DNA of 64,000 nucleotides, taken from the NCBI GenBank assembly GCA_040753555.1, contig JBFMDZ010000001.1, forward strand, positions 12,693 through 76,692. The letters are read 5' to 3'. The notes under the pieces were generated by a model, which had not been told where the DNA came from, did not search any database, and was given only the letters and a program-made list of their open reading frames with translations. Position numbers and translations under genes: made by a program. This document shows, piece after piece, positions 1-64,000 of this stretch. Numbering within the stretch: the stretch's first letter is position 1; each line of letters starts with the position of its first letter. This stretch comes from a bacterium (GTDB lineage Bacteria > UBA9089 > UBA9088).

Positions 1-2727
1 ATCTTTATCCCTTAATCCTTCTTTGATTGCACTAATTGCCCATTCATCCTTTATCCCTAAATTAGCTATGGCAGAGATAGCAGGGCCTCGCACCAATAAA
101 TCTTTATCCCTTAATCCTTCTTTGATTGCACTAATTGCCCAGCCATCCTTTATCCCTAATTTAGCTATGGCAAGGATAGCAGAGTGTCGCACAAATTCAT
201 CTTCATCCCTTAATCCTTGCTTAATTGCCTCAATTGCCCATTCATCCTTTATCCCTAAATTAGCTATGGCAAGGACAAGGATAGCAGAGTGTCGCCTCCA
301 TTTATCTTTATCTTTTAATCCTCCTTTAATTGCTTTAATTGCCCATTCATCCTTTATCCCTAATTTAGCTATGGCAGAGATAGCATAGGTTCGCACCCAT
401 GAATATTCATCCCTTAATCCTTGCTTAATTGCCTCAATTGCCCATTCATCCTTTATCCCTAAATCAGCTATGGCAGAGATAGCAGAACCTTGTGATTTTG
501 ATAAAATCGCCTCCCTTATTCTCTCCCTAACCCTTTCTATACTTGAGGCATCTTTAAGTATTCTTGCTGCACGGCTACTTAATCCTCCTATTTTACCAAA
601 GAGAAATTCTATAAGAGAGGAGGTTATCTCATCCACAAGCCCTATCTCTACATTTGCACTACTTGCTAAGCATCTTCCAGCAAGGAGAATATTTTTCTTT
701 AAAATGCCTTCATTGATTTTATCGCCTTTTCCCTCTAATATTTTCTTAAGATAATCTGAGACCCTTTTTGTGCTTGCCTGGGTTATCCCCAATTCAGAGG
801 AAACCAAGATAAATACCTCCTCCCAACGAGAGGAATAAGAAAATTCCTTTAAATATTCAAAATAAAGCTCACCCCTTACAAGCTCAATAGCACAGAGGTA
901 TTCCTCAAAGGATAAATGGGCAAACCCCCAAAAACCCCTTCCTTTTTCCTCCAATAATCCACTTGCCTCTTTAAGCCTTTCTAAAAAATTATTCAGGATT
1001 TCCTCTATTCTTTCTTTAGCTATACCTTTTTCAAGTAGCTTTTGTTTAATAAAATCCCTTAAATTATCCTCAGGGATTATACCGGCAGGGAATTCCTTGT
1101 GTAGCTTAAGGGCTAAGGGAGCAAGGATAGGAATTGCCTCTGTTCTAAAGTCTATTCTCTGTGCCTCAGGCTGGATAATGCTGATACTCCTTGCTTGATG
1201 CCAGGTTTCCACTAGGGTCTGAATCATTCGTTCAAAGAGCTGAATGCGGTAATTGGGTAGATGGGCTTCTGTTTTATGGATAAGAATGGTAAGGGTTAAG
1301 AGAAATGGGTTGGCAATAAAGGGAGAAAGCTGTGGCTCATTTAATACTTCTATAAGCTTTTCTGCCTCATCTTTAGCCATTCTTTCTCCATCTTCACCTT
1401 TACCCCTTAGCCCCTGCTCAATCGCAATCATCCATTTCCTTATCATTGGCTTTGCCTCTTCAAGGGTTAAATCCTCAATAAAATAAATATCCCTATTTTC
1501 AAAAGAAAGCCCGGGAAAGCCAATTATTCGGCTGGTAATTATAAATCTAGCCTTTGGATAAGCTTGGATAAAGGATTCTATTAAGCCTGCTATTTCCCTC
1601 CTTTCTCTATCAGAGGGCACCTCATCCATTCCATCAAAGAGAAATATTGCCCTCTCTATTTCCTCATCAATAAATCTTGAAATATCAATGCCAAGTATTT
1701 TGAAATATAGAATAATTGCCTCCTTTACCCCAATTTGCCTCTTATTTTCCTGCCATATCTGACAGAGATGGCCAACGGATATAGGAAAGGGGAAAAGGGG
1801 CTCGTCTAAGGAAAGCCTCTCCTTAATGTCTATCCTTCCACTTACACAGGATAAAGCAAGGTATTTTATCAAGGTGCTCTTTCCTGCCCCAGGAGAGCCA
1901 AGGATAACCGCATTCTTTCTTCTCTTTAATACCTCTACTAGGCTTAAGGCAGATAAGGCTGGCGCTCTCCTTACAATAATATCTTCTTTGGTAAGACTCT
2001 CTATATCCTTAAAATCTCTCATCCATATATCAACATACTCTGTCCTAAACTTAAGGGGTGAAAATATATCAAAGAGGTTAATAGATATAAGGTGTTCCTG
2101 TCTTAAACCACGAGGGATAATTTTTCCATACCTTTGCTTGATAAAATTAAGGTAGTCTCTCTTTGCCGGATAGGTATCTTGAGAAGGAGGGATAAACATA
2201 TCTTCTTTATCAATCTTACGGGTCTTTGGATAGACAAATAAGGGTGATTTATCCTTAATAGTTGTTCCCAGAAAGCTAAATTCCTCCTTTTCTCTATCAG
2301 GAAGGCTTAACCATCCCTCCTCAGTTAAGACAAGGGAGTCTTTAGGGCAGGCACTTTCTGAATGTCCTGCGAGGTTAAACTGGTCTGATTGAATTTTCCC
2401 AAGCTCTTTTTTAAAATTAACCTTATCTACGCCAATGCCAATCCTGATGTGTGCCTCATATTCTAATGTCCTTCTAATTTCTTCAAGGAGCTTTTTTCCG
2501 GCACAAATGGCATTATAGAGGCCATCCTCTCCCAGGAAATAAACGGTTGCACCATCCCCTTGAAACTCAAATGGTGCACAATTAAATCCTGTTAGAGTAT
2601 TTTCTACAAGGTCATGGTATGCTTTGATGTCATCTTTAAGATTAGTAGAACCTGCCAGATCAAACTTAAAGAGGGCAATGGTTACTAAATCTTTCTCTTT
2701 TATGCCTAATCTTTCATACCATTCCAT
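1..2727 (-). CDS. Signal-transduction STAND NTPase: N-terminal class III nucleotide cyclase-like domain, NACHT/NB-ARC P-loop NTPase, C-terminal HEAT (PBS-lyase type) repeats. Partial; the C-terminus runs past the window start.
   Basis: Reverse-strand translation is open from 2727 (MEWYERLGIKEKDLVTIALFKFDLAGSTN...GDGATVYF, a cyclase-like motif). It shows a verified Walker A (VILGSPGAGKSTL, around 1870-1908) and Walker B (RAIFLFDGMDEV, around 1625-1660). The ~60-bp periodic repeats at 1-760 encode repeated 'GIKDEWAIEAIKQGLRDED..VR..AI.AIAKL' HEAT units. Confidence 0.7.
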   Translation of the reverse strand, partial: MEWYERLGIKEKDLVTIALFKFDLAGSTNLKDDIKAYHDLVENTLTGFNCAPFEFQGDGATVYFLGEDGLYNAICAGKKLLEEIRRTLEYEAHIRIGIGVDKVNFKKELGKIQSDQFNLAGHSESACPKDSLVLTEEGWLSLPDREKEEFSFLGTTIKDKSPLFVYPKTRKIDKEDMFIPPSQDTYPAKRDYLNFIKQRYGKIIPRGLRQEHLISINLFDIFSPLKFRTEYVDIWMRDFKDIESLTKEDIIVRRAPALSALSLVEVLKRRKNAVILGSPGAGKSTLIKYLALSCVSGRIDIKERLSLDEPLFPFPISVGHLCQIWQENKRQIGVKEAIILYFKILGIDISRFIDEEIERAIFLFDGMDEVPSDRERREIAGLIESFIQAYPKARFIITSRIIGFPGLSFENRDIYFIEDLTLEEAKPMIRKWMIAIEQGLRGKGEDGERMAKDEAEKLIEVLNEPQLSPFIANPFLLTLTILIHKTEAHLPNYRIQLFERMIQTLVETWHQARSISIIQPEAQRIDFRTEAIPILAPLALKLHKEFPAGIIPEDNLRDFIKQKLLEKGIAKERIEEILNNFLERLKEASGLLEEKGRGFWGFAHLSFEEYLCAIELVRGELYFEYLKEFSYSSRWEEVFILVSSELGITQASTKRVSDYLKKILEGKGDKINEGILKKNILLAGRCLASSANVEIGLVDEITSSLIEFLFGKIGGLSSRAARILKDASSIERVRERIREAILSKSQGSAISAIADLGIKDEWAIEAIKQGLRDEYSWVRTYAISAIAKLGIKDEWAIKAIKGGLKDKDKWRRHSAILVLAIANLGIKDEWAIEAIKQGLRDEDEFVRHSAILAIAKLGIKDGWAISAIKEGLRDKDLLVRGPAISAIANLGIKDEWAISAIKEGLRDKD

Positions 2728-3865
2728 ATCTTTTGAAGACAAGCCTAAATTCTCCGCCTATAAGGCTTATCTCTGGCGAAGGCAAACCTGCCTTTTTCAT
2801 TAGCCGAAACATTGTGGGAATGCCCAATCCAACATTATGAACCAATTTTAGCCTTAAAGCATGGGCAAAGATGATACGGTTTCTAACCGCATGGCATCCC
2901 AAATATAGCTCCTCAAGCCTTAATGTATTTAACAACCTGCCCGGGCTTAATACCTCTATCCTGTTATCAAAAACAAAAAGCCTGATTTGGGAGGGAAGAT
3001 TATACTCCCGGTGAACCAATGCATTAACAAGCCCTTCCTGAATTGCCGATAATAGAGGATTGGGTTCTGAAGCAGGTTTAAGAATCTCCTCCATTATCCC
3101 AAGATGCCTTTTTACAAACCTTGTTGCCTCCCTTTCCTGCTCATCAATCCTTCCTTCAATCTCTATCCTTTCAAGATACTTATGGCCACCTTCAAGGTCT
3201 CCCTCTGGAAACCTGATTGCGGTAATCTTTGCATAGGGTAGCCTTTTCTGGGGCTCTTTGCCATAGCAGATAAGCCCGCCAAGTGTTAGGTCGTCTTCAT
3301 AATTGCTTATTATTCCACAATCTTTTAGCCTTACCTTAGATGGTTCATCTACTATGCATAGCTCAGGCCAAGCCTTGCCAAGATAATCTAGGTCAAGAAA
3401 AGAGATTCCTGTATCTAAAACCGGTGCTTCATCAGGGTAAAAAGAGCCTGTAGATTGAAAGAGCCTCGCCAGCTCTTGTCTACTAATAATCCTTTTACTT
3501 GCTCCCACACGGATATAATAGACCCCTTTGTTTGTGCGGTATGGCCGGTCTAGCCCTTTAGGAATTCTAATCGCAAGGATGGTATGGCCATTTATCTTTA
3601 GCTTTTCCCAGGTAAGAAGCAAAGAGGGTTCTATATTATTTTGAGAAATATTTTCTATCAATTGTGTTGCCCTATCCATTGCTTTCTTTTCATCAAGTGT
3701 AGCAAGGGCTTCTCCCTTATCCGAAACACCAAGCAGGATAGTTCCACCCTCAGAGTTTGCCATAGCGACAATTTCAGCCGAGAGGTCATCGGGATGGGGA
3801 ATGTCTGATTTAAACTCCCACTTAGAATCTTCACCTATTTCCAATTGATCTTCTATTTTACCCAT
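2714..3865 (-). CDS. AlbA_2 (Schlafen-like) DNA-binding domain plus HATPase_c_4 protein. Putative ATP-dependent DNA-binding regulator, RecG C-terminal-like family.
   Basis: N-terminus WEFKSDIP...AMANSEGGTILLGV is the AlbA_2 signature. C-terminus LVNALVHREY is a HATPase_c_4-like motif. It overlaps the downstream STAND gene by 14 nt and the upstream hdrC-like gene by 13 nt. Confidence 0.55.
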   Translation of the reverse strand: MGKIEDQLEIGEDSKWEFKSDIPHPDDLSAEIVAMANSEGGTILLGVSDKGEALATLDEKKAMDRATQLIENISQNNIEPSLLLTWEKLKINGHTILAIRIPKGLDRPYRTNKGVYYIRVGASKRIISRQELARLFQSTGSFYPDEAPVLDTGISFLDLDYLGKAWPELCIVDEPSKVRLKDCGIISNYEDDLTLGGLICYGKEPQKRLPYAKITAIRFPEGDLEGGHKYLERIEIEGRIDEQEREATRFVKRHLGIMEEILKPASEPNPLLSAIQEGLVNALVHREYNLPSQIRLFVFDNRIEVLSPGRLLNTLRLEELYLGCHAVRNRIIFAHALRLKLVHNVGLGIPTMFRLMKKAGLPSPEISLIGGEFRLVFKRYGMV

Positions 3866-4311
3866 TTCTTTGGAAACAAGGAAATCTTTCCCTTTTTAAA
3901 CATAAGAAGACCAGCAAATATATCCTTAAATGGATTTCCCGATAAAAGATTATACTTAAGAATAAGGCCTAATTCAAATATCCTTCCATTTTTATTTATC
4001 TCATCCTTAAATGTCTTATGGAAGAGAAAGACATTTTTTAAAGCTGGCTTTATATTTTCTTGTTCTGATATGAGCCTTAATCTGCCCATAACACCTGCTA
4101 AATCTATTTCCTTTGGGCATCTAACACTACAGGTTTTGCAAAATGCACAAAGCCATATTGTCTTGCTTTTTAATGCAAAATCTATTTTATCAAGCTGAAT
4201 AAACCTGATAAGCCGATTAGGTGTGTAATCCATAAATTGGGCAATCGGACACCCGGCACTACATTTCCCACATTGGTAGCACTTTGCCAGATCGCTCTTT
4301 ATCGCCTCCAT
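3853..4311 (-). CDS. hdrC: HdrC-like 4Fe-4S dicluster protein (heterodisulfide reductase subunit C family).
   Basis: Two CxxCxxCxxxCP motifs (CYQCGKCSAGCP, CAFCKTCSVRCP). Size about 150 aa. Confidence 0.5.
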   Translation of the reverse strand: MEAIKSDLAKCYQCGKCSAGCPIAQFMDYTPNRLIRFIQLDKIDFALKSKTIWLCAFCKTCSVRCPKEIDLAGVMGRLRLISEQENIKPALKNVFLFHKTFKDEINKNGRIFELGLILKYNLLSGNPFKDIFAGLLMFKKGKISLFPKKWVK

Positions 4312-4315
4312 TGCG

Positions 4316-4531
4316 TTATTCTCTTAAGGCTTCTTGAGGCTCTTTTTCTTTTGCTTCGCTATTTAACTTTCCAGCTAATAGCTCTTCAATGGCGATGGGG
4401 ATTATCTTTACTATGTCTGTTTCAGAACCAACCCATCTATTTAACTCCCTTGACCTTCTTGCGAGTAGGTTAACAAGGTGAAATTTGCTCTTTGCATGCT
4501 TTAGCATCTCATCATAGTTATATAGCATCAT
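4316..4531 (-). CDS. rpoZ: DNA-directed RNA polymerase subunit omega.
   Basis: Motif NYDEMLKHAKSKFHLVNLLARRSRELN. Conserved rpoZ-gmk adjacency. Confidence 0.7.
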   Translation of the reverse strand: MMLYNYDEMLKHAKSKFHLVNLLARRSRELNRWVGSETDIVKIIPIAIEELLAGKLNSEAKEKEPQEALRE

Positions 4532-5081
4532 TTTCTCCTCCTTTTTTATTTAAAATAATTTCTTTTATCAAAGATATTGTTTTTTTTGGTGTTTCATTTA
4601 CAATAATATGGTCATAATGCTTTCCTTCTTCCATTTCATATTCTGCCTTACAAAGCCGCTCTTTTATTTTTTCTTGTGAGTCTGTTCTTCTTGTTCTTAG
4701 CCTCCTTTCAAGCTCTGACATTGATGGTGGAAGAAGAAATATAAGGAGAGCATCTGGATATAGGGATTTTATGTTCTTTCCGCCAACAACATCTATATCA
4801 AGAAGTAAATCATAATCCTTTGCCTCATCTAGGGTATGGCGTGATGTTCCATAATAATCTCCAAATATCTTCACCCATTCAACAAATTCATCATCCTCTA
4901 TCATCCTTTTAAACCTGTTAATATCTATAAACCTGTATTCCCATTTTTCTATTTCTTCCTCCCTTGGTTTTCTTGTGGTATAAGATACAGAAAATCTTAA
5001 ATCAGGGAATTCTTCTAATAGCCCTCTGCAAATTGTTGTCTTTCCTGTTCCAGATGGTGCTGAGATAACAATAATCATCAA
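4518..5081 (-). CDS. gmk: Guanylate kinase.
   Basis: SAPSGTGKTT P-loop and SVSYTTRKPR motif. Confidence 0.9.
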   Translation of the reverse strand: MMIIVISAPSGTGKTTICRGLLEEFPDLRFSVSYTTRKPREEEIEKWEYRFIDINRFKRMIEDDEFVEWVKIFGDYYGTSRHTLDEAKDYDLLLDIDVVGGKNIKSLYPDALLIFLLPPSMSELERRLRTRRTDSQEKIKERLCKAEYEMEEGKHYDHIIVNETPKKTISLIKEIILNKKGGENDAI

Positions 5082-5827
5082 TAATCAATCCCTACTAGAA
5101 AAAGCCCTTGTGAAGGAACAATCCAGGGAGCAAACCTTCTGTCTTTGGCAAGGATGATGGAAGATACATCATCTAAATTAAGAAGCCCGCTTCCAACCCT
5201 AATTAAGGTTGCCACAATACACCTAATCATATTATAAAGAAAGCTTACGCCTGCAATATCAAAAAATATAAGGTTTTCAGAAAAAATGCCCATTTTGGAA
5301 GAGATGACAATAGATTTTATCTCCCTTATACAATTTCTTCCATCTTGTCTTACAAACGAAGAGAAATCCTTTTTTCCAATAAAAACATTTGCTGCCTTTC
5401 TCATCATTTCTATATCAAGAAATTTTGGAAAAAAATAGCTATACCTTAAAAACATAGGTGATTTACAAGAATCATTTAGAACAATATACCTATACCTTTT
5501 TTCTTTACAATGCCTTGGATTAAATGAAAGCCCTACTTCGCTTATATCTTTTATAATTATATCATAAGGAAGAAAAGAATTCAAGGCATTTTTTATGTTT
5601 AAAATTGGAATATTAGAGATTGTTTTAAATGTTGCAACAAAAGCCAATGCATGCGCTCCTTTATCTATCCTTCCTGCACCTAGTATTTTTACCCTCTCCT
5701 TACAAACCTTAAATATAGCGCTCTCAAGCATTCCAGCAACCGTTGGCTTATCCTTCTGCCTTTGCCATCCATAATAATTTGTTCCATCATAGGCTATTGT
5801 AAGCTTGATGTTTCTAAATTTTTCCAA
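5078..5827 (-). CDS. truA: tRNA pseudouridine(38-40) synthase.
   Basis: IAYDGTNYYGWQRQ and GRIDKGAHA motifs. Confidence 0.85.
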   Translation of the reverse strand: MEKFRNIKLTIAYDGTNYYGWQRQKDKPTVAGMLESAIFKVCKERVKILGAGRIDKGAHALAFVATFKTISNIPILNIKNALNSFLPYDIIIKDISEVGLSFNPRHCKEKRYRYIVLNDSCKSPMFLRYSYFFPKFLDIEMMRKAANVFIGKKDFSSFVRQDGRNCIREIKSIVISSKMGIFSENLIFFDIAGVSFLYNMIRCIVATLIRVGSGLLNLDDVSSIILAKDRRFAPWIVPSQGLFLVGIDY

Positions 5828-6458
5828 TAGAGGTTATAAGCAAACTTGCCTCTTTGACACCATCTAATCCCAGAGCCTCGTTGATTTGGTCATCAAAAAA
5901 TGCTCCAATTGCACAACATCCCAATCCCATAGAGGTAGTAGATAAATAGATATTTTCACTTATATGCCCTACTTCTAATAGGACATATCTGTATGCCCTA
6001 TCCTTATATTTCCATTTGGTTCTCTCAAAGATGGCACTCATTATAAAACTTACAGCGCTTTTGTAAATTACATCCTGACCCAGGCAATATTCTGTAAATT
6101 CCTTTGCAAAATCACCCTTTTTTAATTCTTCCAAAGAATGGTCTTTCACAGAATAGTGGTATATTCCTTGGGGTATTTCACTTACGCGATTGATAAGGGG
6201 ATAGATTTCTATTGGATAAAGTGCTCCAGCTGAAGGTGATGCTCTTAATCCAGCCTTGCTAGTTATACCATTCGCACAAAAGAGTAATAAAGAAAGCTCA
6301 TCTAAAGAAATAGGCTCTAAAGAAAAATCCCTTAATGACCTTCTTTTCCTAATTGCCTCCTCAACACATAGCCCTTTATATTTAAAGGTATCTGGAAGTT
6401 TAATCTTTTTTGCCTTTGAATACCCTTTAAAGATAGGAGGTTCAATCATTCCATTCAT
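5814..6458 (-). CDS. Nitroreductase-family / SagB-type dehydrogenase domain protein.
   Basis: RKRRSLRDF motif and nitroreductase-fold length. Confidence 0.55.
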   Translation of the reverse strand: MNGMIEPPIFKGYSKAKKIKLPDTFKYKGLCVEEAIRKRRSLRDFSLEPISLDELSLLLFCANGITSKAGLRASPSAGALYPIEIYPLINRVSEIPQGIYHYSVKDHSLEELKKGDFAKEFTEYCLGQDVIYKSAVSFIMSAIFERTKWKYKDRAYRYVLLEVGHISENIYLSTTSMGLGCCAIGAFFDDQINEALGLDGVKEASLLITSIGKI

Positions 6459-6479
6459 TATATCATTTTATGGATAATT

Positions 6480-7208
6480 TTACAAATTTTTAACCAACTC
6501 CATTAGCCCTTTTGCATTCTTTATAGCATATGCTTCAAAGTCATTATTGAAATAGCAATGGACATCAATGCCATCCTTTAAAAATCCATTTATTTCATAA
6601 GCTAATTGCTTAAGCTCATCTAAAGAATAATCATAATTATACCAGCTAGTTGCTCCATGCATCCTGATGTAGACAAAAGGGCTGGTTGCTACAATATGTG
6701 TTTCAATCTTTGGCGCACTTACAATGCAGGAGGCAATATTGTTTTCCCCTAAAAGGCTAAATGTTTCATTATCAAACCAGGAATTATTCCGAAACTCAAT
6801 GCAATAAGAAAAATTATTGGGAAGCTCCTTAATAAAGCCTTTAAGCCTTGGAATATCCTTTTTAAGCGATGGTGGAAGCTGGAATAAAACAATAGATAAT
6901 TTTTCTTTTAGCCCTTTTATCCTATCTAAAAATATCTTAAGGGCTTCACTACAATTAACAAGCTTTAATAGATGGGTAATTCTACGAGAAGCCTTAAGGA
7001 CAAACTTAAAATTCTTTGGGCTTCTTCTATACCATCCCTTTATCATGCCCTCAAATGGAAGGCGATAGAATGAGCTATTTATCTCTACGCTTTGAAAATG
7101 CTCGCTATAGAATGAAAGCATCTCCTCCCTAGCAAGGGAAGGAGGATAAAAATTTCCATACCAATGCTCATAGCTAAAACCCGATGTCCCAATAAAAACA
7201 TTAGGCAT
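6480..7208 (-). CDS. DUF72 (YecE-like) protein.
   Basis: GTSGFSYEHWYGNFYP N-terminal signature. Confidence 0.7.
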   Translation of the reverse strand: MPNVFIGTSGFSYEHWYGNFYPPSLAREEMLSFYSEHFQSVEINSSFYRLPFEGMIKGWYRRSPKNFKFVLKASRRITHLLKLVNCSEALKIFLDRIKGLKEKLSIVLFQLPPSLKKDIPRLKGFIKELPNNFSYCIEFRNNSWFDNETFSLLGENNIASCIVSAPKIETHIVATSPFVYIRMHGATSWYNYDYSLDELKQLAYEINGFLKDGIDVHCYFNNDFEAYAIKNAKGLMELVKNL

Positions 7209-7438
7209 ATTTACTTTTCTCGTATATGTTTAGGTGGCTAAAATTCATTTACCTTAATAGACTCTTTAGACTCTACAGGCTTTCCTTAAATATTAGCTAA
7301 ACACATACAAAAAGTTCAAGCGTAGTTTGGGTAACCCAAGGCCAACCCTGGTTCACCCATGCCTACACCTCTCCTTTAAGTGCTTTTGCCAAATACATTT
7401 GTGAAAATGATTCATTATTTTTCTTTGCCATTTTAATC

Positions 7439-8602
7439 CTATCCTATTAAAAAATCTTTAGTAAGATATTCTTCAGAAACTTTCTTTTCTGCGGGTAAAT
7501 ATATTCTCACTTGAATATCTAATTTTGATAAATACTTACACATTAAAGCTCCAACATCTTGCCACTTTAAATTCCCAAGTCCACAGCCAAGTGCAGGCAA
7601 AGCCAGAGACTTTATCCCTTCTTTCTTATAGTTATCAACTATCCAATTCAACCCTTTTTCAATCCCTTTGATATCTCCACCTTCTTTCCAATGTTGTTTA
7701 GTTGGAAAAAGTAAAAACCATGTCGCACCATTTCCATTTTTTAAGGTAGATGGCTCATCAGCTAATTGATAATCAAGAGAACCTTCTCGCTTGTAAAGAT
7801 ATGGTTTCCCCATTTGTAATGTATGATTTCTGCATACATATTGATATTGAACATAGACATCGGGAAACTGCCATTTTGCACGAGAGGCAAGACCTTTTCC
7901 CATAATACCAATGCAATTAACACTAATTGTAAGTGTTTGCATTCTTGAAAAGAACATATCTCCGTCTGTTACATATAACAATGGGGTAATTTCTATCTCA
8001 CGAGAAGGTTTGAAAAATATATTTGGTTGGGGAACAACAGATATAGGGAACGATGATAAAAATTCTTTTATTTTATTAGCAATATTATGATCTGCCACAT
8101 AAATCGTATGAATATATTCTGGTAAAACCATTTCTGGAACAAGACACTCTGCCATTATTTTCCTTTTATCGCCGCTTTCTTCAGTCCACCATTCTTTTTC
8201 AAGTATTTTTGTTAATTCATTTAGTAGTGCCTGCTTTCCTTCTTTAGCTGGAAGTATCTCTGTAGCAAAACTAGCTGCATTACCGGTTGAGATAAAAATA
8301 TCATCACGGTTCAAAATGTCTTTCTTAACCGCAATAACTACAATATCTTCAATGGGTTTTTCGCATATAACCCTATATAACATAGGATTTCGTGGTTGAA
8401 AATATAGGTTTGCAAAATCCCACAAATTTTTACCATTTAATAAAATTTTATTACGACGACTTGCTATAATTTCTTTATCATAAATTGGTGTATAGTTGAT
8501 TCGGCGTTCTTCCACCTGATGATGAGATAAAATGCCATAGTTTAATATGGAAGACAAATTATCAATATGTGTGATATAATATAAATGTTTGATTGACGCC
8601 AT
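7439..8602 (-). CDS. Fusion protein: DarT-like ssDNA ADP-ribosyltransferase domain (DUF4433) plus TARG1/DarG-like macrodomain.
   Basis: N-terminus LYYITHIDNLSSILNYGILSHHQ...LYFQPRNPMLY matches the DUF4433/DarT signature. The C-terminal ~170 aa align to the TARG1/DarG macrodomain (ISVNCIGIMGKGLA..., WFLLFPTKQHW, LALPALGCGLGNLKW, IQVRIYLP). Confidence 0.6.
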   Translation of the reverse strand: MASIKHLYYITHIDNLSSILNYGILSHHQVEERRINYTPIYDKEIIASRRNKILLNGKNLWDFANLYFQPRNPMLYRVICEKPIEDIVVIAVKKDILNRDDIFISTGNAASFATEILPAKEGKQALLNELTKILEKEWWTEESGDKRKIMAECLVPEMVLPEYIHTIYVADHNIANKIKEFLSSFPISVVPQPNIFFKPSREIEITPLLYVTDGDMFFSRMQTLTISVNCIGIMGKGLASRAKWQFPDVYVQYQYVCRNHTLQMGKPYLYKREGSLDYQLADEPSTLKNGNGATWFLLFPTKQHWKEGGDIKGIEKGLNWIVDNYKKEGIKSLALPALGCGLGNLKWQDVGALMCKYLSKLDIQVRIYLPAEKKVSEEYLTKDFLIG

Positions 8603-9223
8603 TTTTCCTCCTAAATTTCCAATATTACACCCGCATCATTGCCAAATATGTCCACCACCCGCACAGCAATGGTTCTATTCTTTCTCTTATCCAGTGTTTC
8701 TGTTGCGATGATTGGGACTGTCTTTGCCTTTTTGCCATTTTCCCTGAATACCTGCCACTAGCTTTTGAAGGTGCAGCCATCGTAATCCCAGTCAATTGCC
8801 CAGTAATCTATTAAAACAGCGAAATTGTCCTTTGCCACCTTCATTAAAGCATTATAAGTTTCTTGCTCTCTGGCTGATGTTCGGCTAACCGTAATGTCCA
8901 TTAAGGCATATGTAAATAAGATTTATCTTGCCTTCATATCCTTGAGCAAGGAGGGCTTGCATTGCCAGAAGATTATCGCCCCAGATAAGCCTATTCATCT
9001 TTTGCTTATCAATCTCTTCTTCACCCAATAAACCATCAGTGAAAGATATAAGAATCTGTCTTTTATACTGCGGGTTTGGAATAACCACCTCTGCTGTCTG
9101 GAATTCTATATCCTTTGGATTAGGTGCCCTTCTTGGCTTTGTATCCCAAACCAGCCTTGCACTATCCTTTTTCCTCTGATTATTGCCATTAGCCATCCTT
9201 ATCTCTCTAATATTTCCTTCCAA
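8603..9223 (-). pseudogene. Internally deleted remnant of an N6/N4 DNA methyltransferase (RM-system mod-like).
   Basis: 8885-9223 encodes an MTase N-terminus (NRLIWGDNLLAMQALL...GKINLIYI) that ends prematurely. 8603-8880 encodes out-of-frame C-terminal MTase-like pieces (TVPIIATETLDKRKNRTIAVRVVDIFGNDAGVILEI). The catalytic core is absent. Confidence 0.5.
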
Positions 9224-9969
9224 TAGGGGTCAAATCTCTCTTTAGCAGATTGTAATGAGGGAAATTGTTTTTCGCAGACATCGCTAAAGCGTGCTAGGAC
9301 GCGGCGGTTGATTTTTTCCTGATTTTCAAAAATAGCTGTAGCAACAAAGGGAACTCCAAATTTCTCATATTGAAGACAGGTTATGGTAGCATCCCGACAT
9401 CTATCATTATTTAAAACAGCAAAAACAAAAAGTGGCCGTTTTGCTCCATTAATCCGACAATCAACGATATATTTTTTTGCTACATCGTGTTGGAGATCGC
9501 TATAATTAAATACTCGCCTATCCTCTGGTATCTTTTCCTCTAAAAGGGCTTTAAAATCTTCAAGGAATGCTCCTCGCACACCCTCTTTTGTCCAATAAGA
9601 AATGTCTGTTATCTTAATTAGCCCTTGAATAAAACTATAAAGGGCATCACCATAATTTTCATTTTCAATATAAGCCCTTAACTCACCTTCAATATTTTTG
9701 ATTTTGTAAGACCCAAGAACTGTATCTATAATTTTAGCCCGTCTTCCTTTTTCAATATCAATTTCATCATAACTTATATGCATAAAAGTATGCCCCTCAT
9801 CGCTTAAATACCAATGTCCATTTTCTTGCTTTAAGAGAATGGGCAGGTGGTCTCCATCATCAAACATAAAGGGAGTAAACACGATATACCTGTCTATCCC
9901 TTCGCTTTCAAGACTAATTTTTTCGCAAACCTTTTGACGAAATATTTGGACGATAGTTTCAGGTATCAT
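9199..9969 (-). CDS. Hypothetical protein, DUF1828/DUF1829-like. This family is often linked to RM loci.
   Basis: 256-aa ORF recalled as DUF1828/1829-like; no defining motif was identified. It overlaps the MTase remnant. Confidence 0.3.
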   Translation of the reverse strand: MIPETIVQIFRQKVCEKISLESEGIDRYIVFTPFMFDDGDHLPILLKQENGHWYLSDEGHTFMHISYDEIDIEKGRRAKIIDTVLGSYKIKNIEGELRAYIENENYGDALYSFIQGLIKITDISYWTKEGVRGAFLEDFKALLEEKIPEDRRVFNYSDLQHDVAKKYIVDCRINGAKRPLFVFAVLNNDRCRDATITCLQYEKFGVPFVATAIFENQEKINRRVLARFSDVCEKQFPSLQSAKERFDPYWKEILER

Positions 9970-10293
9970 AGAAAATCACCTCCATTAAAAAGTTCAATTT
10001 GTTTATTTTCTGGCTTTTTAAAATTATTATCTTTAAGAAAACAATTTAGTCCAGAATGAAAATCTTGATATGTTGTAACTGGTAATATTTTTGGTTCCTT
10101 AAGCAATTCTTCTATCTCTTTATCTTTTAAAATTCTCATTAAACCGCACTCTCCAAACCACCTCTCTGGTCTGGAATTCTATATCCTTATTATAACATCC
10201 TTTAAATTTATTATCAAGGATGAGCCGTTTTCTCTCTGAATAATGAAAGAAGCTGATAGGTTAGTTCCGCAAGCCTTATAGGTTTGAATTTCT

Positions 10294-10944
10294 TTATTTT
10301 ATTGAAAGGGAATGAGCCAATCTTAAAGGCTCAGGGATTCTAAATTTAAGAGAAAGTTTTAGGATAAATTCTTTTGTCTCCTCCAGGGTTATCTTATATC
10401 CGGGTGAAGCAAATACAGGTGCTACATTATCCCTTGTTCTTAAAACTATACCGATTGCCTCTTTATTCTTTTTTATAAAGCAAAATGAGCCTTTTTTCTT
10501 ATCTATCTTTCCAAAATCTCCAAATAGATGGCTCTTTGCACATCCTATTGATGGCTTATCCAAAAGGATTCCAATGTGTGTAGCCAGACCCATTTTTCTT
10601 GGATGGGCAATACCCTGTCCATCAAAGAGAAAAAGATTGGGTTCGCTCTTTAGCCCCTTTATCGCCTCTAAGATACAGGGTCCTTCACGAAATGAAAGAA
10701 AACCTGGAATATATGGAAAACCTACCTTTGTCTTTAACTTTACTTCCTCTACTACCTTAAGTTCAGGAAAGTTTAAAACAACAATTGCACAACAACCATA
10801 TTCATCCCTAAATGCTACATCAACGCCAGCAACTGATACTACCTCTTGCTCAATCTTTTTTAAGACAATCCTCTTTGCAAGGTTTTTCTGTATCCTTTTT
10901 GCTTCATCTATGGCTACATCAAATGGATGAAGATTAAAGTATTT
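10294..10944 (-). CDS. nfi: Endonuclease V.
   Basis: The full-length alignment is readable: GVDVAF...YIPGFLSFREGP...DGQGIAHPRKMGLATHIGILLD...LRLAH. No ATG/GTG/TTG start exists upstream of the internal Met at 10593, so the start is uncertain. Confidence 0.6.
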   Translation of the reverse strand, partial: KYFNLHPFDVAIDEAKRIQKNLAKRIVLKKIEQEVVSVAGVDVAFRDEYGCCAIVVLNFPELKVVEEVKLKTKVGFPYIPGFLSFREGPCILEAIKGLKSEPNLFLFDGQGIAHPRKMGLATHIGILLDKPSIGCAKSHLFGDFGKIDKKKGSFCFIKKNKEAIGIVLRTRDNVAPVFASPGYKITLEETKEFILKLSLKFRIPEPLRLAHSLSIK

Positions 10945-11017
10945 CGTAACTATTTTTAGTATTTATGCAAAATATAATATCATTTTTAAGATAAAAAAGC
11001 AAGGGCTTTCACAAAAA

Positions 11018-11212
11018 TTAGAGGCTTCGGTTTCTATTGTTTCTTGTCCATTCTTTAACTATCCATTCTCCATAAATGTTAATAAGTTTTTCTTTACACA
11101 TCTTAAGTCGTTTTGGAGTATACATCTGTGGCGCCTGATGAATCTTTCTATGACAGGTTGGACAGACAACTATAAGATTATCCTCTGTATCTGCTCCACC
11201 TTTACATTTTAG
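11018..11212 (-). pseudogene. HNH endonuclease C-terminal remnant.
   Basis: The reverse strand encodes ...KCKGGADTEDNLIVVCPTCHRKIHQ... There is a stop immediately upstream and no N-terminal region. Confidence 0.4.
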
Positions 11213-11308
11213 TACTATTTAGGTGCCGTAATAATCGTTGTTTAAGGAGCGAATTTTAAAACAGACTTTAGTAGAACCACCAGTATTATCTAACAAAAGG
11301 AAAATATC

Positions 11309-11572
11309 CTAAGGAGATATTTCAGAATAGGAAACCCCGCAATCAGGACAGGATAGGGAGGATGAAAAAACAAGCTCATCCCTTCCAGCAAGGACAATAA
11401 GGCTTCCCTTTGAAATGGCTATTCCTGTCTCAACAGAGCCAGAAAGCCCGGTGATTACTGTGAGCTTATTCCTTGGGATTTCTACATCAATATTCTTAAG
11501 GTTATGCTCCCTAGCACCTTTGATAATAATATTTTCTTTCATAATCCTAAAAAGACAAAAAGGTCTCCTCAA
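11309..11572 (-). pseudogene. uvrA: UvrA remnant. The N-terminal 35 aa are fused to a zinc-finger fragment; the rest of the ~940-aa protein is deleted.
   Basis: [32 protein letters not shown] is followed directly by ...[13 protein letters not shown]. Confidence 0.55.
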
Positions 11573-12770
11573 GCCACATTATGTATCCTTTTATATCTTG
11601 ACTAAAGACATCCTTTGATAAAGGGAAATCTTCTTCACACAAAGAGACTATTCTTCCCTCTTTAATCTTTAATTTAGAAAATAGATCCTTGAATCTCTTT
11701 ATTGGGTCTGCCATCTTAAGATTAATGGTCTTGGACATCTTAAATTCAACAGGATACAATGCCTTATCCCTTTCTATAATCAAATCAATCTCTAATCCAT
11801 TATGGGTTCTTAAATAGAAGAGATTTGGTCTTTGTCCATGGTTAAAGAAGAACTTAACTGTCTCCTGGATGCAATAATTTTCAAAAAGGCTTCCTGCCAT
11901 TGGCCCTTTTATCAAATGCCCCTCATCCTTTAATCCTGTGAGGTAGCAGACCAAACCGCTGTCTAGGAAATAGACCTTTGGGTTTTTGGTAATCCTTTTT
12001 CCCAGATTCTGATAATAGGCTGGCAGAAGGTAAATTAGCTGGCTTGCTTCCAATGCAGAAATCCACTTTTTAACGGTATTTACTGCTACCCCTAAATCTA
12101 AAGAAAGGCTACTTAGATTTAAAACTTGGGCGCAACGGCTGGCTAATAGCTGTAAGAATCTCTGAAAATCCCTTAAATTACCTATGTTATAAAGAGAGCG
12201 AATATCCCTTTCTAGGTATGTAGAGATATAACTTCCATACCAACGAGAAGAATCCCTCTTTTCAAGGCAAACTTCAGGGAAGGTTCCTTGTAGACAACTA
12301 TGGATAAAATAGTCCTGGCTAGTCATTGATTTTAGAAAGGAGATATTTTCTATCTCCCCTTTAGCAAATGGCAATAAGACTAAAATACCAACCCGACCAA
12401 CTAATGTTTCGGTTAGATTTTTCATCAAATTAAAGGCACAAGAACCTGTCATAATGAAACGACCCTTTTTTTGCCTATCTTTATCAATAAGCATCTTTAT
12501 AAAGGAGAGAATTTCTGGCACATATTGAATTTCATCAAATATTACCCTATCTCCTGCTTTTTCTAAGAAGAACTTTGGGTCTAAAAGTGCCCTTTCTCGT
12601 AATAACGGGTCATCAAAGGAAAGAATTTTATGCGACTTGGCAAAGATATGTGCAAGTAAAGTAGACTTTCCTGTCTGCCGTGGGCCAGTTAAGACAACGG
12701 CAGGGAATTCTTTAACAAAGGCTTTAAGTGATTCCTCAATTTGACGATGAATATACACCTTCTTTACCAT
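11547..12770 (-). CDS. AAA+ ATPase with DUF4143 domain (COG1373 family).
   Basis: [16 protein letters not shown]-loop, 407 aa. Confidence 0.7.
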
Positions 12771-12836
12771 AAGTCATATTATAATATAAAAAGGGTTATC
12801 TGTCAAGACAAATTTGCATTCTTATTGCATAATTTC

Positions 12837-14642
12837 CTAATTTTCTGTCTGTGTTCCTATATTTTCTGTTTCTGTCCCTATTTCCATTGTCTCTGTTCCA
12901 GGCTCAATTGGCTCTATTTCCTTTATTCCAAAATATCCTGTTAAAATTTTTCTTGCAATAGGTGCTGCCTCAATTCCACCCTGTCCACCATGCTCAACAA
13001 GGACAACAACAACAATACTTGGGTCTTCAACCGGAGCATAGCAGACAAACCAGGCATGGTCTTTTCCCTGTGGATTCTGTGCTGTTCCTGTTTTCCCTGC
13101 AATCCTAATCCCTGGGATATATGCACCCCTTCCTGTTCCAGAAAGAACAACCTCCTCTAACCCTTTATCCAAGAGGCTTTTGGTTTCAAAAGACATATTT
13201 ATTTTCTTTTTTAAAACAGGCTTTTTCCTTATTACCCTTCCATTTGGCTCTTCTATATATTGGACAATATAGGGCTTAAATATATTACCAGAATTTGCAA
13301 TTGAGGAAACTAAAACAGCCATTTCAATAGGTGTTACAAGAAGGTATCCCTGTCCAATGGAAAGATTTATTGTATCGCCTGCAAACCATCTTGTTTTAAA
13401 AATACGCTCCTTCCAGGATGGAGATGGAATTTTTCCCTTAATTTCATAAGGAAGGTCAATGTCTGTTAGGGAAGAAAGGCCAAATATCTTTGCTTGCTCA
13501 ATTAGTTTGCCTGCTCCTATTTTTAAGCCAAGTTTATAAAAATAGATGTTGCAAGAATGGGAAAGGCCAGAGATAAGATTTACCATTCCATGGCTTTGTT
13601 TCCCAAAACAGAAAAATTTCCTATTTCCTACATCAAACCTTCCTGTGCATTCAATGTATTCGTGGGGGTCTATAACTCCTTCTTCTAACCCAAGATAGGC
13701 ATCAACAATTTTAAATAGAGAGCCGGGTGGATAGCGAAATTGTATTGCCCTGTTTGCTAAGGGATAGGATGGATTAAAAATGGTCTCTTTTGCCTCATTT
13801 GGTGAGAGCTTTTTAAGAAAGAGGGAAGGATTAAAACCAGGCTTACTCACCATACACAAAACCTCACCTGTCTTTGGAGACATAGCAACAATTGCTCCAT
13901 TTTTATAAAGGGCTTTTTCTCCTATTTCTTGGAGGTTTTTATCAATTGTAAGATAAAGATTGCATCCAGAAATTGCCTCTTCTTTCCCCAATATCCGGAT
14001 TGTCCTTCCAGAGACATTTGTCTCAATAACATCCCCTCCCATCTTTCCTTTAAGAATATCTTCGTATGCATTTTCTATGCCACTTTTTCCAATCCTATCG
14101 TCAATAAGATAACCCTCTTTTTCTTTAAATTCCTTCTCTGTGATGGGTCCAATATAACCTAAAAGGTGTGAGGCAAGCTCTGAATTCGGATAATAACGAA
14201 GAGGTTTTGCATCTATAACAAGGGATGGCATATCAAAAAAGGCAAGTGCTATCCTTAAAGCATTGTCCTTTGAAATATTTTCTATAATTGTGGCTGGTTC
14301 AAACCTGCGAAGAGATTTTTTTTTCATGCTTTTCTTTGCCTTTTCTCTATCAAATGGAACAATAGAAGAAATCTTTGATAAAATACCCTCTATTTGTTCA
14401 TCTGAAAGGCTTTCTTGAATAATGGATATGGAAAAATTAGCTACATTTGTTGCCAAAACCTTGCCTTTTCTATCAAATATCATCCCCCTAGATTGGGGGT
14501 GTGGAATTATTCTTATCCTATTCTTCAAAGACCTGGCTTTAAAATAACCTCCCCTTATTATTTGAAGATAAAAAGAGGATAAAAGGAGGATAAAAAATAA
14601 CAGAAAAAATATTATATAAAGGGAGGAAATTTTCCTTTTCAT
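12837..14642 (-). CDS. mrdA: Penicillin-binding protein 2 (peptidoglycan D,D-transpeptidase). It has a repeat-encoded acidic C-terminal tail.
   Basis: N-terminal TM segment plus transpeptidase module. It lies downstream of mreD. The tail is EPGTETMEIGTETENIGTQTEN. Confidence 0.85.
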   Translation of the reverse strand: MKRKISSLYIIFFLLFFILLLSSFYLQIIRGGYFKARSLKNRIRIIPHPQSRGMIFDRKGKVLATNVANFSISIIQESLSDEQIEGILSKISSIVPFDREKAKKSMKKKSLRRFEPATIIENISKDNALRIALAFFDMPSLVIDAKPLRYYPNSELASHLLGYIGPITEKEFKEKEGYLIDDRIGKSGIENAYEDILKGKMGGDVIETNVSGRTIRILGKEEAISGCNLYLTIDKNLQEIGEKALYKNGAIVAMSPKTGEVLCMVSKPGFNPSLFLKKLSPNEAKETIFNPSYPLANRAIQFRYPPGSLFKIVDAYLGLEEGVIDPHEYIECTGRFDVGNRKFFCFGKQSHGMVNLISGLSHSCNIYFYKLGLKIGAGKLIEQAKIFGLSSLTDIDLPYEIKGKIPSPSWKERIFKTRWFAGDTINLSIGQGYLLVTPIEMAVLVSSIANSGNIFKPYIVQYIEEPNGRVIRKKPVLKKKINMSFETKSLLDKGLEEVVLSGTGRGAYIPGIRIAGKTGTAQNPQGKDHAWFVCYAPVEDPSIVVVVLVEHGGQGGIEAAPIARKILTGYFGIKEIEPIEPGTETMEIGTETENIGTQTEN

Positions 14643-15082
14643 AGCCTCTTTCTTATAAAAATAAAGATTAAAGAAGCAAGGAGAGAATTATACAAACCCT
14701 CCTTTAAAAGATGAAAAAAATTAAGCAAAAAACCCTCAAAAAGAAAAAGAAGAAATAAAGAAATAATGCCAGAAAATATGGTTGATAAAAAGACAAGGAA
14801 AAAGATAATATAAACCCTATGGTATATCCTCTTTGAAAAAATGCTTACCAATATTGCTATTATAGAAAAAGACAAAGCGTTTATTCCAAAACGCCTTATT
14901 CCAAGCAAGTCTAAAAGTATGCCGCAGAAAAATCCAAAAAAACCTGCGCTATACGGAATACATTTCAAGGAGGCAAATATTGTTGTTATAAGAAGAAGGT
15001 TGCAAGATGTATTAAAGAGAATGAGTATTCCTGATGCTTGAACAAGAAACGCAAAAAGAATAATTATTGCCAAAAACACCAA
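14639..15082 (-). CDS. mreD: Rod shape-determining protein MreD-like polytopic membrane protein. TTG start.
   Basis: 147 aa, about 5 TM segments, immediately upstream of mrdA. Confidence 0.5.
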   Translation of the reverse strand: MVFLAIIILFAFLVQASGILILFNTSCNLLLITTIFASLKCIPYSAGFFGFFCGILLDLLGIRRFGINALSFSIIAILVSIFSKRIYHRVYIIFFLVFLSTIFSGIISLFLLFLFEGFLLNFFHLLKEGLYNSLLASLIFIFIRKRL

Positions 15083-15132
15083 TTTATTTTAAACTTTTTA
15101 TTTAAAAAATGGCAAGGATTGGTGTATTTGTT
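15056..15132. repeat. Diverged direct repeat, copy A (about 77 bp). It contains the mreD start and a truncated hdrA 5' end (MARIGVFVL*). Its partner is at 34628-34709.
   Basis: aagaataattattgccaaaaacaccaatttattttaaactttttatttaaaaaatggcaaggattggtgtatttgtt matches 34628-34709 with a few mismatches and indels. Confidence 0.8.
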
Positions 15133-15286
15133 CTGTAATTCAGAAATAACGATTAAGTATGTGTTAGCTATTAGCTTTTGGCTTTTAGCGATTAGCCTTT
15201 TAAACAAGAGAAAAAATTTACAAATTTAGAGATACTTGCACCTACGAAGTGCAAATATATTTTTGCGTTTCTGCGGTAGCATGTTA

Positions 15287-16061
15287 TCATTCAATATCTC
15301 CTTCCATCTTTAATATAATATTTTGCAAATGTTTCAACCTTTCTTTTTCTACTTTCCAATACCCTCTTCTTGCGGATTCTAACAGTAGTTCGTTTATCTT
15401 CATAGTGGCATATGGATTGTTCTGCTTAAGTCTGTTTCTCATCCCCTCATCAAATATTAATCTATCAGCGACCTTATCAAATACCCAACTTTCAACCTTG
15501 CCTGTAGTGGCAGCAAAAGCAAGAAGATATTCTACCCTATCTTTTATCTTCTTTGCGCCATGAAAATCATGCTTTAACATCCCTTCTATCCAAATAGGAT
15601 TAAGTGTTCTTGTTCTTGTAGCCCGCTCAATCGCTATCTTTAAATCATCTACAACCACTTCCTCTTCTGTAGAATCTATAACCAAAATCTCTGCCTTTTC
15701 TCCTCTCTTATCCTGAACTGTTCTTGATAGTCCTCCTAAAAATTCATAATAATGATCTAGGTCTGTAACCTCGTACTCTGTGTTATCCCTTTCCTGAGTT
15801 ACAATATCAATGGATTTAAGCAAATTGGAGAATATCTTCTCATTTTTCTCTATTCTTCCTTTGAAATAGGCATAACTCATACTATCATCATAACTCTTGA
15901 CTAAGTCTTTTTCATCTTTCCAAGCACTACTTTCAACTAATGTTCTCATTGATGTCGCATATTCTGTTGGTGAAGGTCCAAAGATTCTGGCAAGTGCGAA
16001 ATCTTTTAGTTCGCCTTTCAATTCTAAAGAATGTTTTCTTATATCCCATTTTTCTTCAATG
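15287..16061 (-). pseudogene. CobN C-terminal remnant. It covers the last ~250 aa of cobaltochelatase CobN and is fused by deletion directly to the 3' end of the upstream chlID gene.
   Basis: The 244-aa ORF aligns to the C-terminus of the intact CobN (SAWKDEKDL, LNPIWIEGM, NNPYA..LLESARRGYWK). Homology continues upstream of its TTG start (EEKWDIRKHSLE versus EEMNFVRKHSLA), across the chlID stop. Confidence 0.65.
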
Positions 16062-18032
16062 TTAAACCTCGGTAAATTCTCTGATTAGACAAGAGACATT
16101 CTCTGCTTTTATCTCTTCTAAAGAATAATACTTCCCACCTAAAGCCAAAGAGAGTTCCTGCAATCTTCCTAAGCGGACAAATCCTCTTTCTGTATCTATT
16201 ACCAGAGATTTTACCCTTGCTTCTTTTATCCTGTAAGCTATAGCCTTTGCTTCTTCAAATGGTTTACCTCCCTTTTCTATAGAGACATTAGCTTTGCCAT
16301 CGCTAACCAACACCATTAGGGTAGCAAGTCTTTTGTTCTTTCTTAATTCTTGTTTAATAATCTCAAATCCTAATTGCAGGCCTGAAGAAAGAGGAGTTCT
16401 CCCTCCAGTAGGCAACTCAGATAGTTTTTGCGAAGCCAATTCCACACTGTTGGTAAGAGGAAGCAAGACCTCTGCTCTATCTTGCTTGAAACTAACCATA
16501 CTTACTCTATCCCTTTTTTGATAGGAATCAGTGAGTAAAGAGAGAATAGCCCCTTTGGCAGCTGACATTCGTTGTGAGGCACCCATAGACCCTGAGGCAT
16601 CTACCACAAAGACTATCAGGTTACCAACTTTCTTCTCCCTCTGCTTTTGCCGAATATCTTGAGGTGTAATAATTATTTTCTGATTTTCTGAAACCTTATT
16701 TCTTTTTATCTGATGTGGTGCTGCTGCTCTGAATGTAGCATCAAAGGCAATATCATCCTTTCTCTCCTTGGGTAAGCAGCTCTTGATATACCTACCCCTT
16801 TTATCATCAGAAATAGTCTTGCTTCTTCTGCCAGTCCCCTCTTTTAGCTCTCGTTCTTTTGCCAGGTTTAACTCTTTTACCTGAAACTGCCTATCTACAT
16901 CAAAGAGAGTCTCTTTGCTTGCGTCTTGCCTGGCCTGAGGCTGGCAATTGTTCATTTCCTTATCCTGATTCTGATAGCCATCTGTCTGTTTCTTCTCTTC
17001 CTTATGCTTCTTAAAGGTCTGTTCCAGCTTTTGTTGTTCTGTCTTTTCTCCCTGGTGAGGCTTTTTTCGTATTCGGTGGGGCAAAACAAACTCTGCTGCT
17101 TCCTTGACATCATCCTCTGTAACTTCTGTGCGTTGGTTGAAAGCGGCAATTGTTTTAGCTGTCTTCACCATAAATATATCTGCTCGGTGGCCATCTACTC
17201 GCATATCGACTGCTATCTTGGCAATTAGGTCTAACATATCATCAGGAAAGACCACATCCTTAAGTAATCTGCGAGCTGTAAGGATTGCTTCACTCAGTCT
17301 CCTTTCTTCTTTTTCCCACTCAGCAGCAAATTTAGCTGGATCTTCCTCAAACTGCTCTCTTCTTTTGATGATTGTAACCCTCTCTTTAGGCTCGTCTATC
17401 CCCTCAATATTCACACATAAACCGAATCTATCAAGCAATTGAGGTCGCAATTCCCCTTCTTCAGGGTTCATGGTGCCAATAAGGATAAAATGGGCAGGAT
17501 GAGAGTAAGAGACTCCTTCCCTTTCAATTGTATTTATACCCATAGCCGCAGAATCAAGTAGGACATCAACAATGTGGTCATCTAAGAGATTTACCTCATC
17601 TACATAGAGTATGGCTCGATTTGCATCAGCCAATACTCCTGGCTCAAACCTCTTTTCTCCAGTCTTTAGGGCATGTTCAATATCAAGGGTTCCAACTACC
17701 CTATCTTCAGTTGAGCCTACAGGGAGATTGACTACCTGTATCTTCCTTTTAATTACTGGAAGGTTTTCTCCTTGGGTCTTTCGATTACGGCATTGCTCAC
17801 ACATCAATTCTTCCCTCTCAGGATGGCAGCTGAATGGGCAGTCTTTGACCACCTCAATCTCTGGCAAAAGATTTGCTAATGCCCTGGCTGCAGTTGATTT
17901 GGCTGTCCCTTTTTCTCCTCGAATAAGTACCCCAGAAATCTGAGTATTTATGGCATTTAAGATCAAAGCCTTCTTCATCCGCTCTTGACCAACAATAGCA
18001 GTAAACGGAAATGTTATAGCTTTACAACTCAT
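16062..18032 (-). CDS. Mg-chelatase-family ATPase, ChlI/ChlD fusion (AAA+ plus vWA/MIDAS), paralog 1.
   Basis: [10 protein letters not shown]-loop and ChlI-like N-half. C-terminal vWA domain ([12 protein letters not shown]). Confidence 0.85.
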
Positions 18033-19138
18033 CTTTTACCTCCTTTAACAGGAAGATTAAGCTCCTCAGGGTAGGTCCAAGTTCCTTGCAATTCCATCTT
18101 CCAAAATCTCTTTAGCATCTCTTTATGCACAGCCTTTGGCAAAAGATCTGGAAAAAGTTCAGGGTGGAACCATTTTGCCTTATAACAAGTACCTATAACC
18201 TGTCTTGGTCCAGCACAAAGCTTTGAATGGATGATGTAAACCCTCCCTTCCTTTACTGCCTTTATAAGATTTAACCCTTCCCTGTGCATGATCTCATCTC
18301 TAATTGCCTTCATAGCTTCTAAAGAAGGTATACTGCCAACCCCTTCAACCCAAGGAATCTTTATGATAATATCAGGGTCTTTCTCTACAACCCATTCAGG
18401 ACTCATTATTGGGGAGCGAACAGGTTGTCTTCCTACACAATTTATCCCACCTGCTATCTCTATCTGAATCTGCGTAGGACTCTTATACATAAATTTCCCC
18501 CATGGTGTTTTCATTGAGTTTTCTCCTTGAGCCGTTGATTGATAGGGTTTGAAGACCTCACAGAATATGCTTGGCTTTTTTTTAACAGGGATACCTTCTG
18601 TTTTCTCCCTAATCATATCTATCTTACTATTTATAAATTCCTTTAGCTGATTTGCTTCTTTCTCTCTACCAAGCAACTTTCCCATCTTTTCAATAAATTG
18701 GAGGGTTTCAGCAAGCGTCCAAACCCTAAAGCAAAGAACCCTTATCTCTGCTCTCTCTAACTTCTCTATCACCTCTTTCTCTGTCCACTGATAGGCTATA
18801 ACCAAATCTGGCTTAAGTTCTATGATCCTTTCAAGATTTGGAGTGACTGTACTCTTTCCCACTGATGGCTTCTTACGAAGCTCAGGAATATATTCACCCT
18901 CAGGGTTGCAGATGCCTACAATTCTTTCTCCTTCTTTTAAGGCACAGATAACCTCAGCAGGATAGCCAGTCAAGACCACAATTCGCCCTGGAATACTGGT
19001 AAAAGCTGCCTTTCTTCCCATTTCATCGGTTATGACAATCCCTTTTGAAAGACTCACTTCCTCTTCTGGTTTTGGTGCGCAACCGGCAATAAAAACCATA
19101 AGAAAGATGATCAATGCTATCCTCATTTTTACTTTCAC
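18029..19138 (-). CDS. ABC transporter periplasmic substrate-binding lipoprotein (FecB/BtuF/CeuE class III), paralog 1.
   Basis: Lipoprotein signal ([11 protein letters not shown]). Class III substrate-binding fold of the Fe/Ni/cobalamin family. Likely ATG start at 19126. Confidence 0.75.
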
Positions 19139-19164
19139 CGTACGTGTTTAGCTTCGCTAAACAA

Positions 19165-19290
19165 TTGCAAATTGTAAATTGCAAATTGTAAATTTCAAAT
19201 TGAGAGAGGATGAATTTTTTATAATCATTATTTTTTTACCTCTTTAAATTTACAATTTAAAATTTGCAATTTAAAATTTACAATTCCAAA
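19165..19290. repeat. AT-rich AAATTGTAAATT-type tandem arrays in inverted arrangement. Related arrays lie at 22187-22312 and 50124-50175.
   Basis: caaattgtaaattgcaaattgtaaatt...aatttacaatttaaaatttgcaatttaaaatttacaatt. Confidence 0.7.
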
Positions 19291-19353
19291 GCTAATGGCT
19301 AAAAACAAGAGCCCGTAGCTAAACATATACTAAAGGAGCTAAACACATACCTT

Positions 19354-20325
19354 TCACCAAAATATTGCCAATCCAAAGATAAATATTATTGTTATTCCAT
19401 TTCTGATTATCTCTGAGATACCCACCAACTGTAAGCCTATCTTAGGACCAAATATTCCTATATAATAGGGCATAATATATTGAAACACCATGACAACACT
19501 CGAAAGAACACTTCCGATAAGGAGTGAAAGCACCACACCCTTTTGGGTAAGCTCGCCAGCTGATAAGAGGCTACCTGCCACAGTATAGGCAGCATTTGAG
19601 TGTGCCAAGAAGGCAGCAACTATTCCCAATCCTTCAGATGGTATAGGGAAATAAAGAATCACTCCCTTAAGTAGATGAGATAATCTCTCAAAAACCCCTA
19701 ATTCTATCAATAAGCAAGAGAGAATCAAGGTTGGAATTATTACCATAATTATCCGTTTAATCGTATAATTAGAATTCTTCAAGGCAGTACAGAACGCCTC
19801 TTTTAAAGGAAGAATCTTTTTCTTTTCAATACTTGTCTTTGAAGCAGCCCTTTTTTTTAGTATAAGTCTTGCCACTATCATTAGAAGTGATGTTTTAACC
19901 AGAGCTACCAGAACCAGAATAAGGAAGTATAAGAGGCCAGCAAGTCCTAAAAGAGGCAAAAGTATAGGCAACATACTCCGCCAGTGCATGAGGATTGCTG
20001 GAAATGTATTGATCATGGCGGCAAGGAATAACTCCTTCTTTTCAATAACCCCCTTATTATAATAATTAGCAAGCATAGAATTGGCAGATGTAGGTGAAGC
20101 AAAGGCAGAAAGAAAGATTATCCCACATTCATCCTGTAGGTGAGAAAATCTTGTAATTGGTCTTGCCAGAAAGGATAGTCTATCTACCCATCCTAAAGAG
20201 ACAATGAACTCAGCCAGTATAACTCCTAAGATAATGATAGGTACTGTCTTCAGAAGCAACCAACCTGCCATTGTTAAACTACTTAATAATATCTGGCTCA
20301 TCCCACTAACTTGGTGAAAGGGCAA
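19354..20325 (-). CDS. Polytopic membrane protein, nucleoside-recognition (Gate) domain-like. Putative transporter component.
   Basis: 323 aa, about 8-10 hydrophobic segments, co-oriented with the ABC genes. Confidence 0.3.
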   Translation of the reverse strand: MPFHQVSGMSQILLSSLTMAGWLLLKTVPIIILGVILAEFIVSLGWVDRLSFLARPITRFSHLQDECGIIFLSAFASPTSANSMLANYYNKGVIEKKELFLAAMINTFPAILMHWRSMLPILLPLLGLAGLLYFLILVLVALVKTSLLMIVARLILKKRAASKTSIEKKKILPLKEAFCTALKNSNYTIKRIIMVIIPTLILSCLLIELGVFERLSHLLKGVILYFPIPSEGLGIVAAFLAHSNAAYTVAGSLLSAGELTQKGVVLSLLIGSVLSSVVMVFQYIMPYYIGIFGPKIGLQLVGISEIIRNGITIIFIFGLAIFW

Positions 20326-21079
20326 TTATATGAGGTCTGCCTGCACTATTACTTACCTTCACCTCTACTCCATAGACCTCCCTTATGTTCTCTTCTGTAA
20401 AGACTGCCTCTACTTCTCCAGCAGAAAATACCCCTCCTTCTTTGAGCATCATTACCTTATGGGAGTATCGAGCTGCTAAGTTCAAATCATGTATAGCCAT
20501 TATGGCTGAAATCCCTCTTTTGTCTACTATATTTGTAATTAAATCCAAGACCTCCAATTGGTGCCTTAAGTCCAGATTGGAGGTTGGTTCATCAAGTAGA
20601 AGAATTTCAGGCTCTTGAGCCAACGCTCTGGCTATTACCACCTTCTGTCTCTCTCCTCCAGATAGCTGACTAAACTCTCTCGTAGCCATACCCTCAAGTC
20701 CCATCAAATTCAAAAGATGTGCCACTACTTCCTTGTCCTTGGTGCTTACAGACCAAGTTATATATGGTCTTCTACCAAGCAGCACAGTGTCAAATACTGT
20801 GGAATAGAAAGAAGAGTTTGCATCCTGTGGTACATAGCCTACAAGTTTGGCAATCTCTTGAGATTTCATCTGCTTTATGTTCTTTTCCTTTACCAAAATC
20901 TTGCCTATCTTAAACTTCAATATTCTGTTTATACATTTAAGGAGCGTAGTTTTTCCTGAGCCATTTGGTCCTACAAGGGCAAGTATTTCGCCATCTCCAA
21001 CTTCTAAACTTACTCCCCTTAATGCCTCAACGCTATTATAACTAAAATATACATCCTTAATCCTAAGTTTCATTGCCAA
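20306..21079 (-). CDS. ABC transporter ATP-binding protein (FecE/BtuD-like), paralog 1.
   Basis: GPNGSGKTTLL, LSGGERQ, LLLDEPTSNLD. Confidence 0.85.
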   Translation of the reverse strand: MAMKLRIKDVYFSYNSVEALRGVSLEVGDGEILALVGPNGSGKTTLLKCINRILKFKIGKILVKEKNIKQMKSQEIAKLVGYVPQDANSSFYSTVFDTVLLGRRPYITWSVSTKDKEVVAHLLNLMGLEGMATREFSQLSGGERQKVVIARALAQEPEILLLDEPTSNLDLRHQLEVLDLITNIVDKRGISAIMAIHDLNLAARYSHKVMMLKEGGVFSAGEVEAVFTEENIREVYGVEVKVSNSAGRPHIIALSPS

Positions 21080-22137
21080 TACTGTTTCCTTCTTGTTATA
21101 AGTAAATAGAGGAAGAATGGACCTCCTAAGAATGCTACCACTATCCCAACAGGAATGACAGTAGGAGCAATGATTGTCCTGCCTACAGTATCACTTGCTA
21201 AAAGAAGAAAGGCCCCTACAATACAAGAGCCTGGAAAGAGGAATCTATGGTCTGCACCAATAAGTGTTCTTGTTATATGAGGTGACATAAGGCAGATAAA
21301 TCCAATAATTCCTGTAAAACAGATGATTCCAGCCGTAGCCAAGGTTGCCAATACCATCACCACATTTCTTGTCCTGGTGGTGTTTACTCCCAAGCCCTTG
21401 GCCACATCTTCACCTGAGGCCATAGCATTCAAGTCCCAGGAGTACTTAGAAATACCTAATGTCACCAAAAGGGTGAGTATTCCTACTATGGGAAGCATAT
21501 CCCATCCTCCTGTACTCAATGTGCCAAACATCCAGTGAACTAAAGCATGGAGCTCTTCTTTTGTAGCAATATACTGGAGCAGAGATACAAAGGCACTTAT
21601 TATATACATAATGGCAATTCCAGCCAAGATAATGGTCTCTGAACTTACCCCCCTAAGCCTTGAAATACCAAGGACAAGAAAGGCAGCTCCAAGAGCAAAG
21701 ATAAAGGCATTTGATATGATGAAGTACTTCCCACTACTAGCTATGCTTGCCCCAAGGACGATGGCTACTGCTGCTCCAAGGGCTGCACCAGCAGATACCC
21801 CAACAGTAAAAGGACTTACCAGTGGATTCCGGGTTATCCCCTGCATGGCTGCTCCGGAGACTGCAAGTCCTGCACCAGCGATGATTGCCATCAGTATTTG
21901 AGGTAGTCTGAGCTGCCAGACGATTGTATCAGCCATCTTTGATGGTTCAAGGTTAAAGAAGGGAAAAGCCTTCTGAATGATTACTGAAAGTACCTCTGTT
22001 CTTTTAATATCTGCTGCTCCCTGAAAAGAAGCAAATACTGCCAGAATTACTATAGCTATAAGGCCTAAGATTATAAAGGCAAATTTCTTTGCTGTAAGAG
22101 TCTTATAGATATCTTTGTATGTGTTTAGTTCATCCAT
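21070..22137 (-). CDS. FecCD-family ABC permease (iron/nickel/cobalamin type), paralog 1.
   Basis: 355 aa, about 9 TM segments, FecCD signature region (RNPLVSPFTVGVSAGAALGA). Confidence 0.85.
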   Translation of the reverse strand: MDELNTYKDIYKTLTAKKFAFIILGLIAIVILAVFASFQGAADIKRTEVLSVIIQKAFPFFNLEPSKMADTIVWQLRLPQILMAIIAGAGLAVSGAAMQGITRNPLVSPFTVGVSAGAALGAAVAIVLGASIASSGKYFIISNAFIFALGAAFLVLGISRLRGVSSETIILAGIAIMYIISAFVSLLQYIATKEELHALVHWMFGTLSTGGWDMLPIVGILTLLVTLGISKYSWDLNAMASGEDVAKGLGVNTTRTRNVVMVLATLATAGIICFTGIIGFICLMSPHITRTLIGADHRFLFPGSCIVGAFLLLASDTVGRTIIAPTVIPVGIVVAFLGGPFFLYLLITRRKQYWQ

Positions 22138-22346
22138 TGTATGTGTTAAGCTTCCTTATGCTAAAGAGCCAAAAACGCTTTCTTTAATTGTAAATTTTAA
22201 ATTGTAAATTTTAAATTGTAAATTTTTTTAAAATACAAAATCTAAATCAAAACTTCTTCATTCCTCATTTCATTTTACAATTTGCAATCTACAACTTGCA
22301 ATTTACAATTATGTTTAGCGAAGCTAAACACGTACTTTCTTTTGCT

Positions 22347-25300
22347 TCAGCCATAAAGAACCTCCTTTACCTCTTTCATCTTTTTATCCCAATCTTTAAC
22401 CTCTTCAGAAGTCAATATATCTACTGAACCTCCCTGAAAGTCTCCCTCAACCTCACCCATCCTTTCCTCCAACAGCCCTTCAGTCTTAAGATAGGCTTCC
22501 TTCAATCCCTGCAGGACCTCCTCATCTGCCTTCCAAAGACCCCTCTGGGCTGCCTCAAGCAACCTCCTTTCTATCTCCTCTAAAGCCCAGGGATTATTCT
22601 CCTCAAAGAATTTGCGATTTTCTTCATTAAGACAAAATGTCTTCGCTATATCATCAAAGATCCAGTCATCAACCTCCTGGGTTGTTGCCTCCCAGCCATA
22701 TACCCTTCCTATACGCTGGGAAATGTCACCTGCCCCTTTGTATCCGTGTTGTTTCATCCCTTCAATCCATTTTGGGTTAAGCAGCTTTGTCCGCACTACA
22801 CGCCTGATCTCGTCTGCCATATCCCGCACCTCAATATGCTCTGGTTCACGGGTATCGCCGTAGTAAGTCTTGACCTCTTTACCCGAGATATGCCGGGCAG
22901 CCGCAGTCATCCCACCATGCGTGCCAAAATAGCAGCAGCAACCAAAAAGATCGTATTCATCAGATACTACTTTATTGTAGGTTATATCTACTGTTTTAAG
23001 ATTCTCTGCTAATTGCTTATGTTTTTCCTCTCCGAATATGCCTTTGCCATAGGCATACCCATTCCAGTAGATAAAGACATCTGAAAGATCTTTTTCATCC
23101 TTCCAGGCAGAGGCATAGACAGCCAGTTGTGTTCCTGCCTGGTAGGTGCCGGGTTTTGATGCAAAGACGCGTAAGGTAGCATTTCGCCAGGCATCATATT
23201 TATTTCCTTCACTCTCTTTTGCCTCTGCTAATTGTGCTAAAGAGTGCTTACGAACAAAGTTCATCTCTTCTGGTTCCGGCAATGAGGCTACTGCTTGAAT
23301 AGCCTCATCTACAAGCTCAATACAGTTTGGAAAGTTATCCCTCGTTATTCCAGACACCCGGATAGTAACATCAATTCGTGGCCTTTCTAATTCTTTTAAT
23401 GGAATTATCTCAAATCCTTTTACCCTTCCATTGGAAAGCCAGATAGGTTTAACTCCAAGTAGATATAATATCTGAGCCATCCCTTCACCGTCAGACCACA
23501 TAATATCATTGCACATCCAATAAATAGCTACATTCTCAGGGATTCTACCTTCTTCTTGCTTGTATTTCTCAATTACTGCCTCAGCAAGCTTCTGCCCAAC
23601 CTTCCAGGCAGCTTTACTGGGAATGCGGTATGGGTCAAGAGAATAAAAATTCCTGCCCGTAGGCAATATATCATCCCTGCCACGGGTGATCAAGCCTGAG
23701 GGACCTGGAGGGATATACCCGGAATCAAAGCCAGCAAGGAGTGCTTCTATCTCTTGTGATTCATCAATCCGGCGGTTCAAATCAGTTACCTTTTCCCAGA
23801 TTATTTTAAGGCTATCTATATACTCTGCATTCTTTAATCTTCCACCTAACACCTCATTAGCTAAGTTGCCTAAATCTTTCTCATTATTTATCATCCTACG
23901 GATGAATTCCTTGCAGATAGTATTTATCTCCTCAAGTAGTTCTCCGTAACTCCTCTTATGGTATGGACAGACCTTACCACCATCGGTTAGTAAATCAGAT
24001 AGATTCATACCCATCATTGCCGAAACAATCTTCCGTAGAGAAACCTCCTCACCGGCATCATAGCGCAAAATCGAATTTATGAACTCTACACGCCTTTCTC
24101 CTTCAGGCAACTGACCGAAGATGTGCATCCCATCCTGAATCTGTGTATTTCGTGTTCGGGATAGCACTAAGTGAGCAGCACAGGCTATCTCGTCAAAGGA
24201 GAGAGATTTGGCTTCATTTTCACTAATGTCTGAGAGCCTTATTCTCTTCTCTATACCTTCGGCATTTCTGCGGTTAATCTTAATCTCCTTGTCCAGATTT
24301 GTCTTCTTTATGGCTTCCATAATCAGATGCTCTAAGGCAGCTGCTCTTCCCGGGTCTAAATTCTTTATCTGTTCATATTCTCCCAAGAACCGGTCTAATT
24401 CTTCCAATTCTTCATAAAGCCCTCCCTGCATCATCACTGTCTGCATATGGTCAACCAAGGTAGCATAGCTCCTTCTTTTGGCAATAGTGCCTTCAGGTGG
24501 GTTGTCAGCATTATAGATATAAAGATGTGGGATGTCTCCAATACCTATATCCGGATAGCATTCGGCGGAAAGCCCTACTCCTTTCCCCGGTAGAAACTCC
24601 AGATTACCATGCGTTCCTACATGTATGATGACATCACCGAAATTTTTCTCCAGATATCGGTAAGTTGCCATGTATTGATGAGGGGGAGGAATATCAGGGT
24701 CATGGAGTATCTTACATACTCGCCCATCACATCTTGCACCCGCACAGCCTCTTTTTGGCTGAACACATACTACTGCATTGCCATACTGAACTCCAGTAAC
24801 CACAATCTTTCCATCATAAACCATAGCTGCAGGTACACCATTCACTTCCCTTCCTGGAGGCTCTCCCCAGGCACCATTCATCCGTTCTTTTACCTTTGGC
24901 GAAAGGGTATTGAACCAACTTTCATAATCCTTGGTGGAAATAAGTGATAGTGCTCCTCCTTTATTTACAATCTCATCAACGGTTGTCCAGCGAAACTCGC
25001 TGATAGCCTTTCGTTCCATAATAGTATCAATGAGTTCCTTGCCATTCTGAGGAGGGGCTACCTTATAGCCTACCTCCTTCATCCGCTGTATTATCCGAGC
25101 GACACTTTCTAAAGTATCTAAATGAGCACCAAGACCAACTGTCGCTTCAACTGAGGCACAAGGATTATTGTGGAAGATGAAAGAAACTTTTCTTTCATCA
25201 ATAGGCTTCTTCTTAAGCCTTATCCAGTTCTTTATTCTTCTTGCTATCTTATGGCATCTATCTTCTAAGGGGACTCTGGCTCGCAAACTTGCCCCTATAT

Positions 25301-26321
25301 CCAAGTCCTTTTCCCAAGATTTAGCACCGGCTATAATTGGCTCAATCCTCCCCTCAAATTCTGGAAAAGCCACATGATAGGCGATATCTTGAGTTAAACC
25401 TTCGGGATTATTTTTCCACTCTTCAATAGTCTTATAATAAGCATCTATAGGCTGAAATACTGGTACCCCTAATTTCTTTAAAACCTCGATACCTTTTTCT
25501 TTTGCATCCTTCGGCTCTTCCATGTTGCCTCTATCGTTCCCAAGAAGCGTCCATTGAAGGTTCACTAACGCATCAATTCTGGGAACTCCATCTTTAAGGA
25601 AATACTCACAAATTATCTCTGCGCTCCCTTTACTCCCCAACTCTTCATCCCTTACTGAGTAAGAAAAGGCAGGGATAACATCCAAATCCTGCTCTTCAAG
25701 TGCTCTTATTAACGCTTCCTCTACCCTTATATTTTCATCGACCCAGTAATTACGGAAGTAAAGAAGACCCACTTTAGGACCCTCTTTCGGCTTGTACTCT
25801 CTATACCATTTGAGATATTCATCCACATCATCAAAGTAAGAGGAAGCATTAGGATGGTAAATTCCTTCCCAAGGAAGTTTCTTGGGTGGTTTTACTTCTA
25901 TTTCCATTCCCGTAACTTCTTTGGCAATATAGCGCAGCATATTAGAGAAGTTTTCCTCCCCACCGAAAGTTACATAAGATTGGCAAGTAGCTACAATCTC
26001 CAGCTTAACCGTAGAAAGACTCCAGTAAGAAGGATCATATCCTATACAAATAATTGGTACTTCCTTTCTTATCTCCCTTATCCTATCTTCAATCTGGTCC
26101 CAGAAACCTTCGGTTGACCGGTGCAAAAAGACTACATCTTGTCCCTTCAGCTCATTCAACACCTCCTCGATTTTCTCTGGATATTCCCTGAGCAAATCCG
26201 CAGGGAACAACTTTAACTCTACAAAATCTAACTTCTTACTTGCCTGAGCTACCATCTCTGTAGAAGTTGCCCATGTAATAGCCCCTAACTTCATATGACC
26301 ACCTCCTTTTTTATATCTCAT
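22347..26321 (-). CDS. cobN: CobN-family chelatase large subunit (cobaltochelatase CobN / Mg-chelatase ChlH homolog), intact.
   Basis: 1324 aa. C-terminal NPKWIEGM...NNPWA motifs and family-wide length. Confidence 0.85.
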   Translation of the reverse strand: MRYKKGGGHMKLGAITWATSTEMVAQASKKLDFVELKLFPADLLREYPEKIEEVLNELKGQDVVFLHRSTEGFWDQIEDRIREIRKEVPIICIGYDPSYWSLSTVKLEIVATCQSYVTFGGEENFSNMLRYIAKEVTGMEIEVKPPKKLPWEGIYHPNASSYFDDVDEYLKWYREYKPKEGPKVGLLYFRNYWVDENIRVEEALIRALEEQDLDVIPAFSYSVRDEELGSKGSAEIICEYFLKDGVPRIDALVNLQWTLLGNDRGNMEEPKDAKEKGIEVLKKLGVPVFQPIDAYYKTIEEWKNNPEGLTQDIAYHVAFPEFEGRIEPIIAGAKSWEKDLDIGASLRARVPLEDRCHKIARRIKNWIRLKKKPIDERKVSFIFHNNPCASVEATVGLGAHLDTLESVARIIQRMKEVGYKVAPPQNGKELIDTIMERKAISEFRWTTVDEIVNKGGALSLISTKDYESWFNTLSPKVKERMNGAWGEPPGREVNGVPAAMVYDGKIVVTGVQYGNAVVCVQPKRGCAGARCDGRVCKILHDPDIPPPHQYMATYRYLEKNFGDVIIHVGTHGNLEFLPGKGVGLSAECYPDIGIGDIPHLYIYNADNPPEGTIAKRRSYATLVDHMQTVMMQGGLYEELEELDRFLGEYEQIKNLDPGRAAALEHLIMEAIKKTNLDKEIKINRRNAEGIEKRIRLSDISENEAKSLSFDEIACAAHLVLSRTRNTQIQDGMHIFGQLPEGERRVEFINSILRYDAGEEVSLRKIVSAMMGMNLSDLLTDGGKVCPYHKRSYGELLEEINTICKEFIRRMINNEKDLGNLANEVLGGRLKNAEYIDSLKIIWEKVTDLNRRIDESQEIEALLAGFDSGYIPPGPSGLITRGRDDILPTGRNFYSLDPYRIPSKAAWKVGQKLAEAVIEKYKQEEGRIPENVAIYWMCNDIMWSDGEGMAQILYLLGVKPIWLSNGRVKGFEIIPLKELERPRIDVTIRVSGITRDNFPNCIELVDEAIQAVASLPEPEEMNFVRKHSLAQLAEAKESEGNKYDAWRNATLRVFASKPGTYQAGTQLAVYASAWKDEKDLSDVFIYWNGYAYGKGIFGEEKHKQLAENLKTVDITYNKVVSDEYDLFGCCCYFGTHGGMTAAARHISGKEVKTYYGDTREPEHIEVRDMADEIRRVVRTKLLNPKWIEGMKQHGYKGAGDISQRIGRVYGWEATTQEVDDWIFDDIAKTFCLNEENRKFFEENNPWALEEIERRLLEAAQRGLWKADEEVLQGLKEAYLKTEGLLEERMGEVEGDFQGGSVDILTSEEVKDWDKKMKEVKEVLYG

Positions 26322-27094
26322 GATAAAGATTTTATTGGTATGATATATGGGCTTACTGAAGCTTTACTTATAATAGCTTCTACCCCATAAACTTCCCTTA
26401 TATTTTCTGGAGTAAATACTTCTTTGGGCTGTCCAATGGCAAAAATCTTTCCCTTCGTAAGAAATAGCATCCTGTCTGAAAATCTAGAGGCAAGATTTAA
26501 ATCATGAATGGCCATTACTATTGCTATAGCTTTCTTCTTTGCTAAAGAGCTGATAAGTTCCATAACCTCAAGCTGATGCCTTAAGTCCAGATTACTGGTA
26601 GGTTCATCAAGGAGCAAAACTTCAGGTTCCTGAGCCAATGCCCTTGCTAAAAGAACTTTTTGTTTTTCCCCGCCACTCAGCTCATTAAAATATCTTAGCA
26701 TCATATCTTCCAAATTCATTTCTTTTAGTATCTGAGAAACAATCTCTTTATCCTTAAAGCTTATACTCCAAGTGATATAAGGTTTTCTTCCTAAGAGCAC
26801 GGCATCAAAAACTGTTAAAGGGAAAGAGTAGGAGGAACTTTGGGGAACATAGCCTAAAAGCTTAGCCAATTCCTTTTGTTTAAACTTGCTTGTCTCATTC
26901 CCATCAAGATAGATAACCCCCTTTTGTGGCTTCAAAATCTTGTTGATGCACTTAAGAAGCGTACTTTTCCCTGATCCGTTAGGACCAAGTATGCTTATCA
27001 CTTCTTCACCTTTTACCTTCACGCTTACATCTTTCAGAGCGGGTCTACTTCCATAGGCGAAGCAAACTCCATTTATCTCTATTCTCATGTCCAA
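26318..27094 (-). CDS. ABC transporter ATP-binding protein (FecE/BtuD-like), paralog 2.
   Basis: GPNGSGKSTLL, LSGGEKQ, Walker B. Confidence 0.85.
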   Translation of the reverse strand: MDMRIEINGVCFAYGSRPALKDVSVKVKGEEVISILGPNGSGKSTLLKCINKILKPQKGVIYLDGNETSKFKQKELAKLLGYVPQSSSYSFPLTVFDAVLLGRKPYITWSISFKDKEIVSQILKEMNLEDMMLRYFNELSGGEKQKVLLARALAQEPEVLLLDEPTSNLDLRHQLEVMELISSLAKKKAIAIVMAIHDLNLASRFSDRMLFLTKGKIFAIGQPKEVFTPENIREVYGVEAIISKASVSPYIIPIKSLS

Positions 27095-28155
27095 TATTCC
27101 TTCCTTCTGGTTATTAAAAGATACACAAAGAATGGAACTCCAATAATCGAAGTTACAATTCCTACTGGAATTATGACTGGAGAAATAATATTTCTTCCTA
27201 TAGTGTCAGCGATGAGTAATAAAAGTGCGCCAAGGATACAGGAAAAGGGGAGAAGAAACCTATGATCCGCTCCGATTAGTAGCCTGGCTATATGCGGTGT
27301 GACAAGACAAACGAAGCCTATTATTCCAGTAAAGCAAATTATTCCAGCAGTAATTATTGTTGCCAATATCAGACAAATTATCCTTACTTGAGGGAGGTTA
27401 ACTCCAAGACTTTTGGCAACTTCATCTCCACCAGATATGGCATTTAAATCCCAGGAATGCTTCATTAAGAAGGGAAAGCAGAAGAAGAATATAATCGATA
27501 CCACTAATACATCATTCCAGCTTGATCCAGTGAGACTTCCAAATGTCCAATGGATCACTGCTTGAAGCTGTTTTTCAGTGGCGATGTATTGGAGTATAGA
27601 GGTAAAAGCTGAAAAAAGATACATCAGCGCAATTCCAGCCAGTATCAAAGTCTCTCCTGTTATTCCTCTCATCCTCGCCAAACCAAGAACTAAAAAAGCG
27701 CTGATTAAAGCGAAGATAAAAGCATTTGTTACCACTATGTATTTTTCACTTCCAAGAAGGCTAAACCCAAGGACAATGGCAATAGATGCTCCAAAGGCTG
27801 CAGCAGAGGAGACCCCAATGGTGAAAGGGCTTACCAAGGGATTTCGCGTAATTCCTTGCATCACTGCACCAGATATGGCAAATCCTGCTCCAGCGATTAT
27901 CGCCATTATAATCCGAGGAAGTCTTATATCCCAGATAATGTCCTCAGTAAACTCTGAAGTTTCTATATTGGCAAAGGGAAAAATTTTAGCCAAAATAGCA
28001 GAAGCTATATCATTTATCTCTATCTGGATAGTACCAATGGTGCAGGCTATAAGCCCCATACCTATAACTGCGCCAATACTGGCAAGAATAAATAATATCT
28101 TCCTTGCAGTAAACCTAAAATACAGGTCCTTTATTTCAGAGGTGGATATGCCCAT
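27085..28155 (-). CDS. FecCD-family ABC permease, paralog 2.
   Basis: 356 aa, collinear with paralog 1. Confidence 0.85.
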   Translation of the reverse strand: MGISTSEIKDLYFRFTARKILFILASIGAVIGMGLIACTIGTIQIEINDIASAILAKIFPFANIETSEFTEDIIWDIRLPRIIMAIIAGAGFAISGAVMQGITRNPLVSPFTIGVSSAAAFGASIAIVLGFSLLGSEKYIVVTNAFIFALISAFLVLGLARMRGITGETLILAGIALMYLFSAFTSILQYIATEKQLQAVIHWTFGSLTGSSWNDVLVVSIIFFFCFPFLMKHSWDLNAISGGDEVAKSLGVNLPQVRIICLILATIITAGIICFTGIIGFVCLVTPHIARLLIGADHRFLLPFSCILGALLLLIADTIGRNIISPVIIPVGIVTSIIGVPFFVYLLITRRKEYWT

Positions 28156-29237
28156 GTTCCTTCAAGTTCTACTCCCCAGAATTTCTTCCACATCTCTTCA
28201 TGTATCTTCTGAGGAGAAATATCGTAAAAGAGATTAGGATGAAACCATTTGGCAAAATAGCAAAGACCAACTATTCCTCTTGGCCCAGCAAGTATTTTTG
28301 AGTAAATGATATAGACCTTCCCTTCCTTTACAGCTTTCACATTTTTCAAAGTTCTCCTTCCAATTACCTCTTCCCATACCTTTTTCATTGTTTCCTCAGA
28401 TGGTGCCCTCCATACTTCTTCATTCTTCCAAAGAGAAAATTTAACGATTATATCTGGGTTTGCTTCCCTAACGAACTCAGGATCTACCTCTAGATAAGCA
28501 ACCGGCTGCTTTCCAATGCAATTTATTCCTCCTGCAAATTCTATCATCCAATTACCAAGATTCTTTGCAGAGTATTCACCCCATGGAGTTAGCAAGGTCT
28601 GTTTTTCTAAAGAGGAAACCGTATGATATTGCTGATAACGTTCTTTGTATACCTTTGGCTTCTTTTCAGGCTTTAAATCTTTGACCCTTTCTTTGATCAA
28701 GTTTAATTTACTCTCTATAAATTCCCAAAGCTCCTTTGCCCTCTTCTCTTTTCCTAACATCTTCCCAAATTGCTCAATCGCTCTATGTACTTCCTCATCT
28801 GTGTAACTTCTGAAGCAAAGAATAGGCATACCCCATTCCTCTAATTTTTCTGCCACTTCCTTCTTAAGATATGGATTAGCTATTACTACATCTGGATTAA
28901 GTTCACGAATCTTTTCCAGATTGGGTTCTACCCAGCTCTCTCCTACAGATTCTTTCTTTCTGAGTTCAGGTAAAAGTTGACTTTTAGGCGAATACATGAT
29001 ACCTACGATTTTATCCCCTTTCCCTAAAGCACAGATTATGTCAGCATTATATGTTCCTGATACGACTACAATTTTCTTAACCGGTTTTGATAAAGAGGTT
29101 TCCCTTCCTAAGTCATCAACAATGGTTATTTTCCCTCTAGGTGCCTTCTCAATCTTCTTCGGAACGGAAGAGAAGACCAAGCTTACTATTAAACCAAATA
29201 TCACTATGGCTATTATAGGCATTATTTTCACTTTCAT
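28131..29237 (-). CDS. ABC transporter periplasmic substrate-binding protein (FecB/CeuE-like), paralog 2.
   Basis: N-terminal signal/TM segment. Collinear similarity to the 18029-19138 protein. Confidence 0.75.
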   Translation of the reverse strand: MKVKIMPIIAIVIFGLIVSLVFSSVPKKIEKAPRGKITIVDDLGRETSLSKPVKKIVVVSGTYNADIICALGKGDKIVGIMYSPKSQLLPELRKKESVGESWVEPNLEKIRELNPDVVIANPYLKKEVAEKLEEWGMPILCFRSYTDEEVHRAIEQFGKMLGKEKRAKELWEFIESKLNLIKERVKDLKPEKKPKVYKERYQQYHTVSSLEKQTLLTPWGEYSAKNLGNWMIEFAGGINCIGKQPVAYLEVDPEFVREANPDIIVKFSLWKNEEVWRAPSEETMKKVWEEVIGRRTLKNVKAVKEGKVYIIYSKILAGPRGIVGLCYFAKWFHPNLFYDISPQKIHEEMWKKFWGVELEGTWAYPPLK

Positions 29238-29293
29238 CCTGCTTTTCCCCTTCCTACTAAAGCTTCTGTAATTTAACCACAGATGAACACAGA

Positions 29294-29740
29294 TTAAATT
29301 ATTAACCTTTCATATTCTAACTTTGGCTGAGCAAAATTTAAAATTAAACCAATCCGGTAACCAGATATCCTTAAATAATTAAGTAACTGTGCTCGATGAA
29401 CATCAGTAATTGTTTCTACTGATTTCACTTCTACAATAACTTTTTCTTCAACTATCATATCAGCAACATATAACCCTACTTCTTTCTTACGATAAAATAC
29501 TTTAAATTCTTTCTGTGTTACAACTTTCTTTTCTCTGAGAGTCAATTCCCAAGTAAGCCCATTTTCGTATACTTTTTCTAATAATCCACAACCCAAGGTA
29601 TTATGTACCTGAAATGCTGCATCTAATATCTCACTAGTTAGTTCCTTATAGAGAAATTCTTGTACTTTATCTGTGTTTACCTGTGGTTTCATATCTGTGT
29701 TTACCTGTGGTTTCATATCTGTGTTTACCTGTGGTTTCAT
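29294..29740 (-). CDS. GxxExxY protein (PD-(D/E)xK superfamily). Its N-terminus is built from a 24-bp x3 tandem repeat.
   Basis: [27 protein letters not shown]-terminal MKPQVNTD x3; the start could be any of the three Met codons. Confidence 0.6.
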
Positions 29741-31706
29741 TTTTTAAGTTACAAAACCCTACTAAAGGTTTCACTACATTCATTAAATTTTGAGTATCAA
29801 GTTTATCCAAGCTATAATATTGTCCTCCACTTATCTCAGCCAGTTCTCGGTTATATCCAAGATTCAAAAAGCCACTGTTGCAATCCACAACTACTAAATT
29901 TATCCCCTGCCTTTTTATCTCTTCTCCAAGAGAGATTACCTCCTTTCTAACATCATTCCCTAAAGGAATATTTCCTCTTCCATCAGAGATTAGCACCATA
30001 ATAGGGATGATATTTTTACTCTTTCTCATCTGGCTCTTTAATATTTCCAGGCCTTTATACAGACCATCGGAAAGGGGTGTTTTACCTCCAGTAGGAAGTT
30101 CCTTAAGACAATTTGCTGCAAGCTCTTGGCTTGAAGTGGGCGGTAAAAGAACCTCAGCCCTTTCCTTTCGGAAGGCAACAAATCCTACCTTATCCCTTTT
30201 CTGATAAGCCTCTTCAAGCAAAGCCATAACTGCTCCCTTTGCCACTTCCATTCTTTGCATCGCTCCCATTGAGCCTGAAGCATCAACTACAAATACAATG
30301 GTTGAGGAAATTTTCTTCTCCCTTACCTTCTCCCTTAGGTCTTCCTCTTCTATCTGGAGACTTCCCTTTCTGATTATTGAAGCTCTCATAGTAGCATCCA
30401 CAGCAATGTCGCTTGCTTTTTCTTGTGGAATTTTAGATTTGATATACTTACCACGGCAAGAGCTTAAGGTTTTAGCTCTTCTTCCTGAACCAATCCTTTG
30501 TTTTTTATCCTTCCTTAGTTTAAATTTTAGCTTCCTTTGCTCCCCGATATCGAAAACCTTCTCTAAATTTCCTTTACTGTTATCTTGTTTGTCTTGATTT
30601 GAACTAGATTCTTGTTGCTCTTGCTGTCTGTTATCTTGATACTTGTTATTTTCCTTCTGCTTAGATTCTTCTTTTTTACCAATTATTCTCTCTATTTCTT
30701 GCCACAGCAGGGGCTGAGGTTGCTCAAATGGTTTTTTCTTCATTCGGTGAGGAAGAACAAACTCAGCTGCCTCTTTCACATCCTCTTCAGTTACCACTTT
30801 TCGCTCATTGAAAGCAGCTATAGTCTTAGCAGTTCTGGCAATAAGAAAATCAGCGCGGTGGCCGTCAACAGCAAAATTGATGCAAATCTCAGCTATTTTA
30901 CATAATAATCTCTCAGGAACTACAACCTCATTCAGCAATTCCATCGCTTTTATAATGCTTTCTCTAAGCTTTCTCTGTTTTCCCTCGTAGCGTTGAGAAA
31001 ATTGCAAAGGTGCTTTTGCAAATTCTTCCACTGTTTTTATAATCTCTATCCTTTCCTCAACTTCTCTTAGTGTTTTAACTTCCACGCTGAGCCCAAACCT
31101 ATCCAGAAGCTGTGGACGGATTTCTCCTTCCTCAGGGTTCATGGTCCCTACAAGAATGAACTTGGAAGGATGAGAAAGTGATATTCCTTCTCTCTGGATG
31201 ATGTTTATGCCCATAGCCGCCGAATCAAGCAGGATATCCACTAAATGGTCATCAAGCAGATTCACTTCATCGATGTAAAGTATTCCTTGATTTACATCAG
31301 CCAGTATGCCTGGCTGCAAAGCTTTTATCCCTTCCTTCAAAGCCTTCTCGATATCCACAGTCCCTATCACTCTATCTTCTGTGGCTCCTAAGGGAAAATC
31401 CACTACTCTCATCTTCCTCTTTTCCTTCGGGAGTTTCTCTTTTCTCCTCCATTTCTCGTTACAAATCTCACACTGAAGTGAGGGATCATGCGGGCTGCAA
31501 TTGAAAGGACATTTTACCACCTCTATCTCCGGCAGAAGCTCAGCCAATGCCCTTACCGCAGTTGACTTGGCTGTTCCTTTCTCTCCTTTAATCAAAACAC
31601 CCTGCAAGTTTGGATTTATAGCATTCAGTATTAAAGCCTTCTTTAGCTTCTCCTGCCCTACTAAAGCAGTAAAAAGCAAAACAGTTCTTTTCATATGGTG
31701 TGCCAT
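29667..31706 (-). CDS. Mg-chelatase-family ATPase, ChlI/ChlD fusion, paralog 2.
   Basis: [10 protein letters not shown]-loop and vWA domain ([12 protein letters not shown]). The C-terminal tail ETTGKHRY x3 is encoded by the same tandem repeat. Confidence 0.85.
29677..29748. repeat. Perfect 24-bp x3 tandem repeat (atctgtgtttacctgtggtttcat).
   Basis: Read directly from the sequence. It spans the chlID-2 stop and the start of the GxxExxY gene. Confidence 0.9.
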
Positions 31707-31718
31707 CTGGCTACCTTC

Positions 31719-33944
31719 CTAAAAACCTAATCTTATTTCCCCAAACCATGAGCGCCCAGGTTCCTTCCAGAAACCGAAATAGTCTTTGTCAAAGATGTTG
31801 TCTATTGAAAGAGACAATGTAGCAAACTTTTTAATCTTCCAAGAGACCTTTGTATCAGCTACAAAATGAGGATCATAAGAAGTATAGATATTGTTTACTG
31901 TATCTTTGTTCTCATCTGTTGCATAAATTTTACTCATATATCGGCCGGTTAGACTTGCGGAAAAAGGCCCTTTTTCAAACTCTGTCCCTACATTAAACAT
32001 CTTCTCAGGCATAAAGGTTAGTCTTTTGCCAACTGTCGCAGGTTTTGCTTCATTCTCTTTTATCTTTGCATCATTATAAGTAAAGTTGGAAAAAACCTTA
32101 AGCCACTTATCAAATTTTTGTTCTACCTCAAGCTCTAAACCTTTACCCTCTGCCTTACCAACATTTATATACTCTTGATAGGTAGGGCTAACTGTCTTTA
32201 AGTAGATGAGATCATCCATCTTGTTCTCAAAATAGCTAATCCCTATTTTTGCACCCTTCCATAAGTCCTGTTTAACCCCAACATCCCAGGAAAAAGTTGT
32301 CTCTGGTTTTAAGTCAGGATTTCCCGCATAAGTAACATTTCTCAATGATGTCCATGTCTTATAGAGCTCAGAAATTGTTGCTGATCTGAATGCTTTGCCA
32401 ATAGATGTTCGTAAAGTAGTTTTTTCAAATGGTTTATAGACAAAGGCAGCCTTTGGACTAAAGGATGATTTCTCTCTTGGGTCATAGTATTTTGGATAAC
32501 CACTGATGCCTACCTGATTTACATAGCCATCATAGGTCTTCCACCAGTCCTGCCTGAACCCAAGATAAGCAGTAAGATTTTCACGAAGAACTATCTCATC
32601 CTGCAAAAACAAGGCATATGTTCTGTCTTTTCCCTTTGATTGATAAGTAAGTTCAGTCTTTGACTCCTTATCCTTCCAGTTTGTAAGATTGTAATCCTTT
32701 GAGTCTGCCCATCCCTGTCTAAATGAGCCACCAAAGGTAAGGATGTGCCTTCCAAAGACAGGGGAAGTGAATTGAAGATCTATGTTATAGCTTTCACATG
32801 GGGTCTCTGTGACCTTACCCGGCCCACCTGCTCGGGTTGCTGTATCAGAAGGCACTGTATTCCAATATTTTTCCCGATCAACCAACCCAAGGGTCAGTTT
32901 TGTCTTGAAAGAAGATATCTTTGTTTCGCAAGTTAGGTTATAATTGTTTTGTTCTGTGCCTAATGAACCGGAAAGAAATGAAGACTCATTTACAGTTTTT
33001 GTTTTAGTTCCAATTACAGTTACATATGACCAGACTGGATTTCCGGCTGCATCTTTAAGATATGTCTTGGGGTTATCATAGTTGTATTCGAAGCCGATTC
33101 TATGAAATGAGAAATTAATCTTTGATGCTTTGCTAAAGTCATACCCTGTCTTGAAGGTAAAATTTTTATCCCACCAGCTGTTGTCTCCTTTGTCTCCAAT
33201 TAAGTAGCAAGTGTTCCCTCCTCTATCTTTGGTCTCTGTCCATCCAGTGATATTTGCAGGAGGTTTGATCCCTACCACACTAAGATCTGTGGGATAACCT
33301 TTGGTTGCCTTATATCCATAACTTAAAAAGAGGCTCAATTTGTCTTTTAACTTATCAGCGTAAGAGAAATAAAGGTTTCCTAAATCATCCATAGCTTCTC
33401 CTCTATTCCAGCCTGAGCCATAGCCACTTTTGAGAAAAAATTCTCTCTTTTCTGGCATCTTGGTGATGATATTTACTACCCCTCCCATGGCATAACCGCC
33501 ATAGAGGCTTGAAAATGGACCTTTAACCACCTCAATCTTTTCTATATCCTCTGGCGCTAAGCCAGCAAAACGGACACTACCAGAGTAAGCATCATTGAGA
33601 GGAATACCGTCCATTAAGATTAATGTTCTATCTTGTGACGGGAATCCCCTCAAAGTAACCTTAGCGATACTATCCATAAGTCCTTTAGTTCGCTTGCTAT
33701 AGACACCAGGAACCATATTCAATGCCTCATCAACTGCTTTAATATTTCTTTTTTCCATATCCTTTTTCTTAACCACAGATGTAGATGCTGGCACTGCCTC
33801 TATTTCCTTCTCTACCCTTGTAGCCGTAACCACTATCTCTTCACCATAGATGGTAAGGACTGACTCCTCTCTCTCTTCAGCCTCAAGAGTTGAGGTCAAG
33901 CCCAACACCAAGATATTTACCCCCAAAAGTATCCTTCTTAACAT
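31719..33944 (-). CDS. TonB-dependent outer-membrane receptor.
   Basis: Signal peptide, plug domain (IVVTATR...), 741 aa, C-terminal ...RLGF terminal Phe. Confidence 0.85.
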   Translation of the reverse strand: MLRRILLGVNILVLGLTSTLEAEEREESVLTIYGEEIVVTATRVEKEIEAVPASTSVVKKKDMEKRNIKAVDEALNMVPGVYSKRTKGLMDSIAKVTLRGFPSQDRTLILMDGIPLNDAYSGSVRFAGLAPEDIEKIEVVKGPFSSLYGGYAMGGVVNIITKMPEKREFFLKSGYGSGWNRGEAMDDLGNLYFSYADKLKDKLSLFLSYGYKATKGYPTDLSVVGIKPPANITGWTETKDRGGNTCYLIGDKGDNSWWDKNFTFKTGYDFSKASKINFSFHRIGFEYNYDNPKTYLKDAAGNPVWSYVTVIGTKTKTVNESSFLSGSLGTEQNNYNLTCETKISSFKTKLTLGLVDREKYWNTVPSDTATRAGGPGKVTETPCESYNIDLQFTSPVFGRHILTFGGSFRQGWADSKDYNLTNWKDKESKTELTYQSKGKDRTYALFLQDEIVLRENLTAYLGFRQDWWKTYDGYVNQVGISGYPKYYDPREKSSFSPKAAFVYKPFEKTTLRTSIGKAFRSATISELYKTWTSLRNVTYAGNPDLKPETTFSWDVGVKQDLWKGAKIGISYFENKMDDLIYLKTVSPTYQEYINVGKAEGKGLELEVEQKFDKWLKVFSNFTYNDAKIKENEAKPATVGKRLTFMPEKMFNVGTEFEKGPFSASLTGRYMSKIYATDENKDTVNNIYTSYDPHFVADTKVSWKIKKFATLSLSIDNIFDKDYFGFWKEPGRSWFGEIRLGF

Positions 33945-34075
33945 TTTTTTACCTCCTTTTATGTTACTTTTTTAAAATTCATGCTACCAAAAGTCTACCA
34001 AAAAAATTTATCTCATGTCAATAAAAATTTATTACCTTTTTAAAATTCGTGCTACTTAAAAGAAAAAAAATATCC

Positions 34076-34495
34076 TCATACTATCTCTTCCCCTGTAGTA
34101 GCCATACTCAGACTGCCGTATTTTACCCCTTTGGTGGACTTCAGTCTAAAAGCAAGTCTCTCTACTTCTTTAGGCATACCTTTAACTGCAATTATCTCCA
34201 AGCAATTATTATGATCTAAATGGATATGTTGTGATGAAAGGATAAGTTTATGCTCCCCATGTTGAATATCTGTTAACTTATTCACTAACTCTCTTCGGTG
34301 GTGGTTATAGACAAGGACAACTGCTCCACCTACTTCCCTTTCATCGGTCATCCACTCGCGCTTTACCAAACTCTCCCTTATTAAATCCCTTATTGCCTCT
34401 GAGCGGTTAGGATAATCCTTCTCTTCAAGCAGTCTATCAAATTTAGTCAGGAGTTCTTTATCAATTGATATCCCAAAACGAACCAACTGCGACAT
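34076..34495 (-). CDS. nikR: Nickel-responsive transcriptional regulator NikR.
   Basis: Ribbon-helix-helix N-terminus (RFGISIDKELL...NRSEAIRDLIR) and C-terminal metal-site residues (HIHLDHNNCLEI). Full-length alignment to E. coli NikR. Confidence 0.85.
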   Translation of the reverse strand: MSQLVRFGISIDKELLTKFDRLLEEKDYPNRSEAIRDLIRESLVKREWMTDEREVGGAVVLVYNHHRRELVNKLTDIQHGEHKLILSSQHIHLDHNNCLEIIAVKGMPKEVERLAFRLKSTKGVKYGSLSMATTGEEIV

Positions 34496-34570
34496 AAGTC
34501 AGACCTCTTTTATAATATTACTTTTATAAAAATAGTAGCACAAGCTTTAAAGAAATGTCAAGCAAAATTT

Positions 34571-34638
34571 TTGCAATGTTTAGTTACAATAATAAAATGT
34601 TAATCTTTTTGAAAAAGCAATCACAAGAAAGAATAATA
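34571..34638 (+). promoter_or_regulatory. Candidate sigma70-type promoter(s) for hdrA. The nikR leader lies on the opposite strand.
   Basis: TTGCAA-16-TAAAAT at 34571-34598 and TTGAAA-17-AATAAT at 34610-34638. Confidence 0.25.
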
Positions 34639-34709
34639 ATTATTGCCAAAAACACCATCTTATTTTAAACTTTATTCTTAAAAAATGGCAAGGATTGGTG
34701 TATTTGTTT
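34628..34709. repeat. Diverged direct repeat, copy B. It contains a truncated mreD start (MVFLAIIII...stop on the minus strand) and the intact hdrA start.
   Basis: Matches 15056-15132. Confidence 0.8.
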
Positions 34710-36655
34710 GTCATTGCGGTGTAAATATTTCTGGGATTGTTAATTGTCCTTCTGTAGCAAGCGAATTGCTTAAAATCCCAGGGGTTGTTTATACAAGGGA
34801 TTATCAATATATGTGTTCCTTGCCAGGACAATCCTTAATAAAAGAGGCAATAAAGAATTATGGGCTTAACAGAATTGTTGTCTCTGCCTGCTCTCCAAGA
34901 ATGCATGAAGAGACATTTAGAAATTGCATAAGCGAAGCAGGTCTTAATCCATATCTTTTTGAAATGGCAAATATAAGGGAGCAATGCTCCTGGGTTCATC
35001 AGGATAAAGAAAAGGCAACCAAAAAGGCAATTGAGCTTACAAGGATGGCTGTTTTTAAGGTAGCTAAAAATATCCCATTGACTAAATTGAAGGCAGGTGT
35101 TTGCAAGAAGGGATGTGTTATTGGCGGTGGAATTGCAGGGATTCAGGCAGGATTAGATTTGGCAAATGCTGGAATTTCTACAATAATTGTAGAGAGAACG
35201 CCCTCCATCGGTGGAAAGATGGCTCAGCTTGACAAGACATTCCCAACCCTTGATTGCTCTGCCTGTATTCTAACCCCAAAGATGGTTGAGGCCTCAAGGC
35301 ACAAAAACATAAAGATTTATACATATTCTGAGATTGAAGAGGTCTCTGGCTTTATGGGAAACTTTAAGGTTAAAATAAGAAAAAAAGCAAGGTCAATTGA
35401 TGAAAGTAAATGCACAGGTTGCGGCTTGTGCCTTGAAAAATGCCCTGTAAAGATTCCATCAGAATTTAATATGGGTTTAGGAAATAGGGGTGCAATATAC
35501 ATTCCATTCCCACAGGCTGTTCCAAGGATTCCTACAATTGACCGGGAAAATTGTCTATATTTCACAAAGAAAAGGTGTGGCTTGTGCAAAAAAGCCTGTG
35601 ATAGAGATGCAATTAACTATTATCAGGAAGATGAGATAATCACAGAGGATGTAGGAGCAATCATTGTTGCAACAGGGTTTTCCTTGTTTGACCATTCTGT
35701 TTATGGAGAATATGGGGGAGGAAGATTTAAGGATATTCTCTCTTCCCTCTCCTTTGAAAGGCTTATAAATGCATCTGGTCCTACAAAAGGACACATAAAA
35801 AGGCCATCAGATGGGAAAGAGCCAAAATCCGTTGCATTTATCCAATGTATTGGTTGTAGGGATGATGCAAAAGGCATTTCATATTGCGGAAGGTTTTGCT
35901 GTATGTACACCGCAAAACAGGCAATTCTTTTAAGAGAACATATCCCAGATTGCAAGGTTCATATTTTTTATATTGACATAAGGGCAGCTGGAAAGGGGTA
36001 TGAGGAGTTTGTAGAGAAGGCAAGGACAAAATATGGGATTTCATATATCAGGGGAAGGGTATCTAAGATTTATCAAAAAAAGGATAGGCTTGTTGTAAAG
36101 GGTGCGGATACATTGGCAGGCATTCCATTAAGTGTTGAGGTAGATATGGTTGTTTTGGCAAACGGTGCTATTCCACAAAAGGATTCAAAGACCCTAGCCC
36201 AAATTTTAAAAATCCCTTATGATGAATATGGCTTCTTTACAGAATTACATCCAAAGCTAGCACCCTCTGAAACAACAACCGGAGGCATATTTCTAGCTGG
36301 CTCTTGCCAATTCCCAAAGGATATTCCCGATTGTGTGCAATCTGCAGGAGCAGCATCCTCTAAGGCAATCTCCCTTGTTTCAAAGGATTCCCTTGAAATA
36401 GAACCTGTGATTTCCAGGGTAAATCCTGAATTTTGTAAAGCCTGCTTTAGCTGTATTGATGTTTGTGCATATTCTGCAATTGAGAAACAAGAAATAAAGG
36501 GAAGGGTATCAGCAAAGATAAACCCTGCCCTATGCCATGGCTGTGGCTCTTGCTTATCCATATGCAGATGCTCTGCCATAAGCCTGGATGGATTTTCATC
36601 TTTTAGCATATTCAATCAGATTGAGGCATTAAGTGAAATGTATGAAGGGTTTTAA
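34685..36655 (+). CDS. hdrA: Heterodisulfide reductase subunit A-like flavoprotein.
   Basis: MARIGVFVCHCGVNISGIV N-terminus, FAD-binding GGGIAG, multiple ferredoxin-type Cys clusters, 656 aa. Confidence 0.9.
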   Translation: MARIGVFVCHCGVNISGIVNCPSVASELLKIPGVVYTRDYQYMCSLPGQSLIKEAIKNYGLNRIVVSACSPRMHEETFRNCISEAGLNPYLFEMANIREQCSWVHQDKEKATKKAIELTRMAVFKVAKNIPLTKLKAGVCKKGCVIGGGIAGIQAGLDLANAGISTIIVERTPSIGGKMAQLDKTFPTLDCSACILTPKMVEASRHKNIKIYTYSEIEEVSGFMGNFKVKIRKKARSIDESKCTGCGLCLEKCPVKIPSEFNMGLGNRGAIYIPFPQAVPRIPTIDRENCLYFTKKRCGLCKKACDRDAINYYQEDEIITEDVGAIIVATGFSLFDHSVYGEYGGGRFKDILSSLSFERLINASGPTKGHIKRPSDGKEPKSVAFIQCIGCRDDAKGISYCGRFCCMYTAKQAILLREHIPDCKVHIFYIDIRAAGKGYEEFVEKARTKYGISYIRGRVSKIYQKKDRLVVKGADTLAGIPLSVEVDMVVLANGAIPQKDSKTLAQILKIPYDEYGFFTELHPKLAPSETTTGGIFLAGSCQFPKDIPDCVQSAGAASSKAISLVSKDSLEIEPVISRVNPEFCKACFSCIDVCAYSAIEKQEIKGRVSAKINPALCHGCGSCLSICRCSAISLDGFSSFSIFNQIEALSEMYEGF

Positions 36656-37583
36656 GATACTTATTTTTATTATAGTTTTTATAGGTTGTGGATTTTTATT
36701 TCCAGTTATTAAATTCCCTCTTAAGAAAGAGAAATTTCTTATAGGAGAAAAGAAATATCTTCTTATTGCCACGGTTATTAAAGAGCATAATATAGATATT
36801 CAGCATAGAAGTGAGAAAAGCAAAGAAAAAATCCTAAAAAATACAATTTATAAGGTTAGATTAGGCGATACACTTTGGTCAATTTCAAGGAAGTTTGGGT
36901 TGAATGTTTCTACAATCATTAGTGTGAACAATATAGCAAGCAATATTATAAGAGAGGGAATGGAAATTAAAATTCCAAGCCAAAATGGTATTCTCTATAA
37001 GATAAAATCTAAAGATACACTTTTAAAGATTGCAAGGATATATAATGTTTCATTAGAAAAGATAATTGAAGCTAATGGCTTAGCTAACACAACTATTCGG
37101 GAAGGAAAGACAATCTTTCTTCCGTGTGCAAAATTACCAGAAAAACCCCAAATATTTTGTGCCAACAAAAACCATCAATCTAAACCCTCTCTTGTCTTTA
37201 GTAAGGAAGATATTGGTAATTGTGAGATTGTAAAGATTGCTTGTAGCTTTCTAAATATTCCATACAAATATGGAGGAATGAGTAATAACGGTATTGATTG
37301 CTCAGGATTTGTAAAGATTGTATTTGGTCAATTGGGTGTGTCTCTTCCTAGAACAGCATCTTCTCAGTTTAAAGAAGGGTCTTCTGTTAAAGAATTACAA
37401 CCAGGCGACCTTCTGTTTTTTGCTAGAAAAGGAGATATTCCTTCCCATGTTGGTATCTATATGGGAGAGGGAAGGTTCATCCATGCATCCTCTGGAAGAG
37501 AAAAGAAGGTGATAACAACAGAGCTTAATAAATACACCCAAAGATTCATTGGAGCAAAAAGGATTTTTTATGAAAATTTATAG
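36633..37583 (+). CDS. Cell-wall hydrolase: LysM repeats plus NlpC/P60 peptidase.
   Basis: Three LysM motifs (YKVRLGDTLWSISRKFG..., YKIKSKDTLLKIARIY...). NlpC/P60 catalytic region (GIDCSGFV...HVGIYMGEGRFIHAS). Confidence 0.8.
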   Translation: MKCMKGFKILIFIIVFIGCGFLFPVIKFPLKKEKFLIGEKKYLLIATVIKEHNIDIQHRSEKSKEKILKNTIYKVRLGDTLWSISRKFGLNVSTIISVNNIASNIIREGMEIKIPSQNGILYKIKSKDTLLKIARIYNVSLEKIIEANGLANTTIREGKTIFLPCAKLPEKPQIFCANKNHQSKPSLVFSKEDIGNCEIVKIACSFLNIPYKYGGMSNNGIDCSGFVKIVFGQLGVSLPRTASSQFKEGSSVKELQPGDLLFFARKGDIPSHVGIYMGEGRFIHASSGREKKVITTELNKYTQRFIGAKRIFYENL

Positions 37584-38646
37584 ATTGGGATTATTTTTAG
37601 TAATCCCAGCATTTTTTATTGAAACCACCACCCTTTTTTCCCAAGATGCAATTTCAGAAACAAAGGAGTTAAAATCTCATTCCTTTCTAATTAAAGGAAC
37701 TAAATCGCTTATAGAGCTAAAAAGAAAAATTGGAAGCAAGGGGATGCTTGTTGTTTTAAAGATTAACAGAATAGATGAAAAACATATTAAGGCTGGAAAT
37801 AGCATTATTGTTCCTGATACTTTTGACAATATCCTTGATTTTTCACCTTTTCCTTTTTATATTGAAGAGCTTGTGGAAGTAGAAAAATTGCTTCTTGTGT
37901 CAATTCAAAATCAGGCATTTGCTGCCTATGAATTTGGCAAGCAGGTTTGGTGGGGACCTGTAAGCACGGGAAAAAAGGATACACCAACACCCACTGGCCT
38001 TTATTGGACAAACTGGAAGTCAAAAAAGAAAAAAAGCACCTCTAATCCCGAATGGATACTAAATTTTTACTTTAATATTGAGAACAAAAGGGGAATTTCT
38101 TTTCACCAATTTGCCCTTCCAGGCTATCCTGCAAGTCATTCCTGTATCCGTATGCTTTCCGAAGACGCCCAATGGCTTTATAATTGGGCAGAAGAATGGA
38201 GCCTTTCAAAAAATGGCTGGTCTATCCTTTCATACGGAACACCAGTTATTATTTTTGGTGAATATTCCTATGAAGAAGGAACACGATCTGTAGGTTTTCC
38301 TTTAGAAACAGATACAACAACCATTAAATCTGAAATTAAAGAATGGTTTGGATTAAAACCAATCTTGGAAAAAGTAATGGGTACGGATACAATTTATCCT
38401 GTGTTCTATTTTAATACAAAACCTGGAATTAAATCTTTAGAATTAGAAATATCAAAGGATTCCTCATTTGGTAGTTTAACTTATTCTGCACATCTACCAT
38501 CTATGACAGGAAGTTATACATTAACAGAAACAATCCTTCCTCCTGGTAAATGGTATTCTCGAATAAAGGGCATTACACCAAAATTTCCTCCTGTTTACTC
38601 TAATATAGTTATGTTTGAGATTGTTCCAAATAGAAATGATGAATAA
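37549..38646 (+). CDS. L,D-transpeptidase (YkuD domain) protein.
   Basis: FHQFALPGYPASHSCIRM catalytic motif. Signal/TM N-terminus. Confidence 0.7.
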   Translation: MEQKGFFMKIYRLGLFLVIPAFFIETTTLFSQDAISETKELKSHSFLIKGTKSLIELKRKIGSKGMLVVLKINRIDEKHIKAGNSIIVPDTFDNILDFSPFPFYIEELVEVEKLLLVSIQNQAFAAYEFGKQVWWGPVSTGKKDTPTPTGLYWTNWKSKKKKSTSNPEWILNFYFNIENKRGISFHQFALPGYPASHSCIRMLSEDAQWLYNWAEEWSLSKNGWSILSYGTPVIIFGEYSYEEGTRSVGFPLETDTTTIKSEIKEWFGLKPILEKVMGTDTIYPVFYFNTKPGIKSLELEISKDSSFGSLTYSAHLPSMTGSYTLTETILPPGKWYSRIKGITPKFPPVYSNIVMFEIVPNRNDE

Positions 38647-38873
38647 TAGATGCTCAACACAAAAGATGTAATGAACACGACAAGCACAACTTTTTTAAGT
38701 AAATTACAGTTATAACCTAAAGATATTATAAAATTCTAAATACATAAGCACTTTATAAATGCAAAATGTAAAACGAAAAATGCAAAACTTATGGTAAGGA
38801 TTCAATAAAATGCAATGATTACCATGGATGGATTTTCATCTAATGGATTATTTCATCAGATTGAGAAATCCTG

Positions 38874-38902
38874 TTGACAGAGGATTATTCCAATGGTATA
38901 TT
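38874..38902 (+). promoter_or_regulatory. Sigma70-type promoter for the Uma2-family gene.
   Basis: TTGACA (38874-38879), 17-nt spacer, TATATT (38897-38902). RBS aaaggaggt before the ATG at 38952. Confidence 0.4.
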
Positions 38903-38951
38903 TATTTTAGTAATGAAAGGGTGAGATAAATTCTAAAAGGAGGTATTATTT

Positions 38952-39536
38952 ATGGGTCTTCTGGCAAGAAAAATAAAAGAACGATTCACTTATGAAGATT
39001 ATCTGAAATGGTCAGATGAAGAACGATGGGAACTGATAGATGGAGTAGCTTATGATATGAGCCCCTCTCCTTCAAGAAGGCATCAGAAGGTAGTAGGTAA
39101 TATATTTGCTGAATTCCATAATTATTTAAAAAACAAACCTTGTGAGGTGTATCTTGCCCCTTTTGATGTCCGATTGCCAGAGGCTGATGAGGCAGAGAAA
39201 GAGATAGAAACCGTGGTTCAACCAGATATTGTGGTTGTTTGTGAGCGGAATAAACTTGATGATCGTGGATGTATCGGTGCTCCGGATATCATTATAGAAA
39301 TCTTATCTCCCTACACCGCCAAAAAAGACCTTATCACCAAATATCATCTATATGAAAGGCATAAAGTTAAACAATATTGGATATTTGACCCAGCCACAGA
39401 GGAGGTGGTTATATTTAAACTTAAACAGGATAAGTATGGAAAGCCTGAAGAATATAAAAAACAAGAGGGGATAAAAGTGGACATCTTTGAAGATTTAAAA
39501 ATAGATTTAAACACCATATTTTCCTCTGGAGAATAA
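38952..39536 (+). CDS. Uma2-family (DUF820) putative restriction-endonuclease-like protein.
   Basis: WELIDGVAYDMSPSPSRRHQ, the Uma2 signature. Confidence 0.75.
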   Translation: MGLLARKIKERFTYEDYLKWSDEERWELIDGVAYDMSPSPSRRHQKVVGNIFAEFHNYLKNKPCEVYLAPFDVRLPEADEAEKEIETVVQPDIVVVCERNKLDDRGCIGAPDIIIEILSPYTAKKDLITKYHLYERHKVKQYWIFDPATEEVVIFKLKQDKYGKPEEYKKQEGIKVDIFEDLKIDLNTIFSSGE

Positions 39537-39607
39537 AAATAAATTTTAAAGATTAAACCAACAAATGCTACCATTATGGATACTATCTGAAGGATTATTT
39601 CATCAAA

Positions 39608-40030
39608 TTGAGTGATATGAAAGAACCTAAAATTATTGCATTTTTATGTAATTGGTGCACATATGCGGCATCTGACCTTGCTGGGACATCTCGGCTAAAA
39701 TACCCTGAAAATATAAGGATAATCAGGGTTCCCTGTTCAGGGAGGATAGATTTTCTTCTAATCCTCAAAGCCTTTAAGGAGGGTGCTGACGGAGTTATGG
39801 TCTCTGGTTGCCATCCAGGTGATTGCCATTATGTATCGGGAAATTATTATGCAAGGAGGAGGTTTGCAATACTCGCAAGACTTCTTGAATTTATGGGTAT
39901 AGAAAAGGAAAGGCTACAATTTTTTTGGATATCAGGGGGAGAGGGTGTAAAATTTGCAGAAAGCGTTTCTAAAATGGTAGAGGAAATAAAAAGGCTTGGC
40001 CCATTTGAGGGATTTAAGGATGAAAAATAG
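39608..40030 (+). CDS. mvhD: MvhD/FlxD-like protein (methyl-viologen-reducing hydrogenase delta-subunit family).
   Basis: MKEPKIIAFLCNWCTYAASDLAG...VSGCHPGDCHY. Likely ATG start at 39617. Confidence 0.85.
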   Translation: MSDMKEPKIIAFLCNWCTYAASDLAGTSRLKYPENIRIIRVPCSGRIDFLLILKAFKEGADGVMVSGCHPGDCHYVSGNYYARRRFAILARLLEFMGIEKERLQFFWISGGEGVKFAESVSKMVEEIKRLGPFEGFKDEK

Positions 40031-40538
40031 CTTGGTTCCCATTGAAAGAATAGAGGGCAAGATTCTTGTGATAAGAAATAAAAAGGTGATGTTAGATAAA
40101 GATTTGGCAGAGCTTTATGGAGTAAAAACATCTGCGTTAAAACGGCAGGTCAATAGAAATATAGAAAGATTTCCAGAAGATTTTATGTTTCAACTGACAA
40201 AGGAAGAGCTTGAAAACTTGAGGTGCCATTTTGGCATATCAAGTTGGGGTGGAGTTAGACATCTTCCTTATGCCTTCACAGAGCAGGGTGTTGCTATGCT
40301 ATCCTCTGTGCTTAATAGCAAAATGGCAGTTAAAGTAAATATCCAGATTATGAGAGCCTTTGTAAGGTTAAGGGAAATGGTCTTAAGCAATGAGGAATTA
40401 AGGAAAAAGGTTGAAAATATGGAGAAAAAATATGACCAGCAATTTAAGATTATCTTTGATGCCATAAAGGGTATATTATCCACCCCTGTTTCTAATATAA
40501 AGAAAATAGGATTTAGAGAAAAAAATGGAAATAAGTAA
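39996..40538 (+). CDS. ORF6N-domain protein, associated with mobile elements and phage.
   Basis: VMLDKDLAELYGVKTSALKRQVNRNIERFPEDFMFQLTKEE. Likely start MKNSLVPIE at 40020. Confidence 0.65.
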   Translation: MAHLRDLRMKNSLVPIERIEGKILVIRNKKVMLDKDLAELYGVKTSALKRQVNRNIERFPEDFMFQLTKEELENLRCHFGISSWGGVRHLPYAFTEQGVAMLSSVLNSKMAVKVNIQIMRAFVRLREMVLSNEELRKKVENMEKKYDQQFKIIFDAIKGILSTPVSNIKKIGFREKNGNK

Positions 40539-41328
40539 ATTAGCATATGAATTATTGGAAAAAGGCGATATTTCCTTAATTATTGGCTATGAAGAAAATA
40601 ATGGAATAGTATCTCCCTGTTTTATTAAGGATAAAGAGGATACCAAAAGGCTTATCTTTAATGATAAGTGCTTTCATAACCTCTCTGTTTATTTAACAAA
40701 AATGAAAGAAAGGGTTGGAATTATCGCAAAGGGTTGTGATATAAGGTCTATAATTGGTCTTGTCCAGGAAAATCAGATAAAGAGAGAGGATGTTGTAATA
40801 ATTGGCATTGCTTGCCCTGGCTTAAATTTAAAAAAATGTAGCTCTTGCCCTGACAAAAATCCAAAATTTTATGATTACTTAATTGGTGAAAAACAAGAAG
40901 AAATCAAAGGAGATAAATTTTCTGAGGTAATTGAGATAGAGAAAAAAAACCCAAAGGAGAGATGGAATTATTTTAAAAATGAATTTAGCCGATGTATAAG
41001 GTGCTATGCCTGCCGGCAAATTTGTCCCCTTTGTTATTGCGAAACCTGTATTGTGGATGTAAGCATTCCACAATGGATTTCAAAGGCTAATTCAAGCTCA
41101 TCCAATTTTCTCTTTCACATAACAAGGGCATTGCACCTGGCAGGAAGGTGCGTTGGTTGCGGAGAATGCGAGAGGGTCTGTCCAATGAAGATTCCCTTGA
41201 GCCTCCTAAATCTAAAGATAGCAAATGATGTATTAGAGCTATTTGACTACAAAGCAGGAGAAGATGTAAATCTCAAGCCTCCACTTCAGGAATTTAAAAA
41301 AGATGACTACAATGAATTTATTGGATAA
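40525..41328 (+). CDS. 4Fe-4S cluster protein (sulfhydrogenase-beta/AsrA/FlxC-like).
   Basis: CIRCYACRQICPLCYC and CVGCGECERVCP motifs. Confidence 0.5.
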   Translation: MEISKLAYELLEKGDISLIIGYEENNGIVSPCFIKDKEDTKRLIFNDKCFHNLSVYLTKMKERVGIIAKGCDIRSIIGLVQENQIKREDVVIIGIACPGLNLKKCSSCPDKNPKFYDYLIGEKQEEIKGDKFSEVIEIEKKNPKERWNYFKNEFSRCIRCYACRQICPLCYCETCIVDVSIPQWISKANSSSSNFLFHITRALHLAGRCVGCGECERVCPMKIPLSLLNLKIANDVLELFDYKAGEDVNLKPPLQEFKKDDYNEFIG

Positions 41329-42274
41329 GAAGGATTTAAAGGGTTTTATTGAGGAACTAAAAAAGGAGGCAGATGTTTTTGCTCCCTTTTCTTCTGATGG
41401 GCTTATTTTCTTTAAAGAAATTAAAGATAAGATGCCTGAATTTACCTATCTCAATACCACTATTCCCCTTAAATCCCTATTTCTTCCCCAAACAGAAGAA
41501 TTATTAAGATTTAATATAAAAAAGGATGGTATTGAAATTACAGAATCGCCGCCAGATAATAAAAAAAGGATAATCATTGGGTGCAGGCCTTGCGATGCAA
41601 AGGCTTTAAACATCCTTGATAAGGTCTTTTTGGATTTTCCAGAGGATTCTTTTTATAAAAAAAGGAGGGAGAATACGATAATCATAAGCCTTCTATGCAA
41701 AGAGCCAGACAAAACCTGCTTTTGCACATCTTTTGGCTATGATATGTCTTGTGGCAGCGATATTTTAATGGCTGAAGATGGCAATAATTATTATTTTGAG
41801 CCAATAACCGAAAAAGGGAAGGCAATTGTTCCTGATGGATCAGGGATTAAGGATCAGGGCTTAGGGATTAGAACAAAGACCCACATTTCTTTAGATAATC
41901 TTTCGCTCTCATTTAATTCACCAAAATGGGAAGAAATTTCTTTAAAATGCCTCGGCTGTGGGATTTGCACCTACCTTTGTCCAACCTGTTATTGCTTTGA
42001 TATTGCTGATGAGAAAAATAGCCGTTTTAGATGCTGGGATTCCTGTGCCTTTGCTTTTTTTACAAAAATGGTAGCCCATCAGCCAAGAAAGGAACAATTC
42101 CAAAGGTTTAGAAATAGAATAATGCATAAATTTTCATATTTTAAGGAGAGATTCGGCGAATATGCCTGTGTTGGCTGCGGAAGGTGCATAAGGCATTGCC
42201 CTGTTTCTATGGATATTTTAGAGGTAATTGAGAAGTCAGGAGTCAGGAGGAAGAGATCAGGAGTCAAGGGGTAA
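41303..42274 (+). CDS. 4Fe-4S cluster protein (AsrA/HydB/FlxB-like).
   Basis: CLGCGICTYLCPTCYC and CVGCGRCIRHCP motifs. The C-terminal tail is encoded by the GAGTCAGGAGG junction repeat. Confidence 0.55.
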   Translation: MTTMNLLDKKDLKGFIEELKKEADVFAPFSSDGLIFFKEIKDKMPEFTYLNTTIPLKSLFLPQTEELLRFNIKKDGIEITESPPDNKKRIIIGCRPCDAKALNILDKVFLDFPEDSFYKKRRENTIIISLLCKEPDKTCFCTSFGYDMSCGSDILMAEDGNNYYFEPITEKGKAIVPDGSGIKDQGLGIRTKTHISLDNLSLSFNSPKWEEISLKCLGCGICTYLCPTCYCFDIADEKNSRFRCWDSCAFAFFTKMVAHQPRKEQFQRFRNRIMHKFSYFKERFGEYACVGCGRCIRHCPVSMDILEVIEKSGVRRKRSGVKG

Positions 42275-43082
42275 AATGGAAAATATATATAGACCAAAGG
42301 TTTTGGAGATTATTGAGATATTTAAGGAAACACCTGATATCAAGACATTCAGGCTTGGTGCGGATATTTCCTATATGCCGGGTCAATTTGGGCTATATTC
42401 TGTATTTGGTGAGGGAGAGGCTACATTTTGCATTGCCTCATCGCCTACCCAAAAGGGTTATATTGAATGCACAGTAAAAAGAATAGGGAAGGTTACAGAT
42501 GCCTTACATAGCCTTGATGTAGATGATAAGATTGGTTTTAGAGGACCATATGGCAATTCATTTCCTATTGATGTGCTTAAAGGAAAAAATCTATTGTTTA
42601 TTGGCGGTGGGATTGGATTAGCACCCCTTCGTTCTTTGCTCTTATATTGCCTGGACAAAAGGGAAGATTTTGGCGAAATAACCTTGCTTTATGGAGCAAG
42701 GAGCGTGAATGACCTGGTTTATAAGAGAGAGCTTGAGGAATTAAAAGAAAAAATAAACCTTGTTTTAACCGTTGACCCTGGTGGAGAAAAAGAGGGTTGG
42801 ACTGGAAAAATAGGCTTTGTTCCAAAGGTATTGGAGGAATTATCTTTAAAGGCAGAAAATTGTTTTGTTATTACCTGTGGGCCTCCTATAATGATAAAAT
42901 TTGTTTGTGCTTCATTAGAAAATCTTGGATTTTCAGAGGATAAAATTATAACAACCCTTGAGATGAAGATGAAATGTGGGATTGGCAAATGTGGAAGGTG
43001 TAATATTGGAAAAACCTATGTCTGCAAGGATGGCCCTGTATTCAGCCTGAAGGAGATAAAGGAGATGCCAGATGAATTCTAA
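42228..43082 (+). CDS. FAD/NAD(P)-binding oxidoreductase with C-terminal 2Fe-2S cluster (PyrK/HydG/AsrB/FlxA-like).
   Basis: FRGPYGNSF, LLFIGGGIGLAPL, CGIGKCGRCNIGKTYVCKDGP. Probable true start MENIYRPKV at 42276. Confidence 0.65.
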   Translation: MRSQESGGRDQESRGKMENIYRPKVLEIIEIFKETPDIKTFRLGADISYMPGQFGLYSVFGEGEATFCIASSPTQKGYIECTVKRIGKVTDALHSLDVDDKIGFRGPYGNSFPIDVLKGKNLLFIGGGIGLAPLRSLLLYCLDKREDFGEITLLYGARSVNDLVYKRELEELKEKINLVLTVDPGGEKEGWTGKIGFVPKVLEELSLKAENCFVITCGPPIMIKFVCASLENLGFSEDKIITTLEMKMKCGIGKCGRCNIGKTYVCKDGPVFSLKEIKEMPDEF

Positions 43083-44223
43083 TATAATCCTTGGAATAAC
43101 GGGAAGCATTGCCGCATATAAGGCTTGCGAGCTTATAAGAGCTCTTAAAAGCCTAGGATGTAATATTCATCCTGTAATGACAAGACAGGCCAAGAAATTT
43201 ATCAGTCCACTTACAATTGCAACCCTGTCAGAAAACCCTGTAGCGATAAAGCCCTCATTCCACATCGAGCATATAAAAAAATGCGATTTGATAATTATTG
43301 CACCTTGCACAGGAAATATTATAGGAAAAATTGCACAAGGCATCGCAGATGATCTCTTAACAAGCATTGCTTTGGCAATGAAAGCACCTCTTTTGATTGC
43401 ACCAGCAATGAATGAGGGGATGTATCTAAATCCTATAACACAAAGGAATATTAAGATTTTGAAGGAGAACGGCGTAATTATAATAGAGCCAGAAAAGGGG
43501 AAATTGGCAAAAGGTGAAGGTTATGGAAGGCTTGCTGATGTTGATGTAATAGTTAAGGAGGCAATGTCTCTTCTTGAAATAAGCAAAATTGCCTCTTTAA
43601 AAAAGGTTTTAATAACAGCAGGTGGAACAATTGAACCAATAGACCCGATAAGGTTTATCTCAAATCGCTCATCAGGTCTTATGGGGCATTCCCTGGCAAG
43701 CAGATTTTCTTTATTTGGAGCCGATGTAAGCCTAATAACCACAACAGATATTCCTACTCTGTCATCTATAAAAAGATACCAGGTAAAAACAGCCTCTGAT
43801 ATGAAAAAAATGGTTGATGAATTATTTGATAATTGCGATATTTTTATCTCAACCGCCGCTGTTTGTGATTTTAAGCCAGAGAAAAAAGCAAAAGAGAAAA
43901 TAAAGGATAAAGAAATTACCTTAAAACTTACAAGAAATCCTGACATTTTAAAGGGGGTTGGAAAAAGAAAAAAGCATCAAAAAATTATTGGATTCTCTGT
44001 TGATACGGAAAATAGAGAAGATAATGCAAAAAAGAAATTAAAAGAAAAAAACCTTGATATGATTGTTCTTTGCACAATTGATGATATGGGAAGAGAAACA
44101 ATCATCCCAAAAATCCTTTACAAGGATGGAAACATTGAGGAATTTAGCGAAATCTCAAAAACAGAATTTGCCACCTGCCTTATTAAAAGAGTCTGGGGGT
44201 CAGAGGGTCTAAAGAGTCTATGA
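43072..44223 (+). CDS. coaBC: Bifunctional phosphopantothenoylcysteine decarboxylase / phosphopantothenate-cysteine ligase.
   Basis: ILGITGSIAAYKACELIR flavoprotein N-terminus and the ligase C-half. Confidence 0.85.
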   Translation: MNSNIILGITGSIAAYKACELIRALKSLGCNIHPVMTRQAKKFISPLTIATLSENPVAIKPSFHIEHIKKCDLIIIAPCTGNIIGKIAQGIADDLLTSIALAMKAPLLIAPAMNEGMYLNPITQRNIKILKENGVIIIEPEKGKLAKGEGYGRLADVDVIVKEAMSLLEISKIASLKKVLITAGGTIEPIDPIRFISNRSSGLMGHSLASRFSLFGADVSLITTTDIPTLSSIKRYQVKTASDMKKMVDELFDNCDIFISTAAVCDFKPEKKAKEKIKDKEITLKLTRNPDILKGVGKRKKHQKIIGFSVDTENREDNAKKKLKEKNLDMIVLCTIDDMGRETIIPKILYKDGNIEEFSEISKTEFATCLIKRVWGSEGLKSL

Positions 44224-44933
44224 CAGAAGTAAGGATTTTTAGGACAATTGGCTTAAAAGAGGATAGGATAAAGAGGACATTAGAGGATATTACAAAATGG
44301 GGAAAGGCTGTATCCATTGGGCTTAAAAGCACAGGGTTTGGCGTTGATATAGAGCTTATTGTCTCATCAGATAATGAGGCTGTGGCTTCCTCACTAACAA
44401 AGTCTGCATCTGATAATATAAAAAAGCGCCTCGGTGATTCTATATATGGGACAAGCAACGATGAGACATTAGAAAAGGTTTTAGGCTACATCCTTTACCT
44501 TAAAAAGCTTACACTAGCCATTGCTGAGTCTTGCACAGGTGGCTTTGCCTCACATCTCATTACAAATGTTTCAGGGGCATCATCTTATTTTAAGGGTGGA
44601 ATAATCGCTTATGCCAATGAGATAAAGATAGGTCTCCTTGGGGTTTCAAAAAAGACAATAGAAAGATATGGTTCGGTTTCCAAAAAAACAGCAGAAGAAA
44701 TGGCTATTGGTGTAAAAAAGGTCTTTAATGTAGACCTAGGGCTTTCAATTACAGGGATTGCTGGTCCTTCTGGAGGAAGCCAGGAAAAACCAATTGGTCT
44801 TGTTTATATTGGTTTAGCAAGGCAGGATGAAATAATTGTAAAAGATTTCTTGTTTTCTGGGGAAAGGGAACAAATAAAAGAACAAGCCTCTTACTATGCC
44901 ATTGATTTGGTAAGAAGAACCCTCATTAGATAA
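44220..44933 (+). CDS. CinA C-terminal domain (PncC-like) protein.
   Basis: LAIAESCTGGFASHLIT...SYFKGGIIAYANEIK. Confidence 0.7.
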   Translation: MTEVRIFRTIGLKEDRIKRTLEDITKWGKAVSIGLKSTGFGVDIELIVSSDNEAVASSLTKSASDNIKKRLGDSIYGTSNDETLEKVLGYILYLKKLTLAIAESCTGGFASHLITNVSGASSYFKGGIIAYANEIKIGLLGVSKKTIERYGSVSKKTAEEMAIGVKKVFNVDLGLSITGIAGPSGGSQEKPIGLVYIGLARQDEIIVKDFLFSGEREQIKEQASYYAIDLVRRTLIR

Positions 44934-44952
44934 GACACATACCCTCATTTTT

Positions 44953-45312
44953 TTAACCAGAAGCAACCATACTTTTTCCAAAAAGCCTTTCCATAAATTC
45001 CCTTCTCATTTCCTCTTGAACACCCTCAAGTTTGGATAGCCTTTGTGATAAATCAAGCTTTGTGTTTATCTGTCTTAAATCCTCTCTTACAAGTGACAAT
45101 TCTTTAAAAACTACCTCAAATCTTTTATTTGTTTCTTCCCTTGTCTCTTTCATTTCAGCAATTAACATCTCAAATCTTTTGTCAACCTGCTCAAATCTTT
45201 CGCTATGCTCCTTTAAGATAACACTATGCTCCTTTAAGGTATCCTGAATAACCCTTAACTCAGGAACCAAGATTTCCTGTAAAACCTTTCTTAATCCCTC
45301 AACAATGTTCAT
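44953..45312 (-). CDS. Hypothetical coiled-coil protein.
   Basis: 119-aa ORF, Glu/Lys/Arg-rich heptads. Confidence 0.3.
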   Translation of the reverse strand: MNIVEGLRKVLQEILVPELRVIQDTLKEHSVILKEHSERFEQVDKRFEMLIAEMKETREETNKRFEVVFKELSLVREDLRQINTKLDLSQRLSKLEGVQEEMRREFMERLFGKSMVASG

Positions 45313-45313
45313 T

Positions 45314-45511
45314 TTACTCTTCCTGACCTACAACACCCAATCTTTTTCTATAATTTATTATAAGCTCAATTAGTTTGTCAAGTGGCTCTTTGACCACATA
45401 CTTTTGTCCTGAGTTTAGGGTGACTACAGTATCTGGGGTTTCTTCGATTATCTCTATTTGATGGGGGTTTAGGGCAAAGGTTTGACCATTAAGTCTCGTA
45501 AGAATAATCAT
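45314..45511 (-). CDS. flbD: Flagellar protein FlbD.
   Basis: MIILTRLNGQTFALNPHQIEIIEETPDTVVTLNSGQKYVV. Confidence 0.7.
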   Translation of the reverse strand: MIILTRLNGQTFALNPHQIEIIEETPDTVVTLNSGQKYVVKEPLDKLIELIINYRKRLGVVGQEE

Positions 45512-45559
45512 TTATCAACCAACGACAGCTTTAACTATGAACTATGAACTATGAACTAA

Positions 45560-48500
45560 CTACCTCTTCATATTGACTATTTCTGTCAATATCTGGTCGT
45601 CTGTTACAATTATACGAGAATTTGCCTGAAATGCACGCTGGGCAATAATAAGGTCTGTAAATTCCTCAACAAGGTCAACATTTGCCATCTCAAGCTGATT
45701 AGGTTGGATTTTACCCCTTCCACTCTCACCTGGTTTTCCAATTAGCGCCTCTCCTGAATTTAGGGTTTCAGTAAAGAGGGTAGCTGATTCTTTAAGTAAG
45801 CCTGATGGATTAGAAAATGTTGCTAAGGCTATTTGGCCAAGGTTCTGAACCTGGTCATTTGTATATTTACCAACAATTACACCCTCTGAATTTATGCTCT
45901 TTGACTCAAGCTTTCCTGTTGTATAGCCATCCTGAGAGGAAATTTGTGCATTAGACTTTGAGGCATTTGGGCTATGATCAACAGAAAACTGATGTATCTT
46001 TGTAAAATCAGCGGTTATTTCAACAGAATCTGCGCCCTTATCACTTCCCTCTGGATCAAAGAGAAGACCTTTAAATTTTGTTCCCGATGTCCTCTCATCA
46101 GATGGTGATTCAAATACCTTAGAATTATCCTTATCATAATCTCCATTTTCATCAAAAACAGCAATTCCATAACCCGAAAATTTTTCATCAGATGAAGATG
46201 GATTTAGAACATTCCAAAGCCATCTATTGGTAGACAATTTTTCAAATTTATAGGTAATATCCCATCCCTTTCCAAGGCTATCATAGATTTGTTTTGAGAC
46301 AGAATATATATAATCGCTGTTTACACTTGTAGTAACAGGAGAGCCTGTATCAGATGTCTTATAGCCTGAGTATGTTGTATCAATTGATGTATTTGGTGTA
46401 AATATAATAGCTTCTGGTCCTGAATTTCCATTTGGAACAAATACATCAGCAGATAATGGCGAAACCTGGCGATAGTCAACCTCAACCCTTCCTGTTCCAT
46501 AAGACCTGTCAAGGATTACCCTGTCAACGCCATTTGCACCTGAACCATCCTGGAATGTAAAGTCAGAAACATCCTGAATAACACCATTAACCTTAAGGAC
46601 TAGTGTTGTAGAATCAACATCTGGGTTATCAAGGTCAAATGCATTGAGCCTTGTATAATCTACCCAGATATAATTACTATTTGGTGGATTCCCTCCTACC
46701 TGTGTTATTCTAATTTGATCCTCTCCACCTGTTCCTGTATTATCTAAAAATGTTACCTGAGAACTTGAAAGCATTGTAGGAGTGTCTGGAGTGGCGTTGT
46801 CAGCATAATAAACAGCAATTGTATCACTATCAACATCTCCATGGGGAAGGGAAAGCGTCCATTCTGCTCCTGAAGAAGGTAAAGGACTAAATGGGTCATT
46901 ATCTGTTGAATCACCATCAATGGGTTGTTTAATAACCTGTGTTCCTGGCTTTCCACTTCCTGCTGTTCCAAGGCTTTCAGCCTTTACCTCATTTGAGGTT
47001 GCATTTAGCCTAATAAAATCTCTTCCTGTTCCAGCCGCAGATGTTGTATCAGACCATCCATCAGATGGTGTTGGCCTTTCTGTTATAAGGTCCATAACAC
47101 CATTGTTATTTCCTCCCTCAACGGTTCCCAATGTTATATTTATCTCTGAGAAGAATGGTGTTGTTCCTGTTTCAGATAAAGAAATCCTTGCGCCCTCTGT
47201 CCTTGACTTTATGGTAAATTTATCTGTGGTTGGGTCATATTCTATTATGATTTTGGCATCTGAGGCATTTATCTCATTTAATAAAGACTGGACAGTTGGA
47301 TAATTTGATATATTTATCTCTCTGGATGTATATGTTCCAGAATCTGTTGCTATGGTTATTGTTCCATTTATTGTCCCTGCATCAAATTGGCTCCAGTTTC
47401 CAGCAAGGTTGACACTCTCTGCTCCATCTATTACCTCTATGCTTGAGCTAACCTCAGGCACTGCCTCTGTATCCTTAAAGTTGTTGATTGCCTTATAGTC
47501 AGAATTAAGCTGTAAAATGCCCTTTGCCTCAACCGTCTTATTGTAGTTATAGTTAGCGGTTGTAACCCCTCCACAACTGACTGGCGATACAGGAACATCA
47601 ACTGCCTCCAGACCTGTAGTTAAAAGCTTTGTCTTGGTTAGAAATCCATCAAGGGTTGCCTGTCTTACCGTTACTGATGAGTTTGTATTCATAATTGTAA
47701 ACCTATCATTCTTTGAGTCATATCTTAATGTTATTCCAAGTGGCAATGTTGTTCCTCCTGTCATATCAACCGCCTGATTAACATCATCAATAAAATTGGC
47801 TACTGAGGTATAAGAAGCTAGGTCAGCTGATGTCCAGCTAGCAGCCACTCCCGTTGAAGTTGTCCAGGTGAATTGTATAGTTCTTGCGGTTGGTGGAACT
47901 GGCGGCTCTGCATCCTTAAACCCATTATTAAACCCTGCCTTTGGAAAAATCTTATTAAGGTCTAGGCTATTAACCACAACATCCTCCCTTGACTTTGGAT
48001 TTGTATATGCAGCAAGGTAGACTGAGGTAATATCTCCCTCACCTGGAAGCTTTGCATGGGTTAAAAAGCCTTCTTCATGAGACTGTGAAACATAGATACC
48101 TTGAGTATTTTCAAGTTCAAACCTATCGGAAACAGGATCATAGGTAAGGCTTATAAGGTTTGTTCCCGCCTTTCCATTTACACCTGCTGTAACTGCGGCT
48201 AAAAAGTCAGCCACAGTTCCATAGCTTTGAAGCTGGGCAGATGTCCATGTTTCACCTCCACCACTCCAAGCAATAGTTATGGTTGAGGTTAAAGCATTAT
48301 TTGGCATTACAAGACCTGTTGCTGAGTTAAACCCTGCTCTATTAAATGGTTGAGAAACATCAAGGGAATTTGAAACAACCTCCTCTGTGCTTGTGGTTGA
48401 AAAGAATGTTATCTGGTCCTTACCACCTATACCTAAATTGTTGTTAAATGTATAATTTGCTCTATCTTGTGTCGCACCATCTACTTTTATTTGTAAGGTT

Positions 48501-58620: not shown

Positions 58621-59275
58621 TTAATAAATCTGGTCTTTTTTCCCTTGTTAATTCCTCTCTTTTTTTCCTTCTCCATTCCTCTATTTTTTTATGGTCTCCT
58701 GATAAAAGAATATCAGGAACCTTCATTCCCCTGAATTCGTAAGGCCTTGTGTATTGAGGCCCTTCAAGATAAAAGGATGTAAATGATTCATCCTTTAAGG
58801 ATTCAGGATTTCCTAATACACCTGGAATAAACCTTCCTATAACATCAATTGCAACAAGAGATGGAATTTCTCCTCCTGTTGTAATATAATCTCCAATAGA
58901 AAGCTCAAGGTCAATCATTGTTTTTACCCTCTCATCAATTCCTTCATAATGTCCACAAAGAAAGATAATATGCTCTTTTTCTGCTAACTCCTTTGCCAAA
59001 GCTTGATTTAAAACTTTACCCTGTGGACTTAAATAAATTACATATCCCTTTTCCTGTGCCTCAATTGCCCTAAATAGGACATCGGGCTTAATAACCATCC
59101 CAGGGCCTCCACCATAGGGATAATCATCCACCTTTTTATGGCTGTTTTCTGAAAAATCCCTTACATTATGTATATGGATATCTAATATCCCTTTTTCCCT
59201 TGCCCTTCTAATAATGCTTACATCAAGAGGCCCCTTAAATATCTCAGGAAATAGTGTTAGAACATCTATTCTCAA
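58610..59275 (-). CDS. trmD: tRNA (guanine37-N1)-methyltransferase.
   Basis: [13 protein letters not shown]...[10 protein letters not shown]. Confidence 0.9.
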
Positions 59276-59502
59276 TCAAGCATTTCAACAACAACCCTTT
59301 TTCCCTTTTTTGCTGCTGCTGCTTGGAGGATGGTTCTTATTGATTTAATTATCCTTCCCTGCTTGCCTATTATCTTTCCAACATCAGCTTCATCCACCTT
59401 TACTTCTAAGATAGTAGTCTTTTCGCTCTCCATCTCAGTAAGCTTTACCTTGTCGGGATTGTCAACAAGCGATTTGACAATGTACTCACCTAGTTGTCTC
59501 AT
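59272..59502 (-). CDS. KH-domain RNA-binding protein (YlqC/UPF0109).
   Basis: VGKIIGKQGRIIKSIRTI. Confidence 0.7.
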   Translation of the reverse strand: MRQLGEYIVKSLVDNPDKVKLTEMESEKTTILEVKVDEADVGKIIGKQGRIIKSIRTILQAAAAKKGKRVVVEMLD

Positions 59503-59746
59503 TTTTTTCTCCTCCTTTTCTATAAGATTCCACCAATCTATTTACAGTGGTGGTTAGTTGTGCTCCTTTTTTTACCCAATCATCTATTTTTGAAAGATTA
59601 ACAAAAGTGGGTTGTTTTGTCTTTGGATGATAATGACCAATCTCGTCAATTACCCTTCCATCCCTTTTAACTTTTTCCTCCATAGCCACAATCCTATATG
59701 ATGGGCTTTTTTTAGCCCCTATTCTCTTAAGTCTAATCTTTACCAT
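59486..59746 (-). CDS. rpsP: 30S ribosomal protein S16.
   Basis: MVKIRLKRIGAKKSPSYRIV. Confidence 0.9.
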   Translation of the reverse strand: MVKIRLKRIGAKKSPSYRIVAMEEKVKRDGRVIDEIGHYHPKTKQPTFVNLSKIDDWVKKGAQLTTTVNRLVESYRKGGEKNETTR

Positions 59747-59786
59747 TTTTAAACATAAAAATTATAAGCAAAGGAATTATCTTTAG

Positions 59787-60419
59787 TCAAGGGTTTTTAT
59801 GGGATAGGGCTAAAAGCTTCTCAAAAACAGAAGATGGATTTTCTGATTTAAATATCTCTGAGCCAACAGCTGCAATATTAACCCCTGCCTCTTTTATAAG
59901 GGAAATGTTTGAAAGCTTTATGCCTCCATCCATCTCAAGGTAAAGGTCTGGTTTTTTTTCTTTAATCTCTTTTGCTTTCAAAAGGACATCGGGAATAAAT
60001 TGGCTTCCATAAAAACCAGGGACAACACTCATAATAAGCACAAGGTCTATTTTTTTAAATAATGGCTCAATTTTGAGAATTGGTGTTTCTGGATTAAGGG
60101 AAATGCCTACCTCTAAACCCTCATCCTTTATTTTTTCTATTGTCTTTTCTGGGCTATCATTTGATTCAATATGAAAGATTATCCTTTTTGCCCCCCTTTT
60201 TTTAAAGCCTTCTACATAATCTATTGGAGAGCTAACCATAAGGTGTATTTCCATAAAAAGGTTTGTCTCAACAAGATCGTCGTAACTTATGCTTTTAGAA
60301 GGGACAAAAGCACCGTCTGTAATGTCTATATGAACATTCTTGCAAAAGGCTTCTGCTATCTTTAACATCCTTTTTAGCTCTTCTTTTTTATCTGTTAAAA
60401 TGGCTGGATAAACAAACAT
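59787..60419 (-). CDS. rpe: Ribulose-phosphate 3-epimerase family protein.
   Basis: TIM-barrel epimerase pattern (ILTDKKEEL..HIDITDGAFVP..HLMV). Confidence 0.7.
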   Translation of the reverse strand: MFVYPAILTDKKEELKRMLKIAEAFCKNVHIDITDGAFVPSKSISYDDLVETNLFMEIHLMVSSPIDYVEGFKKRGAKRIIFHIESNDSPEKTIEKIKDEGLEVGISLNPETPILKIEPLFKKIDLVLIMSVVPGFYGSQFIPDVLLKAKEIKEKKPDLYLEMDGGIKLSNISLIKEAGVNIAAVGSEIFKSENPSSVFEKLLALSHKNP

Positions 60420-61045
60420 TAAAAATCCTCTTTCAGCTCTGTTGATGGTTTATAGAGGTGATGTGTTTCATTTAGGCTTTGAATAATGAATTTATTATCC
60501 ACAAATTCAATCCTTGTTATTCCACAAGGGTCTTGTCGCACAGCCCAGAAAGATGAAAGAGGAAGCCCCATAATATGAAGAAGAATAATTTTAATTACAA
60601 TCCGATGGGTTACAATGATTGAAAGGTTGTTGTTCCTTACAATCTCCTCAAAAACAGGAATTACCCTATTTTTAACATCCTCCAATGATTCTCCACCTGG
60701 AAACTTGACACTTTCAGGTTTTGTTATCCAGTCTGAATAGAGCTTGCTATCCTTCACATCATCCTCTGAAAGCCTTTGCCATTCTCCATAATCAATATCT
60801 ATAAGATTAGGAACTTCCTTTACAACTGCATCAGAATGGGGTCTTTTCAGGATTTGGGCTGTAATCAATGCCCTTTTAAGGGGGCTTGTATAAATCATCT
60901 CAACAGGAAGGTCAGAAAGAATGGTTGATGTTTTTTCAGCCTGACGAATTCCTGTTCTATTTAACTCAACCTCTATCCTTCCCCTAAAGACCTTTCTTTT
61001 ATTCCAATCTGTCTGGGCATGCCTTATCAATACGCACTCACTCAT
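60419..61045 (-). CDS. Histidine phosphatase (phosphoglycerate mutase family) protein.
   Basis: LIRHAQTDWN catalytic RHG motif. Confidence 0.65.
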   Translation of the reverse strand: MSECVLIRHAQTDWNKRKVFRGRIEVELNRTGIRQAEKTSTILSDLPVEMIYTSPLKRALITAQILKRPHSDAVVKEVPNLIDIDYGEWQRLSEDDVKDSKLYSDWITKPESVKFPGGESLEDVKNRVIPVFEEIVRNNNLSIIVTHRIVIKIILLHIMGLPLSSFWAVRQDPCGITRIEFVDNKFIIQSLNETHHLYKPSTELKEDF

Positions 61046-61535
61046 AGATTCCTATTGCCTCCCTTGATTTAAATGTTGGTCTGTGAATCTTTATTGTCTT
61101 CTTATAGCCAATCTTGTTATCAGATGAAAGCTCTCCGCTTTGTGTAAATCCCATTTTTTCATAAAAGCTTATAGAACCAATATCGTCTGGTGTATAAACT
61201 ACCAATGTCTCTGCTGAAAGACCCCTTACCCTTTCCTCAAGGTGTTTTATTAGCCTTTCTCCTATGCCCTTTCTTTTAAAATCCGTTCTCACAGCAAGCC
61301 ATGTAACCTCAAATTCATAGGGATTTTTTAGGCTTTTTACATATCCAATAACACCCAATACCTGATGCATTTCCTTTTCAACAAAGAAGCACCTTTTTGA
61401 AAAATCTGGATTATTGATATGTTCACTAATCTCTTCCTCAAGCTTAATAAGACCAAGTTTATTAAAATGATGTGGATATGAATAAAATATTGCTTTTACT
61501 TGTGAAATATCATCAATTGTCATCTCTGTAATCAT
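61038..61535 (-). CDS. GNAT N-acetyltransferase.
   Basis: WLAVRTDFKRKGIGERLI. Confidence 0.65.
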   Translation of the reverse strand: MITEMTIDDISQVKAIFYSYPHHFNKLGLIKLEEEISEHINNPDFSKRCFFVEKEMHQVLGVIGYVKSLKNPYEFEVTWLAVRTDFKRKGIGERLIKHLEERVRGLSAETLVVYTPDDIGSISFYEKMGFTQSGELSSDNKIGYKKTIKIHRPTFKSREAIGIYE

Positions 61536-61969
61536 CTAAGTGTTTTAAAAAAATCAGAAAGCAACCTTGCACATTTTTCTTTCAATACTCCAGATTTTAT
61601 CTTTATCTTATGATTAAAACCCGATGTAATATCTACCACAGAGCCGCAGGCACCAAACTTTGGATTATCTGCTCCAAAGATAAGCTCTTTTATCCTTAAG
61701 AGAACCATAGAGAAAAAACACATACAACAAGGCTCAAGGGTAATATATAAAGATGTATTGCTCATTTCCCTTCTTCCAATTGTCCTTAAAGCCTTCCTTA
61801 ATGCCAAAATCTCACAATGGTTCATTGGATTACCCCTCTTTTCAACCTCATTATGGGCTTTGCTTATAATTTCTCCTTTAAACACAACAACACAACCTAC
61901 AGGCACCTCTCCTTTGTTTCTTCCTTTCTCTGCTTCCTTAATGGCAGATTGCATAAACAAATCATCCAC
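61532..61969 (-). CDS. tadA: tRNA-specific adenosine deaminase.
   Basis: HCEILALR...TLEPCCMC zinc motif. Confidence 0.85.
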   Translation of the reverse strand: MDDLFMQSAIKEAEKGRNKGEVPVGCVVVFKGEIISKAHNEVEKRGNPMNHCEILALRKALRTIGRREMSNTSLYITLEPCCMCFFSMVLLRIKELIFGADNPKFGACGSVVDITSGFNHKIKIKSGVLKEKCARLLSDFFKTLR

Positions 61970-62097
61970 ATTATATATTGTAATCTTTACTCAATAATTT
62001 TGTCTAGTTTTTTTGTTAAAGCGATTCTAACAAAAAAATCTTGACAAAAAACCTATTTTAAGGTAAATTTTATTTATAATAATTATGGGAGGTAATT

Positions 62098-64000
62098 ATG
62101 ATGAAGAAGATTTGGTTGTTTTTGGTAGTATTAGGGGTTTGTAAAGGGTTTGGAGCTTATAAGGAGTCTTCCTTTTATTTTGATAATGGGAAGACCCCTC
62201 GTGCAATCCATTACACAGCACAGGGTTTTAAGGCAAGCACAACATATTTGCTTAAGCTCTATGTGAAAGATAAAGAGGAGGGAATCCCTCTATATTTTGA
62301 GACCCTCTCAAAGGATGAACAATGGATTAAACCCGATGAGGATACCTGGCAGGAAAGCCTTCCCTCATTTACAACCCTTGATAACGGTTATCAAGAGGGC
62401 TGGGTCTATGTAAGGAATAGCGGAATAGAAGCTGGCACATATAATACCTGTGCCTTCTCAGTCAGAGAGGGAACATCTGGCGAGACAATGAAACCAGGGG
62501 TATTTAGACCCGCAACAATTATGGAAAATCCTGGTTGGCTTGAGGGAATTGTCAAGAAAGATGGAGAGGCTTGTGGAAATAGCCATATTGTTTTTCTTAA
62601 TGAATATGGGAGCGTTTCTGGATGTGCTAAATCAGAACAAAATGGCTATTTTAAGATTGCCCTTCCAGATGGAATAAAAATTGCAACAATAACAGATTGG
62701 GATGGCAATTTATACGATAAGTTTGAGATAGCAGAGATAAAAGGTGGAGAAGGTATAAGTATTTCTTCAAATGAAAAAATAACCTCGCCCTGGCCCATAT
62801 TTGCAGGAAAAATAACAACCCTTGGTTATGAGGTGTTAAATGGTGTTACAAAGAATGTTGTTATAATAAATGAAATAATGTATGATGCCCCGGGTACTAT
62901 TGGCGATGCATACGGTGAATGGATTGAGCTTTATAACCCGGCAACAGGGACAATAGACCTTACAGGTTGGAAGCTATATGACCCAGTCACAAGAACCCTA
63001 TCAGGCACTATCTCAGGAGGAGGGTATCTTGTTTTGGTTGAAAGCACAGAAACATTTACATGTGGTACTTATGGTTATAACCTTAATGGTGTTTCTTATA
63101 TAGATGTTGGTGCATTATCTTTAGAGGATAACTTTGACACATTAGTCTTAAAGGATAATTTTGGCAAAATAGTTGACATCCTTCATTATAATAAAAATTG
63201 GGGAACAGGGGCTCCTGATTCAGGAAGGACCTTGGAGAAAATATTGGCTAAGGGTCCTAATGTTGATGGAAACTGGGATTCAACCCTTGATCTTTATGGC
63301 ACCCCGGGTAAGGAAAATAGCGTATCTGGACGAGGGACAATCTGTGGAACTGTGAGGGATAGCCAAGGGGGTACTATTTCTGGAGCCTTGGTTATTGCAA
63401 GGCCTTATAACCTTCCAACAACGGATATTGATGATGGTTCAAATATAGGTCATAGGTTTGGGACAAAGACAGACAGCAATGGCTTTTATACCCTTTTTGT
63501 TCCACCCGGGAACTACATTGTTATTGCAACAAAAGAGGATTATGCAAGGGCTGTAGCAACTGCAAGCGTAACAAAAGATAGCACAACAGAGGTTAATTTC
63601 TATCTAAAGAGGCTCGGAATTATTACTGGAACAGTTGGTTCTGGAACCACTGGCATTGCTGGTGCAAAGGTTGAGGCAATCATAAGGTGGAAGGGAGGTT
63701 TACACTATGTAGCAAAGGGAACATTTACAGATAATAAAGGTAGCTACACAATATCAGGGCTTAAAGATGGAACATACACAGTTGTTGTATCGCATCCAGA
63801 ATATAAATCAGGAACAAGAACAGCCGTTGTTAGTGCATCAGAGACAACAACCTGTGATTTTCAGCTTGAATATAAAGGGCCATTACCAAACCTTACAATG
63901 AAGAATGCAAGGGAGGATATATGGTGGAAGCCAAAATATCCAACATCAGGGGCACTGATGAGAATCTTTGCTAGGGTATGGAATTTAGGAAGTGAGACAT
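62098..64000 (+). CDS. Secreted protein with lamin-tail domain and CarboxypepD_reg-like beta-sandwich repeats. Partial; it runs past the window end.
   Basis: Signal peptide MMKKIWLFLVVLGV. LTD motif (VIINEIMYDAPG...EWIELYNP...IDLTGWKL...DTLVLKD). CarboxypepD_reg-like units (GTICGTVRDSQGG...TDSNGFYTL). This ORF is not in the ORF track because it has no stop inside the window. Confidence 0.55.
   Translation, partial: MMKKIWLFLVVLGVCKGFGAYKESSFYFDNGKTPRAIHYTAQGFKASTTYLLKLYVKDKEEGIPLYFETLSKDEQWIKPDEDTWQESLPSFTTLDNGYQEGWVYVRNSGIEAGTYNTCAFSVREGTSGETMKPGVFRPATIMENPGWLEGIVKKDGEACGNSHIVFLNEYGSVSGCAKSEQNGYFKIALPDGIKIATITDWDGNLYDKFEIAEIKGGEGISISSNEKITSPWPIFAGKITTLGYEVLNGVTKNVVIINEIMYDAPGTIGDAYGEWIELYNPATGTIDLTGWKLYDPVTRTLSGTISGGGYLVLVESTETFTCGTYGYNLNGVSYIDVGALSLEDNFDTLVLKDNFGKIVDILHYNKNWGTGAPDSGRTLEKILAKGPNVDGNWDSTLDLYGTPGKENSVSGRGTICGTVRDSQGGTISGALVIARPYNLPTTDIDDGSNIGHRFGTKTDSNGFYTLFVPPGNYIVIATKEDYARAVATASVTKDSTTEVNFYLKRLGIITGTVGSGTTGIAGAKVEAIIRWKGGLHYVAKGTFTDNKGSYTISGLKDGTYTVVVSHPEYKSGTRTAVVSASETTTCDFQLEYKGPLPNLTMKNAREDIWWKPKYPTSGALMRIFARVWNLGSET

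Follow-up and report, generated by a model that had tools for sequence, protein, structure and literature searches.

A Cyclase-Homology NACHT–HEAT STAND Protein Strictly Linked to a Stand-Alone Schlatpase: A Candidate Two-Gene Conflict Module

Results

The Two Genes and Their Domains

The window, that is, the whole 64,000-nucleotide stretch of DNA that was analysed, holds at its start two minus-strand genes, which encode a STAND protein and its partner, a Schlatpase. Their features are as follows:

1–2727, minus strand: the gene of the STAND protein, consisting of a cyclase-homology domain (CHD), NACHT and HEAT repeats; the first 909 of 1020 codons lie in the window and the gene runs off the window start
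2203–2727, minus strand: class III cyclase-homology domain, aa 1 to ~175 (family profile, AF2 model, Foldseek)
1429–1908, minus strand: NACHT P-loop NTPase core, aa 274–433 (Pfam NACHT, 2.8e-9; nSTAND3, 3.2e-6)
1–525, minus strand: HEAT repeats, aa ~735–909 in the window and on to aa 1020 outside it (Pfam HEAT_2, 6.9e-16)
2714–2727, minus strand: 14-nt overlap of the partner and STAND genes in different frames (TGA 2716–2714 within the STAND ORF, ATG 2727–2725)
2714–3865, minus strand: partner gene, a 383-aa stand-alone Schlatpase (Pfam, residue conservation, Foldseek)
3488–3832, minus strand: SLFN_AlbA_2 domain of the partner, aa 12–126 (Pfam, 3.1e-25)
2717–3073, minus strand: GHKL (HATPase_c_4) ATP-binding domain of the partner, aa ~265–383 (Pfam, 2.4e-17)

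The translation of the reverse strand of 1–2727 gave a stop-free run of 909 codons. The motifs quoted in the preliminary description were all found in it: VTIALFKFDLAGST (aa 15–28), GDGATVYF (aa 57–64), VILGSPGAGKSTL (aa 274–286) and FLFDGMDEV (aa 362–370). The three-part minus-strand ORF proposed there holds in all its domains, the NACHT/NB-ARC and C-terminal HEAT parts by the Pfam matches given above and the cyclase part by a family profile and fold; no domain follows the HEAT repeats. The protein does extend past position 1, as had been stated. Over its window part it matches P0001 (1020 aa, from a 94.8-kb contig of an NCBI MAG) at 100% identity, and the 111 residues of P0001 outside the window are more HEAT repeats, ending ...YEALWRLLE. 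An alternative start, TTG at 2742 with GGAG upstream, was chosen in gene calling on a Logan contig of identical sequence.

The Pfam NACHT score exceeds the curated cut-off. Walker A (GSPGAGKST, K283) and Walker B (LFDGMDE, D365, D368 and E369) are present, and their residues are invariant in an alignment of 12 homologues. The helical/winged-helix part of the NACHT module runs on to about aa 720 (nt ~568). The HEAT repeats, the presumed sensor of the STAND protein, are encoded by tandem DNA repeats with a period of 99 nt (4.8 copies, 82% matches, TRF).

The N-Terminal Cyclase-Homology Domain

A cyclase had been recognised in the N-domain from motifs alone. Pfam gave no Guanylate_cyc match in the STAND protein at E ≤ 0.1, and no cyclase family was among the 25 most often matched of the 57 Pfam families found in 45 relatives at E ≤ 0.01. 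The reading was nevertheless borne out by other means. The CHD family profile, built from 34 members, matched the PDB sequence of 3mr7 best (5.2e-14), Ma1120 at 4e-12, and then CyaB, Rv1900c, AC5/8/9 and the Pycsar cyclases, the solved uridylate and cytidylate cyclases among them at 9e-7 and 2e-5. The AF2 model of the CHD had a pLDDT of 94.8, and its best 50 Foldseek matches were all class III cyclases, with query-/target-normalised TM-scores mostly of 0.5–0.74. By its profile and its predicted structure, the N-domain of the STAND protein is homologous to class III cyclases and has their fold. One CHD family member also weakly matched PADLOC PycC (2.8e-4).

The metal-binding residues D23 and D58 are retained, whereas the catalytic positions are non-canonical in part: the Asn position is N118, but the position of the transition-state Arg is taken by H122. 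All 34 diverse members have D23, and conservation is at least 90% at G57-D58 and G121-H122, which argues for a working, not a decayed, nucleotide-binding site. The two substrate-specifying positions, E54 and K111, form an E/K pair here and vary across the family, in contrast to the canonical K/D or E/C. Owing to this atypical pair and the His, catalysis and its product are uncertain.

The Partner Is a Stand-Alone Schlatpase

The upstream gene had been described as AlbA_2 plus HATPase_c_4, and Pfam agrees at the E-values listed. The protein consists of a Schlafen/AlbA_2 nuclease domain, a linker domain and a GHKL ATPase. The nuclease domain contains E12-x4-E17-F18-K19, an instance of the Schlafen motif E(x)4(D/E)xK as defined in bioRxiv 10.64898/2026.05.29.728809, and the Schlafen box VAMAN (A36, N37), then G40, G41, G46 and D49. 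None of these residues varies among 14 linked partners, and in 40 homologues most of them are invariant or at least 90% conserved. Foldseek matched this domain with the SLFN14/11/12/13 nuclease domains and the SAMD9 tRNase. The boxes of the GHKL domain (N-box E277/N281/H285/R286, G1 P308/G309, G2 G346/G348) show no variation in any of 17 linked partners, and the domain was matched by Foldseek with histidine-kinase CA domains and PDK/BCK kinases.

No HTH was found in the partner, while a C-terminal wHTH is present in its longer relatives. The DNA-binding role given to it in the preliminary description is not upheld, as it lacks the wHTH and carries the invariant nuclease motif and the ATP-binding boxes. 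The same nuclease motif overturns the earlier remark that the window shows no effector nuclease: the partner itself is the likely effector, and we rather favour an RNase. A Pfam scan detected no cNMP-binding domain (CAP/GAF/CARF/SAVED-like) in it. No linkage-specific ligand pocket was visible. Most positions conserved among the linked partners are likewise conserved in a wider set of Schlatpases, the majority of which have an unchecked genomic context.

Strict Linkage of the Two Genes

The start/stop overlap of 14 nt noted earlier was confirmed, and the pair is kept together in relatives. The Schlatpase gene lies directly upstream of the CHD–NACHT gene, on the same strand, in 18 of the 18 loci with upstream DNA, whichever gene the search starts from. 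These are the window, L002–L006, 12 metagenomic loci (11 distinct) from a subgroup only ~25–30% identical in the CHD, and L102, which was found from the partner side with a partner homologue as the query. The genes abut or overlap in 17 of the 18 loci. The junctions in the 17 loci other than the window range from a 4-nt overlap to a spacer of 1–6 nt, except in L005, where the spacer is 393 nt. Counted from where the CHD profile starts, the partner stop falls at −3 to +32 nt in 16 of the 17 loci measured. We hold it to be very probable that the two genes are a functional two-gene unit.

The adjacency might instead be incidental, or the two ORFs might be one frameshifted gene, with the pair reflecting an error of annotation or assembly or the decay of a fusion; fused Schlatpase–NACHT proteins do exist, and the ORFs in the window overlap in different frames. 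This is hardly credible, as the split is seen in 18 independent loci from different assemblies, the junctions vary among them in both overlap and spacer, each ORF begins with a start codon of its own, and invariant catalytic motifs are found in both. Incidental adjacency and a single frameshifted gene are effectively refuted by the conservation data.

Distribution, Mosaicism and Genomic Context

The CHD–NACHT family is rare and of sporadic occurrence: at E ≤ 1e-3, 1.84 billion representatives yielded 57 clusters. In the five loci of relatives for which flanks were called, the outer neighbours vary (Ldh/DJ-1, PPDK, CbiM, PPIase, PNP), which indicates a mobile cassette; the genes called there, on at least one outer side per locus, are housekeeping genes. 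Upstream of the pair in other annotated loci are genes for Ldh, PNP, a SurA-like protein or a CHD fragment. The GC content of the pair in the window is 39–41% versus 33–35% in its neighbours.

The previously noted overlap with the hdrC-like ORF (3853–4311) is real and amounts to 13 nt, but this ORF is not part of the unit: the arrangement is local to this genome and other upstream neighbours are found elsewhere. In the window, the pair may be co-transcribed with the rpoZ–gmk–hdrC-like genes, as the ORFs overlap and no terminator-like site was seen between them. The pair does not lie in a classical defence island or, outside the window, in any recognisable one, and it has no entry in PADLOC v2, both of which count against a defence role; a DarT–DarG fusion and two PADLOC candidate genes nevertheless lie 3.6–9 kb from the pair in the window.

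The window partner is 75–77% and the window CHD 66–71% identical to its counterpart in L005/P0012, but the two NACHT modules share only 33% identity. For other STANDs the pattern is reversed: the NACHT module of the window is 52–71% identical to theirs, while their partners and CHDs match those of the window at ~30–35%. The recombination breakpoint at aa ~170–185 coincides with the CHD/NACHT boundary. Such mosaicism is typical of conflict systems. As the partner gene adjoins the CHD, one crossover at the domain boundary can explain their co-inheritance, which does not prove coupling.

Regulatory fusions of class III cyclases to STAND modules exist in Actinobacteria. The STAND–cyclase could likewise be a housekeeping cAMP/cGMP regulator, with the AlbA_2/GHKL protein as a nucleic-acid-binding co-regulator, and the housekeeping neighbours in relatives and the possible co-transcription in the window would be in keeping with this. 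We regard such a role as improbable in view of the sporadic distribution, the genomic context that differs at every locus, the recombination at the domain boundary and the DNA-level tandem repeats that encode the sensor. Neither protein has an HTH for output, the Schlafen nuclease site of the partner is intact, and those prokaryotic Schlafens that have been characterised act as nucleases in defence (PMC13056530, PMC13462974). A role of the pair in conflict or defence, most likely antiviral, is the likely one.

Discussion

Comparison with Known Systems

Mycobacterial/actinobacterial cyclase–ATPase–TPR–LuxR proteins of the Rv0386 type carry a class III cyclase, a STAND-type NTPase and helical repeats. 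They had been offered as an example of known cyclase–STAND fusions, and the analogy stands, since an N-terminal class III cyclase is followed by the same kinds of parts. The family is not the same: here the parts are NACHT and HEAT without a LuxR HTH output, the Schlafen-nuclease partner is obligate, and the cyclase belongs to a divergent subfamily with the catalytic Arg replaced.

The pair resembles Pycsar and Pucsar in having a class III-type cyclase gene beside an effector gene and in the proposed logic of a cNMP acting on the effector. It is not a member of these systems. The cyclase is fused to a NACHT–HEAT sensor rather than standing alone, the effector lacks a TM, a TIR and any cNMP-binding domain, and the effector gene comes first and overlaps the cyclase gene.

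The STAND protein is built like the bNACHT proteins, with an N-terminal enzymatic domain, a central NACHT and C-terminal repeats, HEAT being among the sensor repeats of Kibby et al. (bioRxiv 10.1101/2022.07.19.500537). These authors list cNMP cyclase and Schlafen as NACHT-associated effector domains, and their Table S1 includes ACYC+NACHT (Kibdelosporangium WP_160097371.1), AlbA_2+HATPase_c_4+NACHT (Chlorobium TLU54208.1) and HATPase_c_4+DrHyd+NACHT(+FGS). The order of Schlatpase, enzymatic domain, NACHT and sensor is that of our operon, so that the single-polypeptide fusions provide a Rosetta-stone link. The differences are that the Schlatpase is here a separate, strictly linked gene, although bNACHT genes are rarely in operons and those are poorly conserved (Kibby et al.), and that the N-terminus is a divergent cyclase missed by Pfam. 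Both the cyclase–NACHT and the fused Schlatpase–NACHT architecture are thus already on record; we found in the literature no mechanistic characterisation of NACHTs bearing either domain and no description of the split, strictly linked pair. The cyclase variant of this pair has His for the catalytic Arg.

The partner shares its SLFN_AlbA_2 domain, with the nuclease motif and the Schlafen box, and the following PF13749 GHKL ATPase with SLFN-pAgo. In RzAgo, the SLFN domain of the Schlatpase is the tRNA-cleaving effector, and ATP at the GHKL domain drives the active tetramer (10.64898/2026.05.29.728809). Other prokaryotic Schlafen nucleases are SLFN-Ig (PMC13056530) and Cash (SLFN-Csx15), which is activated by the cyclic nucleotide cA4 (PMC13462974). 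Unlike in these systems, the sensor is here a separate STAND protein and not a fused pAgo, Ig or Csx15 domain, and the partner carries no domain known to sense cyclic nucleotides. While SLFN-pAgos have no conserved gene partners according to the RzAgo authors (10.64898/2026.05.29.728809), this Schlatpase lineage has an obligate one.

Proposed Module and Its Coupling

It is established here what the domains are, that the catalytic motifs are conserved, that the two genes are strictly linked, and that the cassette is mobile and mosaic. We tentatively propose that the pair is an NLR-like two-protein conflict module, in which the STAND sensor activates the Schlafen RNase through a cyclase signal. 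The sensor and cyclase second-messenger part of the preliminary description remains our leading hypothesis; the DNA binding does not.

By analogy with the bacterial NACHT/Avs architecture, the HEAT repeats would recognise an invader-derived ligand, and the NACHT NTPase, with both Walker motifs intact, would then oligomerise and bring the CHDs together, in which both metal-binding aspartates are kept. The active site of class III cyclases lies at the dimer interface, which would make induced proximity a natural on-switch. The activated CHD might then make a nucleotide signal from NTP that switches on the partner. This is the weakest step, and coupling through a cyclase-made nucleotide is conceivable at somewhat less than even chances. 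By homology to SLFN-pAgo, Cash and SLFN-Ig, the partner would be a metal-dependent Schlafen-type RNase, its assembly governed by the GHKL domain, and would cleave tRNA or other RNA, so that the infected cell is arrested.

The existence of fused Schlatpase–NACHT proteins without a cyclase counts against this coupling, as it implies that a Schlatpase can be driven by NACHT proximity alone. The same module could work with no diffusible signal: the Schlatpase would bind the STAND protein, possibly on the CHD, and be activated by clustering on NACHT oligomerisation, as in the fused proteins. The CHD would then be a parallel second effector (NTP depletion or cNMP overproduction), the position that DrHyd holds in the HATPase_c_4+DrHyd+NACHT proteins, or a nucleotide-binding docking platform. 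Both kinds of fusion in Table S1 of Kibby et al. fit such recruitment, as does the start/stop overlap in nearly all loci, which suggests co-translation and the near-equimolar output typical of complexes. In the partner, neither a recognisable cNMP sensor domain nor standout linkage-specific conserved residues are seen, the SLFN activity of RzAgo is dependent on the geometry of the oligomer, and some cyclase domains of conflict systems are inactive (Kaur et al. 2020). We nevertheless consider recruitment somewhat less likely. Pure docking leaves unexplained why the metal-binding Asp pair and the G-H dyad are near-invariant among sequences that share ~25% identity. In a neighbour-joining tree (40 bootstraps), the linked partners form two lineages with Schlatpases of other or unknown context between them, which fits a generic signal better than a co-evolved interface.

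Architecture of the STAND Protein

The reverse strand of positions 1–2727 of the window is an uninterrupted open reading frame of 909 codons. The coordinates and motifs of the preliminary description were all correct on checking, and its statement that the protein continues past position 1 was borne out by P0001, an identical full-length STAND protein of 1020 aa encoded on a 94.8-kb contig and found in the public protein collection under the annotation 'MAG: HEAT repeat domain-containing protein [bacterium]'. The 111 residues beyond the window are more HEAT repeats, and an extra domain is absent from them. The domains of the protein, including the NACHT and HEAT regions called previously, were placed as follows.

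Domains of the STAND protein
aa 1–175, cyclase-homology domain (CHD)
aa ~250–720, NACHT module
aa 274–433, NACHT NTPase (Pfam E=2.8e-9, above the cut-off; nSTAND3 also matched)
from aa ~735 to 1020, HEAT_2 repeats (Pfam E=6.9e-16)

The protein has the tripartite layout of bacterial NACHT proteins, namely an N-terminal domain, NACHT, and C-terminal repeats. Its Walker A and B motifs are intact, with G277, P279, G280, G282, K283, T285, D365, G366, D368, and E369 invariant among 12 homologues. When 45 members of the wider CHD family were scanned with Pfam, NACHT was found in 43 and HEAT_2 in 34.

At window positions 1–490, the DNA that encodes the HEAT repeats is itself a tandem array with a 99-nt (33-aa) unit (4.8 copies, 82% matches), a sign that units of the presumed sensor were duplicated recently. 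These repeats may also explain the assembly breaks inside the STAND gene, such as the one in the Logan contig L001.

The N-Terminal Domain Belongs to an Overlooked Cyclase-Homology Subfamily

A single CHD sequence gave no cyclase match in Pfam or NCBIfam, and its phmmer search against the PDB sequences and the word-indexed homologue search were empty. No match to Pfam Guanylate_cyc was obtained for the window STAND protein at E≤0.1, and no cyclase family appeared among the 25 most-matched Pfam families (best 25 of 57) of 45 relatives at E≤0.01. The CHD family was recovered only with a 700-aa query and an exhaustive HMMER scan, not with the CHD alone in the word-indexed search. The HMMER scan of 1.84 billion representatives yielded only 57 clusters at E≤1e-3, nearly all of them proteins of ~800–1200 aa carrying the domain at the N-terminus.

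A profile built from 34 diverse CHD members matched the solved structures 3mr7 (5.2e-14), Ma1120 (4e-12), CyaB (7e-12), and Rv1900c (1e-11), as well as mammalian AC5/8/9 and the Pycsar uridylate and cytidylate cyclases. The AlphaFold2 model of the CHD (pLDDT 94.8, pTM 0.90) was compared with the PDB using Foldseek, and the best 50 matches were all class III adenylyl/guanylyl cyclases with a probability of 1.0. The earlier cyclase assignment is thus upheld by the family profile, with 3mr7 as its best match, and by the fold, but not by the Pfam Guanylate_cyc model. The CHD represents a cyclase-homology subfamily overlooked by the current Pfam models.

Class III cyclases are marked by a pair of metal-binding Asp residues and by an Asn and an Arg that act in the transition state (N-x-x-x-R), while the canonical substrate-specifying pair is Lys/Asp for ATP and Glu/Cys for GTP. 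The corresponding CHD positions were mapped from the HMMER alignments and the family alignments. Both metal-binding Asp residues are kept: over the 34 sequences, D23 is invariant and D58, in the GDG motif, is at least 90% conserved (Glu in a few members). In 3mr7 and Ma1120, the two align with the motifs FxDxxG(F/S)T and GDG, respectively. The position of the transition-state Asn is N118 (N or D across the family). That of the Arg is H122, a near-invariant His forming with G121 a dyad conserved in at least 90%, so that the canonical Asn/Arg signature is not found. The substrate-specifying Lys is replaced by E54 in the close family and by N, H, or S in a distant subgroup, and the Asp by K111, which gives neither of the canonical pairs. 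By its fold and metal site the CHD is a class III cyclase homologue, yet two defining catalytic features are non-canonical, and any enzymatic activity is putative.

One outlier of the family, the protein P0082, has an FHA-like N-terminal extension of ~134 aa followed by a divergent CHD that lacks the G-H dyad.

The Upstream Gene Encodes a Schlatpase

The partner gene (2714–3865, minus strand) encodes a protein of 383 aa, in which Pfam recovered both of the domains described earlier and no others; cNMP_binding, TM, and TIR domains were not found in this search.

Domains of the partner
aa 12–126, SLFN_AlbA_2 (PF04326; Pfam E=3.1e-25)
aa 292–377, HATPase_c_4 (PF13749; Pfam E=2.4e-17)

With PF04326 followed by PF13749, the partner is a Schlatpase, a name that denotes exactly this combination (10.64898/2026.05.29.728809, a 2026 preprint). 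The Schlafen nuclease motif E(x)4(D/E)xK is present as E12-DSKW-E17-F-K19. The Schlafen box reads VAMAN (vs SAFAN), with A36 kept in 13/14 and N37 in 14/14 linked partners, and the SLFN core also has G40, G41, G46, and D49. The GHKL residues E277, N281, A282, H285, and R286 of the N-box, and P308/G309 and G346/G348 of the G-boxes, are invariant in all 17 linked partners. The residues of the nuclease motif and of the SLFN core are invariant among the 14 linked partners compared, and most of the nuclease and GHKL residues are invariant or at least 90% conserved in 40 wider homologues. The AlphaFold2 model of the partner (pLDDT 87.8) matched 3lmm across its whole length in Foldseek (8e-21). Its N-terminal domain resembles in fold the nuclease domains of mammalian SLFN11/12/13/14 and the SAMD9 tRNase, and its C-terminal domain the histidine-kinase CA and PDK/BCK GHKL domains.

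The partner had tentatively been called a DNA-binding protein, which is not the best description: the wHTH of longer relatives is missing, and the Schlafen nuclease motif, the GHKL boxes, and the SLFN fold are intact. A role as an HTH transcription factor is ruled out by the same missing wHTH. Judging from the motifs and the model, the partner is predicted to be an RNase effector rather than a DNA-binding regulator.

Of the roughly 100,000 Schlafen proteins in prokaryotes, about 59% have a GHKL domain as well and are thus Schlatpases; most of these are small, without another domain or a known activator (10.64898/2026.05.29.728809). In SLFN-pAgo, the SLFN domain cleaves tRNA and the binding of ATP to GHKL drives formation of the active tetramer; the authors of that study did not find conserved partners for their Schlatpases (10.64898/2026.05.29.728809). 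Of the other prokaryotic Schlafen defence nucleases, one has a fused Ig-like sensor as its switch (PMC13056530) and another is activated by cA4 via Csx15 (PMC13462974).

The Two Genes Form an Obligate, Mobile Unit

The stop codon of the partner gene lies 14 nt inside the STAND open reading frame, which starts at ATG 2727, and the overlap noted before was found as stated. An alternative start, TTG 2742 with GGAG upstream, was the choice of the gene caller on an identical Logan contig.

In every one of the 18 loci examined, the STAND gene is directly preceded, on the same strand, by a Schlatpase gene, which answers in the affirmative whether the pair is conserved in related genomes. These loci are the window, five close-family loci (STAND proteins 42–84% identical, from unclassified MAGs and Candidatus Firestonebacteria), 12 metagenomic loci (11 distinct), and L102, whose pair was reached from a partner homologue as the starting point. 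The metagenomic loci, found with a subgroup alignment as the query, form a GC-rich subgroup that was linked in 12/12 cases even though its CHD is only ~25–30% identical to that of the window. Three further pairs are implied by partner and STAND genes on contigs of matching size. In 16 of the 17 loci measured, the partner stop falls between −3 and +32 nt from the first CHD profile position, the exception being the locus L005 with a 393-nt spacer between the two genes. As the split is kept in 18 loci with differing junctions, a single frameshifted gene is ruled out.

Each of the five relatives' loci with called outer neighbours has its own set of flanking housekeeping genes, and the GC content of the window pair is 39–41% vs 33–35% around it. 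The two genes make up an obligate unit, and one that is mobile. A full-length-alignment scan of GTDB gave 79 NACHT-HEAT loci, among which only MAG210 (the same contig as the related locus L006) has the CHD and the partner; the others have different N-terminal architectures. No family member was found on viral contigs, where only NACHT relatives of 21–24% identity were seen, or on plasmids, which gave one weak, unrelated match.

In the related locus L004, the first ~76 STAND codons recur immediately upstream of the partner gene as a 227-nt stretch (positions 6563–6790, 93% DNA identity), so that the partner lies between direct repeats of the CHD 5′ end. These may be the footprint of cassette recombination or duplication.

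The Partner and the CHD Are Exchanged as a Block

The identity of the relatives to the window proteins differed between the parts of the locus.

Identity to the window, by module
L005 and its STAND protein P0012: partner 75–77%, CHD 66–71%, NACHT module 33%
STAND proteins P0003–P0011 and their partners: partner ~30–35%, CHD ~30–35%, NACHT module 52–71%

The identity switches at aa ~170–185, which is the CHD/NACHT boundary. This shows recombination in which partner and CHD are swapped as one block between NACHT-HEAT backbones. The exchange is consistent with a coupling between the partner and the CHD, but, as the two lie side by side, one crossover at the boundary would be enough to produce it. 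The identities of partner and CHD correlate with a Spearman coefficient of 0.85 vs 0.58 for partner and NACHT, which is not proof of coupling: the pairs share phylogenetic history, and their adjacency would be explanation enough.

A rough neighbor-joining tree of Schlatpases placed the linked partners in two exclusive clades. The first comprises clade A and the GC-rich group (80% bootstrap); the second is clade B (100% bootstrap), in which all members of known context are linked. The two clades are separated by Schlatpases whose context is different or unknown. A housekeeping signalling role of the pair seems very improbable to us, given that the family is rare, its context variable, its composition mosaic, and its nuclease site intact.

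Schlatpases were also seen in other settings. The closest non-linked relative of the window partner, P0090 (41% identity), lies on the contig L098 (1163–9659) in an operon with 4-nt overlaps encoding an N6_N4 methyltransferase, an SMC-like AAA protein, the Schlatpase itself, and a ResIII helicase; this is a restriction/BREX-like context. Another related Schlatpase outside the linked clades, from Clostridia, is apparently stand-alone. In L069, a contig of a Methanophagales archaeon MAG, a Schlatpase-like gene (4196–5413, minus strand; 311 bits to the partner profile) is divergent from, and ~590 nt upstream of, a NACHT gene without a detectable CHD; in this archaeon, Schlatpase and NACHT are arranged differently from the pair.

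Comparison with Known Systems and Proposed Mechanism

Catalogues of bacterial NLR-like proteins already include NACHT proteins that begin with an enzymatic domain, cNMP cyclases among them, and Schlatpase-NACHT fusions. Prokaryotic Schlafen nucleases, too, are established as effectors of defence. Table S1 of Kibby et al. lists AlbA_2+HATPase_c_4+NACHT and HATPase_c_4+DrHyd+NACHT(+FGS) fusions together with N-terminal ACYC+NACHT proteins, and the same authors note that bNACHT genes are rarely found in conserved operons (10.1101/2022.07.19.500537). In the literature searched, we found no description of a split, overlapping, strictly conserved operon of a Schlatpase and a CHD-NACHT-HEAT protein, of a CHD subfamily with His at the catalytic Arg position, or of the block-wise exchange of partner and CHD.

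Pycsar has a stand-alone cyclase producing cCMP/cUMP, whereas here the cyclase is fused to NACHT-HEAT; the Pycsar effector has a cNMP-binding domain fused to TM or TIR, and the partner has none of these. PADLOC PycC matched the related STAND protein P0011 weakly (2.8e-4) and the window protein not at all. Membership in Pycsar is ruled out by the missing cNMP-binding effector. The actinobacterial cyclase-ATPase-TPR-LuxR regulators have TPR and a C-terminal LuxR-type HTH, whereas the window STAND protein is HEAT to its last residue and the HTH is absent.

If the STAND protein works like bacterial NACHT/Avs proteins, its HEAT repeats would sense a ligand and its NACHT module would oligomerise. 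Because a class III cyclase domain works only when dimerised, NACHT oligomerisation would be a natural switch for the CHD. As the only other conserved component, the Schlatpase is proposed to be the effector RNase, and in our leading model, which we put forward tentatively, it would be activated by a nucleotide made by the CHD. Three points count against this: the partner has no recognisable cNMP sensor, linkage-specific conserved residues are not evident in it, and the active site of the CHD is non-canonical. We consider rather unlikely the particular form in which induced proximity makes the His-bearing class III cyclase of an NLR-like STAND protein produce a cyclic or modified nucleotide that directly switches on the GHKL-Schlafen tRNase encoded by the overlapping gene.

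The Schlatpase could instead, somewhat less probably in our view, be activated by being physically recruited to the STAND oligomer and clustered there; the CHD would then serve for docking or be a second enzymatic effector in parallel. The fusion of the same parts in the same order in the table of Kibby et al. speaks for recruitment. A purely structural CHD is at odds with the near-invariance of both metal-binding Asp residues and the G-H dyad across very divergent sequences. If the coupling were only physical recruitment, the pair would be a modest addition, a split version of the known Schlatpase-NACHT fusions.

If that particular form holds, with the nucleotide acting directly on the Schlatpase, this would be the first pathway from an NLR through a second messenger to a Schlafen protein and a new mode of ligand control for the very abundant stand-alone Schlatpases. 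That Schlafen nucleases of prokaryotes act as antiviral effectors was shown only in 2025–2026. The locus assigns to one stand-alone Schlatpase lineage an obligate, identifiable upstream controller, the cyclase-NACHT-HEAT protein, and so makes the long-standing question of how a stand-alone Schlatpase is switched on directly testable. It would also supply a functional case for the cyclase effector domains catalogued without a mechanism on bacterial NLR-like proteins.

Neighbourhood of the Pair in the Window

The following genes in the neighbourhood of the pair were considered.

3853–4311, minus strand, hdrC-like open reading frame (152 aa, two 4Fe-4S motifs), between rpoZ and the Schlatpase gene
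7439–8602, minus strand, DarT-DarG fusion in a single 387-aa open reading frame
9199–9969, minus strand, DUF1828 gene (PADLOC candidate PDC-M24B, 7e-21)
11547–12770, minus strand, AAA_14+DUF4143 gene (PADLOC PDC-S01, 2.5e-98)

The hdrC-like frame overlaps the partner gene, as had been observed, by 13 nt. It matches TIGR03290 at 2.4e-18, far short of the curated cut-off, and no HdrA/B neighbours were found in the region examined. It does not adjoin the pair in any other annotated locus and is ruled out as part of the unit. The genes adjoining the pair (hdrC-like, rpoZ, gmk, truA, nitroreductase, and DUF72) are housekeeping genes that are not conserved with it. A promoter scan was at chance level (13 found vs 13.3 expected).

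PADLOC v2 gave only weak generic matches on the pair. The DarTG fusion and the PDC-M24B and PDC-S01 genes are a small defence-like patch at 7.4–12.8 kb of the window, 3.6–9 kb from the pair, which in this genome is therefore near a small defence patch and not within one. On the earlier question whether the pair sits in defence islands, the pair lies outside the patch, and the called flanks in its relatives are housekeeping genes. The open reading frame at 8885–9223, beside the defence-related genes, has no Pfam match. DarT and DarG are normally separate proteins; in the fusion, the DNA ADP-ribosyltransferase toxin domain of DarT occupies aa 5–197 (PADLOC 3.6e-38, NCBIfam 4.3e-27) and the DarG macrodomain antitoxin aa 211–377 (6e-45, 6.3e-41).

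Follow-up and report, generated by a model that had tools for sequence, protein, structure and literature searches.

The gene at 7439..8602 on the minus strand of the window (the whole 64-kb stretch of DNA that was analysed) encodes a single-chain DarTG, and is a further member of the family to which the crystallised Thermosipho africanus DarTG (PDB 7OMU) belongs; single-chain DarTG architecture is already known and is not new. Taken as a whole, the protein is probably an active writer and eraser acting on single-stranded DNA (ssDNA), forming an autonomous defence or selfish module. The function is most likely that of a self-contained and reversible ssDNA ADP-ribosylation module. The features concerned are as follows.

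8614..9223, minus strand: decayed remnant of a type III-like DNA methyltransferase (mod) gene, in several frames, directly upstream; nucleotide homology with locus L006
8607..8612, minus strand: strong Shine-Dalgarno sequence (AGGAGG), 4 nt ahead of the start codon; read off the sequence
7439..8602, minus strand: complete ORF of the single-chain DarT-macrodomain protein; ORF list, translation and a match to 7OMU over residues 4-386
8012..8590, minus strand: DarT ADP-ribosyltransferase domain, residues 5-197; Pfam PF14487, PADLOC DarT and Foldseek
8279..8281, minus strand: codon of N108 (STGNAAS), the base-coordinating position of the ARTT loop; aligns with DarT1 N104
8147..8149, minus strand: codon of E152 (KRKIMAECLVP), the ART catalytic glutamate; invariant in 45 of 45 homologs
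7973..8011, minus strand: short conserved linker joining the two domains, residues 198-210; conservation and structure model
7472..7972, minus strand: DarG/TARG1-type macrodomain, residues 211-377; PADLOC, NCBIfam, phmmer and Foldseek
7697..7699, minus strand: codon of K302 (FPTKQHW), the macrodomain catalytic lysine; aligns with Taq DarG K80 (FPTKKHW), invariant in 45 of 45 homologs
7310..7431, minus strand: N-terminal remnant of a type III restriction (res) gene; nucleotide homology with L006 through 7310

A single continuous gene and its crystallised relative

The gene was an uninterrupted ORF of 387 amino acids plus stop, beginning with ATG and free of internal stops. The preliminary description had placed a single polypeptide here, and its position, its continuity and every motif quoted were recovered; motifs of the fusion included YYITH (residues 8-12), YFQPRNPMLY (67-76), GIMGKGLA (232-239), FPTKQHW (299-305) and GCGLG (339-343). 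In database clusters, the protein was identical to an NCBI entry named 'DarT ssDNA thymidine ADP-ribosyltransferase family protein'. Promoters and terminators were sought across 7150-9300 and nothing exceeded shuffled expectation, while an Rfam scan of the whole window returned zero matches.

The window derives from a metagenome-assembled genome, and the preliminary description had allowed that a frameshift might show these to be two genes. That an assembly or frameshift artefact joined them has, however, next to no probability, because the same continuous architecture was seen in the crystallised single chain of 7OMU, which spans the same extent, in all of the best 120 database clusters (more than 120 clusters carry the fusion) and at all of the best 80 genome loci. 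The identical gene was also recovered from a sequencing run that had been assembled independently, and residues of the linker between the domains were conserved. An internal start from which the macrodomain might be translated on its own was considered and rejected, there being no Shine-Dalgarno sequence at a workable distance; the candidate starts, M216 and M221, were not conserved and could be replaced by Leu.

A phmmer search against the PDB matched residues 4-386 with residues 23-404 of the 7OMU chain (E = 1.5e-145, 56% identity), an entry entitled "Thermosipho africanus DarTG in complex with ADP-ribose" and released on 2021-06-23. The AlphaFold (AF2) model of the query (pLDDT 87.4, pTM 0.85) superposed on the whole of that chain with TMq of 0.89 and TMt of 0.91 (rmsd 2.5 Å, 386 columns). 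It was reported alongside 7OMV-7ON0, the DarT structures of Thermus sp. 2.9 (Schuller et al. 2021, Nature 596:597). T. africanus DarTG resembles the query in architecture, length, domain order, whole-chain superposition and catalytic residues, and likewise lacks the DarG C-domain. The two differ in host, a member of the Thermotogota as against an uncultured bacterium of ~35% GC, and in the Ala that the crystal carries for E152; nothing further separates them at the level tested.

Profile searches and structure prediction, which the preliminary description had recommended, therefore found both domains and a model that fits 7OMU. The proposed DarT-macrodomain fusion exists, as the PF14487 and DarG matches and 7OMU demonstrate, but the novelty that had been implied does not stand beside a structure of 2021, the NCBI annotation and the commonness of the fusion. 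A database search for the architecture, also suggested at that stage, found it widely in the clusters and loci counted above: real, but not novel. Since a crystal structure exists and the fusion is present in many phyla, the gene belongs to a kind already known; the earlier domain call was correct for a family that has both a crystal structure and automatic annotation, and adds a member rather than a system. That the architecture is already known rests on the title and date of 7OMU and on database annotation; the literature searched gave no description of the fusion, and nothing was found there on how a covalently fused toxin-eraser pair stays silent or is switched on, or on its target base.

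The two domains and their active sites

The N-terminal half was identified as a DarT domain, in agreement with the DarT/DUF4433 assignment made earlier. Pfam PF14487 matched residues 8-197 over its full length (profile 1-201/201; E = 2.2e-44; score 152 bits, cut-off 22.5), and PADLOC DarT matched residues 5-197 (E = 3.6e-38). Analysis of this half by Foldseek identified Thermus DarT2 (7OMV, TMt 0.77), M. tuberculosis (Mtb) DarT (7YK3, 0.71) and E. coli DarT1 (8BAQ, 0.66). Among 45 fused homologs of 57-85% identity, R49 and E152 were invariant, as were R71, N72, M74, K146 and R147; H12 and Y67 were kept in 44. The catalytic Glu, whose conservation the preliminary description had wished to see checked, is thus present, as is the fold. 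Overall, the DarT half was conserved as well as the macrodomain half.

The counterparts of E152 are E160 in Taq DarT and E152 in DarT1, an equivalence read from alignments of 7OMU, 7OMV and 8BAQ, in which the mutant Ala aligns with E152. R49 was matched to the proton-abstracting arginine, R51 of DarT2 and R52 of DarT1, but the Arg equivalence is less certain, as the alignment is gappy there. Ala mutants of Taq DarT E160 (PMC5179494) and of DarT1 E152 (PMC11543638) are non-toxic, and Ala at the catalytic Glu is the usual means of detoxifying an active DarT (PMC11543638); Ala stands at the E152 position in the construct crystallised for 7OMU. Y67, within YFQPRNPMLY, aligns with Thermus YFCPRSPMLY and so with the Tyr of the H-Y-E motif (Y71), which coordinates nicotinamide in DarT2 (PMC11543638). 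A catalytic Asp of the DarT1 type, two residues after the Arg, was sought in the consensus of the 45 homologs, where R49+2 was not one of the invariant or nearly invariant columns and had no majority residue.

The C-terminal half proved to be a TARG1/DarG-like macrodomain, as the preliminary description had stated. PADLOC DarG matched residues 211-377 (profile 4-152/329, E = 6e-45), NCBIfam antitoxin_DarG matched over 3-156/338 of its profile, and Pfam Macro PF01661 matched residues 300-351 (E = 2.9e-7; score 30.9 bits, cut-off 22). The profile matches to both domains lie well outside what chance would give. The macrodomains of Taq DarG (5M31, E = 4.8e-19) and Mtb DarG (5M3I, E = 1.3e-18) were recovered by phmmer, and Foldseek gave TMt of 0.87 for 5M3E and ~0.78 for TARG1. 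Human TARG1 (C6orf130) belongs to the same macrodomain subclass and shares the catalytic lysine (phmmer E ~7e-7 over 282-368); it differs in being a stand-alone eukaryotic protein of ~22% identity without an attached transferase. Relative to Taq and Mtb DarG, the query has a conserved insertion of ~14 residues (KREGSLDYQLADEPSTLKNGN).

N229, G232-A239 (including K236), K302 and G339/G341/G343 were invariant in the 45 homologs; the catalytic Lys, which was also to be checked, is therefore in place. H304 and W305 were conserved, the latter in 44 of 45. N229, K236, K302, W305 and G341 are the counterparts of N22, K29, K80, W83 and G119 in Taq DarG, which, with E160 of DarT, are experimentally required (PMC5179494). 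In that system, K80A abolishes both hydrolysis and antitoxin activity, W83 is proposed to stack on thymine, and the macrodomain by itself rescues DarT toxicity (PMC5179494).

The preliminary description had also noted the lack of a DarG C-domain, and this was upheld: the DarG profiles were covered only at the positions given above, so that the macrodomain is present and the C-terminal DarT-binding domain absent, and the protein stops 10 residues past the macrodomain. A separate DarG was not among the most frequent families of co-oriented neighbours scanned at 80 loci, and the neighbours of the fusion in the window carry unrelated domains according to Pfam. Around the linker, F197 was invariant and P193, F196 and P199 nearly so among the 45 homologs. 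This region was modelled confidently (pLDDT ~91-95 for residues 181-210), with beta-strands predicted at 201-206 and 209-213.

An inactivated toxin had been one of the options entertained for this gene. It was not borne out; the fusion is most unlikely to be a dead toxin, because 45 fused homologs show invariant or almost invariant active-site residues in both domains. A narrower version, in which the DarT domain is an inactive relic and the macrodomain alone still functions, for instance as an anti-ADP-ribosylation repair enzyme, draws on the position of the gene among pseudogenes and has no specific support otherwise. It is highly improbable given the full-length Pfam match, the seven invariant DarT residues, the equal conservation of the two halves and the customary detoxifying Ala in the 7OMU construct.

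Target base and relation to other DarTG classes

An active single-chain DarTG would probably modify thymidine. This is the likeliest base because the attached eraser is of the DarG/TARG1 type, and antitoxins of the DarG type erase no adduct but that of their cognate toxin. Thymidine specificity is not secure, however, because the ARTT-loop residue is Asn, as in DarT1, and not His, as in DarT2. N108, which is at least 90% conserved within the fused family, falls in the column of N104 of guanine-specific DarT1 (PTNAAS), where Tolypothrix DarT2 has His (TDGHA); N104 coordinates guanine in DarT1, and H119 of DarT2 hydrogen-bonds a thymine carbonyl (PMC11543638). This exchange of Asn for His in the base pocket provides a concrete hypothesis on the target base. 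Nevertheless, Asn in the H119 column is not diagnostic, because the Meiothermus DarT, which occurs with a full two-domain DarG in a type I restriction-modification (R-M) operon, has Asn there too.

Both NCBIfam equivalogs scored below their cut-offs (toxin_DarT, 95.2 bits against 150; antitoxin_DarG, 140.7 bits against 250), and the DarT half was 27% identical to DarT1 and 22-24% to DarT2. On this basis, the fused DarT was considered a separate clade. The low scores, the rough equidistance from DarT1 and DarT2, the DarT1-like position of N108 and the conserved macrodomain insertion would also suit a fused DarT with a base or substrate other than that of DarT2 (e.g., guanine or another nucleophile) and a co-evolved macrodomain, together making a distinct third DarTG class. 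This is distinctly unlikely, since the Asn is shared with Meiothermus, the fused proteins retain a Tyr of the DarT2 type (Y67) and are without the catalytic Asp of DarT1, W305 is the conserved equivalent of the proposed thymine-stacking residue (PMC5179494), and the structure is nearer to DarT2 than to DarT1.

In canonical DarTG2 (T. aquaticus, M. tuberculosis, EPEC), DarT2 modifies thymidine of ssDNA at a four-base motif and inhibits growth, and the antitoxin rescues it. DarTG2 shares with the query the DarT fold and its catalytic residues (Glu, Arg and Tyr), a DarG-type macrodomain whose lysine is catalytic and which is enough as antitoxin on its own, and a tendency to sit within R-M operons. 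It differs in comprising two genes with a two-domain DarG, where the query is one polypeptide without the C-terminal DarT-binding domain, in having His119 instead of Asn, and in the identity and equivalog scores given above. DarTG1 (DarT1 plus NADAR, guanine-specific) shares the DarT fold and the NAAS motif with its base-coordinating Asn; however, its eraser is NADAR and that of the query a macrodomain, no NADAR match being present in the query by Pfam, PADLOC or NCBIfam, and it has Ser and a catalytic Asp after the Arg, where the query has the DarT2-type Tyr and no conserved Asp.

Genomic context and proposed role

The gene had been described as lying next to decayed R-M and HNH remnants, and this context was verified. 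The ORFs of the upstream mod remnant gave zero Pfam matches themselves, but 9066-9206 and 8759-8912 of the window were 82% and 77% identical in nucleotide sequence to the N6_N4_Mtase ORF at L006, the locus of the closest relative, which matches PF01555 (E = 5e-21) and PADLOC MTase_III. The TAG that ends the mod-remnant frame (8611-8613) overlaps the Shine-Dalgarno sequence of the fusion. On the other side, the res remnant begins with an ATG 5 nt beyond the end of the fusion's stop codon, and is itself stopped after 22 codons, reading MAKKNNESFSQMYLAKALKGEV, then a stop, then AWVNQGWPWVTQTTLELF; the res ORF at L006 has 147 aa, including ATGSGKT, and matches PF04851 (ResIII, E = 5e-5). Hence both flanks are broken in the window and the fusion is intact. 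A broken HNH remnant (~11021-11218) lies ~2.4 kb upstream and matches only the second half of the PF01844 profile (E = 5.6e-7). Endonuclease V (10294-10593), which looks truncated in the ORF list, was rejected as a decayed gene; it is full length once its frame is read upstream, and stands outside the decay.

A genome scan found at least 541 relatives among 185,579 species genomes, and context was studied at the best 80 loci. In these 80, full-length fusions of 53-85% identity occurred in Chloroflexota, Bacteroidota, Ignavibacteria, Planctomycetota, Acidobacteriota, Cyanobacteria, Aquificaceae, Omnitrophota, Elusimicrobiota and two Halobacteria MAGs. DarT domains of every kind gave 7,581 hits. 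Among environmental phyla, the fusion was commonest in Chloroflexota. Single-gene fusions of this sort, common in environmental phyla, may be missed when defence systems are annotated on the premise that darT and darG are two genes. No conserved partner emerged when the 3,896 flank ORFs of the 80 loci were clustered by all-against-all BLAST: no neighbour was common to more than five loci, which argues for the autonomy of the fusion (the larger clusters consisted of alternate-frame ORFs within the fused gene).

The fusion was nested among R-M genes at 11 of 80 loci (~14%), and the window gene likewise lies between R-M genes. The nesting was type III-like at L006, L007, L039, L049, L056 and L075, with an intact mod-fusion-res operon at L039, and of the Eco57I type at L041, L043, L057, L066 and L068. 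Inheritance of a single R-M operon across loci was rejected; because the mod and res fragments of L006 matched L049 alone among the loci, and weakly, these cases were interpreted as repeated insertions. Canonical DarTG is found inserted in type I R-M operons (PMC5179494), an observation that repeated insertion of the fusion between mod and res would extend. It is possible, if unlikely, that the fusion constitutes a third DarTG class that is single-chained, is regulated without antitoxin turnover or sequestration, may have a changed target base or motif through its Asn pocket, and is functionally coupled to the type III and type IIG R-M operons that it repeatedly enters, for example by combining ADP-ribosylation with methylation-based discrimination of self from non-self.

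In the preferred reading, that of an active single-chain writer and eraser, the DarT domain would use NAD+ to place a single ADP-ribose on a base of ssDNA, with E152 and R49 as catalytic residues, and the macrodomain would hydrolyse this adduct with K302 as the catalytic lysine. With writer and eraser in one chain, production would be fixed at 1:1. The cell's own DNA would be kept clean by enzymatic erasure and not by sequestration of the toxin. As a single chain holds toxin and antitoxin, activation could not proceed by faster turnover of the antitoxin; it would have to depend on an altered balance between the activities or on an allosteric trigger. Fused toxin-antitoxin defence proteins similarly hold a toxin and a neutralising domain in one chain, and in these a phage protein binds the fusion and the toxin is released (PMC11481870). 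Their folds and chemistry are unrelated, however, and neutralisation in the query is presumed to be enzymatic reversal of damage.

The role is probably defensive or selfish, although defence rests on a minority of contexts, because the immediate neighbours at ~85% of loci are mostly ordinary metabolic or housekeeping genes. The same enzyme pair could instead place reversible marks on host ssDNA, for example at a replication origin, and so tune replication or growth instead of defending against phages. Control of replication and growth belongs to the known background of DarTG (PMC11543638) and is proposed for M. tuberculosis DarTG. Besides the character of the neighbours, of which 110 of 141 were co-oriented and 81 of 141 within 100 bp, this would fit one locus directly after parA/parB and the proximity of DNA-repair helicases (XPB/DUF790 at two loci, MrfA-type at two). 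Such a housekeeping or regulatory role is nonetheless rather improbable: one would expect vertical inheritance and a stable context of a core regulatory gene, and the fusion is sporadic among the genomes scanned, is highly similar between distant phyla, has no conserved synteny and lies, in the window, in an area where R-M and HNH genes are decaying. The fusion is more probably an accessory module, autonomous and horizontally mobile, that lands repeatedly in R-M operons and, in the source genome, has probably outlived the surrounding type III mod and res.

Two further results count against the preferred reading. Among 2.9 million viral contigs, only one close full-length copy was found. A search of a plasmid collection found no fused copy; its 116 matches were all below 60% identity, and the matches listed span two adjacent annotated genes (DUF4433/DarT plus macro). 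Two-gene DarTG occurred on plasmids of, for example, Tolypothrix, Meiothermus and B. cereus. A macrodomain-only antitoxin in the Bacillus plasmid pairs was considered and rejected, the B. cereus partner being a full DarG of 341 aa.

Domain make-up and catalytic residues of the fusion

The preliminary description had placed a DNA-modifying writer and its eraser in a single polypeptide, and the reading frame supported this:

7439-8602, minus strand: DarT-macrodomain fusion ORF, 387 aa (the query), with ATG start and without internal stop
4 nt upstream of the fusion start, minus strand: Shine-Dalgarno AGGAGG, read from the sequence

The proposed N-terminal DarT (DUF4433) domain was recovered at full length by Pfam (PF14487, residues 8-197, profile 1-201 of 201, E = 2.2e-44) and by PADLOC (residues 5-197). 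The C-terminal macrodomain was matched by PF01661 (Macro, E = 2.9e-7) and, as DarG/TARG1 type, by the DarG profiles of PADLOC and NCBIfam. PADLOC placed DarG at residues 211-377, covering only profile positions 4-152 of 329, and the NCBIfam antitoxin_DarG profile gave the same pattern (3-156 of 338); since only ten residues remain beyond the macrodomain, the C-terminal DarT-binding domain of DarG is absent, as had been claimed. Every sequence motif quoted in the preliminary description was found in its place in the translation; the fusion is real and its domain analysis was correct. Nothing in the fused gene pointed to the macrodomain being translated on its own. The option that 7439-8602 represents two genes was excluded.

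A sequence search of the PDB matched the query end to end (query 4-386, chain 23-404, E = 1.5e-145, 56% identity) with 7OMU_A, the single-chain DarTG of Thermosipho africanus crystallised with ADP-ribose, a structure from the study of Schuller et al. 2021 (Nature 596:597). An AlphaFold2 model of the query (45 homologs as input; pLDDT 87.4, pTM 0.85) also had 7OMU as its top Foldseek match, with TM-scores of 0.89/0.91 and an rmsd of 2.5 A over 386 columns, and therefore both folds and their mutual arrangement correspond. The runners-up were separate parts, such as the Thermus sp. 2.9 DarT (TMt 0.77); values for the others were 0.87 for the T. aquaticus (Taq) DarG macrodomain, about 0.78 for human TARG1, 0.71 for M. 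tuberculosis DarT and 0.66 for E. coli C7 DarT1. A protein identical to the query was already present in NCBI (P0001), annotated there as 'DarT ssDNA thymidine ADP-ribosyltransferase family protein'. This type of fusion is abundant and has been on record from 2021 at the latest; what interest single-chain DarTG retains lies in its regulation, the base it targets and its tendency to occupy restriction-modification (R-M) operons.

Conservation was assessed across 45 fused homologs that share 57-85% identity with the query. Seven residues of the DarT domain were invariant (R49, R71, N72, M74, K146, R147 and E152), as were, in the macrodomain, N229, all of loop G232-A239 with its K236, K302 and G339/G341/G343, while H12, Y67 and W305 were kept in 44 of 45. 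By alignment, E152 is the ART glutamate; its column holds Ala in the crystallised 7OMU chain and likewise in the DarT2 and DarT1 crystal constructs, Glu-to-Ala being the exchange by which DarT enzymes are routinely detoxified (Taq DarT E160A, PMC5179494; DarT1 E152A, PMC11543638). In the PDB-search alignment N229, K236, K302, H304, W305 and G341 correspond to N22, K29, K80, H82, W83 and G119 of Taq DarG, respectively. There, N22A, K29E, K80A and G119E markedly lowered activity, and K80A, at the catalytic lysine, eliminated hydrolysis as well as antitoxin function (PMC5179494). Because these required residues are conserved across the fused homologs, both enzymes look active, and the earlier suggestion of an inactivated toxin was rejected.

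Putative mechanism and base specificity

The DarT domain would mono-ADP-ribosylate a base in single-stranded DNA, using NAD+, and the covalently joined macrodomain would take the adduct off; writer and eraser would be present in a constant 1:1 ratio, with the host protected enzymatically. Self-protection of this kind is plausible, since the macrodomain of Taq DarG is by itself enough to rescue DarT toxicity (PMC5179494). With both activities in one chain, activation by faster decay of the antitoxin is ruled out, and one would have to postulate either an altered writer-eraser balance or a trigger that acts allosterically; triggers of the latter kind occur in other fused toxin-antitoxin defence proteins (PMC11481870).

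The modified base is most likely thymidine. The eraser is of DarG/TARG1 type and antitoxins remove only the adduct of their cognate toxin (PMC11825919); the fusion carries the YFxPRxPMLY motif with the Tyr typical of DarT2, the thymidine-specific partner of DarG, and lacks the Asp specific to DarT1, the guanine-specific partner of NADAR; and W305 is conserved, its Taq counterpart W83 having been proposed to stack on thymine (PMC5179494). The base-coordinating residue of the ARTT loop is His119 in DarT2 and Asn104 in DarT1 (PMC11543638), and at this position the fused family has N108 (STGNAAS; codon 8279-8281, minus strand), aligned with Asn in DarT1 (PTNAAS) and His in Tolypothrix DarT2 (TDGHA). 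Asn also occurs in stand-alone relatives of the fused family and in Meiothermus DarT, whose partner is a full two-domain DarG; Asn alone is therefore no proof of a different base, and the His/Asn split does not track the split between macrodomain and NADAR.

Distribution and gene neighbourhood

The DUF4433-Macro architecture was found throughout the best matches. In a 5.8-billion-protein database the best 120 clusters were 374-414 aa long, with 95-100% query coverage and 57-100% identity, and most contained both PF14487 and PF01661. After clustering at 50%, well over twenty representatives had the fused architecture, down to about 33% identity; longer variants of 440-610 aa also occurred. In six representatives of that length (P0163, P0167, P0174, P0177, P0180 and P0186) the match to the query fell into two separate segments and the macrodomain lay far C-terminal; these may be fusions with an inserted middle region.

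Among GTDB contigs, one genome per species, all of the best 80 loci of at least 541 relatives held a full-length fusion (53-85% identity); not all the relatives need be fusions, as the search patterns lie in the macrodomain. The majority of the 80 came from Chloroflexota, and others from Bacteroidota, Ignavibacteria, Planctomycetota, Acidobacteriota, Cyanobacteria (Anabaena, Dolichospermum, Nostoc), Aquificaceae, Thermodesulfobacteriota, Omnitrophota, Elusimicrobiota, Verrucomicrobiota, WOR-3, Aerophobetes and two Halobacteria MAGs. Viral contigs gave mostly macrodomain-only matches, with one close full-length fusion (L086, 54%) and a few at 31-36%. All 116 matches in the plasmid collection were below 60% identity; those listed each extended over two adjacent annotated genes (DUF4433/DarT and macro), and the four regions inspected were all two-gene systems.

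When flanking ORFs of 50 aa or more at the 80 loci were clustered by all-against-all BLASTP and loci counted per cluster, no conserved partner gene emerged: no cluster occurred in more than five loci, alternate-frame ORFs within the fused gene aside. The neighbours at three individually examined homolog loci were likewise unrelated (beta-lactamase, parA/parB and others). The fusion is an autonomous, single-gene module.

The commonest Pfam families among the 110 co-oriented immediate neighbours at the 80 loci were ResIII (10), DEAD (9), Helicase_C (7), Eco57I (4) and N6_N4_Mtase (3), the remainder being metabolic; PADLOC agreed, with REase_III, MTase_III and type IIG matches. The fused gene was tightly packed in R-M operons at 11 of 80 loci, six type III-like (Mod/Res) and five Eco57I-type. 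At L039 (1973-9247) about 10 nt separated it from each neighbour, a 1,005-aa N6_N4 methyltransferase on one side and a 1,028-aa ResIII protein on the other; Res was directly downstream at L007, L056 and L075, and Mod directly upstream at L049. At L041, L043, L057, L066 and L068 the order was a 224-aa MmeI-type MTase-like ORF, the fusion and an Eco57I-family methylase of about 515 aa. Because the R-M genes were not homologous between locus groups, this nesting suggests repeated independent insertions. Canonical DarTG has likewise been described within type I R-M operons (PMC5179494), an arrangement also seen at the Meiothermus plasmid locus.

An XPB-type helicase with DUF790 (Bax1-like) adjoined the fusion at two loci and an MrfA-type repair helicase (MZB domain) likewise at two, which may indicate a link to DNA-adduct repair; two loci each are too few to judge. 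These helicases, and neighbourhoods that are otherwise largely metabolic, leave room for a role in regulation or DNA metabolism. Against this stand the sporadic spread of highly similar fusions across phyla, the R-M nesting and the fact that synteny is lacking, which is why an accessory defence or selfish module is favoured.

The locus in the window

The closest genome relative among the best 80 of at least 541, L006 (85% protein identity), comprised an N6_N4/type III methyltransferase (mod) fragment, a short Abi_C-like ORF, the fusion and a 147-aa N-terminal ResIII (res) fragment. Nucleotide homology with the window covered the fusion and roughly the first 130 nt of res (window 8613-7310), ending at 7310, and two pieces of mod (9206-9066 and 8912-8759). 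Decayed R-M remnants beside the fusion, as earlier described, were thereby delimited:

7310-7431, minus strand: res remnant; ATG 5 nt past the last base of the fusion stop codon, stop after 22 codons
8614-9223, minus strand: type III-like mod remnant, in several frames, homologous to the L006 mod

A Pfam scan of the mod pieces gave no match. The TAG of the last frame upstream overlaps the Shine-Dalgarno sequence of the fusion. Judged by this homology, the fusion was formerly nested in the order mod-fusion-res. It has remained intact and well conserved despite the decay of both flanking genes, an argument for selection acting on the fusion independently of them. The Abi_C-like segment of L006 (1103-1354; an 83-aa ORF between mod and fusion, matching the Abi_C C-terminus at E = 1.6e-6) is absent from the window.

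Further upstream lay the following:

9199-9969, minus strand: DUF1828 protein, 256 aa
about 10294-10962, minus strand: endonuclease V, full length (PF04493 2-197/198, E = 2e-67)
about 11021-11218, minus strand: broken HNH endonuclease remnant (…GGADTEDNLIVVCPTCHRKIH…; PF01844, E = 5.6e-7)
11309-11572, minus strand: 87-aa ORF, a UvrA-like N-terminus joined to a CPDCG segment (sequence reading)
11547-12770, minus strand: DUF4143/AAA_14 ATPase, 407 aa

The DUF1828 and DUF4143/AAA_14 genes share this patch of variable, decaying genes, and neither recurs beside the fusion in other genomes. The HNH remnant, also noted previously, matches only the second half of its profile, with a stop codon ahead of the match. 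The 87-aa ORF, which had no Pfam/HMM match, is probably an internally deleted fragment. An Rfam scan of the window (1-64000) returned no family at gathering score (no tRNA, rRNA or riboswitch). The endonuclease V frame continues upstream of the listed 99-aa ORF, which makes the protein full length; roughly its first 123 codons contain no ATG, GTG or TTG. Base composition was unremarkable, and downstream of the fusion were the housekeeping genes DUF72, nitroreductase, truA and gmk.

Follow-up and report, generated by a model that had tools for sequence, protein, structure and literature searches.

How do neighbouring genes come to lose their middles and keep both ends? The question arose in a stretch of 64,000 nucleotides from an uncultured bacterium (hereafter the window), in which the first-pass annotation had described remnants of a methyltransferase, an HNH nuclease and UvrA beside an endonuclease V gene (nfi) without a canonical start, and had proposed either a recurrent repeat-mediated deletion mechanism or the decay of an integrated restriction-modification (RM) or mobile region. 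All four are present on the minus strand. Ordinary gene decay, with no new mechanism, accounts for the wrecked defence genes and for uvrA, and the second proposal is borne out in that the block is a defence-gene cluster whose ATPase flank has recently been exchanged horizontally.

Read on the minus strand from 11572 to 7297, the block is a decayed anti-phage defence gene cluster of about 4 kb in the order uvrA', HNH', nfi, second mod fragment, PDC-M24A', PDC-M24B, mod', DarT-macro and res' (primes mark remnants). Deletions and point mutations have damaged an RM system, a small nuclease, a candidate defence gene and the repair gene uvrA, with further in-frame stops inside uvrA', HNH', mod' and res', while the ATPase, M24B and DarT-macro genes are intact. 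Four remnants had gone unrecorded in the first-pass annotation: the second Mod fragment, the PDC-M24A remnant, the N-terminal Res remnant and the uvrA stretch past its stop. The defence content comprises type III mod/res remnants, a type IV-like HNH remnant, the PADLOC candidates PDC-M24 and PDC-S01, and DarT-macro. We saw neither tRNA genes nor a tRNA target there, and neither integrase nor transposase genes; the Rfam search gave no match. The decay is confined to the block, the remainder of the 64-kb window being dense with long intact ORFs. The block is very probably the core, now eroded, of a defence-gene hot spot in turnover, placed between a conserved AAA_14/DUF4143 ATPase gene and a DUF72 gene. 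NACHT and Schlafen-like ATPases are also encoded nearby.

The uvrA remnant and its upstream flank

The uvrA remnant appears, from its sequence, to be a pseudogene. Its true ATG lies at 11542, and codons 1-36 (piece 1, 11435..11542, minus strand) match UvrA residues 23-58 in PDB entries 9gxk and 2r6f (stretch i-Evalue 1e-10) and positions 2-44 of the NCBIfam UvrA model. These codons are joined in frame to piece 2 (11246..11434, minus strand), which corresponds to residues ~239-304, with matches to UvrA 221-304 and 242-294, so the described splicing of a UvrA N-terminus to an internal segment is correct. Piece 2 consists of 41 codons and 21 more past a TAG (11311-11309), and its match is modest (stretch i-Evalue 8e-4, or E 0.007 for the piece by itself). 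The NCBIfam UvrA equivalog is covered over its first 44 positions only, with a score of 58 against a cut-off of 1147. Piece 1 ends in GLSGS and the junction reads GLSGS/VETG, so that the Walker A lysine is lost. About 100 UvrA-derived codons are left, with a TAG inside, whereas a complete UvrA needs Walker A (GxxGxGKS/T) and two ABC modules in ~940 aa; stop-containing decayed sequence follows the two pieces.

Position also identifies the remnant as UvrA, as the same ATPase gene precedes uvrA in the sister genome. At this site the nearest available genome (MAG236, GCA_040753475.1, L002) carries the ATPase gene and then a uvrA that is normal for at least 139 codons, the stretch of the sister gene on which the comparison rests. 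Similarity between the window and L002 stops at 11436, which is uvrA junction 1, and the sister continues with UvrA residue 37 onward. The check suggested earlier, whether a sister genome has an intact uvrA here, thus turns up a normal uvrA 5' end. The first-pass annotation had also remarked on the absence of rodA after mrdA; the absence is real, and it is shared with the sister genome and therefore not part of this decay.

The ATPase gene (11547..12770, minus strand) is intact, matches Pfam AAA_14 and DUF4143 and the PADLOC candidate PDC-S01 (E 2.5e-98), and forms the upstream flank of the block. It is 98.6% identical in nucleotides to its counterpart in L002, compared with 87% for mrdA and 82% for the start of uvrA. 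Such a difference (~99% against ~87% in neighbouring genes) shows that the ATPase gene was exchanged horizontally in recent times. A more distant relative (L074) has the arrangement ATPase-nfi-NUDIX-DUF72, with orthologues 68%, 54% and 62% identical to those of the window. Since this ATPase...nfi...DUF72 backbone is conserved there, nfi and both flanks are ancestral and the rest lineage-specific. In MAG236 and two related MAGs the DUF72 gene follows ruvA, so that synteny is broken at this gene in all of them.

The HNH remnant and endonuclease V

The HNH endonuclease is indeed kept only as its C-terminal portion (11018..11245, minus strand), namely the C-terminal half of the motif and a 39-aa tail. 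It covers positions 24-46 of 47 in Pfam HNH (E 1e-6), positions 229-258 of 277 in PADLOC mREase_IV, and residues 233-269 of McrA (PDB 6ghc, E 4e-5). A TAA (11221-11219) stands at the expected place of the catalytic His and the upstream Cys pair is absent, so the remnant lacks the complete beta-beta-alpha-metal motif, which comprises the catalytic His and both Cys pairs. No close full-length relative was matched among plasmids or phages.

Endonuclease V, by comparison with homologues, is full length and without a canonical start, as described earlier. The nfi frame (10294..10962, minus strand) matches Pfam Endonuclease_5 over positions 2-197 of 198 (E 2e-67), and the homologue alignment displays the conserved motifs, including the PYIPGxLSFRE wedge/metal motif within a full-length domain. 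No ATG, GTG or TTG occurs between the upstream in-frame TAA (10965-10963) and codon ~124, and the NCBI annotation (P0001) begins the gene at an ATA (10962-10960). An ACG at 10947-10945 aligns with Met1 of the homologues and appears to be the ancestral ATG, now mutated. Residues 2-217 of the L074 orthologue align to 10944-10303 of the window, which shows nfi to have belonged to the locus ancestrally and not to be island cargo.

The PDC-M24 genes, the mod-res remnants and DarT-macro

The candidate two-gene system PDC-M24 retains a second gene of the expected size (~255 aa) and lacks a complete first one. The PDC-M24A remnant (9966..10139, minus strand; 57 aa) joins ~24 N-terminal to ~30 C-terminal residues, with ~95 codons missing in frame. 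Its N-terminus is 61% identical to the partner gene in L158, a three-way alignment delimits the retained ends, and the partner gene in pRSB223 is PDC-M24A at 5e-52. PADLOC gave no match for the 57-aa ORF, complete M24A proteins having ~146-166 aa. The remnant retains its start and a 4-nt overlap with M24B, immediately upstream of which M24A normally lies. PDC-M24B (9199..9969, minus strand; 256 aa) is intact, with matches to Pfam DUF1828 (4e-25) and PADLOC PDC-M24B (7e-21) and to a 260-aa homologue in L158 over its full length.

The methyltransferase, recorded earlier as N- and C-terminal pieces without a catalytic core, proves to be a type III Mod when mapped on full-length homologues of 615-741 aa (nine full-length Mods in the alignment). 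Residues 1-99 (8909..9196, minus strand; PADLOC MTase_III) are 72% identical to aa 6-99 of the L070 Mod and end in ...INLIYI, directly before motif IV (DPPF); this piece is identical in a contig of a separate assembly (L001). Residues ~566-669 (8611..8910, minus strand), recovered with PADLOC MTase_III and tblastn, lie in another frame and contain a stop at 8760-8758. The two pieces cover positions 59-105 and 520-614 of 616 in the PADLOC model. About 466 codons are missing, Pfam PF01555 is not matched, and motif IV (DPPY/F), the AdoMet-binding motif I and the target-recognition domain are all lacking. A second, diverged mod fragment (10156..10227, minus strand), found by tblastn with full-length Mods, by a 33-nt repeat (D1, 91%) and by alignment, corresponds to residues ~18-42 and holds the best sigma-70-like site of the block in a promoter scan (10217-10189, 11/12, extended -10). 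The res remnant (7297..7431, minus strand) keeps the first ~42 codons, with a TAG at 7365-7363, and is 68% identical to aa 8-38 of the L070 Res (E 1e-7); with residues 1-42 only, the helicase (ResIII) and nuclease domains are gone. An initial word-index protein search with the Mod N-terminus returned matches of at most 168 aa, as if a short Mod ORF were conserved and widespread; this reading was dropped when an exhaustive search and L070 gave full-length Mods of 615-741 aa, the short matches being truncated by contig ends or disrupted differently. One of them, P0150, ends in ...LIY as in the window but sits at a contig end and is thus uninformative.

Between mod' and res' lies the intact DarT-macro gene (7439..8602, minus strand), which encodes a single polypeptide of 387 aa (Pfam DarT 2e-44, Macro 3e-7). 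PADLOC reports DarT (4e-38) and DarG (6e-45), the latter over model positions 4-152 of 329 only, and the NCBIfam scores are under the equivalog cut-offs. Fused homologues of full length and 55-70% identity exist, the same fused variant occurring in L078-L085. Elsewhere these homologues are standalone genes: no mod or res was found near them in 80 metagenome loci, and a viral homologue was not matched. The genes are tightly packed, with M24A' overlapping M24B by 4 nt and spacings of 2 nt from M24B to mod', 8 nt from the mod' stop to DarT-macro and 7 nt from DarT-macro to the res' ATG.

Alternative explanations

An assembly artefact or a chimeric MAG, in which the deletions would be collapses or mis-joins and the real genome would carry intact genes, is highly improbable. 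The source is a metagenome-assembled contig, which speaks for the suspicion. Over 455-10511 and 11477-15131 the window is reproduced at 100% identity by the Logan assembly of SRR29635778, and the mod, M24A and res junctions lie inside its contig L001 at 100% identity; the Logan and GenBank assemblies were built from the same reads and are not fully independent. Because a separate assembly reproduces the sequence, the pseudogenes in the Logan-covered part are true ones. The same-run Logan contigs break at 10511 and 11477, and exact-product look-ups found no contig for the 966 bp between them (10512-11476), so that both uvrA junctions, the HNH remnant and the nfi start stand on a single assembly. 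Against an artefact in general, the junctions have no repeats that could cause a collapse, and the nonsense codons and diverged sequence within the remnants are not what a mis-join of intact genes produces. We consider it extremely improbable that the short ORFs are functional mini-genes kept by selection, in which M24A', for example, would serve M24B as a coupling leader and a regulator or decoy would be formed by the N-terminal Mod peptide or by UvrA(1-36+239-...). It draws on the in-frame junctions of M24A' and uvrA', on the start of M24A' and its preserved overlap with M24B, and on the near-consensus promoter just upstream. However, uvrA' has lost the Walker A lysine and runs into decayed, stop-containing sequence, the two pieces of mod' lie in different frames, and the searches turned up no conserved short homologue that shares these junctions. 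In-frame joins would also arise by chance in roughly one case in four.

A specific recurrent mechanism that makes end-preserving deletions throughout the genome, be it short-repeat recombination, a site-specific system or recombination between conserved mod 5' and 3' ends, is also unlikely. Three deletions that keep both ends (uvrA, M24A and mod) within 3 kb would fit it, as would catalogue ORFs of the same Mod family with assorted internal deletions (P0163 and P0194) and inserts elsewhere in the window flanked by partial duplications, namely an 87-bp repeat around a 19.5-kb segment and a duplicate of the ftsK 3' end after hicBA. However, the repeat search found neither direct repeats flanking any junction nor a shared motif. 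Mapping the remnants on homologues, as had been proposed, located the breakpoints; of the microhomology sought there, the mod junction has an overlap of at most 2-3 nt. A similar 2-3-nt overlap is likely at uvrA junction 1, and these overlaps stay within the range of ordinary microhomology. A single repeat (33 nt, 91%) stands out; it was rejected as a deletion substrate, being the diverged mod copy itself, and the inverted repeats around the block (I1, 28 nt, 71%) are no better than chance. Two distinct deletions, together with nonsense mutations, account for the losses in uvrA and HNH. Of the three internal deletions, those in uvrA and M24A preserve the frame and that in mod does not; at least two in frame would arise by chance with a probability of about 0.26. 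The geometry that the first-pass annotation extended to CobN and ftsK does not hold either, CobN' being a C-terminal fragment only (aa 1023-1285) and the ftsK fragment duplicating part of an intact ftsK that lies 600 bp upstream. The rest of the 64 kb is intact, and the proposal of a recurrent repeat-mediated mechanism is not supported.

Proposed history and implications

Ordinary decay of the cluster probably ran as follows. The original order would have been uvrA, a small HNH gene, nfi, the PDC-M24 pair and a mod-res operon with DarT-macro between mod and res. Separate illegitimate deletions, at least five in number and 0.3 to >2 kb long, together with nonsense and start-codon mutations, would then have inactivated uvrA, HNH, M24A, two mod copies and res and removed the nfi ATG. 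A deletion within one dispensable gene would always leave both gene ends, and with genes packed 2-8 nt apart or overlapping, only internal deletions would persist because those reaching an end also take away a start, a stop or a ribosome-binding site on which a neighbour in use depends. This order of events, the part of selection in shaping the geometry and joining at the level of microhomology are what we infer from the pieces. The geometry with both ends kept can thus be an outcome of tight operon packing, for which no special mechanism is needed.

The locus is mainly of value as a worked example of defence-island turnover that takes neighbouring housekeeping repair genes along. At this locus annotation pipelines will report several short ORFs that are spurious (87, 57, 103 and 112 aa) and will start nfi at an ATA. 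The lesions made by DarT are known to be repaired through RecF recombination and through nucleotide excision repair (PMC7003065). With an intact DarT-macro gene beside them, uvrA may have been lost and nfi crippled otherwise than as collateral damage, though this is quite improbable. Were it so, a lineage without UvrA would depend fully on the in-cis macro domain against ADP-ribosyl-thymidine lesions, and the loss of UvrA could make DarT-based abortive infection sharper or leave the host addicted to the cassette. In a weaker form, a lineage of free-living type may truly have lost nucleotide excision repair and endonuclease V and be a natural mutator. The locus is a clean natural case of a possibly excision-repair-deficient lineage carrying a DarT-macro fusion, and its dead type III operon has a DarT-macro cassette lodged between mod and res.

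Comparison with known systems

The closest reference for the RM part is the type III mod-res operon, intact in L070. The Mod N-terminus (RKKDSARLVWDTKPRRAPNPKDIEFQTAEVV...NRLIWGDNLLAMQALL), the Mod C-terminus (IDYWAIDWDYDG...VRVVDIFGNDA) and the Res N-terminus are kept here in the canonical order, whereas Mod has lost its catalytic motifs and target-recognition region and Res is down to 42 codons. The spacer between mod and res is 2 nt in L070 but is filled by the DarT-macro gene in the window. That gene shares with DarTG a DarT ADP-ribosyltransferase and a DarG-type macro domain; it differs in being one 387-aa polypeptide, not two genes, and in lacking the C-terminal, DarT-binding half of DarG.

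As in defence islands, type III RM, a type IV-like HNH, DarT-macro, PDC-M24 and PDC-S01 are co-located, the flanks are conserved while the content varies between relatives, and one cassette has recently been exchanged. Unlike in such islands, most of the island is dead, uvrA and the nfi start codon are lost as well, and the block has no integrase, transposase or tRNA target. MITE-like internally deleted transposons likewise keep their ends and lose the middle, but the repeat search gave no terminal inverted repeats, target-site duplications or multicopy distribution here.

Pseudogene erosion by deletional bias is an established population-genetic model for bacterial genomes. The block resembles it in the independent deletions and nonsense mutations in dispensable genes, in the lack of long repeats at the junctions and in the restriction of decay to non-essential DNA. 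It differs in that the genome is otherwise not degenerate and in the unusually uniform geometry, with three genes keeping both ends, which we attribute to the operon-style packing of the cluster.

Gene remnants within the block

The minus-strand block at about 11572 to 7297 is a largely dead defence-gene hot spot undergoing turnover. Gaps and fragments are concentrated at 7209-11546, with smaller clusters at 15083-16061 and 56237-57742, and outside the block the window (G+C ~37%; from the MAG of an uncultured bacterium) is dense with long intact ORFs. All genes considered in this finding lie on the minus strand. The remnants reported by the first-pass annotation, namely uvrA', HNH' and mod' (primes mark remnants) together with an nfi gene without a canonical start, were confirmed and mapped, and a second mod fragment, M24A' and res' were added.

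The uvrA' frame starts at ATG 11542, and its codons 1-36, running to 11435, encode canonical UvrA sequence (residues 23-58 of PDB 9gxk/2r6f), ending in GLSGS with the GKS of Walker A missing. Past GLSGS, the frame continues with 41 residues, a TAG and then DIFLLLDNTGGSTKVCFKIRS; because this second stretch aligns with UvrA at about 239-304, about 200 codons have been deleted in frame (J1, 11435|11434). On its own, the second piece is a modest match (E 0.007), and it is collinear and in frame with the unambiguous first piece. UvrA beyond about residue 304 is also gone (J2, within 11245-11222). In HNH', which ends at 11018, the first half of the HNH motif is gone, leaving just the second half (KGGADTEDNLIVVCPTCHRKIH) followed by 39 aa of tail, with a TAA at the expected position of the catalytic His. 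The neighbouring nfi gene (10962/10947-10294) encodes a complete Endonuclease_5 domain (2e-67), with no ATG, GTG or TTG between an in-frame TAA (10965-10963) and codon about 124; the NCBI annotation (P0001) begins at ATA 10962. Homologues start with M(K/R)(H/Y)(L/F)NLH, and because the window's T-K-Y-F-N-L-H aligns with these N-termini, the ACG at 10947-10945 holds the ancestral ATG position.

M24A' (10139-9966, 57 aa) keeps both ends of PDC-M24A, a component of a PADLOC candidate defence system. Its first about 24 and last about 30 residues match the N- and C-termini, respectively, of the gene preceding DUF1828 homologues at locus L158 (156 aa) and on plasmid pRSB223 (147 aa); the pRSB223 gene is identified as PDC-M24A (5e-52). 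About 95 codons have been lost in frame, with retention of the 4-nt overlap with M24B, an intact DUF1828 protein (9969-9199, 256 aa). Among sigma-70-like sites in the block, the best (10189-10217, minus strand; TTGATA-17-TATAAT with TG, 11/12) falls within the second mod fragment, some 50 nt ahead of where M24A' starts, and may drive M24A'-M24B-mod'-DarT-macro; in the promoter scan, the total of promoter-like matches in the region was not above chance.

The type III restriction genes are represented by pieces, which for mod' were placed on an intact 669-aa Mod (locus L070) and eight other full-length homologues. The N-terminal piece (9196-8909, residues 1-99) stops at ...INLIYI, directly before DPPF, and a frame-breaking join at 8911-8908 connects it to a C-terminal piece (residues about 566-669, to 8611) with an extra stop at 8760-8758. 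The second mod fragment (10227-10156) derives from a diverged copy, of which it retains residues about 18-42; its final 33 nt share 91% identity with 9115-9083. Only the first about 42 codons of type III Res remain in res' (7431-7297; TAG at 7365-7363), followed by the DUF72 start at 7208. Elsewhere, the type III Mod N-terminus is highly conserved in catalogue ORFs (P0122-P0240; up to 87% identity) from sources labelled Bacillota, Proteobacteria and Methanoperedens, and these ORFs are often disrupted in differing ways: P0126, P0129 and P0136 share a common foreign tail following ...HKMTI, P0163 and P0194 have internal deletions, and in P0236 a UvrD-like N-terminus is joined on at NPKDIDFQT, the best-conserved spot of the window's second mod fragment.

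Assembly support and comparison with relatives

The remnants are real pseudogenes, not assembly collapses, because they carry extra nonsense codons, their junctions are free of repeats, and the Logan assembly of SRR29635778, which was built from the same reads as the window's own assembly, also contains the junctions of mod, M24A and res. Its contigs L001 and L069 are 100% identical to 455-10511 and 11477-15131, respectively, so that 10512-11476 (J1, J2, HNH' and the nfi start) falls outside this second support. The NCBI proteins P0001 and P0241, both encoded on a contig of 94,822 bp, match window products at 100% identity. The Logan contigs break inside nfi (10511) and inside uvrA codon about 32 (11477); no within-window repeat accounts for these breaks, which may stem from differences between strains or from another copy elsewhere. 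The other end of L001 is attributable to DNA repeats in the HEAT region of a defence-like NACHT-HEAT STAND NTPase (over 914 aa, cut by the window edge) on the same flank, which shares 1-3865 (minus strand) with an also defence-like Schlafen/AlbA_2-HATPase_c_4 protein.

From mreD through mrdA to the ATPase gene, the sister genome MAG236 (GCA_040753475.1, contig L002) and the window are collinear; MAG236 then carries a normal uvrA start of 139 codons up to the contig end. Similarity ends at 11436, exactly J1. DUF72 follows ruvA in MAG236, and therefore window-sister synteny is lost inside the block. In a more distant relative (L074, JGI 3300014149), the order ATPase-nfi-NUDIX-DUF72, with orthologues 68%, 54% and 62% identical to those of the window, indicates that the flanks and nfi are old residents and the intervening material is variable. 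At another locus (L072), the equivalent interval contains NACHT and other genes.

The flanking ATPase (12770-11547, minus strand) is an intact AAA_14/DUF4143 protein matching PADLOC candidate PDC-S01 (E 2.5e-98). Window-sister identity is 84-94% in mrdA (87% overall), 96-100% in the ATPase gene and 82% in the uvrA start; the ATPase gene itself (11544-12770 versus L002 4668-5891) shows 98.6% nucleotide identity with sharp boundaries at the gene ends. Because identity jumps exactly over this single gene, the sequences indicate a recent horizontal exchange or gene conversion of the ATPase cassette.

Origin of the kept gene ends

For the end-preserving geometry, the first-pass annotation suggested island decay or a recurrent deletion mechanism such as recombination between short repeats; the decay is supported, and the special mechanism is not. 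The repeat search found no repeats at the junctions, and at mod any microhomology is limited to an overlap of at most 2-3 nt (ACATATGCC). At J1, the overlap may be 3-4 nt, as the sister's TCG corresponds to TCT in the window and, in UvrA proteins, (I/V)ET is usually preceded by ...DS. The frame is preserved in two of the three internal deletions, a share that calls for no special explanation (chance about 0.26).

We infer instead that selection filtered the deletions. A deletion confined to one gene would leave both gene ends, whereas one reaching a gene end would also take the neighbour's stop, Shine-Dalgarno sequence or start. Block genes overlap or stand 2-8 nt apart, the DarT-macro Shine-Dalgarno sequence lies within the last bases of mod', and the M24B start overlaps M24A'. 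Selection on the survivors (DarT-macro, M24B, ATPase and perhaps nfi) would thus have restricted deletions to internal ones.

Extension of the same geometry to CobN and ftsK was not upheld. CobN' (16042-15290, minus strand) retains nothing but a C-terminal part (aa 1023-1285), which abuts a ChlI/D gene at its stop codon and shares 35% identity with the intact CobN (26321-22347). The ftsK fragment (56453-56989, plus strand) is a partial duplicate (aa 406-626; 84-95% nucleotide identity, one 133-nt gap) of the intact ftsK at 53847-55850. Between this duplicate and the intact gene stands a hicB/hicA toxin-antitoxin pair (55922-56989, including the duplicate), which suggests cassette insertion with duplication of the ftsK 3' end. 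As had been noted, rodA is absent after mrdA; this absence is common to the sister genome and is not part of the main-block geometry, and more distant relatives carry a RodA-like gene there.

Two other segments were observed. The sister lacks the 19.5-kb segment at 15141-34628 and has an hdrA-like gene and mreD side by side in divergent orientation. In the window, the hdrA-like/mreD intergenic region plus both gene starts stands on either side of the segment as an 87-bp direct duplication (about 91%; 15054-15140 and 34629-34715), and the segment's cargo includes NikR, a TonB-dependent receptor, two ChlI/D-CobN-ABC-transporter modules and a PD-(D/E)XK gene. The segment has the appearance of a Campbell-type insertion or of a substrate of repeat-mediated deletion in the sister. 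A 1514-aa ORF at 45560-50104 (minus strand), with FlgE/F/G D1, FlgE D2 and rod C-terminal domains at its ends only, would, if real, be an unusually long flagellar hook-type protein.

DarT-macro gene in the type III operon

The intact DarT-macro gene (8602-7439, minus strand) fills precisely the space between mod and res in the dead type III operon: it begins 8 nt past the mod stop, and the res ATG follows its end by 7 nt. Repair of DarT lesions depends on nucleotide excision repair (NER; PMC7003065), and on this published ground a functional link between the loss of uvrA and the adjacent gene could be proposed, although we consider it improbable.

No second mod-DarT-macro-res arrangement was found among 80 DarT-macro loci. 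Fused full-length homologues (55-70% identity) occur in several metagenomes (L078, L079 and L081-L085), where they are standalone, beside HEPN/nucleotidyltransferase pairs, and never adjoin mod or res. In the intact homologous operon of L070, the mod-res spacer is 2 nt, whereas the window has DarT-macro at this position. A single 387-aa polypeptide here combines DarT with a DarG-type macro domain and lacks the DarG C-terminal domain, in contrast to plasmid records, in which the two parts are usually separate genes. Taken as a whole, the locus adds one more case to a known phenomenon.

Follow-up and report, generated by a model that had tools for sequence, protein, structure and literature searches.

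Our data support the view that a 19.5-kb segment of this bacterial genome represents an insertion/deletion difference located exactly at the junction of mreD and an hdrA-family gene, with a pair of direct repeats as its limits. The window, i.e., the whole stretch of DNA that was analysed (64,000 nucleotides), carries the segment, and the same junction is uninterrupted in the closest relative found.

The repeat pair and the empty site

A repeat search of the 64-kb window revealed an ungapped direct repeat of 80 nt, with copy A at positions 15053-15132 and copy B at 34629-34708. The copies are spaced by 19,576 bp and are identical at 73 of 80 positions (91%), in line with the ~80-bp diverged direct repeats of the original prediction. 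Pairwise alignment with MAFFT gave the same repeat block with unrelated flanks. Local alignment against shuffles detected no residual similarity in the 200-bp flanks of the copies (p = 0.12 and 0.85), and therefore, the repeat unit is sharply bounded; the repeat itself scored 125, compared to 17 for shuffled sequence. The seven mismatches between the copies (15055, 15058, 15082, 15083, 15098, 15100, and 15101) all fall within the island-proximal 49 nt of copy B, and none falls within the hdrA-side 31 nt, where the block 15102-15132 equals 34678-34708 without a mismatch. Such clustering has a probability of 0.03 if mismatches are evenly spread [(49/80)^7], and selection acting on the start of hdrA and the −35 box of mreD may also account for it. 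When up to 3 mismatches were allowed, the only matches to an 18-mer and a 28-mer of the repeat in the 64 kb were at the two copies (0.16 and 0.00 expected from shuffles). The 80-bp unit is not a dispersed element within the 64-kb window, and a promoter element common genome-wide, which had been considered as a counter-explanation, is not what these two copies look like.

Copy A comprises the first 10 codons of the intact mreD (minus strand), a 26-bp spacer, and the first 8 codons of hdrA (plus strand). The intact mreD (14639..15082, minus strand) encodes 147 aa from a TTG start (144 aa in the NCBI version). Its Pfam match is borderline, with 24 bits exactly at the cut-off; the name MreD is also given by NCBI, and the gene lies directly upstream of PBP2 (12837-14642, minus strand, assigned by Pfam). 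On the other side of the spacer, an orphan hdrA stub (15109..15138, plus strand) reads MARIGVFVL and then stops, and translation thus confirmed the predicted combination of an intact mreD with an hdrA of 9 codons. Copy B contains the start of the intact hdrA-family gene (34685..36655, plus strand; 656 aa, an HdrA-family flavoprotein according to Pfam) and an mreD-type start, which opens an orphan mreD stub with an ATG start codon (34584..34658, minus strand). This arrangement had also been foreseen correctly, except for the length of the stub: it translates as MVFLAIIIILSCDCFFKKINILLL followed by a stop, which is 24 codons and not 23. Exact-protein look-ups with the MreD and HdrA of the window and with the NCBI version of MreD gave no record.

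A scan with PBP2, with one genome per species, returned a single close relative, contig JBFMED010000150.1 of MAG236 (L001), whose PBP2 is 88% identical; the next matches have identities of ≤40% and are mostly labelled as Elusimicrobiota/Endomicrobia MAGs. In L001, hdrA (306-2330, minus strand) and mreD (2357-2800, plus strand) are arranged divergently, with their starts separated by 26 bp, and mreD is followed by PBP2 and then by a DUF4143 ATPase gene, as in the window. The uninterrupted mreD-hdrA junction that was to be looked for in related genomes is therefore present in MAG236, with a single repeat copy, no island, and no extra bases. Copy A equals this empty site at 79 of 80 bases and hence is of the native type. 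Toward mreD, the L001 junction corresponds to copy A, and it then continues into hdrA like copy B, with the 31-nt block being the same as in both copies, whereas copy B differs from L001 in its island-side half. Relatives having the repeat pair without an island were not encountered. The predicted insertion of an island into the divergent mreD/hdrA region is in agreement with an indel that is bounded exactly by the repeats and is empty in L001; the att-like nature of the repeats and the status of a mobile element, which were part of the same claim, are not shown by these data.

Of the 152 loci compared, only L001 and the Logan contig of the window itself contain the junction motif. In more distant relatives of MreD (L068-L070; 58 to 65% identical), the upstream position is taken by dnaJ, mobB, or a PMT-family gene and not by hdrA, and by this comparison, the mreD/hdrA adjacency appears to be specific to the small window/MAG236 clade. 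Because the distant relatives lack the adjacency, they cannot set the polarity of gain or loss. As indirect evidence only, a search with NikR that did not extend to the MAG236 genome itself gave no homolog at the level expected of a MAG236 ortholog; the best non-self match (82%) is on a JGI metagenome contig. Gain in the lineage of the window and repeat-mediated loss in the MAG236 lineage would leave the same sequences and are indistinguishable here. A metagenome scan with a 23-nt sequence of the hdrA-start junction gave 0 matches, the organism being absent from that collection.

It is imaginable that the integrated order is an artefact of assembly, with the 19.5-kb segment being a separate circle or belonging to another strain and having been joined at the 31-bp exact repeat. 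An independent assembly (Logan) of run SRR29635778 also contains the two joints at which the island meets a stub: one contig (L071) contains nikR, the mreD stub, and the shared block, and another (L073) contains cobN', 154 bp, and the shared block. Since the Logan graph has a k of 31, both contigs end at the shared exact block; they confirm the stubs but not the long-range order, and in a k=31 graph, an integrated island looks the same as a circle together with an empty site. However, an exact block of 31 bp is shorter than any read and below the final k of common metagenome assemblers, and the deposited NCBI contig of 94.8 kb shows the integrated order. Indeed, the NCBI protein accessions are consecutive from MreD (MEW6102229) through the 14 island proteins up to NikR (ending in 243) and on to HdrA (ending in 244), and therefore, the deposited contig has the same gene order. 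Furthermore, the segment has no replication or partition genes, and the island DNA carries both stubs, so the duplication exists however the pieces were joined. We therefore regard an artefact as very improbable.

Cargo and composition of the inserted segment

The inserted segment (15133..34628; 19,496 bp) contains 14 genes, all of which are on the minus strand, consistent with the prediction that everything from cobN' (15287) to nikR (34495) is encoded on one strand. It starts with the truncated cobN' (15287-16021) and a first ChlI/ChlD fusion (chlID#1; 16062-18032), followed by a periplasmic binding protein (18029-19138), a Gate-domain membrane protein (19354-20325), an ABC ATPase (20306-21079), an ABC permease (21070-22137), a full CobN of 1324 aa (22347-26321), and a second ABC importer set (26318-29237). 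The remaining genes encode a PDDEXK_3 protein (29294-29740), a second ChlI/ChlD fusion (chlID#2; 29667-31706), a TonB-dependent receptor (31719-33944), and NikR (34076-34495). Hence, a TonB-dependent receptor, CobN-family proteins, ChlI/ChlD AAA+/VWA proteins, and ABC importers, as identified with Pfam, are co-located on the island.

This cargo, which is known from Pfam domains and synteny, resembles hmu-type loci in the combination of TonB-dependent receptor, CobN-family protein, and ChlI/ChlD AAA+/VWA proteins, and its gene order is the same as in many metagenome loci; the likeness concerns the cargo only and not the repeat. HmuS, the CobN-like protein of hmu-type loci, is a heme de-chelatase in Bacteroidota (PMC12583661). 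Different from hmu-type loci, the island adds importers of the BtuF/FecCD/ABC type and NikR and has two paralogous sets, with one cobN being truncated; candidate substrates would be nickel, cobalt, or a metallo-tetrapyrrole. The nearest relatives of the island proteins are 64 to 86% identical and are found in other contexts. Clusters of the type NikR/TonB receptor/binding protein/permease/ATPase/CobN/ChlID occur in dozens of unrelated metagenome contigs at 50 to 69% identity, with conserved synteny in >30 metagenome loci, and MreD, PBP2, or HdrA was never found near the cluster in these contigs. A riboswitch or any other Rfam family was not detected in the whole window at gathering thresholds.

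The nearest relatives of cobN' (L074 and L075; 83 to 86% identical) continue upstream in frame, and homology of the window to the longer cobN (IEEKWDIRKHSLE...) reaches the chlID#1 stop codon. The gene cobN' is indeed truncated at its 5' end. Short archaeal homologues exist, and cobN' was also considered as a natural stand-alone CobN C-terminal protein; this was rejected, as the closest relatives continue upstream in frame. The cobN loci L074 and L075 lose their similarity to the window at the stop codon. At the other end of the island, homology to the nikR locus L076 (82% identical) extends only ~100 bp beyond the nikR start codon (ATG) and does not reach the mreD stub. None of the flanks of these relatives of the island-end genes (L074, L075, and L076) contains an mreD or hdrA stub.

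Regarding composition, the GC3 of the island is 0.346, compared to 0.302 in the 38 other genes of the window (Mann-Whitney p = 4e-4), and the tetranucleotide correlation with the rest of the window is 0.83 to 0.90 for the island and 0.95 to 0.98 elsewhere. The deviation in GC and tetranucleotides that had been proposed as a check is thus present as a modest shift in the direction expected for foreign DNA, and it points modestly to a foreign or accessory origin of the island. One other tetranucleotide outlier in the window is a giant flagellar-hook gene. A family of palindromic intergenic elements with the ends GTAYGTGTTTAGCT...AGCTAAACACRTAC has two members in the island (19140-19350 and 22117-22335) and two outside, and the same family is present in the distant host relative L070. 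Elements of the host lineage inside the island suggest that it has been resident for long or came from a close relative, and not clearly that it arrived recently; the PDDEXK_3 gene, which is of low GC, has since been inserted into it. The stretch of 154 bp that separates copy A from cobN' was inspected as a possible further member of the palindromic family and contains a partial end-like motif only (GTATGTGTTAGCT, 15157-15169), which was unconvincing.

A putative compact two-way control region

Both genes that flank the island keep their starts within the repeat, and a consensus scan revealed two promoter-like sites that also lie wholly inside it. The site directed toward hdrA (15067..15095, plus strand) reads TTGCCA-17-TAAACT and matches the consensus at 9 of 12 positions; its hexamers are also present in copy B (34643-34671). 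The site directed toward mreD (15086..15115, minus strand) reads TTGCCA-18-TAAAAT, matches at 10 of 12 positions, and is likewise present in copy B (34662-34691). The hexamers are identical in copies A and B; both sites are consensus matches only, in AT-rich DNA. The first hexamer of the hdrA-facing site lies within mreD codons 4-5, and that of the mreD-facing site lies within hdrA codons 1-3. Because each first hexamer overlaps the initial codons of the gene that faces the other way, the 80-bp unit is best described as a complete, compact bidirectional control region together with both start codons, with a putative promoter function.

Insertion at this site would leave mreD-pbp2 and hdrA each with a full control region and their first codons. 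The flanking operons would keep their control when the island is inserted, since both promoter-like sites and both starts are part of the repeated unit. In copy B, the spare mreD-type promoter would be directed through the stub toward nikR and the remaining island genes, where nikR has a promoter-like site of its own (34532..34561, minus strand; TTGACA-18-TACTAT with a TG), a region that is kept in L076. The spare hdrA-type promoter of copy A would point antisense into cobN' and meet a terminator-like hairpin with a T run (15236..15254, plus strand), which is located ~130 nt downstream of this orphan promoter and could stop antisense transcription into the island. Folding of the region 15100-15270 of the orphan-promoter transcript gave a z of 0.06, i.e., no special structure.

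Possible routes of gain and loss

With moderate confidence, we consider a single-crossover (Campbell-type) integration of a circular island as the most likely route. According to this model, the NikR/TonB-receptor/ABC/CobN/ChlID cluster is accessory DNA that would enter, and could leave, at the mreD-pbp2/hdrA promoter. A circular island carrying one ~80-bp copy of the mreD/hdrA junction of a relative would have recombined with the resident junction, with the exchange taking place within the 31-bp block, which all versions share without a mismatch. Copy A would then be of the resident type throughout and abut the cobN' end of the island, and copy B would be of the donor type next to the island and of the resident type from the 31-bp block onward into hdrA. 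A recombination event between the copies would excise the island precisely, with a single repeat remaining, which is the state of MAG236. Consistent with a Campbell-type insertion, the flanking copies are hybrid, with resident-type outer parts and a donor-type island side in copy B. The circular intermediate, the crossover point, the promoter function, and the use of host recombination versus a site-specific recombinase encoded elsewhere are elements that we infer. Neither a circular junction nor an excision product was observed, no contig of a circular donor with one copy of the homology was present in the metagenome and viral collections, and the mobility is deduced from one occupied and one empty site. 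A homologous single crossover on 31 to 80 bp is inefficient, with a dedicated recombinase (of which none was seen) being more usual, and the origin of the first 80-bp duplication is not explained by the model.

The donor of copy B may be sought in a third lineage. The copy B stub reads AIIIIL, as does the MreD of a third-lineage MAG (MEW6481969.1), and the MreD proteins of the window and of L001 read AIIILF; residues 9-10 of the stub are I and L, as in MEW6481969.1, versus L and F in the MreD of the window. This signature consists of two residues (three nucleotides), and MEW6481969.1 was compared as a protein. Furthermore, the stub has kept a start codon, with ATG in place of TTG, and the equally unconstrained hdrA stub of copy A shows no change. 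The retained start codon together with the AIIIIL of the third lineage argues that the copies differ by lineage and not by local decay alone. Window and L001 are 98.6% identical in the DUF4143 gene and 84 to 92% identical in its neighbours, a tract of 174 bp across the junction contains a single mismatch between the two, and MreD is a mosaic among the lineages of the window, L001, and MEW6481969.1. From these comparisons, active recombination between the lineages is evident. The near-identical tract of 174 bp also means that copy A may have been overwritten recently, which would blur the original repeat pair. If the mreD of MEW6481969.1 adjoins hdrA with the junction ATTATTATTCTT / CATCTTATTTTAAACTTTATTCTT, the island-side half of copy B would derive from that lineage.

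Mobility machinery was searched for in several ways. Integrase, resolvase, DDE, or transposase domains were not found with Pfam in any ORF of ≥90 aa in the 64-kb window, and the original prediction was right in this respect. The gaps between the island genes are ≤215 bp, so there is no room for a hidden recombinase gene in the island. A tRNA scan and Rfam gave no tRNA or tmRNA gene in the whole window, and terminal inverted repeats at the island ends were not detected (score of 20, compared to a shuffle mean of 19.5). Plasmid and phage sequences contained no match to the island in a Megablast search. In viral contigs, a 23-mer was not found, and a 19-mer had 5 chance matches, which upon extension agreed with copy A at only 17 to 28 of 80 positions. 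A second occurrence of the island or the repeat was not found in the metagenome, viral, and plasmid/phage collections or among the 152 loci, and the island has no conjugation, replication, partition, or phage genes. Because a recombinase and a recurrence elsewhere were sought and not found, we do not file the segment as an integrase-borne element.

Nevertheless, the repeats could be attL and attR of an island that was integrated by a tyrosine or serine recombinase, with an attP mimicking the mreD/hdrA junction and the integrase gene having been lost, lying outside the 64-kb window, or acting in trans from another element. This explanation fits the exact coincidence of the direct repeats with the indel limits, the empty site with one copy, and the restoration of the target gene ends by the repeats; many integrative elements rebuild the ends of their target genes. 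The differing island-side half of copy B would be expected of an attP arm, and the deviant composition also agrees. Against it stand the lack of a recombinase domain in the ORFs of the 64-kb window (~31 kb of the 94.8-kb contig are outside), the gaps that could not fit a hidden gene, the lack of a tRNA/tmRNA target, and the missing plasmid or phage match. Furthermore, the cargo is a widespread chromosomal uptake cluster without conjugation, replication, or phage genes. In our view, integrase-mediated insertion is less probable than Campbell-type integration.

Alternatively, the island may be ancestral to the window/MAG236 clade and have been lost in MAG236 via the repeats, which would then stem from an older insertion. 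Deletion with an exchange in the 31-bp block gives exactly the L001 junction, and long residence is argued for by the palindromic elements inside the island, outside of it, and in L070, by the composition shift, which is only modest, and by the later insertion of the low-GC PDDEXK_3 gene. However, this explanation addresses polarity only and still needs the insertion that made the duplication; L068-L070, without the mreD/hdrA adjacency, cannot set the polarity, and copy B, with its third-lineage signature, suggests an exchange across lineages rather than simple vertical descent. We hold an ancestral island to be unlikely. It concerns polarity and is compatible with either mechanism, and the confidence that we attach to the different explanations is rough and not additive. 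A transposon-type insertion, in which a staggered cut of 80 bp was filled in and the non-functional halves drifted afterwards, would explain why the direct repeats coincide exactly with the boundaries, why homology ceases outside of them, and why the differences lie in those parts of copy B that were freed from the mreD coding constraint. However, neither a transposase nor terminal inverted repeats were found, and 80 bp is far above known target duplications; to our knowledge, known target-site duplications are all far shorter. Moreover, the equally unconstrained hdrA stub of copy A has 0 changes versus 7 in the half of copy B, and the changes in copy B match the functional variant of the third lineage and keep the start codon. 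A transposon-type origin is therefore hardly credible.

Integrative islands and prophages whose att sites rebuild the end of the target gene are well known, for instance at the 3' ends of tRNA genes and, in the case of SCCmec, at the 3' end of rlmH/orfX. The segment described here shares with them the direct repeats at its limits, the single copy at the empty site, the replacement gene end carried by the repeat, by which the target stays functional, and the modestly deviant composition. It differs in having no integrase, excisionase, tRNA target, or mobility genes in the 64-kb window, in its target, which is an intergenic bidirectional promoter with the 5' ends and promoters of two genes being restored, and in its repeats, which are long (80 bp) and only 91% identical. 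Campbell-type integration of circular DNA via short homology is known from suicide plasmids and from plasmid/chromosome cointegrates. Here, the likeness lies in an insert between two copies of the homology, in copies that are hybrids with resident outer sides and a donor island side, and in the reversibility by recombination between the copies. The differences are a homology that extends over 80 nt, with an exact match of only 31 nt, and is very short for an exchange by RecA, the lack of a vector backbone, and a circular intermediate that is only presumed. The segment is of a known kind, an accessory island with target-restoring direct repeats; what is unusual is a whole bidirectional promoter as the target and no recombinase in sight.

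It is imaginable, albeit speculative and rather doubtful at present, that the 80-bp unit acts as a portable homology cassette that integrates and excises precisely in related lineages via host recombination, without an integrase. If so, the essential operons on both sides would retain their promoters at all times, and expression of the island would be driven from the spare mreD-type promoter.

In sum, as it stands, the difference between the window and MAG236 is well supported as an ordinary island indel in a poorly known bacterial lineage. It provides a natural example of a large accessory cluster within a divergent promoter region of 26 bp, with neither neighbour being damaged. If the exchange is independent of an integrase, islands would be gained and lost between close uncultured lineages by very short homology alone, and this would bear on the spread of metal uptake in populations without obvious mobile-element machinery.

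Genes within the island

The metal/tetrapyrrole-uptake island that lies between the two 80-bp repeats contains a CobN gene, cobN' (15287-16062), that is truncated at its 5' end and fused directly behind chlID#1, the first of two genes for ChlI/ChlD fusions. Homology of cobN' to longer relatives extends 13 codons further upstream of its first start codon, and the product is annotated by NCBI with a length of 257 aa. Archaeal genomes also encode short CobN C-terminal proteins that stand alone. Further into the island, a PDDEXK_3 (GxxExxY-type) gene (29294-29740) has a very low GC3 of 0.22, and its start falls in three perfect 24-bp tandem repeats (29668-29740), which encode the C-terminus of the second fusion protein, chlID#2, in another frame. 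Judging from the absence of a gene of this type from the more than 60 related clusters compared, the PDDEXK_3 gene is a later insertion into the island.

A family of palindromic intergenic elements

Palindromic elements of ~90-220 bp occupy intergenic positions at 7222-7308, 19140-19350, 22117-22335 and 57279-57500, and the core alone is present at 50118-50170. Their inverted ends (GTAYGTGTTTAGCT ... AGCTAAACACRTAC) enclose an AT-rich core with a 7-nt period (AATTGYAAATT), and the end motif was found 12 times, compared to 0.32 occurrences expected. Since members are present inside the island, outside of it and also in a distant relative (L070, 2287-2543), the family resembles REP or MITE elements. 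A single end-like motif is located at 15157-15169, 24 bp inward from the left edge of the island.

Duplications and other features outside the island

The flanks of the island hold, at scattered positions (2714-3865, 7439-8602, 10294-10593, 38952-39536 and 39996-40538), complete and partial genes of the defence or selfish type. This set comprises a Schlafen/AlbA_2 protein, a DarT-Macro fusion, an endonuclease V of which only the C-terminal half is present, a Uma2 nuclease and, between mvhD and the next Fe-S genes, an ORF6N-domain protein. Low-GC LysM/NlpC-P60, YkuD and Uma2 genes lie between hdrA and mvhD (39608-40030).

A second duplication of the window (53847-57085) also goes together with an inserted cassette: a segment from within ftsK (55075-55708) recurs at 56472-56969 with 85-96% identity and a deletion of 135 bp, and a hicB/hicA toxin-antitoxin pair (55922-56470) separates intact ftsK from the fragment. 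The FlgE-family flagellar hook protein (45560-50104; 1514 aa), with flgD (50205-50657) directly upstream, is several times the usual length, and its tetranucleotide composition is deviant. At the window edge (1-571), a 99-bp unit is present in 5-6 tandem copies (71-89% identical), covered on one strand by the short ORFs 23-388 and 470-754; the copies may belong to a repeat-protein gene cut off by the window end.

Possible sequence exchange with related lineages

MreD of a third MAG from the same study (MEW6481969.1), encoded on a 9.3-kb contig, is 92% identical to MreD of the window, and its N-terminus, AIIIIL, matches the orphan mreD stub in the right-hand repeat copy. Identity to the island-free mreD/hdrA locus of the related genome MAG236 is a mosaic (regions 11547-12770 and 14970-15132, plus 34709-34719). 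Identity reaches 98.6% in the DUF4143/AAA_14 ATPase gene, and a single mismatch occurs in a tract of 174 bp across the mreD/hdrA junction; PBP2 and hdrA are 88% and 84% identical, respectively. This pattern indicates recent recombination between the lineages of the window and MAG236, or else unusually strong constraint.

Follow-up and report, generated by a model that had tools for sequence, protein, structure and literature searches.

A NikR-linked bacterial gene island possibly coupling nickel-repressed chelate uptake to a CobN-type chelatase-like machine

Motors that pair a MoxR/ChlI-type AAA+ ATPase with a VWA partner place metal in, or remodel, protein or cofactor sites in the NorQ/NorD and CoxD/CoxE systems, which differ from the locus described here in having neither a CobN-type subunit nor uptake genes. 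CobNST and ChlHID/BchHID combine ChlI-type AAA+ and VWA partners (TIGR02442) with a full-length CobN-Mg_chel subunit bearing the HDPD histidine, features that this locus shares. The Hmu operon of Bacteroidota (HmuY-R-S-T-U-V, HmuS/BtuS) has in common with it a TonB-dependent receptor, a CobN/ChlH-superfamily subunit and ChlI/ChlD-like AAA+/VWA partners, as well as a putative role in obtaining metal from imported chelates and not in making a cofactor (PMC12583661, PMC6460266). However, HmuS is membrane-anchored and periplasm-facing, carries a Met-rich insertion and Met79/His254 heme ligands, uses a reductant instead of ATP, and belongs to an iron and heme response. Nickel uptake under NikR in Helicobacter pylori, with FrpB4/FecA3 receptors, ExbBD-TonB and CeuE with FecDE, likewise joins a NikR-controlled TonB-dependent receptor to a class III substrate-binding protein (SBP) and FecCD-type importer, there for a nickel chelate (PMC5385501, PMC11247825), but it includes no chelatase-type proteins, has another operator consensus, and its SBP and receptor are only weakly similar to those found here. 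In delta-proteobacteria, NikR operators (GTGTTAC-N13/14-GTAACAC) occur in both orientations in uptake-gene promoters (PMC545781). The corresponding regulons (nikMNQO/nikKMLQO; Rodionov et al. 2004) share operator consensus and promoter placement with our locus, but they control a hydrogenase and Nik transporters of the ECF type, and a CobN/ChlID/TonB cluster was not found as a NikR target in the NikR-regulon literature searched.

The locus is a 19.5-kb island (block 15133-34628) in the window, the whole 64-kb stretch of DNA analysed here. Its two ends are marked by copies of an 80-nt direct repeat (family D2 of the repeat search; 73/80 positions identical, spacing 19576). The left copy (15053-15132) holds the true mreD 5' end together with a pseudo hdrA start (MARIGVFVL*), and the right copy (34629-34708) a pseudo mreD 5' end, a spacer and, on the plus strand, the ATG with which the hdrA-like gene truly starts (34685). 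GC content was 39.7% in the island and 36.5-36.8% in the flanks. All island genes, defined by ORFs, Pfam and NCBIfam, lie on the minus strand, and 13 long ORFs are intact. The gene content proposed by the first-pass annotation of this DNA was recovered in full, with every coordinate, the order and the strand unchanged. Its statement that the window holds no other cobalamin-biosynthesis genes also stands, as the remaining ORFs of 120 aa or more include no cob/cbi gene, and an Rfam scan of the window called no family, the cobalamin riboswitch included.

At the high-coordinate end, nikR (34076-34495) encodes a 139-aa Ni-responsive ribbon-helix-helix repressor (Pfam RHH_1 and NikR_C; NF003381, 194 bits against a cut-off of 105) whose closest solved relative is P. 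horikoshii NikR (143 bits) and whose Ni-ligand His/His/His/Cys motif columns are conserved. Predicted sigma-70 promoters were located on the minus strand for nikR (34532-34561; TTGACA, 18 nt, TACTAT, extended TG; 10/12 matches) and for the receptor operon (33992-34021; TTGACA, 18 nt, TAGACT, extended TG). Against the delta-proteobacterial consensus GTGTTAC-N13-GTAACAC (PMC545781), a NikR-type box at 34515-34541 covers the -10 region of the nikR promoter, reading GTGCTAC-N13-GTAATAT on the gene strand (11/14 positions, canonical inverted orientation). The receptor promoter is flanked by box 1 (34029-34055; plus strand TTATTAC-N13-GTGCTAC; a copy of direct-repeat family D6), which abuts the -35 element upstream, and box 2 (33961-33987; plus strand ATGTTAC-N13-ATGCTAC), directly downstream of the -10 element; in both, the half-sites are direct rather than inverted, with three mismatches each to the consensus. 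Across the window, 10 boxes with at most three mismatches were found where ~6 would be expected by chance, and three of them lie in the promoter regions of nikR and the receptor, which together span 320 nt (Poisson P ~2e-5). The intact repressor with its Ni ligands, these three boxes on both predicted promoters and the recurrence of the consensus in other genomes support the nickel-responsive control suggested in the first-pass annotation, with NikR predicted to bind the boxes. The 11.6-kb stretch from the receptor to CobN would form a single transcript.

The receptor itself (31719-33944, 741 aa, plug and barrel) is TonB-dependent; its top NCBIfam match was a heme/hemoglobin receptor subfamily (227 bits, under the 317 cut-off), it also fell under the cut-off of the BtuB model, and its solved relatives are distant only. 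Downstream of it lie two transporter sets. One comprises SBP2 (28131-29237), a periplasmic class III Peripla_BP_2 protein with a signal peptide, a FecCD-family permease (27085-28155) and an ABC ATPase (26318-27094), the last two assigned by Pfam; SBP2 matched IsdE best among NCBIfam models (76 bits against a cut-off of 299), and its solved relatives include H. pylori CeuE (E ~4e-9). The other, whose permease and ATPase were again assigned by Pfam, comprises a FecCD-family permease (21070-22137), an ABC ATPase (20306-21079), a Gate-domain polytopic membrane protein of nucleoside-recognition/FeoB type (19354-20325), and SBP1 (18029-19138), a lipoprotein-like class III SBP. A 50% identical homolog of the Gate protein lies between ATPase and CobN in a related locus (L004).

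Each set is accompanied by a ChlI/ChlD-type AAA+/VWA motor, ChlID 2 (29667-31706, 679 aa; TIGR02442, 788 bits against 779) and ChlID 1 (16062-18032, 656 aa; 834 bits), the latter being nearer to the motors of related clusters, with which it shares up to 75% identity. Between ChlID 2 and SBP2 lies a GxxExxY/PD-(D/E)XK family gene (29294-29740; PDDEXK_3 and TIGR04256) with a 24-nt tandem repeat in three copies (29668-29740, family D3) and a matching inverted copy downstream. This gene looks like an element inserted within the operon: the last ~25 residues of ChlID 2 are encoded by the tandem repeat, so that its C-terminus has been rewritten, and in L146, the closest relative, its place is taken by an ABC-2 exporter pair. 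The second transporter/motor set has no NikR box of its own, and the sets are parted by repeat-rich spacers, one at 22138-22346 with AATTGTAAATT arrays and a hairpin (GTGTTTAGC...GCTAAACAC), the other, its inverted partner, at 19139-19353; the two pair as inverted repeats I2, I4, I6-I8 and I10 in the repeat search.

The intact CobN-type large subunit (22347-26321, 1324 aa; Pfam CobN-Mg_chel, 1330 bits), here termed CobN-B, scored 2025 bits against NF004646. It passed the equivalog models for CobN (TIGR02257, 825 bits against a cut-off of 822) and BchH (833 against 829) equally narrowly, so neither assignment is specific. Judged by these profiles, it belongs to a clade of its own (NF004646), about as far from the CobNST as from the ChlHID subunits and distinct from classical cobaltochelatase. 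HmuS is farther from it (382 bits) than are CobN (594) and ChlH (511). CobN-B is predicted to be cytoplasmic, having no TM anchors, signal peptide or Met-rich insertion, and it further differs from HmuS in its Cys motifs, the FecCD-type ABC importers alongside and the NikR boxes in front. A clade-invariant insertion, C519-x6-C526-x4-C531-x4-C536, adjoins His541 of HDPD; relative to CobN/ChlH, five residues including a Cys have been inserted before this motif, whose histidine is kept. C1128-C1130 (CCC) stands where CobN has SDD and ChlH VSH, and the "EHD" of CobN reads EYD. These invariant Cys motifs map to two cleft-lining segments, where they could hold an Fe-S cluster as an alternative to nickel. 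The first-pass claim that this is not classical cobalt insertion is borne out by the clade assignment and borderline equivalog scores, by Cys replacing the Asp of CobN and the His of ChlH, and by an uptake operon with NikR boxes in place of nearby cob/bch genes or a B12 riboswitch. Neither of the two outcomes that the annotation had set against its own reading was observed.

A second CobN sequence, a 244-aa C-terminal fragment (15287-16021; profile positions 866-1089 of 1090), belongs to another CobN lineage and is probably a decayed gene. The description of the two modules as tandemly duplicated, one having lost its CobN, needs revision. With sequence identities of only 47-57% within the transporter and motor pairs, and of 36% between the fragment and intact CobN, the paired genes are old paralogs from different lineages rather than products of a recent duplication; two old paralogous sets plus a decayed CobN of different lineage describe the island better.

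We compared about 80 (80-82) related loci. A cluster of [receptor/TonB]-SBP-FecCD-ATPase-(ABC-2 exporter)-CobN-B-ChlI/D is kept across phyla, with the CobN-B clade spread over Leptospirales, Desulfobacterota, Nitrospirota and Bacillota, and no cob/cbi genes were found in the related clusters. Although nikR itself was found in none of these loci, being adjacent in the window only, consensus NikR boxes recurred in about ten other lineages, where they stand at promoters of the CobN/ChlID/receptor/ABC cluster. In 1.24 Mb from 80 loci, all boxes with zero or one mismatch lay between a TTGACA -35 element and the cluster's leading gene (L006/L007, L057, L052, L076), and L054, L059, L080 and L021 added boxes with two mismatches; the box-bearing loci belong to Desulfobacterota and Leptospirales. 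Boxes were enriched in promoter segments (7/190, compared with 10/5000 random segments; Fisher P = 1e-6). The receptor promoter of L146 carries GTGTTAC-N13-ATGCTAC, the counterpart of box 2 in the window and the sole box with at most two mismatches in its 24 kb; gene order from receptor to CobN matches the window, while the receptors are only 39% identical. That unrelated anaerobes, too, have a nickel operator ahead of these genes suggests that this widespread "CobN" family has a function connected with nickel. Regulation across the family is not uniformly nickel-based, because four receptor-bearing loci have another conserved leader element in place of the NikR box and a cobalamin riboswitch heads the CobN-B-containing cluster in two Bacillota loci (L027, L068). 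In both of the latter the riboswitch directly precedes a classical CobN-A paralog (TIGR02257, 1066-1113 bits in the Bacillota loci where it co-occurs with CobN-B) rather than CobN-B. No cobalamin riboswitch was found in 25/28 related loci scanned or in any of the six scanned receptor-bearing loci.

We tentatively propose, at a little under even chances, that the island serves Ni-repressed import of a metal chelate and its cytoplasmic processing by an ATP-driven CobN-type machine. When nickel is scarce, NikR would leave the operators at its own and the receptor promoters, and the receptor and SBP/FecCD/ATPase importers would carry a metal chelate into the cytoplasm. This chelate is most plausibly tetrapyrrole-like, because all characterised members of the CobN/ChlH/HmuS superfamily act on tetrapyrroles. 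There, a class-I-chelatase-type machine of Cys-rich CobN-B and its ChlI/ChlD AAA+/VWA motor would most likely strip or exchange the metal, freeing nickel for the cell; what the ligand is, and that metal is removed and not inserted, are both inferences. A reverse-acting precedent is the receptor-linked CobN homolog HmuS, a heme dechelatase (PMC12583661), although the analogy is weakened by HmuS being periplasmic and ATP-independent, whereas CobN-B appears cytoplasmic and has AAA+ partners.

An unlikely alternative is that CobN-B and ChlI/D act as an ATP-dependent cobaltochelatase of anaerobe type, or put metal back into salvaged corrinoid precursors that BtuBFCD-like transport has imported, with the NikR linkage reflecting Ni/Co cross-talk or being incidental. 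The NCBI name of NF004646 ("cobaltochelatase subunit CobN"), the narrow TIGR02257 pass, the riboswitch-headed clusters and the weak BtuB/BtuF similarity of receptor and SBPs fit this account, and several known transporter families mix Ni- and Co-specific members (PMC2667541). Yet the BchH model was passed as narrowly, the CobN residues SDD and EHD are replaced, cob/cbi genes were found neither in the window nor in the related clusters, riboswitches were lacking from the window and most scanned loci or, in L027 and L068, stood directly before CobN-A, and NikR operators recur at cluster promoters. That the machine instead inserts Ni(2+) into a made or imported tetrapyrrole, the transporters supplying nickel or macrocycle, was the version favoured by the first-pass annotation. 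It draws on the same NikR evidence, on the suitability of a thiolate-rich cleft for Ni(II) and on ATP-driven insertion being the canonical direction of ChlHID and CobNST, but we consider it improbable. To our knowledge, Ni-tetrapyrroles are made by one pathway only, that of F430, which relies on CfbA, a class II chelatase, and is restricted to methanogens and ANME, whereas the CobN-B clade occurs in the four groups named above. Nickel repression and a presumed transcript shared with a high-affinity outer-membrane receptor favour acquisition over biosynthesis, no tetrapyrrole-biosynthesis genes are linked, and the ABC-2 exporter of related clusters would suit disposal of a stripped ligand.

Hmu-type acquisition, in which the receptor imports heme and CobN-B takes out its iron, has more distant prospects still. 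Two CobN homologs linked to receptors, HmuS and BtuS, free iron from heme (PMC12583661, PMC6460266), and the top matches of the receptor and SBP2 are heme proteins; these matches are nevertheless far under their cut-offs, CobN-B lacks the membrane features of HmuS and is farther from it than from CobN or ChlH, and no Fur box above background was found in the window, control apparently lying with NikR. It is scarcely plausible that the island was acquired horizontally, is now decaying and no longer serves any coherent function, despite the flanking repeat and raised GC, the truncated CobN, the GxxExxY insertion altering ChlID 2, the repeat-rich spacers and the different hdrA neighbours in the nearest relatives. 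Against decay, the 13 long ORFs are intact, the 1324-aa CobN keeps all clade-invariant motifs, the predicted promoter/operator architecture is undamaged, and L146 has the same order from receptor to CobN.

Gene content and predicted regulation best support a reading of the island as a nickel-repressed acquisition system with chelate import and cytoplasmic processing. All 14 genes listed in the first-pass annotation were recovered by the ORF list, Pfam and NCBIfam with the same coordinates, order and minus-strand orientation. In descending coordinate order these are nikR (34076-34495; RHH_1 and NikR_C domains, NF003381), a TonB-dependent receptor gene (31719-33944; Plug and barrel, Pfam), the gene for one of two ChlI/ChlD-type AAA+/VWA motor proteins (ChlID2, 29667-31706; TIGR02442), a GxxExxY/PD-(D/E)XK protein gene (29294-29740), genes for a substrate-binding protein (SBP2), FecCD permease 2 and ATPase 2 (26318-29237), an intact cobN of 1324 aa (22347-26321; NF004646), permease 1 and ATPase 1 (20306-22137), a Gate-domain membrane protein (19354-20325), SBP1 (18029-19138), ChlID1 (16062-18032; TIGR02442) and a 244-aa CobN C-terminal piece (15287-16021). 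Both motor proteins have a ChlI-type AAA+ module, an AAA lid and a C-terminal VWA domain (Pfam), with TIGR02442 scores of 834 and 788 bits for the two paralogs (cut-off 779) and a 359-bit match of the ChlI/ChlD motor to solved ChlI structures. The receptor has generic Plug and barrel membership only: its subfamily scores were below cut-off, including those for heme receptors (TIGR01785, 227 bits vs 317) and BtuB (TIGR01779, 187 bits vs 600). No cob or cbi genes were found among the remaining ORFs of the window, bearing out the earlier statement that it holds no other cobalamin-biosynthesis genes. Rfam called no family at all across the 64 kb at gathering threshold, so there is no cobalamin riboswitch in the window.

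Judged by its sequence, the window NikR is a full member of its family. It scored 194 bits against NF003381 (cut-off 105), P. horikoshii NikR comes closest to it among solved structures, and its QH...HIHLDHNNC stretch aligns with QH...HVHMDEHNC of that protein and with H. pylori NikR. The His/His/His/Cys columns are conserved in this alignment, and these we take, from established NikR structures, to be the high-affinity Ni site. The delta-proteobacterial NikR operator is GTGTTAC-N13/14-GTAACAC, with both orientations occurring (PMC545781). Scanning the window for two 7-nt half-sites 13-14 nt apart with up to three mismatches returned 10 NikR-type boxes (predicted sites) vs approximately 6 expected by chance, and three of these fall in the 320 nt upstream of nikR and the receptor gene (P ~2e-5), the same upstream regions with which the two best minus-strand promoter predictions of the island coincide. 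The nikR box (34515-34541) has 11 of 14 matches in canonical orientation and lies over the predicted -10. At the receptor promoter, a 29-nt repeat present twice supplies two boxes (34029-34055 and 33961-33987) that flank the predicted -35 and -10, with three mismatches each and half-sites in direct, non-canonical orientation. Operators upstream of these two genes, which the first-pass annotation had named as a check on its nickel reading, are predicted at three positions, each with three mismatches. The closest relative (locus L146) carries the same box at its receptor promoter (GTGTTAC-N13-ATGCTAC after TTGACA), as the sole box with ≤2 mismatches in 24 kb, and the two receptors are only 39% identical. 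Fur control of the island was considered and rejected because no Fur box was better than background.

A scan of species-representative genomes with the window CobN identified 80 related loci, in Nitrospirota, Desulfobacterota, Thermodesulfobacteria, Leptospirales, other Spirochaetota, Bacillota, Armatimonadota and Methanothrix, with the common cluster [receptor, TonB]-SBP-FecCD-ATPase-(ABC-2 ATPase + permease)-(Gate)-CobN-ChlI-ChlD. No NikR homolog was encoded within 10 kb in any of the 80. NikR boxes were located between a TTGACA -35 and the first cluster gene in many of these loci: without mismatch before cobN in L006 and L007 and before the receptor gene in L057 (Leptospiraceae), with one mismatch in L052 and L076, and with two in L054, L059, L080 and L021. 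Boxes with ≤2 mismatches occurred in 7 of 190 promoter-proximal segments vs 10 of 5000 random segments (Fisher P = 1e-6), an enrichment implying that nickel-type regulation of the cluster is predicted to recur beyond the window and is not an accident of it. Such regulation is not universal among related clusters.

The intact window CobN belongs to a clade that we refer to as CobN-B, as distinct from classical, TIGR02257-type CobN (CobN-A). Its best model is NF004646 (2025 bits vs a cut-off of 1468, model positions 1-1276 of 1277) and not TIGR02257 (cobalto_cobN, 825 bits vs 822), with BchH at 833 bits (vs 829). Clade members from three phyla score similarly on these models, and homologs of the window protein are 60-74% identical across phyla. 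Among solved structures, it matched M. tuberculosis CobN (594 bits), ChlH (511), another CobN (501) and HmuS (382). Two signatures were invariant in all clade members seen. One is a C-x6-C-x4-C-x4-C motif, including a 5-residue insertion, directly before the HDPD histidine, which is equivalent to CobN His522 and HmuS His538. The other has CCC in place of the SDD of solved CobNs and the VSH of ChlH, and EYD in place of the CobN EHD; by coordinates, it corresponds roughly to the HmuS cleft stretch Q1198-H1209. The cleft residues of solved CobNs (…PRGF-x-HDPD; EHD…SDDY) are hence not kept in the window CobN, which has the Cys insertion and EYD…CCCY. These cysteines might just as well bind an Fe-S cluster.

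The two CobN types also meet in single loci. In two Bacillota (L027:670-869 and L068:1436-1636), a cobalamin riboswitch is followed by CobN-A, ChlD/ChlI, and then CobN-B with its ABC importer; the riboswitch-proximal proteins are clear classical CobNs (TIGR02257, 1066-1113 bits). This gene order indicates a common motor-gene set for both types within the cluster, and their coexistence argues for different functions. Cobalamin riboswitches were detected in 3 of 28 scanned loci, two of them directly before the CobN-A paralog, and in none of six receptor-bearing relatives scanned with Rfam; with none in the window either, riboswitch control was rejected for the island. Several Nitrospirota and Thermodesulfobacteria have CobN as two genes (~815 + ~500 aa; L009:9983-13963, L043:9980-13981, L041:9956-13909, L076:9986-13947). 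Selenocysteine was rejected as an explanation of these 'split' forms since a real stop codon is followed by a new start, making them two-gene CobNs.

Chelatase-superfamily proteins in metal-uptake operons are of a known kind; the nickel logic, cytoplasmic location and distinct active-site chemistry predicted here would be new. HmuS and BtuS are periplasmic with N- and C-terminal membrane anchors, whereas the window CobN has no signal peptide and no membrane anchor or hydrophobic segment. They also carry a ~120-residue methionine-rich insertion and exceed 1400 aa (PMC12583661), in contrast to the shorter window protein, which has no such insertion (≤4 Met per 60-aa window over its 1324 aa). The axial heme ligands of HmuS/BtuS are Met79 and His254, where head and neck meet. 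By its lack of signal peptide, anchor and insertion, the window CobN is cytoplasmic and is not an HmuS/BtuS protein. The function of many CobN-annotated proteins of anaerobes and archaea without cob linkage has been stated as unclear (PMC12583661). No paper in the literature searched, a coverage outside which Rodionov et al. (2006, J Bacteriol) falls, linked NikR to a CobN/ChlID cluster.

In the nickel-acquisition reading, the receptor and ABC importers would take up a chelate, which an ATP-driven CobN-B/ChlID machine would process in the cytoplasm. As to reaction direction and ligand, we infer that metal removal or exchange fits better than biosynthetic insertion, given that nickel represses the system, that it has high-affinity uptake genes, that related clusters add an exporter, that HmuS offers a precedent, and that the clade occurs in organisms making no known Ni-tetrapyrrole. 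A more specific version, which we consider improbable, is that CobN-B and ChlI/ChlD form an ATP-driven nickel dechelatase or transmetallase for Ni tetrapyrroles that the receptor and ABC importers take up from the environment, for example Ni-porphyrins or the coenzyme F430 that methanogens release. Once extracted, Ni(II) would pass to the Cys-rich cleft, while the empty macrocycle would leave through the ABC-2 exporter of related clusters. If true, heme-iron piracy would have its counterpart for nickel, and the large 'CobN' clade that is an orphan in methanogens and anaerobic bacteria would gain a function.

The main rival is a cobalt or corrinoid system, because of the Bacillota loci with a cobalamin riboswitch and because many transporter families include variants for Ni as well as for Co. 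The initial view that the island does not perform classical cobalt insertion is nonetheless supported by membership of the NF004646 clade, by the altered cleft residues, and by a window in which neither element of the classical CobN context, cob/cbi linkage or a cobalamin riboswitch, was found. Heme or iron acquisition, suggested by sub-threshold similarities of the receptor and substrate-binding proteins and by nothing else, has the lack of a Fur box against it. Nickel-repressed acquisition stays the best supported reading, and there are three handles on the clade: a nickel repressor and an operator predicted to recur at cluster promoters in several phyla; constant association with chelate-type import, and often with export; and clade-specific, thiolate-rich replacements at cleft residues that are Asp/His in the enzymes for cobalt and magnesium. 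Should the link hold, anaerobes that depend on hydrogenase and CODH would have a new nickel acquisition or handling route, the 'cobaltochelatase' annotation in wide use would be corrected, and the 'reverse chelatase' principle, a recent discovery, would reach further than heme iron.

Other leaders were found among the related clusters. Four receptor-bearing loci have a conserved 63-nt leader in place of a NikR box (L009:1214-1276, L035:3195-3256, L043:6407-6471, L060:5651-5715), with 14 further matches in 11 metagenome contigs (e.g. L133:6441-6503, L087:1518-1581). The element has the pattern GGGCAGGG…CTTTGGCGAGGATGCCCTGCCCC…AGGGA and was seen in related CobN clusters, within the leaders of their TonB-dependent receptor genes. 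It is not present in the window, and has no Rfam match even at E ≤ 10. Its predicted hairpin had no covariation support in the pattern-selected metagenome set. We regard it as a candidate new cis-regulatory RNA. The receptor leader of L042, whose CobN is 68% identical, is a tandem duplication of a ~165-nt element (L042:1-330) ending in its own Shine-Dalgarno and ATG, and is a candidate for another, different regulatory leader of the same cluster. A hairpin with a sequence-conserved base (CCA[C/T]GAAGG … CTTC[G/A]TGG), an inner stem that varies and a T-run behind it was also seen just 5' of CobN-B or receptor genes in Bacillota and Desulfobacterota, and behind genes in some loci (L014:8602, L015:9939, L017:9935, L019:9937, L029:9067, L034:9692, L035:3085, L040:4004, L002:188, L004:~95, and others). 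It may be a conserved attenuator or terminator, with the conservation of stem sequence across phyla being odd.

The island may have been inserted into its surroundings. An 80-nt direct repeat (15053-15132 and 34629-34708, 73/80 identical) brackets the 19.5-kb block 15133-34628, whose GC content is 39.7% vs 36.5-36.8% outside. Each repeat copy comprises the 5' end of mreD, a spacer and the 5' end of an hdrA-like gene, which makes one of the two mreD starts and one of the two hdrA starts a pseudo-copy. The hdrA of the nearest relatives available (71-81% identity) either comes after ruvAB or has mvhD immediately behind it, and there is no nikR island. Pfam detected no integrase within the block, and no empty mreD-hdrA junction was found in any relative examined. 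The direct repeat, GC shift, paralog and fragment anatomy, and other hdrA neighbours in relatives suggest that the block is an island inserted at the mreD-hdrA junction. Beyond it (34685-41328), LysM/NlpC-P60, YkuD and Uma2 genes lie between the hdrA-like gene and mvhD (39608-40030), with an ORF6N gene behind mvhD. A relative at 71% identity (L145) has hdrA, mvhD and the Fe-S genes contiguous, and by comparison the redox operon of the window appears to be broken by inserted genes.

The two modules of the island had been described as a tandem duplication, but the paralogs are only 53% (ChlID1/2), 47% (substrate-binding proteins), 56% (ATPases) and 57% (permeases) identical, which rules out a recent one. 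The description of the C-terminal CobN piece as a remnant was correct; its 36% identity to the intact CobN places its origin in a different CobN lineage. The database sequences closest to it are without exception short parts of CobN genes that are longer or in decay, including three ORFs in a row behind a ChlID gene in L082, two CobN pieces in L084, and pieces with transposases on their flanks in Methanotorris. The piece was accordingly rejected as a free-standing family.

The GxxExxY gene is an insertion in the operon. In it, a 24-nt unit is repeated perfectly three times in tandem and recurs in inverted form just downstream (29294-29750), and the repeat now encodes the last residues of ChlID2 as a new C-terminus. 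The element behaves like a small mobile insertion, and L146 has an ABC-2 exporter pair at this position. In relatives, comparable operon positions hold other selfish genes, with an AAA ATPase gene in the case of L001 and a toxin-antitoxin-like pair in that of L042. The permease 1-ATPase 1-Gate block is flanked by two inverted, repeat-rich spacers (19139-19353 and 22138-22346), as if it were a cassette or invertible segment. The spacers are mutual inverted copies (40-nt arms 98% complementary), rich in AATTGTAAATT(G/T)(C/T)AAATTG arrays and GTGTTTAGC…GCTAAACAC hairpins.

Elsewhere in the window, a single 387-aa ORF (7439-8602) encodes both a DarT ssDNA ADP-ribosyltransferase domain and a Macro domain (fused parts of a DarT-DarG type toxin-antitoxin), near other defence or selfish genes (Schlafen/AlbA_2, 2714-3865; AAA_14/DUF4143, 11547-12770). 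The homolog of the flagellar hook protein FlgE encoded at 45560-50104 is, at 1514 aa, unusually long, and is adjoined by FlgD (50205-50657).
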